The position numbers and the translations under genes were made by a program. This document shows, piece by piece, positions 1 through 64,000 of a stretch of DNA of 64,000 nucleotides. The stretch is from the human T2T-CHM13v2.0 reference genome, Homo sapiens. The DNA lies in assembly GCF_009914755.1 (NCBI RefSeq), contig NC_060939.1; one strand, given 5' to 3'. The number at the start of each line of letters is the position of its first letter. Within the stretch, counting starts at the first letter, position 1. The notes under the pieces are model-generated. The model worked only from the letters and a program-made list of their open reading frames with translations, was not told where the DNA came from and did not search any database.

Positions 1-447
1 ATTATTCTAAAATATTAATTTAGGATTGTTATGCAAATATGTACTATTTAAATATTTATTGATGAATAACTTGCATACGGCAATATAGGAACAAAATATT
101 TATGGAATGCTTGATGAATTATTACTAAATAAATACACTTGTGTATGTAAGAATCAGATTTGCTCATGCCCTTGACACTTTCTCCTTCCCAAAGGTAACC
201 AAGACCTTAAGAGCTAAGTGTAGATAAACTTTGTCATTTTCTACACGTGTTTTATTACAGAACATTAAAAACGTATACATAATACAAAAAAAGGATAACA
301 GACCAGTCACCCAGATTTAACAGCTACTAGTCATGTGTCATTTTTGTTTCACCTATACTTCCAGCCATTCCCACCCCAATTTCATTATTTTTTAGCCTTT
401 TTGGATAAAATGTATATTCATTGCAAGGTACAATGTGAACTGTGAAT

Positions 448-570
448 AGTAGAGAGATGGGGTTTCACAATGTTGACCATGCTAGTCTTGAACTCCTGTC
501 CTCAGGTGATCCACCTGCTTCGGCTTCCCAAATTGCTGGGATTACAGGCATAAGCCAATATACTCAGCCT
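448..570 (-). mobile_element. Alu left-arm fragment
   Basis: Reverse Alu text ggggtttcacaatgttgacc...ctcctgtcctcaggtgatccacc...gctgggattacaggcataagcc. Confidence 0.85.
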
Positions 571-3565
571 GAGAATTCATACTTCTAAGAAAGTACAAAT
601 CCATAGGGCACATGAGAACTGCAATGTCTATCTACAGTAAATACAGTTTGATAAATAAAATGAAAGGCAATTGACCTAAGGTGAAAAAAAAAACAAAAAA
701 CAATCAAAGCATGGGTACTATGTGTCATCTGTAAGAGCATTTGGTTAAGAATAACAAACAAACCAGTTTTATCGTTTTAATAGCCGAAATTGGCAAAATT
801 TCAAGTTTTTCTTTCATAGGAATGCTCTTTGCAAGAAAAAATTTTCATATAGTGAGAGCAAAAATGGCAACCATTTGCAAGTAAATGTCTTATGAAATTA
901 AGTAGCAGATATCAAGCTCATGACCTTCAGATAGTTACCCCTAACTCAATCACTTACATAGCAAGTGCAGATAATTTTCATAGCTCCCTATTAAAATTAT
1001 ATTTGAATGCCCTTACAAATTGTGACGGTTTTTAAATAAAGTTGACCAACTAAAATTTTGTATATGACATATGATAAATTCCCCTTCAAGTCACCTTACA
1101 TTTACTTAATTTTATTAGGCAGTGTCTGTCTACCACCCAATAATACTTGACGTTTCTCCCTCCATTTGCACAGGCATCATAGCTGGGAAACGGATTCACA
1201 AGACCCAGGCTGTTCCCTACATATGTTTCCTCCTCCGACATCAGTTCATCAGTCAATCAAGCCATGTGAGAGTGGAGGCCTTGTATTCCCTATTATTCTT
1301 GGGCACTCTACTCCAAGTAGGAAAAGGCCAGGAGGTCCTGTTAAAGGATGCACTCAGAGCCCGGGCTCCCTAACATATGAGAGTGCTAACCAGCAGGTGT
1401 AGACTTTTCAGGAGTGAAGAATGAGGCAGGCATTCCAAACCTGGACCTTCATCACCTTTTGTTTCATCTCAAGACAATTCTGAGGGACTGTTTTGGAGCG
1501 TGTCTGGAAGGTGAACCTTGAAGAAGAGTGTGGGCTTTGATGTGACTCAGTTGAGATCTTTCATGGGGAGGCAGGAATTCAATGCCCAGAATCTGGGCTG
1601 GTGTCTTTGAGGTCAGTAGGTTGCGTCTTTGTATCCAAGTCCATTGTTACTAGGTTGGAGGCTGGAGATTCTAAATGGCTTCCAGACCATCTCTCTGATT
1701 CTCTTTGGGAGATGGGGTCTGAAAGACAATATCAGTAGTTTTGGGAAATTCTAGAAAGTGTGCTTGGAAACGTGGGAAGAGCTCTTGCCTAGTGCCTAAA
1801 TGCTCCATTTGCAGCTCTAGCCAAGTAGATACTTGGTAGGTATAGAGCCGGGTTTGCGTTTATATCAGCAAAACCTATATCAGAGTTGAAGAAGTAGTCA
1901 GGAAAAAGCGTCTTGGTCGCAGGCCGGGGAACATCTTAAAAGCAAACTTCTAGCCTGCTGACTCTTGGCAATGAGTGTTGGATCCTGGCTAAAGTGCCTT
2001 GAATGCAGCATGAGGCCAATCCATGAATCCAACTTCTCATGGAGAAATGTTAATATTTTTTCAGTTTGAATCAATCAGGGTGAAACTACCATGCTATTGG
2101 TTTGCTTACTTTTTATTATTTCATGTAAAATCTAAGACAAAATACATTAAATGCTTATTGACATATGTATTTATTCTTCACCAGGCTGATAATATCTGCC
2201 TAATTTTAAACTTTCTTCCATTTTGTAGGTTTCAACTTATTCTATTGTAAGATACTGTTAAATCTAATAGAGGCATTGTCACTTTTACGTATAATTTTAT
2301 TTTATTTCATATATTTCCTATTGGCTTTTTACATTTAAATTATGGAGCACTTCATCATATAAAAAACTTCAATTATATTTAAACAGTAAGTCTTTGGATT
2401 TTTTTGCCTTGTAATTTCCATATTACATAATAATGAGATAAACATTAATGTTTTCAGGGTACTTTAAATTTTAGATAATTACTCATTGTATTCATGTGAA
2501 ATTTGTTTTTACTGCATGTGTGGGTTGGAGGACTGTTTTCACTTCTGATTCATCTTTACTCTTATCTCATCAGAGCTCATACCTCTTGTAGTTGGGGGAT
2601 TGCAGTTTATAATTCCAATAAATGGGGCAAATTCAATAATAACATAATACAAATGAGTTTGAATGCAGGACAGGTCTTCAAAGCATACACAACATGGGCC
2701 TACATATGTACAACAATAATAATTTATAAGTTACTGTTTGGATGGAAAGTAAAAGTACAGAAAATTTGTTAAAGGAAATTAAAATGGAGATCATGTCTCA
2801 ATAATCTCTGAGCAGACAAAATTAGTTAGGTCTCATAAGTGATCTCAACCTCGCTTGATTTGCAAATACAAACAAAACTTACATTATTTCTTGTAGCTGC
2901 ATATTGAAAAAAGAGAAATGAAGCTCAACCAGTCAGAAGTAGCCAACAACCTTATATAAATAGAAACTGTCCAACAAGGTAAACAGACAAACAAAAAACA
3001 ATAAAAAAAGTTGTGCTACCACCAAATGATTTCTTTGTTTCTACATTTTTCAAATAAATACTTGCTTCTTACACTGTCAATGAAGCACTCAATATCTTTC
3101 CGTCTGATATTTTATAATTTATCAATTGCTCTTACTCAAATAAACACTTTGCAATTTCATTGTGTCTCAAATTACTTTTTAGCAGAATAAACTAGGAATA
3201 AATATTACAAAAATATCTACGGAATATGGAAAAAACATAGAAAGTTTATGAAATATATGAATGTAGACATAAGCAAATAGACAATTTGTATCATATTCTT
3301 AGGCAGAAAAACTCAATATTATCAACATCAATTGTCCTTATAGTTATTTATAAATTCAATTTTGTTCCTATACTGATACCATTAAATATTGCAAGTACAC
3401 GTTACTATAAAATGTTATATAGATGAAAACACAAGAATAGACAAGAAAACTCTGAAAAAAAAAAAAAAAAACCACTGGCAAGCCCTGTGTAAAATCTTGA
3501 TTGATTAAAAAACTCATGGATCACTGAAACTAAAAATTCAGAAATAAACCAAAGTGTCTAAGAAA

Positions 3566-3891
3566 GTGTCATAGTGCATCTTGGCTGCTATAACAAAATA
3601 CCTTAGACTGGGTAAAGGATAAATAAGAGAAATGTATTTTTCACAGTTATGGAGTCTGGAAAGTGCAAGATCAAGGCAGCAGCAAATTTCGTATATGGTG
3701 AGAGCCCTATTCCCCATAGATGGTACCATCTCGCACATGGGACAAGGGCATTCCCTTCAACTTCCTTTGAAAGAGCACTGATTCCATTCATGAAGATGAA
3801 GAACTCTTGGCTTCACCACTTTCCCAAAGGCCTCACGCCTAAAATTATACACATGAATTTGAAAGGGGACATAAACATTCAGGCCATAGCA
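3566..3891 (-). mobile_element. MaLR LTR (MLT1A-like)
   Basis: ggctgctataacaaaatacc..agactggg, tcacagttatggagtctggaaagtgcaagatcaagg and terminal ggggacataaacattcaggccatagca match the reverse MLT1A consensus as recalled. Confidence 0.8.
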
Positions 3892-6800
3892 ATAAAAACT
3901 ACATGGGTGATGGCATCATTTATACATGAGGTGTAAAAATGTGATGTTCTTATCACAAAGGAAATAAATGATTTATTCTTCATGGCATATATCAAAATGA
4001 AGGTCCAATGAAAATATTTTTTATGAAGATAAATCTATATGGCAAAAAATTAAGTATTGATAAGTTTAACCCTACAGGTTGCATCAGGATTTTCAAGGTT
4101 TCCAGGGATGAGCAAGGCCCTGGAGTTTCCTCCTGTGACATTTTCCTGGAAGTTGCTCATGCTGTTATTCAATTTGAAAGTAGATAATATTGTTTGTTTC
4201 TCTTCCAATATTTACTAAATTCAAAATAATATAGGGCTCTTTACTCATAATTCTCAAACAATCATTCAGTCAGTGGGGCTCTGCTGAGGAAGAGCACAGA
4301 CACATCCACACAAGTATAATGTTCCTCAAATAGAGGACTTCTCCTTGTGCTGGAGCCACCTATGTTGCACTCGATCAGAGGCTTTCCCAGGATAGCATTT
4401 CTCTGCAGCCCTACCTCAGTCTTAACCCTGAAAATCCCACTCAGAAGGCGACGGATGAACACCCACCCTAGCATTCTAATCTAATGGATCCTCTCTTAAC
4501 AATCCCTTCCAGGGATCTGGGATCTTTCCTGGATTCGTCGGCCACACACACCTAGGCTCAAAAATTTGGACAGAAACTTTGATCCTCATTGGCCCTCCTG
4601 CCCTGTCCTACCAGCTTCTCTAGAAGTATGCTTCTCTAATTGCTCCTTAGAGACACTATCTAAGGGTATCAACCTGTGCCAATATAATTGATCTCATAAA
4701 GTGAGAAGGGAAATAGGCAAGAGTCCAGCTAGCCTAGAAGCAGTGTCTAGGGTTCCTTACCTGATTTATGTCTCTGATTTACCTAAATATTGACAAATAC
4801 AGATTCACCTCTAGGCAGTAGAAAAACAGAAGGAGAAATCCCAGTTCGTAGAGGAAGAAGAAAATGCAATCAATGCTGTCTAGAGTCCCGCTTAAGCTCA
4901 GCCACAGGGTACTAAGTCTCTTCAGGAAAAAGCAATTGTTGTCCATCATCTGAAAAACTGTGGCCTGGAACCATGGGCACCGAGAGTGCACACTGCCCAC
5001 TAGAGTTCCATGCCTACATCACGGAGAGATAGAATAGTCTCAAAGGATTCTTAAGAGTAATGTGGGGACCAAAAGGAGATGAATCCACAGCCTCTGCCTT
5101 ACCGTCTGATCTAACTAATAGTATTTCCAGACCTTTCTGTGGGCTGCACCAGGGGTTGTTCAGAAAGAAAAAAAGTTGTTAATGTCCCACCGTTTCCCGT
5201 AGCTTCCGAGGTCTGTGTTGTTCATACCCCAGGTTCCAGGTTGTTCTCCCACTACTTCCACAGAATCAGTGTGTCTCATTCCGGTACCTATAATCTCATC
5301 TTTATTCTAGTCGCCCTCTACTTTTTTCTAGACACTTTATCTACTAGAGGCAGGTAAAATAGAGACAAGAATATTTACATAAAACTTAGCTGGAACTAAG
5401 TTGGAGTCCCATAACTGCTACTAGGCTGAGATGCAACTCAGAGGATACAAAAGCCAGGCTTGCCTAGAATTGCAGTTATGGGAAAGAAAGTCACATTTCA
5501 CCCAGGAATTATTAGCACGAAATTCGAAGTTTGTGAAATAGATTCCTAGATGATTCCTAGATCCCCCAAACATTCCATCCTTATCTTGGAGGCAATCAGG
5601 AAGAGAAAATAAACCATACCTAATCAACAAATTATCTAACCAGCATGTGTGGAAAAGGAGGGAACATCATAGAGTTGGCTTGTTTTAGTACGTGTGGTGA
5701 AAAATGCCGCGAAGTCAGAGCTCAATTGGTCTCAAAAGCCTAAAAGATGGCACAGATTAGCTTCACGGGACACATGGTATGGATGGTGTCGGCATACTGT
5801 TATGCTGAAGATGTCAAGAGTGGTGACTGATATCTCAAGAAGTGGGCCAAAAGTCCACTTCTGGTTACTCTGCTTGGTATGGTCTAGGAATTCTTCAACC
5901 ATGAGACAAATAGGTCAACTTTCACCAGCAACCCCAAGTCTGGTTTGCAGTATTAGACTCTGGGTTGGACACAGATTTAGGTTCAATCTGCAGCTTGATT
6001 GTTGTCACTCTCTAGAAAACAAACCCTTACCATGGACTTCTAGATGAGTGATCCAGTTAGATCAGCATCTGAGATTGTCTCCAGTTTGCAGCCCAAAAGA
6101 CATTCAGACAGTCTACAGTTTCCATTGTAGATAACCAAACAGATAGAATATGTGCCATTATCCCAAACCCTGAGTTCTGACCTTTGAGAGGAGCAACCAC
6201 TCATGTCAGGTTCTGTATGGCTGGCACAGGTTAAACAGCCACAGCGGCCCAGTGGACATCATGAGGTTTCACCTTCCCTGACTCATCTATGAACCAGGAC
6301 CAGTCATATAGGAAACACTCAGTAAATTGGGGGCCCCACAGAGACAGCATCTTTGCTTCAGAGGATAGAAGGAGGCATAAAATTTCAACCAGCTGGGGAT
6401 GCTCTAGCCCTCTATGGGTGAAACTGATTTTGTCAGGAGTTCTGCAGCAAGCTCTTAGCTGACTTTCAAATCAGTGTAACCAGTAGTGTGTCACTGAGTC
6501 CAAAAGCCCAAAGAACACCTCTGGGAGGAGGCTAGTCCTTTACTAGAGGCTCCAAATGCCAAAATCAAGATTTTCTTGACCTCAGGTTGAATTGATCAAT
6601 GCAAATCTCCCCAAATATTTTCACTAAACCTTAATTGGAAAGTAAGACTCCAGATTTTTTAACTCTCACTCAACATAAATATCTGATTTTTTCACCTGAG
6701 ATCTATGTATGTGTGTTGGAGCATGCCTTTACCAATCAGCATAAAGTTACATCTCTCCTTGCGCCTCTACTTTCTACTTGTGCAGAGTTTAAAATGCAGA

Positions 6801-7149
6801 GGTGAGAGCTTAGGGTTTTCTGGGTCTTTTGCTAAGCATGTACCTGACCTTGAGCATCCCCAATTCCCCATTTCCTTCTTGATCCTAAAGACCGTTATCA
6901 CAGTCTTAATTCCCAGCAGCTTTTCCTCCTAGAGCTTTTTGACATGATTATTCTTAGACCCAACTGATATCCTTCGTTCCTGGTAGACTGCGTAGCTCAT
7001 TTCCATTTAAATGCTTTTAGAAATATTAAACTATGGATTTAAGATTTATCTGCTTTTTAAATTAAGTAATGCTGCTCTTAGCCTTCCACAGGACTTGAGG
7101 GTTATAAAAAAAAAGGAAGAAAATAATTATTTTATACCAATAGTATGAA

Positions 7150-10100
7150 AAAGAGACTGGGAATGACTATATTAATAGCAGACAAAATAGACTTAAAAAC
7201 TTAAAAGAGACAAAAAGACATTATATAGTCATAGATTGTCCATTTGGCAGGAAGATAGAAATAGTTTAAACCCATACCTAATAATAAAACATTGAGATAT
7301 AGAAAGCATAACTTGACAGAATTAAAGGGGCAAAAAGGCAGTTCTAAAATAATAGTTGAAGATGTTAATACTCCACTCTGAGTAATGAATAGAAAAATGA
7401 GATAGATGATAAATTAGGAAATAGAGTTCTTGAATAACTCAATGAACCAAATTGATCTAACAGATATATACAATATACTCCATCCAACAAAAGAGACTAC
7501 ACACTCTTCTCAAATGCACATGGGGATTTCCCCACGATGGGCTGTGTAGTAGATCTCAAATTAAATCAATAACAGAAGAAACGTTAGAAAGTTTACAAAA
7601 CTGTATAAATTAAACAACATACCCTTAAACAACAAATAAGTAAAGGAAGAAATCACAGAGGAAGTTGGAACATACTTACAGAGGAAGAAAAATGAAAACA
7701 AAACACATCAAAAGTTAAGGGAAACAGCAAAAAGAGTGCTAAGATGTAAAGTTTGCAGCTAAAATACATTTAAAAAGAACAAAGATTTCAAATAAATAAT
7801 AACTTTATCACCTAGTAAATTAGAAAAATAACACCAAATTAGATGCAAAGCAAAGAGAAAGAAGAAAATATTAAAGCTTTTAGCAGAGATAAATGCAATG
7901 GAGATTATACAAACCACAGAATTCCAAAAAACCAAAAGTTCATTCTCACTTCTTCAAAAAATTAACAATTGGCAAACTTTCAGCTACACACACAAAAAAT
8001 TAACAGCATATTCACATACTAAAATGAGAAATGAAAGTGGGACATTACTACTAATTCAAAGAATTAAAATGTTTAAAAAACTGTACTGTGAACTATGATA
8101 GGATGATAAATTGGAAAACGTAGATAAAGTGGGCAGATTCCTAGGTATACAAGACTTGATTACAAAGAAATACAAAATCTGAATAGATACAAAACTACTA
8201 AGGAAATGGAATCAGTAATTAAAAGCCTCCTCATAAAGAAAAGCCCTTATTTTGTTGGCTTCACTAGTGATTTAGATCAAGCATTTATAGAACAAAAATC
8301 CTTTCCAAAGTCTACCAAAAGCCTGAAGAGAGCAGTTCCAAACTTATTCCATGAAGCCACCATTAGCTCATACCGAAGCCAGACAAAGATACTACAAAAA
8401 CCCATAGACTAATATCCCTTATGAACACGGATGCAAAACTAGTCAGCAACATCCTAGCTAACTACATTCAGCAGCATACTAGCAAGATTACAACCCATGA
8501 CCAAGGGGAGTTTATTATTGGAATGAAAGGAAGTTTTAGCATATGGGTGGTTTCAGTGCAGTGGTGTTTACAAATAATTGATCACAACCAGTATAGATTT
8601 CTTTATTCTTTTTCCAGTCTCACTGGTTCACTTAGCTAGCCTTTCTTAACAAAAGTTTAAGCATATGAAAATTAATCAATGCATATGCCACATTGACAAA
8701 CTTTTTAAAAAGTATTCTCTCATTAATACAGATAACGTATTTTACAAAATTCAAAATATTTTATAATAAAAACAATAAATTAGGAATAAAAGGAAACCAG
8801 CTTTGTAAAATTCACATATAAAAACCCACAGCAAACAACATATTCCAGAGGAAAAGATCAAAAGTGTTTCCTCTAAGCTCCGAAGACAGAGTGAATATCT
8901 GCTCTTGCCAGCCACTTTTATTCAACACTGTATTAGAAGTTTCATTCAGAGAAATTAAAAAAGACAATGAAATAAACTGCATCAAAGTGTGTACAGAAAA
9001 TATATTCTTATATGTAGAAAATCTTTAAGATTCCACACAAAAAATATTACAACTAATAAATTCAGCTGAATAGTAGCATACAAAATCAACATACAAAAAC
9101 AAACTGCATTTTATGTAGTAACATGAATAATCTGAGAAGAAAACTCTGAAAACAATTCAATTTACAATAGTATCAAAAGAATAAAGTAGTTAGGAAGTAA
9201 CGAAGAAGTAAAATGCCAATTACTCTTGTGTAGATATTAAAAAATCAATTTTTAAGTTTATGGGGAATCTCAAAGATCTTTAAATTGCAAAAATAATTTT
9301 GAAAAAAATACCAAAGTTAGACAAGTCACACTTAATGATTTCAAGACTTACTACAAAATTCCAAAATAGCATGCTACAAAGAGACTAATGGAGTAATATA
9401 GAAGGCCCATATAAATAAACCCTCATATATAAGGTCAAATGATTTTTATGGGAAATGAACTGCCTTTACAACAATTAGTGCTGGGGAAATTGGGTGCCCA
9501 CATGTAAAAGAGTGAAGCTGGGCCCTTAACTTCTACTATAAGAAAAAATTAACTAACTGGATCAAAGACCTAAATGTAAGAGCTAAAACTACAAAATTCT
9601 TACTATAAAATGTAGGTAAAACACGTCATAAGGCTGGATTTGGCAGTGATTTCTTTTAACAGGGCACCAAAAACGCAAGAAACAAAAGAAAAATAAATAA
9701 AGAGGACTCTATCCAGAATATACAAAGAACAATTCAGCAATAATAAACTACTTGTTTAAAATATGGGCAAAATACTTAAACAGATATTTCTCTAAAAATT
9801 ATGTGAAGTGGCTTATAAGCCCATGAAAAGGTACTCAACAAAACCTTTTCATTTTCATTAGTAAAATGAAAATCTAACCCCAAATGACATATCACTTAAT
9901 GCACATCAGCATAACTAGTACAAAAAGAAAAAAAAAACAGAAAATCACAAGTGTTGGTGAGGAAGTGGAGCAGTTAGAACCCTTGTACACTTGGTGGAAA
10001 TGTAAAATGCTGCAGCTGCTATAAAACAACACCATAGTAACGAAATAATTTACACTCAAAATCACCGTATGATCCAGCAATTTCACATCTTGGTATGTTG

Positions 10101-10640
10101 CAAAAGATGTGAAAGCGAAGACACAAAATAATACACGTACACCTAAGCTCATAGCAGCATGACTCACTTCACTCAAAAGGTTTTTGAATTACCTGTGTTG
10201 TTTGAATTATCATCAATGAATAAATAGATAAATTGTGATTTATACATACAGTGGGATATTATTCAGTTATGAAAAATAAGGAAATTCTGACACATGGTAC
10301 GTCATGCATGAACCTTAAGGACATTGTGCAAAGTGACATGAGCCAGTCATAAAAGGACAAATACTGTATCATTCCACTTATGAGATACTTAGAGTAGTTA
10401 AATTCTGGAAACCCACGTAGAAGAGTGGTTCTTAGGAGCTGGAGGGGGAGTAACAGGGAGCTGTTATTTAATGTGTATTGAATTTTGGTTTGGAAGTTGA
10501 AAAAAGATCCTTATGAATGGGAATAATAGTTGCAAAACAATGTGAGTGTAGTTAATTTCTCTGAGCTGAACACTTAAAATAGTTAAGATGGTTAATTTTA
10601 TGTATACTTTGCCAAAATGTAAAAAATATTTTTTAAATAA
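7150..10640 (+). mobile_element. Old degenerate L1 (L1M/L1MB-type), ORF2 through 3' UTR
   Basis: ORF2-like fragments (MESVIKSLLIKKSP..GFT; [23 protein letters not shown]), A-rich plus strand, L1MB-like 3' end cacttaaaatagttaagatggttaattttatg. Confidence 0.85.
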
Positions 10641-11233
10641 ACAAACTATAGCTATCTGCAATAGCATGAATTAATATCATAAATATAAAGTTGCCTAGAA
10701 GGAAGTAGATGTAAAAGTATACATATTATATAATTTCACTTATATAAAATCCAGAAAGTGAACACAACTGAGGTTCTGGTTTCCAGTAATAATGAAGTAG
10801 ACTAGTTCGTTGAATAACTATTTCACAGATAACAATAATAAAGCTTAATAAAATACTATATTTTGCTATATAGAAAGGCACACTGTTTAGAAGACTGAAT
10901 GAAGATTTTATCTATGCCACTGTGGAAGAGATAAGGATTGGGGTTTGAATCTATTCAAATTAACTCCCTCTTAAAATAATAATTTTCAAAGAAATACAAC
11001 AGAATCCAGAGTCCCTGTAGTTCCTATCACACAATTTAAAAATTCATGAGATGTGTGAAGAAGCATGAAAGTGTAATCGATTCACAAGATAAAAAGCAGA
11101 CAATAGAACCTATTCTCAAGATGTGCAAGATGCTGTAATCAGTAGATAAGATTTGAAAGAAGCTATGGTAAGTACGTTCATGGGGGTAAAAGAAAACAGT
11201 CTCATGACAAGTGAACAGAAGCGTAACTGTACA

Positions 11234-11686
11234 TTTCATGCGCGTCCGTGTGAAGAGACCACCAAACAGGCTGTGTGTGAGCAACATGGCTGTTTATTTC
11301 ACCTGGGTGCACGCGGGCTGCGTCCGAAAAGAGAGTCAGCGAAGGGAGATAAGGGTGGAGCCGTTTTATAGGATTTGGGTAGGTAAAGGAAAATTACAGT
11401 CAAAGGGGGTTTGTTCTCTGGCGGGCAGGAGTGGGGGTCGCAAGATGCTCAGTGGGGGTGTTTTTTGAGCCAGGATGAGCCAGGAAAAGGACTCTCACAA
11501 GATAATGTCATCAGTTAAGGCAAGGACCGGCCATTTACACTTCTTTTGTGGTGGAATGTCATCAGTTAAGGTGGGGCAGGGCATATTCACTTATTTTGTG
11601 ATTCTTCAGTTACTTCAGGCCATCTGGGCGTATACGTGCAAGTCACAGGGGATGCGATGGCTTGGCTTGGTCTCAGAGGCCTGACA
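11234..11686 (-). mobile_element. Solo LTR7 (HERV-H LTR)
   Basis: tttcatgcgcgtccgtgtgaagagaccaccaaacagg...tcagaggcctgaca is reverse LTR7; TACA flanks both sides (partial target-site duplication); no internal HERV-H sequence. Confidence 0.9.
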
Positions 11687-11722
11687 TACACTCCCAGTCT
11701 TTTGGTCACAGGGCTGTGGGAC

Positions 11723-12752
11723 TGAGGAGGGAAATTAAAGAAAAATAAAATTAAAAAGAAAGAGAAATAAATTTTCTTGTATTGGGCTGACTTGTCCCAG
11801 AGGCTTCAACAGGCACAGCCCAGAACCAGTAATAGTCTTGATAATATTATCTAATGTGCTCTGGAGGCTCTCCCAACGCTCCCCCAACATCGGGAAAAGA
11901 AAAACAAATTTCCTTTTTTTACGGAATGAGTTTATAGATTCTTGTTCTCTGTAACTAGTGACTTCAAGTATTCTGTTTTATCTAAGAAGTACAATGTAAG
12001 TCATGAGAAGTCTGAGTAGGCTGAACTACAGCTGTTTGGGCACCATAGTGAGGGTTATAGGATAAGCCCATGCCCAGGGAAACCTAGAAAATGGACATGT
12101 GGGTTGCTTGGCAGCGGTCATGTGCAATCCTGTCTGTCCTGCCTCTGTATCCCTGCTTTCACGCCACTGTAAACTTGCTTCAAGCTAGCCCACCACCTTT
12201 TGTGAAATGTGCATAAAAGTCAGGTTCTGTCTTTGTTCCGGGCCCAGTCTTTTTGATGTGAGTTAGCTTGTCCTCAGTTTCATGCGCGTCCGTGTGAAGA
12301 GACCACCAAACAGGCTTCGTGTAAGCAATAAAAGCTTTTAATCACCTGGATGCAGGCAGGCTGAGTCCGAAAAGAGAGTCAGCAAACTTAGATAGGGATG
12401 GGGCCATTTTATAGGATTTGGGTAGGTAAAGGAAAAAGGGGGATTGTTCTCTGGCGGGCAGGAGTGGGGGGGTCACAAGGTACTCAGTCGGGGAGCTTTT
12501 GAGCCAGGATGAGCCAGGAGAAGGAATTTCACAAGACAATGTCATCAGTTAAGGCAGGAACAGGCCATTTTCACTTCTTTTGTGGTGGAATGTCATCAGT
12601 TAAAACAAGAACCGGCCATCTGGATGTGTACGTGCAGGTCACAGAAGGTACAATGGCTTAGCTTAGGCTCAGAGGCCTGACACTGAGTGCACTCAATAAA
12701 AATTCTCCTGTTTCAACCCGGGGTCTCTCTCATCCTCCTGAATCCCGCAACG
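11723..12752 (+). mobile_element. Solo ERV LTR (family uncertain, possibly LTR66-like), interrupted by an LTR7
   Basis: Starts tgaggagggaaattaaag, has AATAAA at ~12695 and ends cccgcaac(g); flanks gggac/gggag resemble a TSD and sit inside an ACRO1 unit. Confidence 0.65.
12278..12682 (-). mobile_element. Second solo LTR7, nested in the preceding LTR
   Basis: Same LTR7 termini (tttcatgcgcg...ggcctgaca); flanks ctcag/ctgag form a 5-bp TSD with one mismatch. Confidence 0.9.
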
Positions 12753-15620
12753 GGAGAATTCCAGCATGCACCAGGTTCACGGGACAGTGCGCGGTCACTG
12801 AAAGAAGAGTGGGGCGGGGAGGGTGGTGTGCGGCTGTGAGCACCTCTTGTGCTTGCTGGGAGATGTAGTCTTATAAAGACTCCCAGCCCTTTGGTCACAG
12901 GGCTGCAGCACCCCAATTCCAGCATACACCGGAATCAGAGACAGTGCGCGGCGGCAGAGGAAGAGGTAGAGCTGTGCGTGACTCGCTGGGCTTGATGGAA
13001 AATGTAATCTCATGAACACTCCTTAATGAACAGTGCGCCTCACTGGAGGAAAAGGCGGGGCTGTGCAGGCCTTGCTTTGCTTGCTGAGAGATGCTGTCTC
13101 ATAAACACTCCCAGCCCTTTGGTCACAGGGCTGCAGGACTACATTCCCATCATGCACCGGGATCAGGGATAGTGCATGTGCCTGGGTGAAGAGACACAGT
13201 TTTGCGCGCCTCCTTTGGCTTCCTGGGAGATGTAGTTTCATAAAGACACCCAGACTTTTCATTACAGGGCAGCAGGACTACAATCCCAGTATGCACCAAG
13301 ATCAAGGATAGTGCGCGTAACTGCAGAATGAGGCGGGATTGTGCACGCCTCGCTGGACTTGGTGGGATATGTATTCTCATAAACATACCCAACCCTTTGG
13401 TCATAGGGCGGGAAGACTACAATCCCAGCATGCACCTGGCTAAGAGACAGTGCCTGTCACTGGAGGAAGAGGCGGAAGACTACAATCCCAGCCAGCACCG
13501 GGCTCAGGGAAATTGTGCGTCAGTGGAGGAAGAGGCGGGGTTGTGTGCTACTCGCCAGGCTTGCTGGGAGTTGTATTCTCATAAACCCTCCCAGCCCTTT
13601 CATCACAGGGCTGAAGGACTACACTTCCAGCCCCAGCATGCACTGGGCTCAGGGACAGCGCGCGTCACTGGAGGAAGAGGGAGGGCTTTGCGCTTCTAGC
13701 TGTGATTTTTTGGGAGATGTAGTCTCATTAACGCTCCCAGCCCTTTGGTCACAGAGATCCAGGACTGCAATCCCAACATGCACCCAGCTCAGGGATAGTG
13801 CGCTAATCACTGCAGGAAGAGGCAGGGCTGTGTGCACCTCCTGGGCGTACTGGGAGATGTATTCTCATAAACACTCCCATCCCTTTGGTCATAAGCCTGC
13901 AGGACTACAATCCTAGCATGCACCCAGCTCAGTGACAGTGCGCTAGTCTAAGGAGAAAGAGGCAGGGCAGTGTGCGCCTTGCTGGGCTTCCTGGGAGATG
14001 TAGTCCCATGGCCTCTCCCTGCCCTATGGTCACAGTGCTATAAGACTACAATCCCAGCATGCACGGGGCTCAGGGAGAGTCCACATCACTGCAGAAAGAG
14101 GGGCAGGTTGTGCGCACCTCGCTGCGTTTGCTGGGAGATGTTGTTTCATAAAGACTCTCAGACCTTTTGTCACAGGGCTACAGGACTACAATCCCAGGAT
14201 GCATCGGGATCAAAGCAGTATGCGACACGGGGAAAAGATGCGGAGCTGTGTGCGTCTCCCTAGGTCTTCTGGGAGATGTGGTCTCTTGGCCCTTTGGTCA
14301 CAGGGCTGCAGGACTACAATGCCAGCATGCAGCGGGTTCATGGACAGTGTGTATCACTGGAGGAAGACGTGGAGCTGTGCGTGCCTCGCTGGGCTTGCAG
14401 GGAGATGCAGTCTCATAACTACCCCAGTCGTTTGGTCGCAGGGCTGCAGCAGTACAATTTCAGCATATCTCTGGCTCAGGGAGAGTGCACTAGTCACTGG
14501 AGGAAGAGGTAGGTCTGTGCGCACCTCTCTGGGCTTGCTGGGAGAGGTAGTCTCATAAACACTACCAGCCCTTTCATCACATCGCTGTAGGACTACAATT
14601 CCAGCATGCACGGGGCGCCGGGGCAGTCCGCCTCACTGGAGGAAGAGAAAGGCGTGTGAGCGCCTTGCTGGGCTTTCTGGGAGATGTTGTCTCTTTATTT
14701 CTCCCAGCCCTTTGGTCACAGGGCTTCAGGACTACAATCCCAGCATGCATCCTGCTCAGGGACAACGCGCGTCACTGTAGGAAGAGGTGGACCTGTGCTG
14801 TTCTCGCTATGCTTTTTGGGATACGTATTCTCGTAAACACTCCCAGCCCTTTGGTCACTGGGCTGCATCACTACAATCCCAGCATACATCGGGATCAGGG
14901 AGAGTGCGCTAATCAGTGGAGAAAGGGGCGAGGCTCTGCACACCTCGCTGGTCTTGCTGGGAGATGCAGTCTCATAAACACTCCCAGCCCTTTGGTCACT
15001 GGGCTGCAGCGCTACAATCCTAGCATGGACCGGGCGCAGGGAATGTGCGCGTCACTGGAGGAAGAGGCAGGGTTGTGCACGCCTCTCTGGGCTTGGTGGG
15101 AGTTGCAGTCTCATAAACACTCCCAGACCTCTCATCACCGGGCTGCAGGACTACAATCCCAGCATGCACCCGGCTCAGGGAGAGTGCGCATTACTGGAGG
15201 AAAAGTCTAGGCTGTGGATGCCTCCTTCTGCTTGCTGGGAGATGTAGTTTCATAAAGACTCCCAGAACTTGTGTCACAGGGCTGCAGGACTACCATCCCA
15301 TTATGCACTGGGGTCAGGGACACGGCCCGTCAGTGGAGAAAGAGGCGGGGCTGTGTGCGTCTCCTTCGGCTTGCTGGGAGATGTATTCTTATAAACACTC
15401 CCAGCCCTTTGGTCAAAGGGCTACAGGACTACAATCCCAGCATGTGCCAGTCTCGGGGGCGAGGTACAGGCCTGGAAGAAGGGGCAGAGTGGTACACGCC
15501 CCACCTAATATGCTGGGAGCTGTAGTCCGTTAACTGCTCTCAGCCTGTTTGTCGGTAGGCTTCAAAACTATAATCACAGCATGTACCGGGATCCGGGGTG
15601 CATAGCCCTGGAGGGAGGGG
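12753..15620 (+). repeat. ACRO1-type satellite array, ~20 units of ~140 bp
   Basis: gactacaatcccagcatgca-like motif recurs at ~13136, 13276, 13416, 13617, 13762, 13903, 14043, 14183, 14311, 14451, 14591, 14729, 14870, 15011, 15149, 15288, 15426 and 15566. The family name is from recall. Confidence 0.85.
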
Positions 15621-16431
15621 CACAGCGGTGTGGACTTCCCGGTGTCCAAAGCACTGCTGAGTTCTTATGCTATGCCGACTCTTTGCCAAGGAGAATGAGT
15701 ACATAGGTGGACCTAGAGGACAGGTCTGCGCTGAGCATTGAGGAGGGTATTACCCTACATAGGCACCTTACCTTTGCCCAAATCGGGCGGGTTGTCCTCA
15801 ACTGATTGGCCCTATCCTTCTCAAGTTCCTCTTTCAGCTGCACCCAGGGTTCTTTCCAGAGCATTGCGCCTTCTGCAGCCCAGGGCGCTGCCTTCTTTCC
15901 TAAACTGCTGTGGAAACTGTCCTGATGTCTGAGACACTGTCCATTGTGCCGCAGCCCTCTTTTTTCTCTAGCCAAGCCTCATGCTCAATAGCTTTTGAGA
16001 GAAATCTTCCACGTGGCCTGCTTATGAACAGCTTCAGAATTCTGTAGGGGGTGACAAGGTCTGTGGCTTCCTGGAAATGTCACTCTCAATGGCGCCTTTT
16101 TCACGAATGTGAAAGTTGAGGCATCAGGAAGGTTAATTATTGGGTTGCACAAAATCTGCTAAGAGCAAAGGAGAAAACCCCATTTCCGAGGCATGAGTCT
16201 TGTGAGCCATTTTCATCAACCCATTTAAGTGGACAAGCTCCAAAATGAAACCTGAAGCTGCTGACTATTTAGGCATTTTACACTTGAAATCATCGGTCTC
16301 ATCTCAAGTCACTCCTGACTTGCCAGTGTCTCAGAAACACAAATGGGACCGGATCCCTCAGGAGCAGATAGTGTTCCAGCTTTGTTGGAGCAACATTTAA
16401 GATGTGGAGCACTTGGGGTCGTTTGAAACCC

Positions 16432-19400
16432 GCTATCTTCAGTAGGGACTTTTACTTCTAGAGAACATGTGCATTTTGATTTTATCTGTCCTCAAACTGA
16501 ACTTTTGCTCATTTTAATAGTAAAAACACATTCCTAGGTGGAGACTTAAGATGCTAATGAGACATGCAATGTATGCACAAATATGTACAGTTAGTGCACA
16601 TGTGCACCCAGAAGACCACTCAAAACATGCTTACACTAACACTTCTTTCCACCTTCTTATGAATAATCGTGCAAAACCCCCAGAAGGAGGGTTTCTCCAG
16701 TAACAATTAATGGTGTCTCACTCTTATGAGCAGCCTGCCCTGGAATCTCTTTCTCAGAATGTACCGTCTATTCTGCACTTAATTTTCAAAGTAGTCTTTT
16801 CTTTTTTTGTGTGCAATAAATTACTCTATGCTGTACTTCTTTTGCTGTGTGTTTCTTGTTTAAATTCTTTTAAACTAAGAAAATAAGAATCAAGGTATTA
16901 CATCAGCCATCAACATTTCTTTTGCCATGACCTGGAGAGAGGTCTGTCCGCTTCACTGATTTCACTTTCCCTTTACTTGCCGTGAATACTGTGGCACTTC
17001 CAGACTACCTGGTTAACTATCGCTGGTTCTTCCAGCACTGTTTCACTAAAGTTCTGGGGAAACCCTGTCCCTTTAGGCTTTATGCATTTCCCAGCTCCTT
17101 GAAATTGTTCTTCAACAGGCTTTCTTTGCTGAACAAAAGATGCACAGTCATGGATATGCCCAGTCATAGGGATTGAATCTGAGCATTGCAGGTGTTATAA
17201 TTGGGCATCATAAATGGCAAACCACTGAATTAGGGAAAGGCTTGTCAGCCAGACATCTGCTCCCCAGCGAGCAGTGGGGGTCATCTCGGCAGGGCTGGAG
17301 ATGTCCAGCGCTGGTGAGAGCTAGGACGGTGCATGGCAAATGCCTATGACCTCCTAGAGCTTCAGTTAATGGGGTTTCAAGGGGATGAGTTGGACAACTT
17401 GGTGGTTCCACTTGGCTCATGGGGCTGCCCACAGCCTCCTGGACTTTAGTACATGTTCTGTCGTTTGCAGGATTCTCTCGGCACCATGGGAATCACTTCC
17501 TCTACTGTCACTGAAACACACCTGGGATGTATATTTAAAAATTGAAACAGCTTTTGGCTAAATGAAGCAAAAAAACAATTATCTTCTTTTGTAAAACTAT
17601 TTAGCCTGCATACAGATTAGCTGACAAAACATGGCTGGAGAATGAGACTGTGAAATTTAACACCATCATACAGCTAGATCTTTTCTGTAGTAATCAGGGA
17701 AAATGGTCTGAAGTATCCTATGTGCAAGACTTTCTGGCCCGACAACAAAACCCAGCTCCATGCAGCACCTGTGGGCTAAAGCCTAGTAAGCCACAAAGCC
17801 CCTCAGATCCATTAGAAGATCATTTGTTTTATGGGCAAGTGACCCCAGACCCCACAGCCTAATAGCTCCAGATAGGGGCCCTCAGAGGCCTACACCTGCT
17901 TTAGAATCCCCAGCGTCCCCACACTATCAGAGTCTTCTGTAGAATCTAAGCTTGTTTCATCTCCTCCTTATGCTCCTCTATCAGCCTTTGCCAGTTACAA
18001 TAGAGACCAGTCCAGCTGCAGTTACTCACAGTGGAGCTTCACACCATGCAGGGCCAGAGAATTTGATCCGCTTACAGAAAGTCTCAAATGGAGAGAGGAC
18101 CATCAGAGTGCTTGTTCTCTTCCCAATAAATGATCTAATCCAATGTAAGCAACAGCTCTGATGGCTCTCAGACAACTTCAGCGCGTTTACTGAAGCCTTC
18201 CAGTCTCTAACTTTGACCACCATTCAACTTTACCATCCATAAATGGACCCAATGACTGCTGCCAACTCAGCTGCACAAAACTTTTTCTTATTTGCGAAAA
18301 ATAGAAAAGACTTAAAACTTTTGCTGCTTTCACCATTTTAAAGCAGAATACTTTTGCAGCACAAATGTCACCATAAGGTGGATCCTTGGGAATCCAGTAC
18401 AAACTATCTCAGAAAATCTCAGTGTGTCCCCAACAGGCAGCAGAGGGCCTCAATAGACTTCAACAACGTCTGGACTCCATGGCCTCTGTATTCCAACAAA
18501 ATCAAAGAGCCTGGGATCTTCTCCCAGCCAAGCAAAGAGGAACAGGTTTATATCTAAAAGAAGAATGCTGTTTTTTGAGATCAATCAGTCTGGTTTATTC
18601 CAAGAAAATATTAATAATATCATCACCCAGGCAGACAAAATTGAATCTCTAGGAACTTCCATGGGAACATGAAAGCAATGTCCATTGCCTGCCTTGCTCT
18701 CTTTAATAGTCCCCGTCATTATTATATTTTCAACTTCTACTTTTGTTCCAATTTTGTTTAAAATGTTAACTGATTTCCTGCTATGTTGCTTGTGGCAGCT
18801 CCATGTTTGCATGATGGTTTGCAAGGCTTTCAATCTTTGGCTGCCAACATCTTCCCACTGGTTCCACGAACGACATGGTTTACACCCTGTTAGATCACAC
18901 AGGAAGAAACTTTAAGGCCCAGGCTAGGCAGAAGTAACACCCACTCAGCAGGAAACAGCTCCAGAAAAAGTGGTCTAACCCCTCAACCTCCAATATGGTT
19001 ATTGCCCTAAAATCTCTTAGGGGGAAATTGAGGCAGAATAGATAGTACAGAAAATGACCATGATCTCAGGATACAGAAACCATGGTGACTGTACAGCCAA
19101 CACAATAAGCCGTAGCATTCGCATTGTAATTGGGCTTATTCGAGCAAAGCTATCCTCACTAAGGACTTTCTGTTCTAGAGAGCATGTGTATTTTTATTTT
19201 ACCTGCCCTCAAACTTAAATTTTGCTTATTTTAATAGCAAAAAATGCACCCCCTAGCCAGGCACGGTGGCTTATACCTCTACTCTCAGCACTTTGGGAGG
19301 CTGAGGAAGATGGATCACTTCAAACTAGAAGCTCGAGGCTAGACTGGCCAACATAGAGAAACCCCGTCTAAATTAAAAATACAAAAATTAGTAGGGTATG

Positions 19401-19935
19401 ATGGTGCATGCCTGTAATCCCAGATACTCAGGAGGCAGAGGCACGAGCATGGCTTGAACTCAGGAGGCAGAGGTTGCAGTGAGCAGAGATCACACCACTG
19501 CACCCCAGCTTGGGCAACACGGCGAGACTCTGTCTCAAACAAACAAACAAATAAACACACAGAAATACACTCCTGGGTGGAAATATAAGATGCTAATGAG
19601 ACATGCAACATATGAACAAGCATGTACAGCTACTGCGCATATGCACCCAGAATACCACAGAGAACATGTTTACTAGCAACTCCTCTTCCCTCCTCCTTAT
19701 TAATAATAATGTAAAACTCCCATAAAGGGGTTTCTCCAGCGACAATCCACACTGTCTCACTCTTATGAGCAGTCCGCCCTGGAATATCTCTCTCAGGGTG
19801 TACTGTATTCTGCACTTAACTTTCAAATATTTTCTTTTCCAATAAATTATGCTGTACTTTTTTTCTTTGTGTCTCTTGTTTAAATTCTTAAAATCTAGGA
19901 AGACAAGAACAGAGGTATCACATCAGTTGTCAACA
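16432..19935 (+). mobile_element. Internally deleted ERV1 provirus (MER50-like): truncated 5' LTR ~16432-16915, gag and env remnants, 3' LTR 19029-19935
   Basis: Two homologous LTRs (agatgctaatgagacatgcaa...aataaatta...catca..caaca); gag MA-like NTIIQLDLFCSNQGKWSEVSYVQ; env ISD/CX6CC-like QNQRAWDLL..KQRGTGLYLKEECCF; polypurine tract tagggggaaat before tgaggcag. Confidence 0.85.
19255..19563 (+). mobile_element. Alu inserted in the 3' LTR
   Basis: gccaggcacggtggc...gagactctgtctc followed by an (AAAC)n tail; LTR homology resumes after it. Confidence 0.9.
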
Positions 19936-22900
19936 CAGCAATAAGTCAGCCTCCTTCTTGTAAGCATAGCCCATGCAGAAAAGGAGAGTCGCATCACCTA
20001 GGTGCTGGATCCAGAGGTATGTCACAATTTATCCCATGCACAAAGTTAAGGTCATTGAGGAGAGTCGTATTAAATAATTTCTGGGCCCAGGGATTTGTCA
20101 CAACAGCTCCTGTGAGAAGAGATCAGGCAGCATAATCACATAACCGGTGTGCTGGGCACAGCGATAAGCCACCTTTCATCTGTGGGCATGACCCAGGCAA
20201 GAAAGAAGAGTCACGGCATTTAGGTGCTTGCTGCAGAGGTACATAACAATCTCTCTTATGGGCAAAGCTCAGGTAAGAGAGAAGAGTCAAATCTCCAAGG
20301 TGATTCATGTAGAAATTTGTCACAAGAGACTTTTTAGGCAGGGCCCATGTTGGATCTTCTTATCTTCCAGAAGTTAGGTACAGGGATATGTCAGAATACC
20401 CAAAATACACAGGACTCAGTCAATAAAGAAGAGCCACATCACCCAGGTGCTGGGTCTAGACATATGTCACATCTCTTTTATGGGGAAAGCTCAGGTAAAA
20501 AAGGAAGGTCACATCAAATAGTTGATAGACCCAGAGATATGTCACATTGCCTCCTGCTTGAAGTGTCTAGGCCAAAGACTCACATCACATTGGTGCTAGG
20601 CCTGTGTTCATATATAAACATTCAACTAGAGTTGAAATGGTGGCTCGTTTCTAAACCCTGCTTATAGGCAAGGGATGAGTCTCCTATCCTGACATAGTTA
20701 ATTGTAATGATGTTGACTCTCATCCCTGGGCTTAATGCTACAAGTATGATCATGGGTCCCTACCAATAGGAAGGTCTCAAAGTTGATTACAACTCTCATT
20801 CATACAGTATAGGGCCATTGGGTAGTACACAGAGAGTGCTAACTGGGCCGAGCACACAGGTGAGACTGTGACACTCATATGCACACCCAGCCAACAGTAA
20901 CTATTGTCATCCTCTCACGGGAACACAAGTCAGTCTGCAGAGGAATTGAGGCTCTCATGTGCAAATCCAGTCTGGTGTTGAGATGGTTATTCGTGGGCTT
21001 AGATCCAACATACAGGAGGTGTTGAATGTCATGCCTACCACTGAGACAGCTGTGGGATTGTTAATCTAATTCCTGGACCATTCTGCAGCTTCCATTGTGA
21101 AATTTCCCAGTGCCTAGCACCTAAGTGACTTGACGGGCTCGCATGGACCCAGCCCACAGATGGGATATTAACATATTGCTGGATCCAGCACATTGAGGAT
21201 GTAACTCTATTCTCCTTCCTTGGCACTGCCCACAGTGAGCAGTTTGACATATCGCTAGACCTTACACTCAGGTGATGTGAGTCTCCTCTTCTGCCTTGGC
21301 GCTGCCCTCAGGAAGCGTTGTTACATATAGCTTGGCCTCGCATCCAGGTTATGTGACTCTCCGGCTTGTGCACTGCCCATATGGGACACTGTGTTAATAT
21401 TGCTGGGTCCACTACTCAGGCGATGTAAACCAACAGCCTGGGCCCTGCCTTACAGGGGCATTGTGACATATCTCTGTGCTCATCAGCCTGGTAATGTGAT
21501 TCTCTTCTCCTGCCTGGTCCCTTTACACAGAAGGGATTGTGACACGTTGCTGGGCTTAGCACCAAGTTGATGTTGATGTGAATCTTCTGCCTGGATCGAG
21601 TTCACAGAAGGCATAGTGACATACCTCTGGGTGCATCACCTATTTGATGAGACTCTCCTCTCTTACCTGAGCATTGCCCATAAGAGAGATTGTGACATAT
21701 CCCTGGGTCTAGCACCGGGATGATGTGAATTCTCCCTGCCTGGGTCATGCCCACAGAAGGAAGTGTGACTTATAACTGGGCACAGCACAGGGGTGATGTG
21801 ATTCTTCTGCCTGGTCCCTACATAGAGGAGTCATTGTCAAATGCCTCTGGGCCCATCATCTAGACTATGTGACTCTCTACTTCTTCCTAGGGCCTGCTCG
21901 CATAAGGATTGTGACATATTACATGCCCTACATCATGTGACTTTTCTCTCATGTCTGGGCTCCGTCTTGGAGATGAATGTGACACATACCTAGGCCTAGC
22001 CCCTAGGTTCTGTAACTTCTCGTTTTTCAAAATCCTACCCACCAGGGGCATTGAAACATCTCTCTGGGCACTTCACTTAGGTAATGTTACCCTGTTGCCT
22101 GGAGTGTCCCCTCTGGGGGGTATGGTGACATATTGCTGGACACAGTACCTATGTGATATTACTCTCCTTTCTTGCCTGGGCCTTGTATACATTATGTATT
22201 CTAATATATGGCTGGGTTCAATGACTAGGTGATGCAACTCTTATGCATAGACCCTACCCACAGGGACATTATGACATTTCTTTAGCTCTGACTCTCCTCT
22301 TTTTCCTTAGCCCTGCCAAAAAGGGAGGTGGTGACATATAACTGGACCTAGCAACCAGCTAATATGAGTCTCCTCTTTTGCCTGCACCCAGCATATTTTA
22401 GGTGTTGTATCATATCCTTTGTCTCAACACCTGCAGGATGAAATGCTCCTGCCTGAGCCCAGCCATCTGTCAAAATTGTCATTCTCCCACACGAACATGG
22501 ACCATAATTGAGGTTCTGAAACTCACACCCAGAGGCAGTCAAAAGTTGGAAAATTGGCTCTAATAAGTGGATATTGTCTGCAAGTGGGCTTGTGACTCCC
22601 TGACCAAGATCCAAAACACTTGTGAGGCTGTGAGTCCACTAAGATAACTCCGTTTTCAAAAGGGATTAAGGCTCTCATGGAAAAAACCCATTCCTCCATT
22701 GAGATTGTGACTTATGCACATAGATGCAACATACAGGAGGCGTTCACTCTCATACCCAGAACCGGAACTTATGTGGGATTGTTAATCTCATCCATGGACC
22801 TTCCTGCAGGTGTGATTCTGACGTACACCTCTAGCCAGCTCCTGAGTGATTTGACATTTTTGCCTGGGTGTAGCCCACAGATGAGATTGTGATATATCTC

Positions 22901-24700
22901 TGAATCCAGCATCTAATTAATATGCTTCTATTCTCCTGTCTTGGCACTGCCCATAATGGGTATCCTGACCTAACACTGGTCCTGGCACTTTGTTATGTGA
23001 CTCTGTCCTGTGCTTTGCCCACATGAGCCATTGTGACATATTGCTGGGTCCAACACCCAGGTGATGTAACTCTTGTCTAGACTTTGCCTACAGGGGGCAT
23101 TGTGACATATCTCTACACTGACCACCCAGGTGATGGGACTCACTTCTCCTGACTGCTACCTGTTTATAGCAGGGATTGTTACAAATCGTTGCGGGCAGAC
23201 TCTAGGTAATGTGACTGTCTTTTTACAGAGCGCTACCCACAGGAGCCATTGCAAAATATTTGTGGGCCTCTCACCTAAATGTAGTGACTCTTTGCCTGGG
23301 CTCATTTCTCAGGGGTATTGTGACATATGGCTGACCTCAGCACCAAGGTGAACTGAGTTTCTTCTACTGTAGGGCTCTGACCAAAGAGAGATTACAATGT
23401 ATCACCGGGCCCAGCACCTGAGCTATGTGATTCTCCGCTCTTGGCTGCGCCCTACATTTATTGTGTATTGTGACATATCACTGGGTCCAACACGTAGGTA
23501 AGGTGACTCACCTGCATGGGCCATTTCCCCATGGGTACTATGAAGTATTTTTTGTTCATCACTTAGGTGATGCAACTCTCCTCTTTGCCTTGGGCCCCAC
23601 ATAATTTAGCTATTGTGATGTATCACTGGGCGAATCACCTAGTCAATAGGAAGCTTCTACCAAGACCCTGACTACTGAGGGCCTTGTGACATAGCTCTGC
23701 ATTTATCACCTAGAAAATATGATCCCCCCCCCATTTCTGCCTGAACCCTGCTCACAAGAAAAATTGTAGCATATTTCTGGGCCCAGCAAACAGGTGATGT
23801 GTTTCACCTGCCTGTGCTTAGTTCACAGGGAAAATTGTGACATATCACTGGGCCCAGAACCCAGGTGAGGTGACTCTGCTGCATGTGTCGTGCTTTCAGG
23901 AGGGAACAAGAACATATCCCTGGCAGAACTCTTAGGGATGTGACTCTCTTGCCTTGTCCCTGTCCTCAGGGAAGACTGCAACATGTCCCTGACACAGACC
24001 CAGGTGATGAGACTCTCCTGCTTCTGACTACCCAAATGTGAGATTGTCACATATATTTTGGCCTAGCATGTAGGTGTGACGATGACATTCATACCTTAAA
24101 CCAACCAATAGCAGAGATACTTTCTCTCACAGCCAGGCTTAACAAAACTTGCAAAATTATGGGTCTTCTCTTACTATGAAGGTCAGAGAAAGTAAGCACT
24201 CTTGCATATCCTGTAAAGCACTCAGATGGTACAGTGTCATCACAGGGCCCAGAACACAGGTGAGATTGTGTTCTCTGTGTGCACACCCACCAATCATCAG
24301 AATTCTCATTCCTACACAGGAACAGAGGTGATTAGGGAGGTCTAAGTCTCATACCTGAGTGCCGTCCACAGCGGGAATTGTAACTATCACATGTGAACAT
24401 CCAGTTACAGTTGGGATAGTGACTTATTTCTGAACCCAGTTTACAGCCAAGTAAAGATCCTCTTATCTGGATCCAGCCAGCTGGAGAGATGTTGACTCTT
24501 ATACCTGGACTTATGGCCACAGGTATGATCATAGGTTCATATCAGCATGAAGACCTCAGAGTGGATTATGTTTAATGCATACTCTACAAGGCCCACAGGA
24601 GGTACATAGTGTCCTAACAGGGCCCAGCAAACAGGTGAGATTCTAACACTCATGCACACTCTGGTGACAATAAAAGTTACCATCCTCAAAAATGGGCACA

Positions 24701-24836
24701 ACCAGCGTGGCTCAGTGGCTCACACCTGTAATCACAGCACTTTGGGAAGCCGAGGCGGACAGATCATGAGATCAGGAGATCAAGACCATCCTGGCCAACA
24801 TGGTGAAACCACGTCTCTCTACTATTTATGATTATG

Positions 24837-24878
<42 letters not shown>

Positions 24879-25342
24879 TTGAGACAGAGTCTTGCTCTGT
24901 CACCCAGACTGGAGTGCAGTGGCACCATCTAGGCTTACTGCAACATCCGCCTCCCGGGTTCAAACAATTCTCTTGTTTCAGCTTCCCGAGTAGCAGGGAA
25001 TACAGGCTCATGCCACCATTCCCAGCTAATTTTTGTGTTTTTAGTGGAGACGGGGTTTCACCATATTGATTAGGCTGGTCTCAAACTCCTGACCTCAGGT
25101 GATCCACCCAACTCGACCTCCCAAAGTGCTGGGATTACAGGCATGGGACACTGTGCCTGTCCACCCCATCTCTACTAAAAATACAAAAATTAGCTGAGCG
25201 TCATGGCACATACCTGCAATCCCAGCTACTCGGGAAACTGAGGCAAGAGAGTTGCTTGAACCCAGGAGGCAGAGGTTGCAGAGAGCCGAGATCGCCCCAC
25301 TGCACTCCAGCCTGGCGATAGAGTGAGACTCCGTCTCAAGGG
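24701..25342. mobile_element. Nested Alus: plus-strand Alu split by a minus-strand Alu (~24823-25160) with a (TAT)n tail
   Basis: Left arm ends at ..cgtctctacta, reverse Alu follows, then the plus Alu resumes at ccccatctctactaaaaatac with the junction duplicated. Confidence 0.85.
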
Positions 25343-25345
25343 ACC

Positions 25346-25695
<350 letters not shown>

Positions 25696-28600
25696 TTGAC
25701 TCTCATATATGGATCTTGTCCACAGGTAGGTGGGTGACTCTCAAACCAAAATTCATTACATCTGTGAGACTGTAACTCTCCTAAGGGGAGAAGTTCTTCT
25801 CAGCCAGAGAAGACTCATTTATGAATCCAGTTCACTGTTGAGATTGGGACTGTTGTACCTAGGCCAAACATACAAATTCTCATACCTGGAATCCGGACAT
25901 GTGTGGAGTTGTTCATCTCATCCCTGTCGCTTTCTGCAGGTGGGATTGTGACATACATCTCTGCCCAGCTCCTGAGTGTTTTAGCTCTGTTTCCTGTGTC
26001 CAGCTCACAGATGGGATTCTGATATATCACTGAAGCCAGCACCTAGATGATGTGACTCTTATCTCCTGCCTTGGTGCTGCCCACAGGGAACATTGGGACA
26101 TATCACTTGGCCTTGCACCTAGGTAATGTATGTTTTCTGCCTTGCATTAGTGCTACTCACAGGGGTGTTGTGATGTATTGCTGGGTCCCACATCCATGTT
26201 ATGTGACTCTTCTGCCTGTGCCCAGTCCACAATGGCCATTTTGACATATTGTTGCATCGAAAACCTAGATGATTTACCTCTCCTTCCTGAGCTTTGCCTA
26301 AGGGGACATTGTGAAATATCTATGAGCCCATCACCCATGTGGTGTGATTTTCTTCTCCTGCCTAGTCCCTGCTTAAAGAAAGGATTGTGACATATCACTG
26401 TGCCCAGCACCTATCTCATGTTACTCTTCTTTTGTTTTTTAGGATTTGTTTGGAAGGAGATTGTGATACATTGGTGGGTCCAACTTCTCGGTGACATTAC
26501 TCTGTTGACTGTGCTCTGCAAGCAGAAAGCACTGTGACACATTATTGGGCCCAACACCAAGGTGAGTCTCCTGCCTGAAGCCTGCCTACAGCAAGTTGTA
26601 ACATATGGCATTGGGACATATCTCTGAGCCCATCAACTATTTGACAAGATTCTCCTTTTTTAACAAAGGCTTTGCCCATAGGAGAGATTGTGACATAATT
26701 CTGAGCCCAGAAAATAGGGGATATTTCTTTTGTTTTCTGCTTGAGCCCCACATTGTGATGTATTTCTCCTCCCAACAACTGAGGGAAGGGAAAGTCCTGC
26801 CTGGGTCTTGCCTACGGGGAGCCTTGTGAAATCTTTCCGTGTTCATCACCTTAAATATGTGACCCTCATCTTCTGCCATGGCCATGTTTACAGAAGGGAG
26901 AGTGGGTTATTCCTACACCCAGCACACAGGTCATGTGATTCTGCATCCTGGTGTCTCCAGAGGGGTCATTTTGACATATCTCTAGACTCATCAACTAGAT
27001 AATGTAATGCTCCTCTTCCCCCTGAAACCTATCCATAGTGGAGATTGTGAAATACAGCCTGGCACAGCACCTACATGATGGTACTCTCTTCTCATGCTTG
27101 GGTGCTGGCCACAGGGGTGATTAAGACTTATAGCTGGGTACAGTCTTCAGGTGATGTAACTCTCCTCTATTTTTGGGCCCACACACACAGGGAACTACCA
27201 TATAGCTCTGCTCCTCAGTCTTAGGTGATGTGACTCTGCTGTCTGTTACCTCCTCTTAGGGGGAATTGTGATATATTGCTGGGCCCAGAACCGAGGTGAT
27301 GTGGCCTTTTCTCTTGCCTGGGCCCTGCATACATGGTGTACAGTAACATATATCTGGGTTGAACAAATAGGTGATGTGACTCTTCTGCATAGGTCTTGCC
27401 AACAGGGGTATTATGACATACTCTTCTATTCATTGCCTAGGCGATGTGACTCTCCACTCTTACCTGGGTCCTTCCAAAAGAGGGGATTGTGACATATCAC
27501 TGACCCTAACACCAAGGTAATGTGACTGTTCTCTTTTGCCTGGGTTTGCATATTTTGGGTATTGTGACATATCCCTGGGCCCAACACTTAGGGAATAAGA
27601 GGTTTATTCCTCTACCTTACGTGCAGTGAAGCTTGTGACATATTTCTGCATTCATCACCAAGAAGATGTGACTCTTCTGCCTGCATCCTGACCACAGAGA
27701 GGATTGTGAAATATTGCTAGATCCAGCATGCAGGTGATGTGTCTCTGCTGCCTGGTTCCTAATGTGAGGAGTGGATTGCAACATACCAATGCCTGAACAT
27801 TCAGGTAATGTGACTGTTGCCTGGTCCCTGTCCTCAGGGAAGCGACATATCACTGGCCCAGCGTCCAACTGATTTTACTCTCCTGCTCTCTTCCTATATG
27901 CAGGTGTAATTGTGACATATATCTTGGAACACAACACACAGGTGCAATGACGACATTCATATGTCAAACCAGCCAATAGAAGAGATACTGCTTCTCCTAG
28001 CTACACTTAGGGAAATGAAAAAAAACCCTGGGTCTCCTCGCTAAGATCATCCACTCTCTCATATATTACAGAAAGCCCTCGGGTGGTAGAGAGTCTTATC
28101 ACAGGGCCCAGCACACAGGTGAAATTTGTTACTCCTATGCGCACCCTGCACCCTCCTGACCATTATGATTTTCACCCTCACATATAAACAGAACCCACTG
28201 GTGAGGTCCTGAATTTCACACATGAATGCAGTTTATAGTTGGAATTGCGAATCTCATATGTAAAGATCTGGCCACAGTTGGAATGGGAACTTCGTTATAA
28301 ACCCAGCGCATAGAAAGCTGATGATTCTCTTATCTGGACCCCGCCAATTGTAAAGATGTTGACTCATATATAGGCTTAGGGCCACAGGTTTGATCCTGGG
28401 TCCATACCAGCATGAAAATCTCAGAAAGAATTGAGACTGTCATGCATACAACATAAAGCCGTCAGGTGCAACACAGAAAGTCCTAATAGGGCTCAGCACA
28501 CAGTAATATAATGACATTGGGATGCACACCCAGCCAACATTAAAGATTGTCGTTCTTTCACATGATCATAGTTCACTTTTGAGGCTCTGAATCCCATACC

Positions 28601-31600
28601 CAAAGGCAGATTGAAAAGTTGAAAAATTGACTCTCATATTTGAGAGTCACAGATGTGTTGATGACTCTCAGATCATGAGTCAGCACACCTAGGAAGCTGT
28701 GATTTCAATTAGGGGACAAAGTACGCAAGAGAAAATGGGGCTGCCATGCACAAATTTAGTCCACTATTGAGATAGTGACTTGTGTACTTAGATCAAACAT
28801 ACAGAAGGTGTTCACTCTCATGCGTAAAACCAGAATATGTGCGGGATTCATCCCATATCTGGACTTTCCTGCAGGTGTCATTGTGACAAGCATACACATT
28901 TGTCCAGCACCTGAGTGATTAGACTCTTCTGTTTAAGCCCAGCTCACAAATAAAATTGGGACATATCATTGGACCTAGAACATAGGTGATGTGGCTCTAT
29001 TCTCTTGCCTTCGTGCTGCCCACAGGGAGCATTGTAACGTATCACTGAACTTAACACCTAGGAGATTAGAGGCTCCTGCCTGAACTCTGTCCACAGTGAG
29101 CCTTGTAACATATTTCTGCTTCCAACACCAGATGATGTGACTCTCCTTTCTGCCTGCACCTTGCCCACAGGAAAGATTCTGACATATCACTGGGCCCAGT
29201 AATCAGTAATCAGGTGATGTTTCTCTCCTGCTATGGCCTTGCCCACAGGGAGTGTGGTGACATATCACTGAGCTCAATATTCAGGTGATTTGACTCTGCT
29301 GCTTGTACTCTGATTTCAGGAGGGGATTGTAACATATCCCGAGTGAGCACACAAGTGATGGGACTCCCCTCCTAGCCTCTGACCTCAGAAAACATTGTTA
29401 CATATCCCTGGCCCAGCCTTAGGTATGTGACTCTCCTACCTGTTCCCTGCCATCAGGGAAGATATTGACAGATCTCAGGCCAAGCATCCCGGTGACGTGA
29501 CTCTCCTGCTCACTCCCTACCCACAGAAGAGATTGAAACATATATCTTGGCCAGCTCACAGGTGTAATAATGACTCTCATACCTCAAACCTGCCACTAAG
29601 AGAAATGCTGTTTTTCATAGGGAGGCTTTGGAAAACCGGTAGGTCTTAACTCTTCCTTTTGTATGAAGGTCTTAGAGGAATACAACTCTCTCATATTATA
29701 TAAAGCTCTTAAATGGTACAAAGAGTGTTATCACAGGGATATGTTGCATAACCTATGGGAGGGGCCCAGTTATATGTCACAATTAACCCAGGGGGCAGGG
29801 CACAGGCATGAAAAGAGAGTCACACCACATATGTGCTGGCCTAAGTGATACATCATCATCCCCACTGTGTACAGGTCGCAGTAAGAACAGGAGAGTCACA
29901 TCATTCTAATAATGGTCTCAGAGATACATCACAATGACTCCCCTGGGCAGAAAGAAGGGATAAGGTTCACATCACCTGTGGGCTAGGCCCAGAGATGTCA
30001 CTCTTACTTCTGTGGGCATGTCTCAGGCTGGAGAGGAGAATCACATTACCTAAGCACTGGATCAAGAAATACTTCACAATCTTTCTCATGGGCAAAGCCC
30101 AGGTAAGAGAATAGAGCCATATCAAATAGTTCATGGGCTCAGAGATATGTCACAATGCTCCCTGTGGGCAGGGTTCAGGTAGGACAATCACATTACCTTG
30201 GTGCTTGTTCAGCAATATATCCCAAAGCCTTCTGAGGGCAGAGCCAAGACAAAAGAGTAAAATCATTTTGGTGTTTTACAAATCGATATGTCACAATCTC
30301 CCCCGAGGGCAGAACCTGAAAAAAGGGAAGAGTCACATTAGCTAAATGCTGCGCTGGGTGATAAGTCACAATTCACCCTGTAGGCAGAGACTAGACAGAA
30401 GATAGAGTCACATCATCTAGTGGCTGGTGCAGAGATATGCCACCATGCCCTCTGTAGGCAGAGTTCAGACAGGAGAGTTATGTCACCTGTGTTTTGGACC
30501 CAGAAATATGTCACAAAAGCCCATGGACAGAGCACAGGAAAGACAGGCACATAACCTGAATATCAGCTTCAGTGGTATGTCCCAATGCCTCCTGTGAGCG
30601 TTCCAAGGCAGGAGAGGAAACTCATATTACCTGTGTGCAAGACCCAGTGATACGTCACACGGAGGATTACCACTGTCATGCATATTGTGTAAACTATGGT
30701 AGAGAAATTGTCACCAAAGGGCTCAGCACACTGGTGAGATTATACTTCTCAGATGCACACCAAACCAATATTCAGGATGGTCTCTATCACACGTGGAGAG
30801 AGCCCACTCTTGAGGTCCTGAATTACACATGCAGACATAGTCCACAACTGGGATTCTGACTTTCATATGTGAACATCCAGCCACAGGTGGGATGGTGACT
30901 CATTTTTAAACGCAGCTCATAGGCAGTTAAGAACTCTTATTTGGACCCATCCAAGTAGAAAGATGTTGACTGTCATACCAGGGCTTAAAGCTAAAGGTAC
31001 AAGGAGGGGTCCGTGCCTGCTTAAGGTTTCAGAGAGAATTGTTACACTCATGCATACTCTATAAAGGCTGCATATGGTGAAGAGAGTGTCCTGACAGGGC
31101 CCAGAACAAAAGTAGATTGTGACACTCATATCTACGCTGAGCCAAGAGTAAAAATTGTCATCTTTTCACATGAACACAGCCCATTGTTGAGGTTCCAAAT
31201 CTCACACCTGGAGGCGGTTGAGAGATGAATAATTGACTCTCATAAGTGGATGCGATCCATGTTTGAGTCAGTGACTCTAAAACCAACATTCAGCAAACAC
31301 GTGAGGCTGTGACTCCATTAAGGGGCCACGGTCCTCGGGAAAGACTGAAGCTGCCATGCACAGATCCAGTGCACCATTGAGACTGTGACTTCTACACTTA
31401 GACCCAACAAACACAATGTGTTTGCTCTCACACCTAGATATGGGACATGTGCAGGATTGTCAGTCTCAGCCCTGGACTTTCCTGGAGGTATAACTGTGAA
31501 ATATATCTCGGCCCAGCTCGTGAGTGACTTGACTCTTCTGCGTAGCCCAGCCCATGATAAAATTGTGACATTATTGAACCCAGCACCTATGACCCCCCTC

Positions 31601-32414
31601 TTCTGCCTGGGTCCTGTCAAAAAGAGAGATTGTAACAAATCACTGGGACAATCACCCACATGATGTGACTCTCCTCTTTTCCCTGGGCCCTGCATATTTT
31701 GTATATTGTGACATACTGCTGGGCATAATACCTAGGGAATTGATGGCTACTGCCTGAGCCCTGTTCACAGGGGGCCTTGGGACATCTCTCTGCATTCACC
31801 ACCTAAAAAAAGTGTGTGCACCCTGCCTACAAAGAAGATTGTAGCAGATCACTTGTCTTAGCAACCAAGTGATGCGAGTCTCCTGTCCTGCCTTGGTGCT
31901 GCTCACAGGGGACATTATAACATATACTTGGTGCTGCACCCATGTTTTGTAATTTTTCTGCCAGGGGTCTACCATATAAGCTATATTGCTGGGTCCAACA
32001 CCCAGGTTATGCAGCTCTCCTTTCTGTGCTCTGCCTACAGGGGACATTGTGACTTATCTCTGCACCCATCACTCAGGTGATGTGACTTGCTTCTGCTGAC
32101 TGATTCCTGTTCAAGTGGAGATTGTGACATATCAATGGGGGCACCATCTAGCTGATGTAACTATTCTCTTCTGCCTAGGTTCTTCCTGCAGTGGAAATTG
32201 TGATGTATCACTGGGCTTAACACCAAAGTGACATTAATTTTTTGCCTTGGTTCTTCCCTCAGAAGACATTGTAATATATTGCTGGGCTCAGCACCAAAAC
32301 GATGTGGATTTCCTGTCTGGACCCTGCATACAGGAGTCCCTGTGACATATCTCTCGACTCATCAACTATTTGATGTGACTCTCCTCTGTTCCCTGAGCTT
32401 TGCCTATAGGAAAG

Positions 32415-35400
32415 CATCAGCCTGGGCTCCAGAGTCAGCCACCCACCCCTGCACAGACAAGGAGAGGTCTCATTAAGCTTCAGCACAGTCTGGGACCATA
32501 GCTTTTTTTGTAACGATTTGTTCGGCATGAGGCCCACTCACAAGGGCCCTTCGTGACTGGACTCAAGGAAAACGAAAAGGCCTACTTGTTTTTGCGATTT
32601 TCTGTTGTTTTTCAATAACTATTTCTCAGAAACAGTGTTGGATGAATTCCACAAGGGGTTCACACAACCTGTTCCAGGGCTTAGTGACCATTGTTTCTGT
32701 CCATGTTCATTGAGTTGAAATTTAATATTTAACTTTTCCTCCTCATTCAGCCTCAATTTGACACTGAATCATAGGAAAATATTTTTACAGTTATACGGGG
32801 AAGGCACAACTGGTATAGATTACAGATAGAGCAGAGGAGAATTAAAAGCACAATTAATAGAAACCACACCCACCATGGCCAACGCCAATGCTAGTTTGAC
32901 AGCCAGTCCATGATGGGGTCCTGATGGTTAGATTCTAACTGTTTTACTTGTCCTTGCATGTCTTCGGCAAGGAGAGTAATACTGCGAGAACTGTCAGGGA
33001 TACACACAACATTCAGAATGCAGCAAGACTCAAACCCCTCCTTGGGCTGCGGTAAACATACCTAATGCCATTCGATTTTGCAACACAACAGTACACAGCT
33101 GAACAAGTTCTTCTGATAACAACAGAAGTCCAGTGCTACTATCTTAGGAGCTTTTACTATATGTAGACTTAATATTTTAATTTGTTGCTGAAGCAGGATT
33201 GTACGAGGGGCAAGGGAGAATACTGTGATAGTTTTCCACCACCAGGGAGTCTGGCACGTTCATAACCAGCTACCTTTGTAAGCATCTAGATTATTGGGGA
33301 AGGGAATATTATCCCGGATGGTGAATGGAATTAATGGCACCCCCAAGTGAATCTCCCCATCCAATAAGGGGGCAGATAGGCCACCCATAGGGTCTGCATA
33401 CCCAGAGGGCCCCCCAGGGGACAGCAATGGTTATACTACAATTATAGTGTATTAAGATGTTATTAAAGTAGCAAAGGAAGTCCAGGTTGGATTGCAAGTG
33501 TTGTTGTTTTGGCCCCATTTGTAGTGACAGAGCCATTCAGAAATATTGGCAAGGACAACTCTGCAAGGCAGTCCATTTCCTGTGGTCTCTGGCAATTTTA
33601 TGCATAGCCAGCATTGACTGCGGTTGGCTTCTGTTGCAGTGGTTGCTGCCCAGTTGATGAATTCACTCTCCACCTCAGACATGATGACCCAGGTACTGAT
33701 TACTAGTAGACAGGTTATTCTCTGTAACAACAAAACTGAAGGGGAACATGATATTGTTTTTCATTTTTAGGAAATTGTACTACCCTTTTATTTTCTGCTC
33801 CCATAGCTACAAGGTCACCAGACTTAGGGGCCAGATCTGATGGAGGCTGTATCCATATTTTCGCTCCAGGATTTAAGCTACCTATACCAGTGGATCTTAA
33901 TTTCCCAGTTCTGTACGTAGCCTCTGTTGGGGCAGAGATTTCCTCAGGGGTTAATTGTTAACAAGGTACCAGGTACCACTGACAATTGAGCAACCTGAAT
34001 CTGCAGTCTTGTAACAAAAGAATGTGGAGTGGTATTGTGTAAAGTGAACTTTAACTCTTCCTGGTAATCATTATCAATTATACCACCATACATTATAATG
34101 TGTCTCATCGCCAGGCTTGAACGTGTTGTAATCCATTCACCCACATTCAAGTTTGCATTTATGCTGGAAATTTTGGCCTGTTGATCTACCTGCTGTTTAG
34201 TCTGTCAAGAGAATGCAGAGATGCATGAGAATCAATATGAAAAACAGCAATAATAGTAATGTGCATCAGGATTCAGGTATCTTCCTAGTATTGTTTTCTC
34301 CAAACCTCTTTATTCATTATTCACCATTTGTTTCATTGCCATTCGGGCAACTAGGTAGTAAGACCATTTTCTGCTGACCAACAGTCGGTATACAAGCAAC
34401 AAATTGCTCTGGCCTCCTCCTGAATAGTTCGGAGGATGGCTTCTAGTTCAGCCAGCTGGCTGCTCACACCCCTCCCTTCATCAGAAACGCTTATGTTTTT
34501 AACAGGATTATAAGCCACGGCCTCCCAGCATCAGGTCCCATCAATGTATTTGGTGGAACCATCAGTAACCAAGTGTGTTTCTGATCCTCTGGGCTTAGTT
34601 CTTTAAAGGATTTGCCCCATTGGGCAGGGGAGGTTTCCTTCCCTATATGCAGGACTTGCCCTGTGGTTTCCTGAGTTGGCAAGTTTTGCACATCTTCATG
34701 TAAAAATGATACCGCTTTTAGTTCTGGCTTATCCTGGTCTTGTATGTACCATTTCCATTTTATGATACTACATTCTTGAGTGTACCCTATCCAATGGGTT
34801 TTGAGGGAGCTCATGACCCAAGTCATAATAGGAATTTGGGGCCTCATAAAAACATCATGATTAAAACAAAGGTGTTCTGCTTCCTTCAAGCGCAGTAGCA
34901 GGCCAACAGCTGCTTCTCAAAGAGTATAAGCTTTGCCAGCCTCTGGCAGCTTCTGGGTCTAAAACTCCAAAGGTATCTTCTTCCCATCTTGTTTCTACCT
35001 AAGGCTCCAATTAGCATGTTGATGTAGGACAGTTACTTGCAGTTCTGTTGACTCATCCTATAAGGGCCATAGATCCAGGGCCAGTTGCTCCGCTTGTTTT
35101 GCTTCTTGAAAAGCCACGCTGTCTTTCTCTCTCCAGTGATATTCATAGTGTTTTCTAGTGACTGCATGCAGAGGTTGTAATATGTTACCCAACTGGGGAA
35201 TATGATGTCTCCAGAATCCAAACAAGCCAATACAATTTTGGACCTCCTTTTCAGTGGTAGGGCTGCAAATTCTAGTATTTTAGCGTTAGCCTTTGGTAAA
35301 ATGGACTGTTTCCCTGCAGTCCATAGGATGCCAAAGAACTTTACACTTTGTGCAGGCCATTGAATTTTATTAGAGTTAACTTCCCATCCTTGAGATAGGA

Positions 35401-36237
35401 TTTGGGTTTTTACCCTCTTCTGCCATGAAAACTGACTAGTTATTCAGTTTTACCCTGACTGGGCAACTCGGACAGCTGCTTTTTCAGCAATAGGCTGATA
35501 GCTTTGAGCCTGATCAGTGAAGACAGGCCTGGCATAGTACCAGGACCAGTCTGGAAGTCAGATTAAAATTTTCCTTTTCCAGCTTACATTTCTCTTGTAA
35601 CAACCAGTCCCTATATTGACACTTTAACTTATAAGCAGTAAGCAAGCATCATCAATGCTGGGAAATTCCCTCAGCATTACAATTACCAACTGGGACTCCC
35701 TGCTGCACCTCACACACAGCCAGTGATTCAAACAAACTTTATCCCACTTAAATGGCAATGCAGATATAATAAGCAAATATATAAGCAAGTTGCAATGCGA
35801 CGGGGAGAAGGGAAAAGATATATATATATATATATTTAAACTCACCAAACTATGGAGGATTCACCACGAGACTGTGAAGCAACAGCCTGGGCTCCAGATT
35901 GGCCACTCATCCGTCCACAGACAACGTGAGATCTCATGAAGCTTTGGCGCAGTCTGGAACCCCAGCTCTTTTTATAATGAGTTATTTGGCATGAAGTCCG
36001 GTCAGGAAGGCTCTTCACAACGGGGCTCAAGGAACACAAAAAGGTCAACTTGTTTTTTTGATTGTCTATTGTTTTTCAATAACTAAGATATAGGAATAAA
36101 TTGAAATAGAGATTTATCTGAAACAGCGCTGGATGAAGGCTTCAAGGGGCTCACACAACCTGTTCCGGGACTTGGTGACCATTGTTTGAGTCCATGTTCA
36201 ATTGAGTTCAAATTTAATATTTACCTTTTACTCCACA
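32415..36237 (-). mobile_element. Deleted class III (ERVL-like) provirus with pol, dUTPase and env remnants; LTRs at ~35730-36237 and ~32415-32745
   Basis: Homologous LTRs; dUTPase-like WITTRSSLA..GGIIDNDYQ..VAQL (33944-34150); RT-connection-like IIKWKWYIQD (34491-34889); env ISD VVLQNRMALGMFTAAQGGV*VLLHSECC at ~33000-33100. Confidence 0.85.
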
Positions 36238-37094
36238 AAGTGTCAAAAGTAATTCCTTCAAATGCAGGAAATTATGTAGCTACTCACAAACTAAACTTCT
36301 CAAACAAAAGTCATAAATAGAGTACAGAGATAAAAAATAAAATAAAATCTAACTACATCTGTCTACAGGGGATTCAATTTATTTATTTATTTATTTATTT
36401 TAGAGACATGGTATTGCTTTGTTTCCCAGGCTGGTCTCAAACTTCTGGGCTCAAGTTAACCTCCCACCTCAATCTCCTAAAATGCTTGGATGACAGATAT
36501 GAGCCATCTTACTATATAGTAACAAAAACAGACTAAAAGTGGCAAGATGCATCAAAACAATTTTATGCAAATCGTAATGAAATGAAGACAATGTCATGAG
36601 CACATTATGCAAAATACTTTTTAAATAACTGTCTTAGTTTATAAAATAAACTATAAGTTAAAACTGTCAAAGAAAACAAAGGACAAAATAATAAAAAAGT
36701 TTATTCACTGGAAACCTAGGAAAATTATATACATTTATATAATACACGTTTATATAATTGTGTGTATTTATCTAATTATGTATACAGACACACATATATA
36801 TGAACCTCACATGAAGATTTTAAAATAAATCAATAATATTTTGTCAGAACATAAACAAAAAACTGCAATATACTGAGAACAATATTTTAATACACCAGTT
36901 CTGTAATTAATAATAAAGCCAGAGAGAATGTTAAAAAGAAAACAGAGGACATGAAAATAATGTAAAACAGTTAGATGTAACAGATGCATAGAGATCACTC
37001 TACACAACAACAAAACTCACAGTCTTGTCAAAAGCTCATAAAACATTGTCCTAAAAATAAATATAAGGAAAAAAATTTTTTAACAGAATTAAAA

Positions 37095-40003
37095 AAAATT
37101 GAATATTACAGAAAACACTTCAAAAAATCAATCAACCCAGGAGCCGGTTTTTTGAAAAGATTAACAAAATAGATAGACCACTAGTAAGACAAATAAAGGA
37201 GAAAAGAGAGAAGAATCAAAGAGACGCAATAAAAAACGACAAAGGGGATATCACCACCAAACCCACAGAAATACAAACTACCATCAGAGAATACTATAAA
37301 CACCTCTACGGAAATAAAGTGGAAAACCTAGAAGAAATTGATAAATTCCTGGAAACATCCACACCTCCAAGACTAAACGAGGAAGAAGTTGAATCTCTGA
37401 GTAGACCAATAGCAGATTCTGAAATTGAGGCAATAATTAATAGCTTACGAACCAAAAAAAGTCCAGGACCAGATGAATTCACAACTGAATTCTACCAGAG
37501 GTACAAAGAGGAGCTGCTACCATCCCTTCTGAAACTATTCGAATCAAGAGAAAAAGAGGGAATCTTCCTTAACTCATTTTATGAGGTCAGCATCATCCTG
37601 ATACCAAAGCCTGGCAGAAGCACAACAAAAAAACAATATCCCTGATGAACATCAATGCAAACATCCTCAATAAAATACTGACAAACCAAATCCAGCAGCA
37701 CATCCAAAAGCTTACCCACCACGATCAATTCAGCTTCATCCCTGGGATGCAAGCCTGGTTCAACATATGCAAATCAATAAACATAATTCATCACATAAAC
37801 AGAACCAATGACAAAAATCTCATGACTATCTCAATGGATGCAGAAAAGGCCTTCAACAAAACTCAACAGCCTTTCATGATAAAAACTCTAAATAAACTAG
37901 GTATTGATGGAACACATCTGAAAATAATAAGAGCTATTTATGACAAACCCAGAGCCAATATCATGCAGAATGGGCAAAACCTGGAAGCATTCCCTTTGAA
38001 AACCAGCACAAGACAACGATTCCCTCTCTCACCGCTCCCACTCAACATAGTATTGGAAGTTCTGGCCAGGGCCATCAGGCAAGAGAAAGAAATAAAGGAC
38101 ATTCGATTAGGAAAAAGAGGAAGCCAAATTGTCTCTGTTTGCAGATGACATGATTGTATATTTAGAAAACCCCATTGTCTCAGCCCAAAATCTCCTTAAA
38201 TCTGATAAGCAACTTCAGCAAAGTCTCAGGATACAAAATAATATGCAAAAATCACAAGTATTTCCATACACCAATAACAGACGAACAGAGAGCCAAATTA
38301 TGAGTGAACTCCCACTCAACAATTGCTACAAAGAGAATAAAATACCTAGGAATCCAACTTACAAGGGATGTGAAGGACATTTTCAAGGAGAACTACAAAC
38401 CACTGCTCCATGAAATAAAAGCGGACACAAACAAATGGAAGAACATTCCATGCTCCTGGAAAGGAAGAATCAATATCATGAAAATGACCATGCTGCCCAA
38501 GATAACTTACAGATTCAATGCTATCCCCATCAAGCTACCACTGACTTTCTTCACAGAATTGGAAAAAACTACTTTGAAGTTCACATAGAACCAAAAAACA
38601 GCCTGCATAGGCAAGAAAATCCTACACAAAAAGAGTAAAGCTGCAGGTATCACACTACCTGACTTCAATCTATACTACAGGTCTACAGTAACCAAAACAG
38701 CATGGTACTGGTACCAAAACAGATATATAGAGCAATGGAAAGAAACAGAGGCCTCAGAAATACCATCACACATCTACAACCATTGGATCTTCGACAAATG
38801 TGACAAAAACAAACAATGGGGAAAGGATTCCTTATTTAATAAATGTTGCTGGGAAAAATGGCGAGCCATATGCAGAAAACTGAAACTGGATTTCTTCCTT
38901 ACACCCTATACATAAATTGACTCAAGATGGATTAAAGACTTAAATGTAAGACCCAAAACCATAAAAACCTAAGAGAAAACCTGAGCAATACCATTCAGGA
39001 CATAGGCATGGGCAAAGACTTCATGACTAAAACACCAAAAACAATGGCAACAAAAGCCAAAATAGACAAATGAAATCTAATTAAACTTAAAAGCTTCTAC
39101 ACAGCAAACGAAACTATCATTAGAGTGAACAGGCAACCTACAGAATGGGAGAAAATTTTTGCAATCTACCCATCTGACAAAGGACTCACATCCAGAATCT
39201 ACAAAGAATTTAAACAAATTTACAAGAAAAAAATGAGCAATCCCATCAAAAAGTGGGCAAAGGATATGAACAGACACTTCTCAAAAGAAGACATTTATGT
39301 AACCAACAGACATGAAAAATTGCTCATCATCACTGGTCATCAGAGAAATGCAAATGAAAACCACAATGAGATACCATCTTACGCTAGTTAGAATGGGGAT
39401 CATTAAAATGTCAGGAAACAACAGATGCTGGAGAGGACGTGGAAAAACAAAAACGCTTTTACACTGTGGGTTGGAGTGTAAATTAGTTCAAACGCTGTGG
39501 AAGACAGTGTGGTAATTCCTCAAGTATCTACAACCAGATATACCATTTGACCCAGCAATCCCATTACTGGGTATATATCCAAAGGATTATGAATCATGCT
39601 ACTATAAAGACACATGCACACGTACGTTTATTGTGGCACTGTTCAGAATAGCAAAGTCTTGGAACCAACCCAAATGTCCATCAATGATAGACTGGATTAA
39701 GAAATTGTGACACATATACACCATGGAATACTACGCAGCCTTAAAAAAGGATGAGTTCATGTCATTTGCAGGGACATGGATGAAGCTGGAAACCATCATT
39801 CTCAGCAAACTATCACAAGGACAGAAAAACAAACACTGCATGTTTTCACTCATAGGTAGGAGTTAAACAATGAGAACACGTGGACACAGGACAGGGAACA
39901 TCAAACGCTAGTGCCTGTTTGGGGGTGGGGGGCTATGGAAGGGATAGCATTAGGAGAACACTTAATGTAAATGTTGAGTTGATGGGTGCAGCAAACCAAC
40001 ATG
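37095..40003 (+). mobile_element. 5'-truncated L1PA (middle-aged, roughly L1PA7-like) with disrupted ORF2 and clipped 3' end
   Basis: ORF2 fragments [59 protein letters not shown] with frameshifts and stops; G-rich 3' UTR ends at ..aaccaacatg with no poly(A). Confidence 0.92.
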
Positions 40004-40406
40004 AGTAATGTTTATACAGGCAAATGAACAGAGAATTATGTTGGCAATAGACGTGTGGTTGATTCATATTTGACTGATTCATATTCAACTGTACACAGTT
40101 GAATATAGTCATAAAAAATTATAATATATAGGCAGAATCTAAAAACACAATTAAATAATGTAAGGCAGCCTATCCTAACAAGGAAATACAAGAATATATA
40201 ATATTAGAAAATAAAATTAAATAAACATTAGCCTGTGAAATACCGAATAAAGAAAGCATGCAACGGAAGAAGACTCTTTCTAGATAACTAGCATGTTCAA
40301 CCATAACTGGGCTCCCATAAAGAGCAGATTTTGAATTCTTAGCATATGGTTAGAGTAACAAAATTGCACAACAAATACATTATAATCTCCCATAAAGAGC
40401 ATTTAG

Positions 40407-40945
<539 letters not shown>

Positions 40946-43097
40946 TATAATTTATTTTTTTTAAAGCAAAGAAAAGCCTTACATTTTTACATATGGGAAC
41001 AACATGAATATTGTAAAATATGCTGTGGAAAACTACAATATAATAAGCAATTAGAAATAAATTATACTATCATTCAGATAAATGTTGAGGAAAGTAAATG
41101 GAAACACTAATGATAAGTTTTTCTATGCAGTGAACTTAGACACAAACTAAAACTTTTCTTAATGTGATGTGCATACTATCCAATTCACTTTTTATATAAC
41201 ACATAAATTCAAGTATGTTTTCTGAAACCCCTGAAGCTAAAGTTATAGGCTAATTTGACATACGTAAAAACAGGACAGGGAAAACGTACAGATCACAGTC
41301 CCACTAAGCTTTATATAAGATTAATTAATAAAATAACTCATTAAGAAATAATGTAACAGTTAAGAATTTGTTCTATTCCTGGCATGTTTCTAAGTTTTTC
41401 TATGGATTAAGGTCTTTAAAAATTCTTTGAGATGAGTAGATACAATCAACTATTCCACAGGTGACATGTTTGGCATAGAGAGTTCACATTTCTAAGTTAG
41501 TTTCTACTAAGGGAAAGAAAACTTTTTGACCTACATTACCAGAGATGAAAAAAAGAATAAAGTGAAATAGAAGATTCAACTTTATGATATGTGCTGAGGT
41601 GCTTTGGGCTCTGATAAATTTTTTTTCTGATTTTTTTGCAGGAACACATTTGAAATAATAGGACTGAAAATTATGAGGAAGAAACATTTGTCCTCGGTGT
41701 TTCTGAAATATGTGAACCAAACCCCAATGCCTGCACTTTTGCTCTCACAAACTTCTGACATGAGGCACAGATTTTTACAAAACAGCTTAACATAAAAGTC
41801 TCACAAAATGTGCAGATTTCCTCAGATCCCAAAAACAATGGAAAAGCACTCAGACCACAAGGGCTTCATGGGAACAGCAGAAAGAAGAGGCGAACTTTGG
41901 CTGTCACTGTGAATGCCCTGGAATGTTAGTGGATGAACAGAGAAGCCTTAGAAGATTTAAGAGCATAATAAGCATAGGGTAGGAAATTTCCACCTGTGGC
42001 AGCAAAAGAAGTAAATTTAGAATTTTCCAGAACCAATTTCTTTGAAGCAGAACTTCCAACACCACATTTTTAAGGTTTTCTCCTTGGCCTTTGCACCTCT
42101 CATCTTTGTTATTTGTTCATTCTTCCCTATTGGGGTGTTGCCTATTATTCTCTCTCTTTTTACATTCCAAAGACATTTCCTTTACTGTAGGACAGGGGCA
42201 TCCACGGGAGACTACAGCCATGAGTTCTTAGTTTCTGTTTCTGGTTGAGCCAGTAAGGCCCTTTCCTCATCCCCCTTTTCCACTTATCACTAGACACAGA
42301 ACCCAAAAACCATTGCTGCAGGCTGCTAAAAACCTAAAACAAAACAGAGCCATAACAAAAACAAAACAAGGCGGGTTGGAAAAGCTTGCTGTACGAGGCA
42401 ACCAGGTGTGGCTTATATTCACCACATCCCTTCTTCTTTCCCAGAACAGCAATTGGGCTCAAGAGAAAACGTCCAACTTTTAGTATATCCCTCAGTATAG
42501 AATGAGAACAGTGGAACATATGTTCAAAGGTTTGGCTTTGTGGGCTACCGCTGATGACTAGATTCTGTCTCCCCAAACAGGGAATGCTAAAGGAAATGGC
42601 AGAGTAGTGAGAATGATAACTTATGACTGCTGAGAAGAGAAGTTACATGCTTACCACAGCCTCAGAGAAACAAACACTAAAATCAGCTGCGGAAGCAAAG
42701 GACCACAGTGTCTGGAAAACAATGGGAAAAATACATTTACCTTAAAAATACACACACAAGCCCAGAGAAGACACATTGAAGACACTGTTAATGAAGTACC
42801 AGGATGTACAGCCTCACTGATTGTTGTATTATCTTGTAGTAAGCAAGTTTGTACATACTACATTACACAGTTGTTTTATAAATTTCTGAATCTCATCAAA
42901 AGATTGCAGGGCATACAGAAAAGGACGAAAACATGTCCCAATTGAAGAAATAAAATAAACCTACAAATATTGACCTTTAAAAATCTTTGTTGACTTTTAA
43001 AGGTCAAAATTTGTAGGTTTATTCTTTGTTGTTGTTGTTTTTGCATTATATAATTTTAAAAATCAAAATAATTATCAAAGCTCCTTAATGATATGAA

Positions 43098-46019
<2,922 letters not shown>

Positions 46020-47275
46020 CTGCTTAATGAACAAAAACAGAACATAGACAACAAAAGAATATTAGAAGAAGTGATACATAAAGAAAATGAGATATCAATA
46101 AAAAGATTTTTAAAAACCAACAATTGTGAATCTGAAGAACATAATAGCTATATTAAAAATTTAATCAACAGTCACAAAAGCAGACTAATAAAGGAGAAAA
46201 AATTACACAATTGATGACATTGTAGTTATAAATATTGAGTGATGAAAACAAATTTTTTAAGCAGAATGGAGGAAAAAGTATGGGACGTACTGCACATCGT
46301 CAAGGGGACCATTATATTTATGAAAGGAGTCTTACAAAAACAATATAGGAGAAAAGTAATAAAGAGATTATTTTTAAAAAGTAGCTGAGAAATCCCCACA
46401 TGACAAGATAATTAAACAAAAAGAAATACTTCCAAACAAAAACCTTCAACTGGAGTAATATCACTTCAGAAATAAAAAAACTAAACCTTTCCAAAATAAA
46501 TAAAAGTTGATTGTGTTACTAACCACTAGAAGAGTCCTAAAGGAAGTGTAAAAGAGTCTATCACGTCCAAAAATGAAATGATGCTGCAGAGCATCATAGC
46601 AGCACATGAAAATAGAAAGCTCTCTATTAAAGGTAAATATATAAACAGGTAAAGAAATCTCTACTGTCATAATCACGGTGCACAAAACTTTCAAAATATT
46701 GCCATGGAGTTTAAAACATGAAGCAGAAATCTGCATAAATTTGTGATCATAGACCATAAGGAAAGATAATATGTGATATTAATAAAACAGTGGGAGTGTG
46801 AAGAGGTACAACTTTGCATTCAGTTGAAATATGGTTGTTCTATACTGTCATAACTTTAAGATGATTTATGAAGTCTTTATTTCTCAGGATGATTACCAAA
46901 AAAACCTGTAGAATGTATGCAAAGGCAAATGAGAAAGAAATTCAATCACGTCACTACAAAATCAACAAACAGAAATAAAGCAGTAAGAGAAAAAATGATA
47001 AATAACACATCTACAAGAAACACAGAAGACAATTACAAATAATAAAGTAACTTCATTAAATGCAGTAATGACTTCAAATATAAAAAGTTAAATACCTTAA
47101 AGAAAATTAATAAATAATTTAATGGATTAAGAACAAAGAAGATCCAGCAATGTGCTCTCTACAAGAGTCATTCCAGCTCTAAGGACTCAAATAAGTTGAA
47201 AGTAACAGTATAAAGAAAATATATTTTATGCAAAGAGTAGCTAAAATTGGAGGGCCATGGTCATAATTATACTAA

Positions 47276-47630
<355 letters not shown>

Positions 47631-48314
47631 GAGAGATTGGTATTATGTAATGGTGAGATGGATTAACTTTCCAGGAATCTATAACAATAATTTATAAATC
47701 ATATATATATAATTTGAAAAATCTGCAAAAATATACCATTGAGATTTTGACAAAAATTACATTAAATTTTTGTATTACTATAAATAGCACTGACATCTTT
47801 CTTTCTTTTTTTTTTTTTTTAGAGACAGAGTTTCTTTCTCTCAGGCTGGAGGGCAGTGGCACGATATCTCGATAGGCTCACTTCAACCTCCTCCTCCCAG
47901 GTTCAACTGATTCTCGTCTTTCAAATATGTAAAACAAATATTGACAGAAGTCAAGCAAGAAATACATAGCAACACAACAACGGTGGACTTCAAGACTCCA
48001 CTTCAGTAATGACTAGAATAGTCAGAAGTAATATCAGTAAGAAAGCCAAACCTGAACATTATAGACCCAACCAGCATTTACAGAACTCTCCAATTTAAAG
48101 GAGCAAAATCTGCAATATTCTAAATCACACATGGTACATTCTGTTAGGATACATGTCTTATTAAATTTAAGAAAACCGAAGCCATACAATGTAAATGAAA
48201 CTAGAATTCAAAAGCAAGAAAATGTGGCAAATATGTAAATAAGAGGAAATTAAGCAAAATCTTTCATATAGTCTTGCTCAAGTGTCAGGTGATTTAATAT
48301 TGTTAAGATGTCAG

Positions 48315-48610
48315 GGCCGGCATGAGGCTCATGCCTGTAATCCTAGGACTTTGGGAGGCCAAAGTGGGTGGATCACCTGAGATCAGAAGTTTGAGACTAG
48401 CCTAGTGAATATGGCAAAACCCTATCTCTACTAAAAATACAAAAGTTAGCTAGACATGATGGTGCACGACTGCAATCCCAGCTACTCTGGTGGCTGAGAC
48501 TGGAGAATTGCTTGAACCTGGGAAGCGGAGACTGCAGTGAGCACATCTCGCACCCCTGCCCTTCAGCCTGAGTGACTCACTAAAACTCCATCTCCAAAAA
48601 AAAAAAAAAA
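48315..48610 (+). mobile_element. Alu
   Basis: ggccggcatgaggctcatgcctgtaatcc...actccatctcc followed by poly(A). Confidence 0.9.
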
Positions 48611-50569
48611 TGTTGCCAGTACTACTCATGATGATATAAAAATGTAAGGTAATTTTTGTCAAAATCCCAATGGTATTTTTTTTGCAGAATTTTTGTGTAT
48701 AATTCTAAACGTTGCTTAGGAAAGGTGACTAGCCAAACACCCTTTAAAAAGAACAAAGAGGTATTACATTTTCTGATTCAAAATCATGATACAAAGCTAC
48801 AAAAATAAAAACAATATGGTATTGCCACAAAAACAGATACATAGATGACGAAACAGAATAGAGATCCCAGAAATAAACCCTTGCATATGTGATAAAATAA
48901 TCTTCCATAAGCTTTCCATGACCACACAATAGAAAAATAAGAATCTATTTAACAAAGAATTTTCCAAATTGAATATTTACAGAGAAAAAAATAAAATTGG
49001 ATGCTTCCTTTGTATCATATATAAAAAGAAAAGTTTTTTAAATGAATTCAATACTTAAACATAAAACCTAATAAAATTCTTAGAAGTAAACATAAGGGAA
49101 AAGTTTATGACATAAGTCTTAAAACTCTTTCCTTAAGTTTGACATCAAATTCATAAGCAACAAGGAAAAGAACAACGACCAAAAAAAGGGACTACATTAA
49201 GCTTCAACTATTCTACACATCAAATAAAACATTTAGTGCCATACAAACGTCACCTAATAAGTGGGTGAAAGCTAGGCATGGTGTCTCATGCCTTTAATTC
49301 TACAACTTTAGGAGGCCAAGGCAGAACAATCACTTGAGGCCAAAAGTTTGAGACTAGCCATGAAAACATAGCAAGACCCTGTCTTGTATAGGGTTATATA
49401 TATGCATACATACATACATAAAACAAAAAAGAGTAAAAATATTTTCTAATCACATATTTGGTAGGTGTTAATTTTCAAAATATATAAATTCCTAAAACTC
49501 AACAACAAAAAAAGTTAATAACTTGATTTAGAATGGCACATGTTTGAAATGACTTTCTCCAAAGAAGACATAGAAATGACTAGGCATTTAAAAGGATACT
49601 CGACAACTCTCTTCTAGAAAAATACAAAGAAAAGTCACAATAATCTATCACATCAAACCTATTTTTAAAATAGTATGAAAGCTCTTCAAAAAATTTAAAA
49701 TGAGATTATTTTACAATCCAGCAAACCCCATTCTGGCTATGTATTTAAAATATACAACACATGATCCGGAAGAGATATTTGCACACCCAAATTTATTGCA
49801 GCATTACTAACACAAGCCAAAAGGCAGAAACAACCCAGCTGTCCCTTGACCAATGAAGAGATTAATAACAAGTGGCACATACACAAAGTCGAATATTATT
49901 CAGTCTTTAAAAAGTCACATTATATGATTATTCTTGAGAATATCACGTTAACTGAAATAAGCCAGGAACAAAGTGACAGTCTATGATTCCATTCATAATC
50001 AGGTATCTTAAGTAGACAAACTCATAGGAAAAAAATAGTTAGAATGGTGTTTGTCAAGGACTGAAGAGATGGTAAAATGGGCAATTGTCTTAAAAGACAT
50101 TTAATGTTAGTTTTGCAAGACATAGAAGTTCTACAGATCTTTTGCATAACTATGTGAATGTACTTAACGCTAATGAAATATACACTTAAAAAGAATTAAA
50201 ATGGTAAATTTTACATTATGTGTTTTTACCACAATCGCAGTTTTTAAAAGGAAAAATATGGACTTATAAAGCTTTCCAAAAATTAAATTTTGTTCACAAA
50301 AGATTTTCTCTCACACAAAGGAAGTATAGATTTATAATTAAACTCATTGTGAAATTAAGATTATTTCAATGACTATTCATCCTCACAAGATAAGACAACC
50401 ACTGAAAATCAGCCAAAAAATATGGAAGATAAGCCAGGAGCAAAGTTGGGGACATATTTATAGAGACAAACACATATATAATTTAATTTTGAAAACGTAT
50501 GACCGATTTATATTTTAATTAAACCCAACATTAGTTTCCTGAGTGAAATTTGGTTTTCAGTTTGGGCAA

Positions 50570-51131
50570 ATGAAGCCCTTTCTGTGGTTAAAAGGATTCT
50601 TTCTTCTCCGTTTCTTCATATGGACCTGTGCTGGGGATTGGTCAGCTGTTCAAGTGCAATGCACTCAGTTTTGGTTCTGTGCCAGGATTAAACCTACGAT
50701 ATTTCACATTTCATATATAAACCCCGATGAAGTGTTTCTAGGAGATGGCTGCCTCATAACCTATATTTTGCCAAATGTTTACTATGAATTTCACCACCAT
50801 CCTCTTGAAGGTGGTATTGTAACTAAAACTCTTCAGGACATTCTACTTAAAACTAAAATCACGTATATCTCAAGAAACTCCTTTCTGATTTGAAATGCCT
50901 CTGTCATGTATTCTCTGCAATCAGCATCCTCTTTCAAAGAAAGTAGAAAGGACAGATGAGGAAACTGATAGTGTTACTGCATGGGAGACAGAGGTGAGGA
51001 TACACATGGCGGATGAAAACATGGAAGTTATTTCTACAGCACGATCTTGTAAGTGTCTGACTGCTATGCTCCCTTGTATATCAAATGATGTACCTTTATT
51101 GCAAGAGAAGATAGTGCGCTGTTTACCTTGA
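50570..51131 (+). pseudogene. OOSP1P: OOSP1 (oocyte-secreted protein 1, PLAC1/ZP-N family) processed pseudogene
   Basis: From ATG 50570: MKPFLWLKGFFLLRFFIWTCAGDWSAVQVQCTQFWFCARIKPTIF..NPDEVFLGDGC..LPNVYYEF..GIVT..LLKTKI.YISR, closely matching OOSP1 as recalled; contiguous; frameshift near 50890 before EMPLSC. Confidence 0.85.
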
Positions 51132-51574
51132 CATTGAGAGGCAATTTTGAATTTCTGTCGTGATTGCTTAGGACTGAGGATTTAATGTGCTATTTTGTGG
51201 AAATCTTAGAAGCAGTAATGGGATTTAATGATCTTAACTATCATCCATCTGAAAAATCTAACGCGATTTTAAATCAAATTGCCGGCTGCTTCCACCGTTC
51301 CCTTTTTAAACCAGGAGCTGCCGTTGCTTTTAACATTATGAAGTTGAATCTATGAATAGTTTGTACTATTAACATTTTTTTAAAAATCCACATTGACTTG
51401 AAGTGTACAGGCAGAGTTGGAAATTATAACATCCAAAGTTATAATACATAAGTAAAACCCAAAATAAAATCAACTGCTGCCCTGGAACCTATTCTAAATA
51501 ATCGAGACAGTAATATGGAATTGTAAAGAAAAATAAGAAACATATTTACTCATAAAATCTTGCAAGCAAAGTTT

Positions 51575-53610
<2,036 letters not shown>

Positions 53611-55799
53611 GACCAGCCAAGACTTTTACTTTATAAAGATATTTATGATGTTTTCTTTTCTTTTTACAGTATGTATTGCATTTATAATTGGAGATACAAA
53701 AAAAGGTGACTGTTACTGTTTGACAGCAAGGCAGTAGTATTATCTTCATCAATATTTGCAACTTCATTCACAGGAACCTGTAAGAGAAAGCCCAGACAAA
53801 ACTTTAAGGCAAAGAAGTTACACTTGTAAAAAATGAGAGGACTATTTTTTTATAATAACAAATATTCCAGGTGAGGACTGGTCAGGATCTACCACTGCTC
53901 CATCTCACTTGATAAGTCTCATGCCTGCCAGGGTAAGAAGGAGCAGAGAGAAGGACAAATGCCAGTGAGTTTCCTCTCCCACTAAGGATCTGTTTGTCAA
54001 GTTTCCTACCATCAAGTGGAAGATGTACTAAAAATAAAATGTACCCTTGCAGATGCTAGCAGAGAGGCACAAAATAGAAAAGGAGGTAAGCCCACACATT
54101 GTGGAGAAAGAGATCCAACTTAAGATTCAAAATGCACCAGAAAGCTGTGTAAAGTTAATAAAATTACTCAAAATCTTGGAACATTTGTTTCCTCACCTGT
54201 AAAATGGGGATCATGTGCCTACTTCACAAGTTGTTTTGACAGTTAAATTCACAGAGATATTTAATAGAGCCTGCTATGGCAAGTGTTCACATTAACAAAG
54301 TAGTATCAAACTTCAAAATATGGGAAAGGTATTTTGAATAATGTCTATGAGGCCAAGGACAACATGCCCAGCTTCATAATCAATCCCAGCCACATTACAC
54401 TGAGGAGATCTACAGGGCAACTATATTTCTTCAACAAATTCCATTAGAGAGGAAGAGTGTGTAGTCTGAAAACATGACACAAATGTGACCAGTGTACAGT
54501 GACTTAGGTAGTCGGGGGTGGAGTCCCTACATATTCTCTGAATTGCAGTTACACAGTGAGTTCCCAGGAAACAAATGGAATAGAAAAGGTGACACAAAAT
54601 ATACTACCATAAATGGGGTGAGCATAGCAGGTTCACAACCACAAATGTAAGCAGGAGACTCAAATCACCAGGAGCACCTAGATCTGTGAACAGCAGCTTG
54701 TGGTGGCATCAGGTTCAACTTTCTGAGACCACCGGTGTGGGCAGTGTCTTTGCAGGCACATACTCGGCAGCAGTGTATCTGAAGACAGATCTCAAGGCTC
54801 TTCTCTTCATTAATTATTAAGATGATAGATGATGGATACCCTCACGTTACAACATCCCCACTAACGCTGTGGACAAGTGAATTCAGAAACCCCCACCTAA
54901 ATACACAGTGAAGAGTAGGATGAGAATACTGCAGGATAGGTTAGGAATGCAGGCATTCGACCCCATAGAGTCTATTTAAAATAAGAGAAGGGCCCTAGTA
55001 TTGTGCTGTGGTCCTCCTATATATAGTTCTTTATTTTTCCAATTTCATAAAGGCCATACAGTTTTTCTTCCTTTCTTCACAAATGTGCTGATGAACCCAT
55101 GAGTAATTCATCCTGAAGGGGTTAATTCCTCATAAAGTACAGTAACGTGATTCAATTGCTATGATGAGGTTTTTCAGGATTTTTTTATAGTGTCCCATAC
55201 TCACCGATCACAAGTGAAAATTATAAGAACATGTAATTTGAACAAAGTATTCTTTTCACATAGAGAAATACACAGGTTTGTACAGATTAGATGCATCATC
55301 AAAGTTGGTAACATCTGGGAACAAAAGGAACTATCCTGAGGACATAAGGAACTTAGGAACGTCGATTATTAAGAGGCTACCTGCAAGTGGAACTTCTGGG
55401 TTTTCATTGTCTAGACAGAAAAATTTAACTGATAAGCCCCAGTATATTAAGGTACATCCCCAACGGCTGTGGGGGATCAACTTTCCATCCAAAGCAGAGA
55501 TGTAAAACATGAATGACTTCAAATGCGGCTCAAGTGCTCTGCACCTTGAAAGTCATCCCCACAAAGCTGGAGCACCACCTGTTCCTGAGGGATGAGGTCA
55601 CCAACTGCTTTTTTGAGACACTCGTCAGTCAGGACTCAGTTGAGATGAGGCTGGTGATTTCAACTGTAAAATATCTAAACCATCGTCTTTAGGTAGATTC
55701 TTATGCCTGGGAATTGTGGTTTTCTCCTCTGCTGTTAGCAGATCCTGAGTAACCCAAGAAATACCCGCTCTCACCCGTCAAGTTCTATATCACAAGAAA

Positions 55800-57400
55800 G
55801 GCGCTGCAGACGGTGACATTTTCACGAAGGAGCCACAGCCCGCATCACCCCCTGAAAGCTCTGAAGTTGCGCACGGGTGGGTCACGCAGCAGGTGGATGT
55901 CTCAGTTCCCATAGAGTTTAGCAGAGCAGGCGGCTCCCTGGGCTGGAAGAGGTGCGATGCTCTGGAAACCCCCCGCGGGTGTGTATGTGAGAGGACACCG
56001 AGATGTTCAGCGGGCTGTTCAGTGAGGACCAGACCCCTCCGATTTGAGCAAGGGAGGTGCACTTCGCAGGGTCACACCGTCCTCATCGCCCAGCCTAGAC
56101 CTGCCCCTCAAGTCCTTCTGCGGACTCCCTTGGCGAGGGGGTGGCACAGAATCAGCATGTGGCATCGCTTAGGAAAGGACGAGGTCCACACCGCCCTGTC
56201 CCTCCCTCCAGGGCTGCGCACCACGGGGGAGGACAGACAGCGCATGCTGGTTTTGTAGTTAGCAGGTCGGCGACCAATGGGCTGGAAACCGTTAAGACAC
56301 CAAAACTCCCAGCACTCCTAGCTAGGGACGCGCCTCCCTATCCTTCGTTTCCATACTACACACCGCCCCCAAACCCAGCGCATGCTGAGATTGTAGTCCG
56401 TTAGCCTCGCGACCAATGGGCTGGAAATACTGAAAGGACTATGACTCCCAGGATGCCTTGCGAGGTACCCGCCGTCCCGATCCTTCCTCTAGGGCTGCGC
56501 ACCGCCCCCAAGCCCAACGCATGCTGGGATTGTAGTCAGGTAATCCTGGGACCAACTGACTGGAAACTGTTAAGAGACCATAACTCCCAGCACGCCTGGC
56601 TAAGGACGCACCTCCCTATCCTTCCCTTCAGTGCTACACACCGCCTCGAAGCCCGGTGGCTGCTGGGATTTTAGTCTGCAGGCCGGGGGCCATCGCTGGA
56701 AACCATTAAGAGACCATAACTCCCAGCATCCCTGGCCAGGGACGCGCCTCTCTATCCTTCCCTCCAGCGTTACACACCGCCCCAATCCCGGTGCATGCTG
56801 GCATTGTAGTTCGGTAGCCTTGCGATCAACGTGCTGGAAACTGTTTAAGGACTATGACTCCCAGGACGCCTTGCGAGGGACCCACCCTGTTGACCCTTCC
56901 TCCAGGGCTGGGAACCTCCCTTAAGCCCAGCGCATGCTGGGATCATAGTCCGACTGCCGCGACAGAAAGGCTGGGAGTGGATCTGAGACTACAGTTCCAA
57001 CACTACGGGGAAAATTTCATCTTCTCTGAGACTACAGTTCCAACACTGAGGGGATAATTTCATCTTCTCCTCCGCCCCTCCATGTTTCCAGTGCAATTCC
57101 GCCCTGCTGAGGGGAGCCTATCTGTTCCCAAACTTCTGCGTGCGAGGAGACAGCGTGGCCAGGGCAGGTGGTCTCACTTGTAATTGTGACACAGTCTCCC
57201 CACGTGCCACTTGTACGACTATTTGTCCCTGAAGTTTGATTTCTCTCTGACAAGACAGAGCCCGGGAGCCTCCAACAGCCTGCCCAGCGTTGCCGTAAAG
57301 CTTGCTCTCGGGGACCTGGGCGCGCCCAGACCTTTGCAGGGCCCCTCCCTCAGCCCCGACCCTTCTCCTCGCCCCTCCCCTGCCACGCCCCTTTCGACAT
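55800..57400. promoter_or_regulatory. CpG-rich island, putative promoter with clustered ZNF143/THAP11-type motifs and GC boxes
   Basis: High GC and CpG against an AT-rich background; gactatgactcccag (twice), gaccataactcccag (twice), reverse gactacaatcccagcatg, ccgccc boxes and ccaat motifs. Activity is inferred only. Confidence 0.6.
56225..57070 (-). repeat. Short diverged ACRO1-like array (~6 units, ~138 bp), inverted relative to the main array
   Basis: catgctgggattgtagtc-like motif at ~56243, 56382, 56520, 56660, 56794 and 56933. Confidence 0.8.
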
Positions 57401-57559
57401 GCTGGAAAGTCATCTACCTTTAATAACAGTCATCTTTGCAAAAAAAAAAAAAAAACTCTGAGAATAACCTATCTCCCATTCTATTTAGTATTTATTTCCA
57501 TAGTATCCATAAATAGTAGCAATTAGATATCACAGCAAGTCAAGCAAAAGCCCTGCTTT

Positions 57560-59110
57560 GCCTGTTTCATAAACCACGATATGGCCTTGCTGTGGTTTTA
57601 TTTGTATTTTGTTTTGTATTTATTGACCTTTTGGATATAAATATTTAGGTATTTGGACAGTTTTTGGAAGTATTCCGCTATTAGTTGTTGATTTACTTTT
57701 GTTCCCTATTTAATATTTTTTGTCTCTCCCTTCTCCTTAGACTCAGTCATTCCACAGGTCTCGAGAGCTCTGTTCATTTCCTTTAAACTTTTTGTACTTT
57801 TTTTTTTCCAGACTGGATAATTTCTATTGCTGTGTCTTCTGTTTTAAATCTATGGCTAAACTCAAAAGATTTTTTTCATTTCCTTATCTATAATTTTTTT
57901 ATATATATGTTCATTTCTCTGCTGAAGTTCCACATCTGTTTGTTTATGAATAGAATATTTTCTTTTTTCCCCATGAACATATTCATAAAAACTGCCTTCA
58001 AATTCTTGTCTGCTGATTGCAACATCCTGGGATAGCTTCTACTGCCTGCTTTTGATATTGTGTATGGATGACATTTTCACGTTTCTTTACAAGTCTTATG
58101 AATTTTAAAATTGTGCACTAGAAACTATAAATGATAATTATAGAATAGAAACTCTGGATTTTGTTGTTTTACCTTGAAGACTTTTGTTTTATAAACAGGG
58201 TTCATTGGGCTAGTGTCAAACCAATGCTTGTGTCCGCTACAGTGGGTATAGCTGAAATCTTCATTCAGTTGTTAAACACACATATCATATATGTATTATG
58301 CATAGGCGTTTTTCTATAATAATATATTTTATTCAAGTTTCATCATTGTTATTTGTGAGAGTTCAACAAGCTAGTCCACACTTAGTGGAAGTCAGAACCT
58401 CAGTTTTATTTGATTGTAGCATTTTATATAAAAAAATTATATAGTATGTATACTTGTACATCTGTTTTCTTTATTTCTTTTTCTGTTTTCTTTCTTTCTT
58501 TCCTTTTCTGTCTTCTTTCTTTCTCTCTTTCTTTCCTTCTTTCTTTCTCTCTTCTTTTTTCTTTCTTTCTTTTCCCCAGGTTGGTGTGCAGTGGCATGAT
58601 CTCACTGCAACCTCTGCCTACCAGGCTTAAGATATCCTTCCACTTCAGCCTTTTGAGTCACTGGGACCGCAGCCTTGCACCACCATGCCCGGCTAATTGT
58701 TTTGTATTTTCGGTAGAGACAGGGTTTCACCATGTTGCCCAAACTGGCATGTCTGCTTTCTTTTATGCAACATTACATTTGTGATATTCACCCACCAGTT
58801 GCAAATAGCTATAGTCTGTTCATTTTAGAAAGTAGTTTTTACCTTTTAGTAAAATATAAAAATACATGAAATTAACCATTTTATTATTTTTTTTGTGTGC
58901 AGTTTAAAGAAATTAAATACATTCAGATTGTTTTGCAACCATTGTCCAAGTTCATAAGGAACTGTTTTTCAATCTTTTAAAAGTGAAACTCTGTACCCAG
59001 TAAACAACACTCCCCTTCCATTGCCCTTTGTGTAGTCCCTGGAAACTACTCTTCTACTTCGTGTTTCTATGAACTTAACTGCTGTAAATATCTCATATGA
59101 GTGGAAAGAG
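57560..59110 (-). mobile_element. Old L1M fragments with a minus-strand Alu (~58460-58745) carrying a CT-rich tail
   Basis: T-rich L1-like text (gactggataatttctattg; aaattaaccatttt..aaactctgtaccc) and reverse Alu arms. Confidence 0.65.
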
Positions 59111-59499
59111 ACAATATAACAAAAAAATCATGAGGAAGAATAATATATACTATATAACATATGTTTATCCATTTTAAGAAAAATGCTAGCAGAGATCAGG
59201 TCATGGTGATTATAGAGAAAGGTAGGTAACAGTGAAAAGGGGATTGGTTGCATTAAATTTACGACGTGATGCCTCAAGTGCCAGAGCAGTGAGCTTTCTG
59301 CCCCACTCGCAGGGCTGGTCAATGGTGTGGCTGGAACCCTACTCGAGCTGCCTGACTGCCAGAGCCCATGCTTAGTACAAACTTCAATGAGCCATGAAAG
59401 CAATTCCAACAACAGGCACTTAATGGCTCTGAGATTTTATCACAGCCTGTTCTTCATGGCTAGCAACTTCAGAGAAGAGTGACAGCTGTGAGGTTCCAG

Positions 59500-61102
59500 A
59501 AGCCACACCTCAGGTCCCCCAGTTCCTCCCCAGCAGCTGGAGTCCAGGTGCAACAGGACCTGATGCTGGCCAGGGAACCCTGGCCACAGGCTGTGTGAGG
59601 CTGGCGGCAAGACAGTCTCCCCTCCTACCCTCTGCTCATCTGCTAGGTCTTTGCCTTTTATTCTGATTGTGCTGCTCCAGGCTTGGAACCAAGCCCGAAA
59701 TTCCTCTTGAGTCTGAAGATGATGATGGTTTCCAGCTGTGTGGAACTGCTGCATCTCCTGGAGGACTTTAATCTTCTGGAGACAGAGGGAAAGACAGGAT
59801 GCTGACAGGGCCTGGGTGAAAGACTCTGTAGGGGCCTTATAAAAGAAGGGAGGAGGGCTGGTCTCTGAGGTGTTTCTTTTAAGGGGCTCTCACCTCCCCT
59901 CCAATATCATGCAGCCCTAACTGGTTCTCAGAGTTGAATGTAAACGGCTCTTCCTCTAGGAAGTTGTCATCAACTTCACTCCCCTGATTGCACCCTGCAT
60001 TAGGATAGGTCTCCTCCTTCTCTGTGTATTACTCCCTTTCAATAAATCTTAGATGCGGAAGAAGGGACCAGGGAATGTCCTGCCCAGGGTGATTTCTCAT
60101 TTCCACCTCCACCCTCCCTAAAAGTGAGGACTTCAGCTACTGCTCACCTTTCTGTTTTTCTGGGTTTTGATCACATTTCTCTGGAAGACAGAAAGCCAAA
60201 GACCATCAGAAAGGTCCGCTGGTCCATAACTAGCCTCCATTTCCAGCGATTTCCAAGCTTCACCACCACCAGAGCCACCAGGGTCAGGGAATGTGCACAA
60301 AAGAGGTCTTGCAGCTCTGCAGCTTCACTACTCAGGGAGTGGGACTGATGGCTGCTGTGGAGCCTCCATCACTCATGAGTAAAATACCCTGTTTACGGGA
60401 TGGGGAGGGCTGCGAGGCCCTCGCAAAAAATTTTGGCAAGGACTGAGATCTAGGAGCTCAGTTCAAGACTCTCTTCTCCCAGGCCTCAGGATCCTGGTCC
60501 CTGACCTGTCTGCTCCAGGCTCACTCACATCCACACACTCCTTCATGGCAATGTCCAGCATCACCACATCAGTGAGGAATGTCCCCAGAGAGGGCATGAC
60601 TTGGGAGGTGCCCACCCAAGTCCTGTCCGCTGAACTCTTATAAACCCCTGCCTCCTGGCGCCCTCTACCTAGGTTACCCACTTGGAGTAGCTGAGAACCC
60701 TCAGCTGCCTTTTCCCAATTCTCTATGTCTTCCCATTAGCTGGCCTCTATTGCCACCAACCTCACCATAATTACCTCCTTGGTGGGATTTTAACAAGCCA
60801 CAAGGTCATGTGGTCCCTGGCTCCACCTGTTTTAAAAGCCACACGGAGCCCAGCTCTCCCAGGCCTTGCTCTGGTCTGTCTAATGAAGGTGTTTTAGGCA
60901 CTGCAGCCCCAGGAGAAAAGGGCTGGAGTAGAAAGGCCCTCTGCTTTTTTGATTTGGAGGTTTCCAGCTGGGAGAAGTAAGCTCTGTTCTCTGAAACCCT
61001 GGAGCCCTTCCCCATCACAGGCACATTCACCTTCTGCTGTCACAGCCTCACCTAAGCTCTCTGGGGCTCCGCTACAGGGTAGACAACTTGTACGGTGTTC
61101 AC
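59500..61102 (-). pseudogene. Unprocessed RGL4/RALGDS-like pseudogene fragment (C-terminal RasGEF/CDC25 exons)
   Basis: Exon 61102-61031 YKLSTL*RSP(Q)RA*VRL*QQK vs RGL4 FKVATQERNPQRVQMRLRRQKK; exon ~60603-60529 VMPSLGTFLTDVVMLDIAMKECVD|gtgagt vs RALGDS VPYLGTFLTDLVMLDTAMKDYLY; 33-nt exon 60180-60148 RNVIKTQKNRK vs GRLINFEKRRK; exon 59775-~59655 KIKVLQEMQQF..EEFRAWFQA vs RGL4 VRVLQEMQ and RALGDS EQFGAWFRA. Most splice sites are retained; stops and frameshifts are present. Confidence 0.85.
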
Positions 61103-61729
61103 CTGCTAGGATGAGGGACAAGGTCAGTGAAAATATGCTTCTTTCAGTTACGCCTCAGCCACACTAACCTTGGACACGGATAAGTGGCCTGAGTCAGCTT
61201 GTCCAATGCTCTGACCATCTCCAGTGAGCTCTGACTCTAGACTCACTCCCACGTCCAACACTCCCTGGATGTGTCATTTTGGGCATGCAGTTGGGTTTCC
61301 CTGAGCTGTTTCCTCAACTGGAAAGTGTGGTGGGAACCAACTACCTCACAAGGCCTCTTACCACCTCGGTTTCATGTGGTTGTCATGATTGCTGTCACCA
61401 TCATCCCTCTCAGGATGAGCCAGACACAAGCACCCTCAGATTCTCTGTCTCCCTGAGCCCCATCACCACCTTGTGAGGCCTGCCCAACAGGCTCATCATT
61501 CCTAAATTTTCCACATAAGAAAACAGAGGCCCAAAGCGGCAATGACATGCCAAGGACCCCACAAGAGAGGCCAGCTCCTCCCTCAACCTGGAGGGACTGT
61601 CCCGGCTGCCTTCACCTAACACCCTAGCATCATCACTGACCAGCATTCCATCTTCTAAACTCTATGAGTGACAATATTCCCAGCCAGGCCCTGTGGCAGT
61701 GGACATGGTTCTGAGAATTGGGAATCTAA

Positions 61730-62286
61730 TGTGGAGGAAAAGTTAAATATTTAATATGAACTCAATTGAACATGGGCACAAACAATGGTCACGAAGTCCT
61801 GGAACAGGTTGCATGAGCCCCTTGAGGTGTTCATCCAGCGCTGTTTCAGAGAAATCTTTCAATCCATTCCTATACATTAGTTATTGAAAAAACAACAGAC
61901 AATTGCAAAAACAAGTTGATCTTTTGTGTTCCTTGAGCCCAGTTGTGAAGGGCACCTGTGACTGCGCCTCATGCCAAACAACACATTACAAAAAGAGCTA
62001 GGGTCCCAGACTGTGCTGAAGTTTCATGAGACCTCTCCTCATCTGTGCATGGACACGTGGCTGACTCTGGAGCCCAGGCTGTTGCTTCCCAGTCTGGTAA
62101 TGAATCCTCCATAGTCTGGTGCGTGTAAATATACATATATATATTTTCTTTCTGTCCTTCCCATTGCAATTTGCTTATTATATTATTTGCTTATCAAGTC
62201 TGTATTGCCATACACTTGGGATAAAGGCTATTTATCCTTAAAACTATTGTGGGTGCCTTTTCTTTTCCCCTCGTTCATTTCCCGCA
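61730..62286 (+). mobile_element. Solo LTR of the same family as the 32.4-36.2 kb provirus
   Basis: tgtggaggaaaagttaaatatttaatatgaactcaattgaacatgg... closely matches the reverse complement of the LTR ending at 36237. Confidence 0.88.
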
Positions 62287-63692
62287 CCGGAGCCCAGGTG
62301 ATGGAATCTCGAAGTGACCTCACTTCCTTAGTTACAAACTCAAAGAAAGTTTAGAACTCTGGTAACCTGGAGCCCTAATTCTAGAGACAGCTTTGTATTT
62401 ACTAAGGAGACTCTGAAGACAGCAAGATGTTCTCCTGCTATGTCTTGAATTTCTGAGGCTCTCATCTCAGGAAGGCTTGAACAGAGAGACTTTTTTTTAT
62501 GATGGAGACAGTGCTCATTCTGCACTGCTGGCTCTTCTGGCCATTTGGAAAGGGTTACCCATAGATAACACAAGGCCACCCATGGCAGGCCTATCCAGGC
62601 CAGGCCTCACCTTTGATATCATCTCGGCAGGCACACACCCCTCCTCATCTCCACGTCTCGTGGGAAAGAAAGAGATAATGGGTCCTTTCTTGACAGGAGC
62701 AGGTTTCCAGGTATTGGGAGGCTAAAAGCCTGTCAAATTTATACCGCAGGTTACAGTTGGCAGGAGGGGAAGGTGAGTGCTGGGGGTCACCTTTGTTTGT
62801 TCAGACATTTATTCTAAGGCTTCAAGCTGTCCTCTTGTTTTCTCCCTGGCTGGAGGTCTGCGCAAATGCTCCTATGTGCCTGATCTGGGGAGTAGACTTT
62901 CTAACTGGAATTTCCCCTGTGGGGAAAGCCAGGATGCCATTGATGCCTCTTGGCCAGGCTTCCAGGCACTCTCTTTGCAGAACTCTATTGAGGAGATCCC
63001 TGAGGAGCTGTTTGATGAGTCCAACTACTCCATCTCATTGAACAAAAGGCAGGTGCATCATGCCAACAACCATGGCCCGTGCTAGTCTGGAGTCAAGGTG
63101 GGCACAGAGAGGTCTCCAAATGGAAAAGACCAGGGAAGCCCAGGACCCTGACCCAAATGTGAGGATTCCCCAGAAACCGTTTTAGGGCTTTCTCCATTAA
63201 GGACCCACAGTTCCTTCCCAGAGGAATTTGGCCTCCATTAGTCCATAATGGCAACTTAGGTGCACAGTCCCCGGTCATATGCTTGCAGGAATGTCAAAAG
63301 AAACACTTTTGTGTTATTACTTTACATTAAGTTGTGAGTATCTTTGCATTTTGCTATTATTTTTATTGTTATATCTACCTACCCCACATACTTCCTGGAG
63401 CAGGCAGCTTCGCTGCCTTGCCAGACCTTCTCTAAGTCTTAGAAGTTCACACTGTTACTAGAGAGAGGTTTCACCCAAAAAGTGGGAGTTATGCAAAAGG
63501 GTCTTATATGACTCTTTACATACGTGTCCCAGAGCCCACCTCTATAGCCCCATCAGGACAGGAGCTGTGTCCTCATATGTCTTTATAAGATTCCATAAGT
63601 GGGGCCTTTCCCTCAGTAATTTAGGCTTTTAATACTGGTGGAGCCTGACACAATAAATTCTATTTCCACTTCAGGCATGCTACAGGGAATAT

Positions 63693-64000
63693 CTTTTTTT
63701 TTTTTTTTTTTTTTTTTTTGAGACGGAGTCTCGCTCTGTCGCCCAGGTGGGAGTGCAGTGGTGCAGTCTCGGCTCACTGCACTCTGCCTCCTGGGTTCAC
63801 GCCATCTTCCTGCTTCAGCCTCCTGAGTAGCTGGGACTACAGGCGCCTGTCACCACGCCCGGCTAATTTTTTTTCTCTGTGTGTGTGTGGTTTTTTTTTT
63901 AGTAGAGACAGAGTTTCACCGTGTTAGCTAGGATGGTCTCGATCTCCTGACCTCGTGATCCACTCGCCTCGGCCTCCCAAAGTGCTAGGATTACAGGTGT
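63693..64000 (-). mobile_element. AluY-like element at the window end
   Basis: Poly(T) followed by gagacggagtctcgctctgtcgcccagg...cctcccaaagtgctaggattacagg. Confidence 0.92.

What the first reader, a model, noticed from the sequence alone, without database searches (positions are those of the whole stretch)
12753..15620. ACRO1 unit carries two opposed ZNF143/THAP11-type motifs, about 40 sites in 2.9 kb
Seen: each unit has gctgggagatgtagtc (reverse GACTACATCTCCCAGC, fitting ACTAYRnnnCCCR) and, ~38 nt later, GACTACAATCCCAGCATGCA on the other strand (spacer 1 nt shorter than canonical). Established: ACTACAnnTCCCAnnATGC is the ZNF143 (Staf)/THAP11-HCFC1 promoter element, common at bidirectional CpG promoters. 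Inference: the satellite could act as a high-valency binding platform, factor sink or methylation-gated promoter. I cannot say whether this has already been reported.
Basis: partly seen in the sequence, partly recalled or inferred. Interest (0 to 1): 0.7.

Follow-up and report, generated by a model that had tools for sequence, protein, structure and literature searches.

The report
Amplified ZNF143-type promoter beside rDNA
Next to the human ribosomal DNA, this 2.9-kb repeat is about twenty aged copies of a promoter piece whose short relatives on chromosome 19 bind the activator ZNF143, so ZNF143 likely helps keep this known open-chromatin island active, although binding at the repeat itself is untested.

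Summary
The motifs are real, but the name and the count are wrong. The array is 20 units of 139 bp, unrelated to true 147-bp ACRO1, which has neither motif. By period and position it is ACRO138 of the rDNA distal junction, published as open, H3K4me3-marked and transcribed (PMC3847771). Each unit has two opposed sites: A, canonical ZNF143/THAP11 spacing (exact in 6 of 20), and B, one base short (10 exact). About 23 of 39 keep the ZNF143 core, not 40. The addition here: the unit and its 3' flank belong to a dispersed 1-6-unit promoter family on chr7, 16, 19, 20, 3, 4 and 10. Two chr19 members, the LOC284440 and LOC148189 promoters, are ZNF143 ChIP-seq peaks in 4 of 4 cell lines (PMC3627581). Core motif columns are modestly more conserved (0.91 vs 0.86), though not between palindrome arms. 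Best reading: a tandemly amplified, partly decayed ZNF143-type lncRNA promoter. Binding at the array itself is untested. A factor sink and direct methylation gating are unlikely. Three searches found no paper linking ZNF143 to ACRO138.

The parts
12753..15620 (+). ACRO138 array: 20 units of 139 bp (one 89-bp and one 129-bp unit, one 63-bp partial duplication near 13438-13500). Units are 71% identical pairwise and 83% to their consensus, with a star-like tree. Each unit is an imperfect inverted repeat with motifs A and B as its arms.
12857..15526 (-). Motif A, canonical SBS2/M4 spacing, one per unit. Exact ACTAYRNNNCCCR at 12857, 13224, 13711, 13992, 15236 and 15514 (13-bp matches). SBS positions 8-12 read CAAGC in 9 of 20 and CATGC in 0 of 20, whereas most chr7/chr19 relatives keep CATGC.
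13138..15439 (+). Motif B: good SBS1-type core (CATGC in 10 of 19) with ACTACA 1 nt closer than canonical. Exact at 13138, 13277, 13416, 13479, 14045, 14185, 14731, 14870, 15150 and 15428. The 18-mer form occurs 71 times genome-wide, all in loci of this family.
15625..15633 (+). Position homologous to the annotated start of LOC284440 (NR_026956) in the chr19 relative, just past the last B site. It is an inferred ancestral transcription start.
   Evidence: peak summit and TSS offset, read onto L029, mapped
15620..16430 (+). 3' flank shared (68-79%) with chr7, chr16, chr19, chr9 and chrX copies; GC box at 15785, CCAAT (reverse) at 15805. Homology to the distant copies ends near 16430, where a dispersed repeat begins.
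13906..14508 (+). Predicted first exon of lncRNA LOC124907540, starting inside the array; GTAGGT donor at 14509 in one unit.
   Evidence: hub annotation (predicted); donor seen
11683..11723 (+). Remnant of a further unit, cut off from the array by an insertion.
56238..56998 (-). Second array of the same family (about 5.5 units, 66% to the first, opposite orientation), with 2 exact M4 and 2 exact short-spacer sites and CpG o/e 0.63. About 45 kb nearer the rDNA; present on all five acrocentrics.

Best explanation
The array is ACRO138, about 20 aged tandem copies of the ZNF143-motif module of a dispersed primate promoter family, and ZNF143 likely binds its surviving sites and likely helps keep this block of the rDNA distal junction open and transcribed. 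Shown here: the unit, the two opposed sites, the family and the shared 3' flank. Shown in print: ZNF143 peaks on two chr19 members, and open chromatin, H3K4me3 and transcription at ACRO138. Inferred: a 1-5-unit lncRNA promoter from the KRAB-zinc-finger cluster neighbourhood was copied towards the acrocentrics, expanded in one old burst (star tree, 83% to consensus) and was then duplicated with the palindrome. ZNF143, or ZNF76, which shares its sites, would read the outward-facing 18-bp cores on both strands and start transcription at many points, giving the short transcripts reported. THAP11/HCFC1 would be limited to the few intact A sites.
For: Family: units plus flank on C19 (19.91, 20.19, 30.32 Mb), C7 (ten places, 56.7-65.5 Mb), C16, C20, C3, C4, C10, C14 and C22. 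Four C7 modules lie 29-55 kb from KRAB exons. Binding: PMC3627581 Tables S4/S6 list ZNF143 peaks in 4 of 4 lines at LOC284440 (929/810/500/338 reads, summit 98 bp from the start; sequence matches L029 by eye) and at LOC148189 (737/375/378/609 reads, called bidirectional; matches L061 by eye). The authors' scan calls B-type sites as SBS. ACTACAN does not change ZNF143 affinity (Kd 1.36 vs 1.58 nM), so B's short spacer need not block ZNF143. One SBS suffices for bidirectional activity (PMC3082894). Conservation: 24 core columns 0.908 vs 0.857 base-matched, p=0.0012; 43/468 changes vs 94/686 in the A-B spacer, p=0.012; distant copies 0.875 vs 0.767; variable sites among five acrocentrics 3/1168 core vs 46/4758 other, p=0.007. 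Chromatin.
Against: No binding data at the array itself. Only 6 of 20 A sites are exact M4, and A has lost the ATGC that bound relatives keep. Between the two palindrome arms cores are not significantly spared: 18/252 vs 95/1070, p=0.23; in four of six related loci the gap is also small. The shift controls rank the core pattern first of 139 but barely (0.908 vs 0.905; tie at 0.875). Copies share ancestry, so p-values are overstated, and distant copies were found and aligned by similarity to this consensus. CpG o/e is 0.42 against 0.52-0.79 in five short chr7/chr19 copies, and CpG columns diverge about 2.3-fold faster, which suggests partial germline methylation. The exact B 13-mer appears in only two human peaks (both this family) and no mouse peak, and the LOC284440 summit sits on an A site, so B binding is unproven. 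Only 2 family members were found in the peak tables.
Confidence: 0.6

Rival explanations
1. Decaying relic: the motifs are inherited from the ancestral promoter but most no longer matter. Openness comes from the terminal unit and 3' flank (GC box, CCAAT) or from the LTR-like inserts at the 5' edge, and the inner units are passengers.
For: Exact M4 in only 6 of 20 units; ATGC lost at A; no significant core sparing between arms; CpG loss; two related LTR-like inserts within 1.5 kb of the array; no recent homogenisation.
Against: Core columns are conserved above base-matched columns in three tests. The second arm lacks both younger inserts yet is also reported as an open peak.
Confidence: 0.27
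2. THAP11/HCFC1 platform: the ACTACA modules, B's above all, recruit THAP11-HCFC1, and the array acts as a repressive or chromatin-modifying hub more than as a ZNF143 promoter.
For: B's ACTACA is among the best-kept parts (7/114 changes; ACTAYR in 14 of 19) and stays conserved in distant copies. One study finds ACTAYR alone sufficient for THAP11/HCF-1 in pulldown (PMC5006282).
Against: Another study finds THAP11 only at SBS2 loci in cells and no binding to ACTACAA alone in gel shift (PMC3627581). B has non-canonical spacing, and A's ACTACA is the most decayed part (16/120).
Confidence: 0.07
3. Factor sink or structural scaffold: the arrays on ten distal junctions titrate ZNF143/THAP11 or tether the NORs through multivalent binding.
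For: About 47 units per distal junction in three blocks on all five acrocentrics.
Against: About 280 intact cores per haploid genome against 4,682 peaks. Copy number is nearly fixed and the units are old and unhomogenised.
Confidence: 0.06

Closest known systems
ACRO138 (Floutsakou et al. 2013, PMC3847771)
   Same: 138/139-bp period; two blocks in the arms of the distal-junction inverted repeat, about 156 kb apart on C15 (published 138 and 290-297 kb); all five acrocentrics.
   Different: Published as a novel repeat unique in kind, without motif content or origin in the passages read. A third, short block (window 56238-56998) and the dispersed family are not mentioned there. Its consensus (Supplemental Fig. 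10) could not be read.
ACRO1 satellite / ACRO composite (PMC2588610, PMC7714431)
   Same: GC-rich tandem repeat on acrocentric short arms; similar name and unit size.
   Different: 147-bp unit in a 6.3-kb composite; no sequence similarity; neither motif present.
LOC284440 and LOC148189 promoters on chr19 (LINC00663 and LINC00662 by recall)
   Same: Same unit with A and B sites, same 3' flank (71-79%); ZNF143 peaks in 4 of 4 lines.
   Different: 2.5 and about 5 units, not 20. The L029 copy keeps a near-textbook A site and CpG o/e 0.52.
SBS1 / SBS2 (M4) elements of ZNF143, ZNF76 and THAP11-HCFC1 (PMC3627581, PMC3082894, PMC5006282)
   Same: A has SBS2 layout; A and B have the CCCR + C12 core; opposed multiple sites as in bidirectional promoters.
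   Different: B's accessory ACTACA is 1 nt closer, a form almost confined to this family. The array is not a CpG island by o/e (0.42).

Membership tests
ACRO1 satellite | 147-bp unit | tested here: not met
   period 139; true ACRO1 block has 147
ACRO1 satellite | Sequence similarity to ACRO1 | tested here: not met
   best nhmmer E 2.9 in L063/L064; no blastn hit to the array
ACRO1 satellite | Embedded in a ~6-kb composite repeat | tested here: not met
   composite copies recur every ~6.3 kb elsewhere; this array's copies show no such spacing
ACRO1 satellite | Translation resembles Pol II CTD (23/49, global alignment, PMC7714431) | tested here: not met
   best 11/49, ungapped, so not the identical test
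ACRO138 | ~138-bp tandem repeat | tested here: met
   139 bp
ACRO138 | Two blocks in the distal-junction inverted-repeat arms at 138 and 290-297 kb, on all acrocentrics | tested here: met
   99-100% copies on C13/14/21/22 and inverted copies ~156 kb away; C13 copy is 147-150 kb before the first listed 5.8S gene, i.e. ~138 kb into the junction using recalled offsets
ACRO138 | Identity to the published consensus | not testable with these tools
   supplement not readable
ACRO138 | Open chromatin and transcription | not testable with these tools
   taken from print; predicted lncRNA start in hub annotation
ZNF143 site (SBS1) | CCCR at positions 3-6 and C at 12 (PMC3082894) | tested here: met
   13 of 20 A and 10 of 19 B
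ZNF143 site (SBS1) | Occupancy in cells at this array | not testable with these tools
   only homologues have peaks in the tables read; no chrUn rows there
SBS2 / M4 / THAP11 site | ACTAYRNNNCCCR spacing, motif A | tested here: met
   exact in 6 of 20 units
SBS2 / M4 / THAP11 site | ACTAYRNNNCCCR spacing, motif B | tested here: not met
   0 plus-strand exact matches in the array
CpG-island promoter | GC > 50% and CpG o/e > 0.6 | tested here: not met
   GC 0.56, o/e 0.42; second array 0.58 and 0.63
MLT1J-derived SBS2 (PMC3627581) | Similarity to the MLT1J LTR | not testable with these tools
   no repeat library held

The most novel reading that the evidence does not exclude
ZNF143 occupies long arrays on all ten distal junctions and is the factor that opens these promoters inside perinucleolar heterochromatin, tying nucleolar-organizer anchoring to ZNF143. 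The family-specific short-spacer site recruits ZNF143 without THAP11/HCFC1, and the distal-junction palindrome was built from pieces of the primate KRAB-zinc-finger cluster neighbourhood of chr19/chr7.
Probability: 0.2. Interest if true: 0.75.

Novelty: new variant of a known kind. Interest (0 to 1): 0.52.

Why it matters
The distal junction has promoters at about 45-kb spacing inside perinucleolar heterochromatin, and depleting some of its transcripts causes nucleolar stress. The papers read here do not say what opens these promoters. Two blocks in this window, about 45 kb apart, and the mirror block in the other arm are copies of one promoter family with a named candidate activator. Existing ZNF143 degron ChIP-seq and PRO-seq data could test this at once on T2T. 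It also gives ACRO138 an origin, shows a promoter turning into a satellite-like array, and corrects the ACRO1/ACRO138 confusion.

Tried and rejected
ACRO1 identity: rejected. Coding role: none supported; the tandem consensus has stops in its frames. Homogenised satellite or higher-order repeat: rejected by a star-like tree and 49-83% pairwise identity. B as a common bound variant: rejected, since the exact 13-mer has 3 occurrences in 2 peaks against 102 occurrences (some counted in two columns) of one canonical 14-mer in the human table, and 0 in the mouse table. Direct methylation gating: no CpG in the 24 core columns. A 12.5-kb genome search returned no scored result; two shorter ones did. 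The gene neighbours of the chr7/chr19 copies were not read from sequence, so names other than those in PMC3627581 are recalled. Vinckevicius 2015, recalled to show that ACTACA spacing matters for THAP11/HCFC1, is not held and is not used as evidence. Supplements of PMC3847771 and PMC10097779 could not be read. The latter lists experimentally supported factor sites at GL000220 6-8 kb, which by recalled offsets may be the second array and may already name ZNF143.

Full report
Observation. Tandem Repeats Finder gives a 139-bp period over 13032-15444 and a second 139-bp array at 56238-56952. Splitting on a motif anchor gives 20 units from 12794 to 15589, matched by a profile search. Each unit has motif A on the minus strand and, about 38 nt on, motif B on the plus strand; the unit is an imperfect inverted repeat with A and B as arms. 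Exact ACTAYRNNNCCCR occurs 6 times in the array and the 1-nt-short form 10 times, against about 0.4 each expected per window. Per unit, chance is about 0.06% for each site type. The figure of 40 counts positions. By the published definition (CCCR at 3-6, C at 12; PMC3082894, passages), 13 of 20 A and 10 of 19 B cores are intact; A keeps ACTAYR in 6 of 20 and B in 14 of 19.

It is not ACRO1. ACRO1 is a 147-bp unit in a 6-kb composite (PMC7714431 passages and supplement passages; PMC2588610 passages). A published primer located 202 composite copies at about 6.3-kb spacing. One copy from C15:1.94 Mb holds 10.6 units of 147 bp, has no similarity to the window's unit, and has neither motif.

It is ACRO138. 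The array has 99-100% copies on the other four acrocentrics and inverted 78-90% copies about 156 kb away. The C13 copy lies 147-150 kb before the first listed 5.8S gene (40 matches listed), which is about 138 kb into the distal junction using recalled offsets. PMC3847771 (passages) describes two blocks of a novel 138-bp repeat at 138 and 290-297 kb, in open chromatin, with transcription confirmed at 138 kb; a review calls the transcripts short and possibly eRNA-like (PMC4973289, passages). The published consensus could not be read, so identity rests on period, position and symmetry.

Origin. Genome searches with the array, the second array and the 3' flank (counts are lower bounds) find the unit with the same 800-bp 3' flank at many places: about 1 unit on C16, 2.5-5 on C7 and C19, 3.5-4.5 on C3, C4, C10, C14 and C22, 6.5 on C20, C21 and C22, and 20-23 in the two arms. 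The 3.5-6.5-unit copies join window 10845 straight to the last units and probably lost sequence by deletion (inference). Four C7 modules lie 29-55 kb from KRAB exons (150 of 693 candidates scored). The stretch holding downstream exons of the predicted lncRNA (25800-27900) matches clustered repeats at C19 21.6-24.2 Mb and C7 65.8 Mb at 65-74%. Units are 71% alike and 83% to consensus with a star-like tree: one old burst, no recent homogenisation.

Binding of relatives. In PMC3627581 (passages; supplementary Tables S4-S6 searched by term) ZNF143 peaks in 4 of 4 lines cover the LOC284440 promoter, whose summit sequence matches the units of L029 by eye, and the bidirectional LOC148189 promoter, which matches the five-unit L061. 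The LOC284440 summit falls on an A site; the LOC148189 summit falls between a B and an A site. The annotated LOC284440 start maps to window 15625-15633, just past the last B site. The paper also reports ZNF143 enrichment at chr19 KRAB-gene promoters and equal affinity with or without ACTACAN. Four other names or labels searched (ZNF736, ZNF727, LOC401074, chrUn) had no rows, so only two members are shown bound, and the array itself was not seen in those tables.

Constraint. For: the 24 literature-defined core columns are 0.908 conserved against 0.857 for base-matched columns (p=0.0012), with 43/468 changes against 94/686 in the A-B spacer and 144/797 in the linker. In 15 regions from 14 distant loci, chosen from 60 then held as non-redundant, cores are 0.875 against 0.767 (exact A in 11 of 29 and exact B in 17 of 38 rows, gapped rows dropped). 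Among the five acrocentric copies of all three blocks, variable sites are 3/1168 in cores against 46/4758 elsewhere (p=0.007). Against: arm 1 versus arm 2 gives 18/252 against 95/1070 (p=0.23); shift controls are won narrowly or tied; copies are related, so p-values are generous; A has changed ATGC to AAGC in the expanded unit; CpG columns diverge about 2.3-fold faster and o/e is 0.42. The picture is weak, partial constraint on a decaying array.

Motif B. The exact 18-mer occurs 71 times in the genome, all in this family's loci. The 13-mer is in 2 human peaks, both family members, and in no mouse peak. It is a family-specific form, kept across distant copies. Its SBS core is closer to the canonical site than A's, so ZNF143 binding is plausible; THAP11 binding is doubtful, and the papers disagree on whether ACTAYR alone suffices (PMC5006282 passages). 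ZNF143 reads a degenerate 29-base site (bioRxiv 2024.05.13.594008, passages and section 6).

Mechanism. Best (0.6): an amplified ZNF143-type promoter in which ZNF143 or ZNF76 binds the 20-odd surviving cores, keeps the block open and starts many short transcripts, with a main plus-strand start predicted near 15630. Rivals: decaying relic opened by the terminal unit, flank or LTR-like inserts (0.27); THAP11/HCFC1 hub (0.07); sink or scaffold (0.06), since about 280 intact cores per haploid genome is about 6% of 4,682 peaks.

Novelty. ACRO138 and its open chromatin are known, as are ZNF143 peaks at the two chr19 promoters. The link between them was not found: 0 papers hold ACRO1*/ACRO138 with ZNF143; none of 8 listed holds both 'distal junction' and ZNF143; of 43 papers, 20 were listed and one mentions ZNF143 once (listing only); 5 listed papers mention ACRO138. 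Term look-ups in PMC10097779, PMC6942050 and bioRxiv 2025.12.22.696095 found no ZNF143, and in that preprint and PMC12940165 no KRAB or ZNF. PMC8997349, PMC11795452 and PMC12802695 were seen as passages only. Most subscription journals are not searched, and the unread supplement of PMC10097779 may list ZNF143 at the second array. Verdict: real, misnamed, half as multivalent as claimed, a new variant of a known kind of promoter, and directly testable with existing data. Interest 0.52.

Noticed in passing
window 11234-11687 and 12279-12682: Two related LTR-like inserts (87% identical over 401 columns, same orientation; LTR7/HERV-H type by recall, not tested) are absent from the second palindrome arm. 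A third, older insert at about 11725-12752, present in both arms, splits the first unit. Three insertions in 1.5 kb may mark a site open in the germline or early embryo.
   Followed up: partly
window 56238-56998: Third distal-junction block of the same family, CpG-island-like, about 45 kb from the first; it fits the published ~45-kb promoter spacing and lies inside predicted lncRNA LOC124907541.
   Followed up: partly
window about 19200-36500: Degenerate internal repeats; 25800-27900 matches clustered repeats at C19 21.6-24.2 Mb and C7 65.8 Mb at 65-74%, suggesting that more of the palindrome derives from the KRAB-cluster neighbourhood.
   Followed up: partly
L019 (C4:193417582-193418220) and L021 (C10:134600343-134600830): 3.5-4.5-unit copies in the 4q and 10q subtelomeres; by recall these lie just proximal to the D4Z4 arrays, where DUX4 enhancers have been described. 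Not checked.
   Followed up: no
L036, L037, L047 (C23 51.76-51.81 Mb), L038 (C9 21.45 Mb); C9 132.51 Mb and C6 4.87 Mb: Isolated copies of the 3' flank without detected units (C23, C9), and a single unit-like hit (C6), far from the clusters; the module may once have been mobile or retrocopied.
   Followed up: no
L006-L010 versus window: The second-arm array varies in unit number: the C22 copy has one unit fewer than C13, C14, C15 and C21.
   Followed up: no
L061 about 1600-1700: A short tandem expansion interrupts one unit of the LOC148189 promoter array.
   Followed up: no
G000:C15:58827, C21:55741, C22:57418, C4:58865: KRAB exons with identical scores near the tips of three acrocentric short arms and 4p, another trace of KRAB-gene segments on the acrocentrics.
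   Followed up: no

What the first reader, a model, noticed from the sequence alone, without database searches (positions are those of the whole stretch)
14800..57070. Ancient inverted paralogy: satellite plus flank (~14.8-16.43 kb) mirrors the CpG island (55.5-57.07 kb)
Seen: beyond the repeat units, ~800 bp of non-satellite flank aligns in reverse. Examples: 15604 agccctggagggagggggcacagcggtgtggac vs reverse ~56185-56216 agccctggagggagggacagggcggtgtggac; 15853 ttccagagcattgcgccttctgcagcccaggg vs ttccagagcatcgcacctcttccagcccaggg; 16154 atctgctaagagcaaaggagaaaacc vs atctgctaacagcagaggagaaaacc; 16353 atccctcaggagcagatagtgttccagctttgt vs atccctcaggaacaggtggtgctccagctttgt. Identity is roughly 70% by eye. 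One copy has ~20 units; the other has ~6 diverged units in a CpG island. Inference: both descend from one promoter-like locus and ACRO1 arose by tandem amplification of its ZNF143-type module, so the window may hold both a satellite and a low-copy relative of its progenitor.
Basis: partly seen in the sequence, partly recalled or inferred. Interest (0 to 1): 0.8.

Follow-up and report, generated by a model that had tools for sequence, protein, structure and literature searches.

The report
Satellite born from RPP40 gene promoter
Two inverted stretches beside the chromosome 15 ribosomal RNA genes are old, broken copies of the start of the RPP40 gene, and one of them multiplied a short promoter-type module into the 139-base ACRO138 repeat array.

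Summary
Window 14943-16415 aligns in reverse with 56878-55531 (65-77% identity, E 1e-16 to 4e-35). The paralogy is longer than reported: 10361-16415 against 59117-55531.

The window lies in the distal junction (DJ) next to the rDNA. The long array is the published ACRO138 block, not shown to be ACRO1.

The flank is not an interspersed repeat. It is intron 1 of RPP40 (RNase P/MRP subunit p40, chr6). The CpG-rich copy is an unspliced partial RPP40 pseudogene:
- pseudo-exon 1 at 57296-57177
- five full and two partial units
- intron 1
- pseudo-exons 2 and 3

In RPP40 the unit occurs once, just after exon 1 inside the gene's CpG island. It carries two inverted ACTACAACTCCCAG (M4/SBS2, ZNF143/THAP11-type) motifs.

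Both window copies belong to a family of roughly 30 further loci on chr7, 16, X, 19, 9 and 20, with 0-4 full units each. ACRO138 (18 full units here, 24 hits in the other DJ arm) is one lineage's expansion.

The CpG copy is a sister paralogue, not the direct progenitor. Factor binding is inferred, not tested. I found no paper linking RPP40 to ACRO138.

The parts
8367..10650 (+). 3' half of an L1 element lying upstream of the left copy. It includes the start of the reverse-transcriptase domain and an A-rich 3' end near 10640-10650.
   Evidence: Pfam RVT_1 matches window:8367-8636:+ at E 1.4e-4, below Pfam's curated cut-off. Calling it L1 type and placing its 3' end are my reading by eye. A chr19 family copy matches 8803-9629 at 67.7%.
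10361..11228 (+). Upstream part of the paralogy: the L1 3' end and an AT-rich L1-like stretch shared with 59117-57926.
   Evidence: Self-BLAST gives 10361-10709 vs 59117-58752 (72.2%, E 2e-44) and 10699-11228 vs 58471-57926 (67.0%, E 5e-46). I read the second stretch as L1 ORF1-like by eye, but Pfam found nothing there.
12757..15640 (+). ACRO138 array (proximal DJ block). It comprises 22 unit hits, 18 of them full length, and ends in a half unit (model positions 1-77) at the flank.
   Evidence: TRF period 139. nhmmer hit list. About 90% identical to the other DJ arm and near-identical on chr13, 14, 21 and 22. Position matches the published ACRO138 block at 138 kb. The RefSeq lncRNA LOC124907540 has its first exon at 13906-14508 (hub annotation).
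15641..16430 (+). Flank of the left copy, derived from RPP40 intron 1. Family homology stops at about 16430.
   Evidence: BLAST to 56220-55531. A profile of the five ACRO138-type flanks hits RPP40 intron 1 at c6 8530-8672 (E 8e-8) and 7909-8137 (E 3e-4).
57926..59117 (-). Upstream L1-derived part of the right copy, interrupted by an Alu at about 58472-58750.
   Evidence: The same segment lies upstream of the chr7, 16, 19 and 20 copies.
57177..57296 (-). Pseudo-exon 1 of RPP40. The start codon now reads ACG, and the GTGAG splice donor is kept at 57176.
   Evidence: DNA alignment with chr6 RPP40 exon 1 and the chr9, chr19 and chr7 copies. The chr6 exon 1 equals PDB 6ahr_L residues 1-43. A protein-level search with the window's pseudo-exon found nothing at E<=1.
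56179..56999 (-). Short array of 5 full and 2 partial 139-bp units. It ends in the same half unit (model positions 1-77) at the flank.
   Evidence: nhmmer. TRF period 139/278. 99-100% identical on all five acrocentric chromosomes.
55531..56178 (-). Flank of the right copy, derived from RPP40 intron 1.
   Evidence: Window 55681-55318 matches c6 8527-8881 at 65%. The family flank profile hits c6 7894-8143 (E 7e-21) and 8499-8680 (E 2e-15).
55071..55222 (-). Pseudo-exon 2 of RPP40, broken by stops and frameshifts.
   Evidence: It lies inside 55282-54187, which matches c6 9207-10308 (66.6% over 1137, E 4e-63). The chr6 exon 2 reading frame sits at c6 9269-9409.
53990..55070 (-). Sequence derived from RPP40 intron 2.
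   Evidence: Colinear with the chr7 and chrX copies.
53715..53780 (-). Pseudo-exon 3 of RPP40, with intron sequence kept on both sides (genomic, unspliced form). It is followed by an Alu that appears to sit at the same site as in chr6.
   Evidence: Pairwise alignment with c6 10700-11420. The chr6 exon matches Pfam Ribonuc_P_40 positions 16-40 at 27 bits. A protein search with the window's pseudo-exon found nothing at E<=1.

Best explanation
Both stretches are ancient, unspliced partial duplicates of the 5' end of RPP40, the gene for RNase P/MRP protein subunit p40 on chr6p25. They now lie in convergent orientation in the rDNA distal junction (DJ).

In the parent gene, a ~120-140 bp module sits about 120 bases into intron 1, inside the promoter CpG island. 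It carries two inverted M4/SBS2-type motifs (ACTACAACTCCCAG...), the kind bound by ZNF143 and THAP11/HCFC1.

A founder duplicate contained about 1 kb of upstream sequence, exon 1, intron 1, exon 2, intron 2 and exon 3, with L1 fragments just upstream. It spread to roughly 30 further loci. In each lineage the module was duplicated in tandem a few times.

In one lineage it grew to about 20 units and the copy was cut off inside intron 1. This lineage is ACRO138. It was later doubled by the DJ inverted repeat and copied to chr20, 3p12, 4q35 and 10q26.

The right-hand copy kept pseudo-exons 1-3, made its own five to six units, and kept part of its CpG richness.

Shown: the homologies, their colinearity, and the trees.
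Inferred: the arrays act as multi-site platforms for promoter factors, which would account for the published open, promoter-like chromatin and transcripts at ACRO138.
For: Position in the DJ:
- On chr13 the three homologous blocks lie about 93-95, 136-139 and 295-298 kb from the estimated rDNA boundary. I placed that boundary about 10.6 kb before the first 5.8S gene at 5,780,910.
- ACRO138 blocks are published at 138 and 290/297 kb.

Parent gene:
- An ORF at chr6:4.87 Mb is identical to PDB 6ahr_L 'Ribonuclease P protein subunit p40' over residues 1-43 (E 6e-23).
- Two further exons match Pfam Ribonuc_P_40 at 27 and 44.8 bits, against a cut-off of 24.

Colinearity of window and chr6:
- Pseudo-exon 1 aligns with chr6 exon 1.
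- Units match c6 7741-7875.
- 55681-55318, 55282-54187, 54132-53990 and 53915-53321 match c6 8527-11316 at 65-71%, E down to 3e-77.
- Family flank profiles hit intron 1.

The unit:
- The ACRO138 unit model matches chr6 once, with positions 71-138 followed directly by positions 1-51.
- The chr6 module is closer to each array (67.4% to array 1, 70.9% to the short array) than the arrays are to each other (63.2%).

Family:
- Three queries hit the same loci on chr7, 16, X, 19, 9, 20 and 6 at 65-83% identity.
- In 9 of the arrays examined the unit hit next to the flank stops at model position 77-81.

Trees:
- The ACRO138-type flanks form a clade with 100/100 support and a stem of 0.17. The CpG-rich copy is a separate branch of 0.16-0.17.
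- 48 of 53 ACRO138 units form one clade (94/76). 5 of 6 short-array units form their own clade (97/83).
- Units pair one-to-one between the two DJ arms; the mean best match is 89.4%.

Motifs:
- The M4 pattern occurs 10 times in the window against 0.41 expected, 8 of them in the arrays.
- TCCCAGNATGC occurs 9 times against 0.15 expected, all in the arrays.
- The motif columns are the best conserved in the unit: 0.90 and 0.82 against 0.73-0.74 elsewhere.
- Motif definitions come from PMC3627581 (passages).
Against: - The ACRO138 flank does not hit chr6 by plain BLAST. The link needs profiles (E 8e-8 and 3e-4) or goes through the other copies.
- In a global alignment the chr6 flank is only 43-56% identical to the family, and its branch is 0.91. 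Rooting with chr6 therefore leaves a polytomy.
- About 335 profile positions of the flank have no counterpart in chr6.
- The window's pseudo-exons 1 and 3 gave no protein match at E<=1.
- The AU test does not reject grouping the short-array units with the ACRO138 bulk (p 0.185).
- All family units have one base fewer than RPP40 between ACTACA and TCCCAG in the forward motif. Only 6 units of array 1 and 2 units of array 2 keep an exact M4 match.
- No binding, chromatin or expression data were examined here.
- The L1 pieces upstream of the family are absent from the 7.5 kb upstream of RPP40, so the route of the first duplication is unclear.
Confidence: 0.85

Rival explanations
1. The flank homology reflects two insertions of a known interspersed repeat (an LTR, an L1 5' UTR with monomers, or another transposon), not a duplication of a locus.
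For: The family has many dispersed copies at 65-83% identity with a star-like tree. An L1 3' half lies directly upstream in the copies examined. The published ACRO composite is described as ACRO1+L1PA10+MER21B+L1MB8 (passage).
Against: The core is colinear with RPP40 exon 1, intron 1, exon 2, intron 2 and exon 3. The flank query found only 49 first-look candidates, all at family loci. Pfam found no L1 ORF1/ORF2 or retroviral domains downstream of the units. No poly-A tail or target-site duplication is visible at the ends of the isolated chr9 copy. No repeat library was available here.
Confidence: 0.04
2. The family is RPP40-derived but spread mainly by retrotransposition: read-through transcripts from the upstream L1 (3' transduction) or partly spliced RPP40-like transcripts, rather than DNA-level segmental duplication.
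For: The phylogeny is star-like. An L1 3' half with an A-rich end lies directly upstream in the family. The chrX copy has RPP40 exons 3 and 4 fused in one reading frame (Pfam positions 16-55), whereas chr6 has a 653-bp intron between them. Some copies lie outside classical duplication hubs, at chr9:21.45, chrX:51.76 and chr19:30.32 Mb. Copies end at different 3' points, equivalent to window 55240 or about 53900.
Against: Introns 1 and 2 and about 1 kb of promoter-upstream sequence are retained. No poly-A or target-site duplication was seen at the chr9 copy. Most copies cluster in pericentromeric chr7 and chr16 and on acrocentric arms, which is typical of DNA-level duplication. Only one copy shows a spliced junction.
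Confidence: 0.25
3. One reading: the CpG-rich short array is the low-copy relative closest to the progenitor of the satellite, and the satellite is ACRO1.
For: The two copies lie about 40 kb apart in the same DJ. Both end in the same half unit. The short-array units lie outside the ACRO138 clade in the best tree.
Against: The flank tree puts the CpG-rich copy on its own branch of a polytomy. It is no nearer to ACRO138 (71.4%) than most chr7, 16, 19, X and 9 copies (68-75%). The chr6 RPP40 module is the ancestor-like sequence. The period is 139, the location is the DJ, and the literature separates ACRO138 from ACRO1.
Confidence: 0.1

Closest known systems
ACRO138 repeat blocks of the rDNA distal junction (Floutsakou et al. 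2013, PMC3847771; passages and section 9 read)
   Same: A tandem repeat of 138-139 bp in two blocks, one in each arm of the DJ inverted repeat, about 138 and 290/297 kb from the rDNA and present on all five acrocentric chromosomes. The paper reports open chromatin and transcripts there. The window's left array is the proximal block.
   Different: In the passages I read, the paper calls the repeat novel and gives no origin. It does not relate it to the site about 94 kb from the rDNA or to RPP40. Its Supplemental Fig. 10 on ACRO138 was not available to me.
RPP40 (RNase P/MRP protein subunit p40) 5' region, chr6p25
   Same: Colinear with the right-hand copy from about 1 kb upstream through exon 3. 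It holds one unit-equivalent with two inverted M4/SBS2-type motifs in its CpG island.
   Different: RPP40 has a single module, intact exons, a strong CpG island (GC 0.55-0.67, o/e 0.5-1.05) and canonical motif spacing. The window copies have 7 and 23 unit hits, broken exons or none, weaker CpG content and a one-base deletion in the forward motif.
ACRO1 satellite / 6-kb ACRO composite (Boots et al. 2020, PMC7714431; preprint 10.64898/2025.12.22.696095; passages read)
   Same: A primate-specific tandem repeat of about 140-150 bp enriched on acrocentric arms and embedded in a multi-kb composite that includes L1 pieces.
   Different: ACRO1 has a 147-bp unit, forms homogenised 6-kb arrays, and is reported at the chr4 pericentromere and on chr1 and chr2. 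None of these loci share the unit.
Unprocessed (duplicated) partial pseudogenes in pericentromeric and acrocentric duplication zones
   Same: A partial gene copy with introns kept, spread among pericentromeres of chr7, 16 and 20 and acrocentric arms.
   Different: At about 70% identity it is far below the usual 90% threshold for segmental duplications. One intronic promoter-proximal module has become a satellite.
Tandem promoter monomers, for example in mouse L1 5' UTRs (recalled, not examined here)
   Same: A working analogy: head-to-tail repeats of a short promoter module that multiply factor-binding sites.
   Different: Those belong to a mobile element and drive its own transcription. Here the module comes from a host housekeeping gene, and its activity is not shown.

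Membership tests
ACRO138 (DJ repeat) | Tandem repeat with a unit of about 138 bp | tested here: met
   TRF period 139, with 14.1 plus 3.2 copies. The unit model has 139 positions.
ACRO138 (DJ repeat) | Two blocks about 138 and 290-297 kb distal to the rDNA, one per arm of the inverted repeat, on all five acrocentric chromosomes | tested here: met
   On chr13 the blocks lie about 136-139 and 295-298 kb from the estimated rDNA boundary. They are in opposite orientation and about 90% identical. Near-identical copies sit on chr13, 14, 15, 21 and 22.
ACRO1 satellite | 147-bp unit within a homogenised 6-kb composite (ACRO1, L1PA10, MER21B, L1MB8) | tested here: not met
   The period is 139. Units within the array are only 73.4% alike. 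There is no 6-kb tandem structure in the window.
ACRO1 satellite | Sequence match to the ACRO1 consensus | not testable with these tools
   No Dfam/Repbase library was held. Searches with units found no arrays at the chr4 pericentromere or on chr1 or chr2.
Unprocessed RPP40 pseudogene | Colinear homology to parent exons and the introns between them | tested here: met
   Right-hand copy: pseudo-exon 1; intron 1, exon 2, intron 2 and exon 3 with intron on both sides. Left copy: only the units and part of intron 1.
Unprocessed RPP40 pseudogene | Parent locus is RPP40 | tested here: met
   PDB 6ahr_L residues 1-43 are identical (E 6e-23). Pfam Ribonuc_P_40 scores 27 and 44.8 bits.
Unprocessed RPP40 pseudogene | Loss of coding capacity | tested here: met
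   The start codon reads ACG. Exon 2 is split over three frames with stops. No protein hit at E<=1.
CpG island (GC >=0.5, observed/expected CpG >=0.6, >=200 bp; criteria recalled) | Composition thresholds | tested here: inconclusive
   55700-57430 has GC 0.577 and o/e 0.59. Of the nine 200-bp windows from 55700 to 57499, four reach o/e 0.6 or more, up to 0.82. Array 1 has o/e 0.40.
ZNF143/THAP11 site (M4 ACTAYRNNNCCCR; SBS2; TBS ACTACANNTCCCA) | Sequence match to the published motifs | tested here: met
   chr6 has two inverted ACTACAACTCCCAG motifs. The window has 8 M4 matches in the arrays against 0.41 expected window-wide and 9 SBS-core matches against 0.15. The forward motif of all family units lacks one base of the TBS spacing.
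ZNF143/THAP11 site (M4 ACTAYRNNNCCCR; SBS2; TBS ACTACANNTCCCA) | Occupancy by the factors | not testable with these tools
   No ChIP data here. Paper searches for ZNF143 with 'distal junction' (0 papers), 'acrocentric' (7, none relevant among those read) and GL000220 (2, not about the DJ).
Interspersed repeat (transposon) | Defined termini with target-site duplication or poly-A; own coding or LTR structure | tested here: not met
   The chr9 copy ends without poly-A or duplication. The core is gene-derived. No transposon domains lie downstream of the units.
Segmental duplication (>=1 kb, >=90% identity; criterion recalled) | Identity threshold between the two window copies | tested here: not met
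   65-77% identity. The two DJ arms (91%) and the chr3/4 copies (90-91%) do reach the threshold; the chr20 copy (89%) falls just short.

The most novel reading that the evidence does not exclude
The distal junction has taken over a housekeeping promoter module. Under this reading the ACRO138 blocks, and the RPP40-derived site about 94 kb from the rDNA, are arrays of ZNF143/THAP11-HCFC1 sites. They would set up the regularly spaced promoter-like chromatin of the DJ and contribute to its looping or perinucleolar anchoring of the rDNA. A wider version holds that the 6-kb ACRO composite, whose published parts list also includes L1 pieces next to a ~147-bp repeat, is a further, more diverged member of the same RPP40-derived family.
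Probability: 0.2. Interest if true: 0.8.

Novelty: new member of a known kind. Interest (0 to 1): 0.55.

Why it matters
ACRO138 blocks are among the few landmarks of the distal junction, the conserved region that anchors rDNA arrays at the nucleolar edge. They are reported to carry open, promoter-like chromatin and transcripts, yet the papers I could read give them no origin.

Tracing the unit to a promoter-proximal module of RPP40 with two ZNF143/THAP11-type motifs offers a concrete reason for that chromatin. It also names the factors to test.

The same analysis shows that the TF-rich site about 94 kb from the rDNA is a partial RPP40 pseudogene. This site matches the '6-8 kb region of GL000220' noted in PMC10097779 (passage).

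More generally, this is a clean example of a satellite arising from a single-copy gene regulatory element, with the single-copy parent, low-copy intermediates and expanded arrays all present in one genome.

Tried and rejected
1. L1 5' UTR with monomers. Pfam found no ORF1 or ORF2 in 47 reading frames downstream of the right copy, or in 48 downstream of the left copy. The only hit was a retroviral env fragment at 18377-18649.

2. ERV LTR with U3 repeats. Rejected because homology continues on both sides of the array and is colinear with RPP40.

3. Small-RNA gene promoter. Rfam over the whole window gave only a Y RNA match at 8545-8645.

4. My by-eye reading of 57540-58800 as L1 ORF1-like. Pfam gave nothing for 19 frames there, so it stays a by-eye reading.

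5. Protein-level confirmation of the window's pseudo-exons 1 and 3. No PDB match at E<=1. My first PDB search with chr6 used the wrong frame and found nothing; the right frame gave the match.

6. Rooting the flank tree with chr6. The chr6 branch is too long (0.91), and the root falls on a polytomy.

7. AU tests on units. None of the following was rejected:
- short-array units grouped with the inner ACRO138 bulk, p 0.185
- all ACRO138 units as one clade, p 0.494
- all short-array units as one clade, p 0.469
The unit tree alone therefore decides little.

8. Relation to ACRO1. Three genome searches found no other arrays, but the tool skips very common words and scores only the best candidates.

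9. Literature searches:
- ACRO138: 6 papers
- RPP40 with acrocentric: 2 papers, judged from title and abstract only to be general reviews
- RPP40 with ZNF143: 0 papers
- ZNF143 with 'distal junction': 0 papers
- RPP40P: only RPP40P2 at 13q21.2 seen

Full report
**1. The observation**

Both regions were read and compared by BLASTN. Three colinear minus-strand matches join them:
- 14943-15919 to 56878-55903 (64.8% over 1000 columns, E 4e-35)
- 16046-16197 to 55853-55700 (71.6%, E 1e-16)
- 16268-16415 to 55679-55531 (77.2%, E 2e-27)

TRF finds period 139 at 13032-15444 and at 56238-56952.

A unit profile built from the long array gives 23 hits on the left, 18 of them nearly full length. They lie at 12757-15640, plus a fragment at 11682-11716. 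On the right it gives 7 hits, 5 of them full, at 56179-56999. Both arrays end at the flank in the same half unit (model positions 1-77).

A wider self-comparison shows the paralogy is longer than reported. 10361-10709 matches 59117-58752 (72%), and 10699-11228 matches 58471-57926 (67%).

The 'CpG island' is borderline. 55700-57430 has GC 0.577 and CpG observed/expected 0.59. The long array has 0.554 and 0.40. The window as a whole has 0.42 and 0.28.

**2. Where the window lies**

A search of the window's own genome with the right-hand flank found near-identical copies on chr13, 14, 15, 21 and 22. The long array has a near-identical copy on each of these chromosomes. A second copy, about 90% identical and in opposite orientation, lies about 159 kb away.

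On chr13 the first 5.8S rRNA gene is at 5,780,910. I allowed about 6.6 kb from the start of the 45S transcript to 5.8S (recalled). I added about 4 kb from the junction to the 45S start (passage of PMC10097779).

On that estimate the three blocks lie about 93-95, 136-139 and 295-298 kb from the rDNA. Floutsakou et al. 2013 (PMC3847771; passages and section 9) report the following:
- a 138-bp repeat, ACRO138, in two blocks at 138 and 290/297 kb, within the arms of the DJ inverted repeat
- open chromatin and transcripts at those blocks
- promoter-like chromatin at about 45-kb intervals

The long array is therefore the proximal ACRO138 block.

The papers I read list ACRO1 (147 bp, part of a 6-kb composite) and ACRO138 as different repeats. 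The right-hand copy corresponds to the '6-8 kb region of GL000220', which PMC10097779 notes as rich in TF sites (passage). That mapping is my arithmetic.

**3. The flank belongs to a multi-copy family**

The flank query gave 74 matches at E<=0.001, from 49 first-look candidates of which 40 were scored. Besides the DJ copies, these lie on:
- chr7 (56.7, 57.6 and 64.2-65.5 Mb)
- chr16 (32.6-34.4 and 38.6-38.9 Mb)
- chrX (51.76-51.81 Mb)
- chr9 (21.45 and 132.5 Mb)
- chr19 (20.19 and 30.32 Mb)
- chr3 (75.69 Mb)

Identity is 65-83%.

Queries from downstream (53900-55520) and upstream (57060-58470) of the right copy hit the same loci. They add chr19:19.91, chr20:25.81 and chr6:4.87 Mb.

The right copy is colinear with a chr7 copy over window 53932-58472. 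The left copy's homology stops at 16430.

The 18-base unit core, with up to one mismatch, occurs 168 times in the genome against 0 for the reversed control. All 100 listed places are at these loci except a single one-mismatch site on chr8; 68 more were not listed.

My tally is roughly 30 loci outside the DJ. This is a lower bound, because the tool scores only the best candidates.

**4. Transposon readings tried first**

Pfam on stop-free frames found no L1 or retroviral domains downstream of either flank, apart from an env fragment at 18377-18649.

Upstream of the left copy, 8367-8636 matches the start of a reverse-transcriptase domain (E 1.4e-4, below Pfam's cut-off). Its translation reads like L1 ORF2 to my eye. 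An A-rich L1-type 3' end lies near 10640-10650.

I read the AT-rich stretch after it, shared by both copies, as L1 ORF1-like. Pfam did not confirm this. These L1 pieces are part of what was duplicated, but they are not the core.

**5. The parent is RPP40**

One reading frame in the chrX copy matched Pfam Ribonuc_P_40 (E 8e-5). That pointed to the chr6 hit.

The chr6 locus (L039-L041) has the following features:
- An exon identical to residues 1-43 of PDB 6ahr_L, 'Ribonuclease P protein subunit p40' (E 6e-23).
- Two later exons matching Ribonuc_P_40 at 27 and 44.8 bits, against a cut-off of 24.
- A further exon whose frame is visible at c6 9269-9409.
- A strong CpG island over exon 1 and the start of intron 1: GC 0.55-0.67, o/e 0.5-1.05.

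About 120 bases into intron 1 lies one unit-equivalent. The ACRO138 unit model matches it with positions 71-138 followed directly by positions 1-51. It holds ACTACAACTCCCAG on both strands.

These fit the published motifs: M4 (ACTAYRNNNCCCR), the THAP11 site (ACTACANNTCCCA) and the 25-bp ZNF143 SBS2. The sources are PMC3627581 (passages) and PMC5006282 (abstract start).

**6. Colinearity of the right-hand copy with RPP40**

- Pseudo-exon 1 lies at 57296-57177. ATG has become ACG, and the GTGAG donor is kept.
- The units match c6 7741-7875.
- 55681-55318 matches c6 8527-8881 (65%).
- 55282-54187 matches c6 9207-10308 (66.6% over 1137, E 4e-63). This stretch contains pseudo-exon 2 at about 55222-55071.
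- 54132-53990 matches c6 10333-10477.
- 53915-53321 matches c6 10745-11316 (70.7%, E 3e-77). This stretch contains pseudo-exon 3 at about 53780-53715, with intron sequence on both sides, and an Alu that appears to share its upstream junction with chr6.

A profile of all 23 family flanks hits RPP40 intron 1 at c6 7894-8143 (E 7e-21) and 8499-8680 (E 2e-15). A profile of the five ACRO138-type flanks alone hits 8530-8672 (E 8e-8) and 7909-8137 (E 3e-4).

Against this reading:
- Plain BLAST of the left flank to chr6 finds only the units.
- About 335 profile positions of the flank have no chr6 counterpart.
- chr6 carries an extra Alu, with its own target-site duplication, that the family lacks.
- The window's pseudo-exons 1 and 3 found no protein match at E<=1.

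**7. Relationships within the family**

Flank tree (IQ-TREE, 23 rows, 835 columns):
- The ACRO138-type flanks form one clade with 100/100 support on a stem of 0.17. They come from the window, the other DJ arm, chr20:31.07, chr3 and chr4.
- The CpG-rich copy is a separate branch of 0.17.
- It sits in a star-like radiation with four to five other groups from chr7, X, 19 and 16/9.

Adding chr6 as outgroup gave a branch of 0.91 and an unresolved root. The left flank is 71.4% identical to the right flank, 68-75% identical to the other old copies, and 89-91% identical to its own clade.

Unit tree rooted on the chr6 module (94 rows, 135 columns):
- 48 of 53 ACRO138 units form one clade (94/76). An inner clade of 43 has support 97/96.
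- The five flank-proximal units form their own clade (100/100) on the basal polytomy.
- 5 of 6 short-array units form a clade (97/83), and the sixth sits on the polytomy.
- No short-array unit falls inside the ACRO138 clade.

The AU test, however, does not reject holding them with the inner ACRO138 bulk (log-likelihood 14.9 lower, p 0.185). The separate origin of the two arrays therefore rests mainly on the flank tree.

Units pair one-to-one between the two DJ arms, with a mean best match of 89.4%. Units within the long array are only 73.4% alike. The expansion is thus old and predates the inverted repeat.

The chr6 module is closer to each array than the arrays are to each other. It is 67.4% identical to the long array, 70.9% to the short array and 69.6% to the other copies; the two arrays share 63.2%. 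This is expected if chr6 stayed near the ancestral state.

Other family copies carry 0-4 full units.

**8. Motifs**

- Across 73 units the columns of the forward motif (positions 1-18) and the reverse motif (positions 80-103) are the best conserved. Mean agreement with the consensus is 0.90 and 0.82, against 0.73-0.74 elsewhere.
- In the window the M4 pattern occurs 10 times against 0.41 expected. Eight are in the arrays: 6 in the long array and 2 in the short one.
- TCCCAGNATGC occurs 9 times against 0.15 expected, all in the arrays.
- All family units have one base fewer than RPP40 between ACTACA and TCCCAG in the forward motif. That departs from the THAP11-site spacing but leaves the ZNF143 core.
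- Most units no longer match the motifs exactly.

**9. How it most likely works**

Shown:
- Descent from RPP40.
- Independent tandem growth of the module.
- Old age of both arrays.
- Better preservation of the motif columns.

From the literature: open, promoter-like chromatin and short transcripts at ACRO138.

From the hub's annotation:
- A predicted lncRNA starts inside the long array (13906, + strand).
- Another runs through the right copy on the - strand.
- Both follow the RPP40-sense direction.

Inferred: the arrays act as clusters of sites for ZNF143 and partners, which would keep these spots open. I put the descent at about 0.85 and the factor-binding reading at perhaps 0.5.

How the family spread is open. 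DNA-level duplication fits the retained introns and promoter. A retrotransposition route is suggested by three things: the L1 half directly upstream, the star-like tree, and a chrX copy in which exons 3 and 4 are fused.

**10. Novelty**

Paper searches gave:
- ACRO138: 6 papers
- RPP40 with acrocentric: 2, general reviews judging by title and abstract
- RPP40 with ZNF143: 0
- ZNF143 with 'distal junction': 0
- ZNF143 with acrocentric: 7, none relevant among those read
- GL000220 with ZNF143: 2, not about the DJ
- RPP40P: only RPP40P2 at 13q21.2 seen

None links ACRO138 or the DJ to RPP40.

The library lacks most subscription journals and the supplements named above, and genome browsers may already show pseudogene tracks here.

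The kinds involved are all known: a partial unprocessed pseudogene, an old duplicon, and a satellite arising from unique sequence. I therefore file this as a new member of a known kind, of moderate interest to people working on nucleolar organiser regions.

Noticed in passing
window 8545-8645 (+): Match to Rfam Y_RNA (RF00019) at 42.2 bits against a gathering score of 38, sitting inside the L1 ORF2-like frame. Probably a Y RNA retro-pseudogene.
   Followed up: no
window 18377-18649 (+): A reading frame matching Pfam TLV_coat (retroviral envelope, transmembrane part; E 1.2e-9), about 2 kb past the point where the left copy's RPP40 homology stops. An ERV insertion may have cut that copy. Observed only.
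   Followed up: no
window 11238-11687 and 12282-12690: Two direct copies of about 450 bp that look like an LTR with internal short repeats (LTR12-like by recall). They lie between the L1 pieces and the long array, replacing the promoter and exon 1 that the right copy keeps. A stray unit fragment sits at 11682-11716.
   Followed up: partly
L031 (chrX:51.76 Mb) 2101-2241 (-): This family copy keeps RPP40 introns 1 and 2 but has exons 3 and 4 fused in frame (Pfam Ribonuc_P_40 positions 16-55). That suggests a partly spliced retrocopy. Three such copies lie within about 50 kb on chrX.
   Followed up: partly
L032 (chr9:21.45 Mb) 3540-4535: This copy joins pseudo-exon 1 directly to the middle of the flank. 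It lacks all units and about 1.18 kb present in the window copy. It ends near the intron 1/exon 2 boundary, where the chr16 copies also end.
   Followed up: partly
chr4:193.42, chr10:134.60, chr3:75.69, chr20:31.07, chr22:4.31/6.17/9.35, chr21:2.57 and chr14:4.35 Mb: ACRO138-type arrays at 82-87% identity to the window; the three fetched (chr3, chr4, chr20) hold 3-6 full units. Several lie at positions I recall as the FRG2/D4Z4-flanking duplications of 4q35, 10q26 and 3p12. That association is recalled, not checked.
   Followed up: no
window 56982-57069: A 43-bp direct duplication (2.0 copies, 93% match) between pseudo-exon 1 and the first unit of the short array.
   Followed up: no
chr6 RPP40 intron 2 (c6 10438-10752; L039): A minisatellite of about 48 bp, seen as a repeating peptide pattern in all three frames. 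It is absent or much shorter in the chrX copy.
   Followed up: no
window 21198-21362: A tandem repeat of period 76 with 2.2 copies (TRF score 181). It is unrelated to the finding.
   Followed up: no
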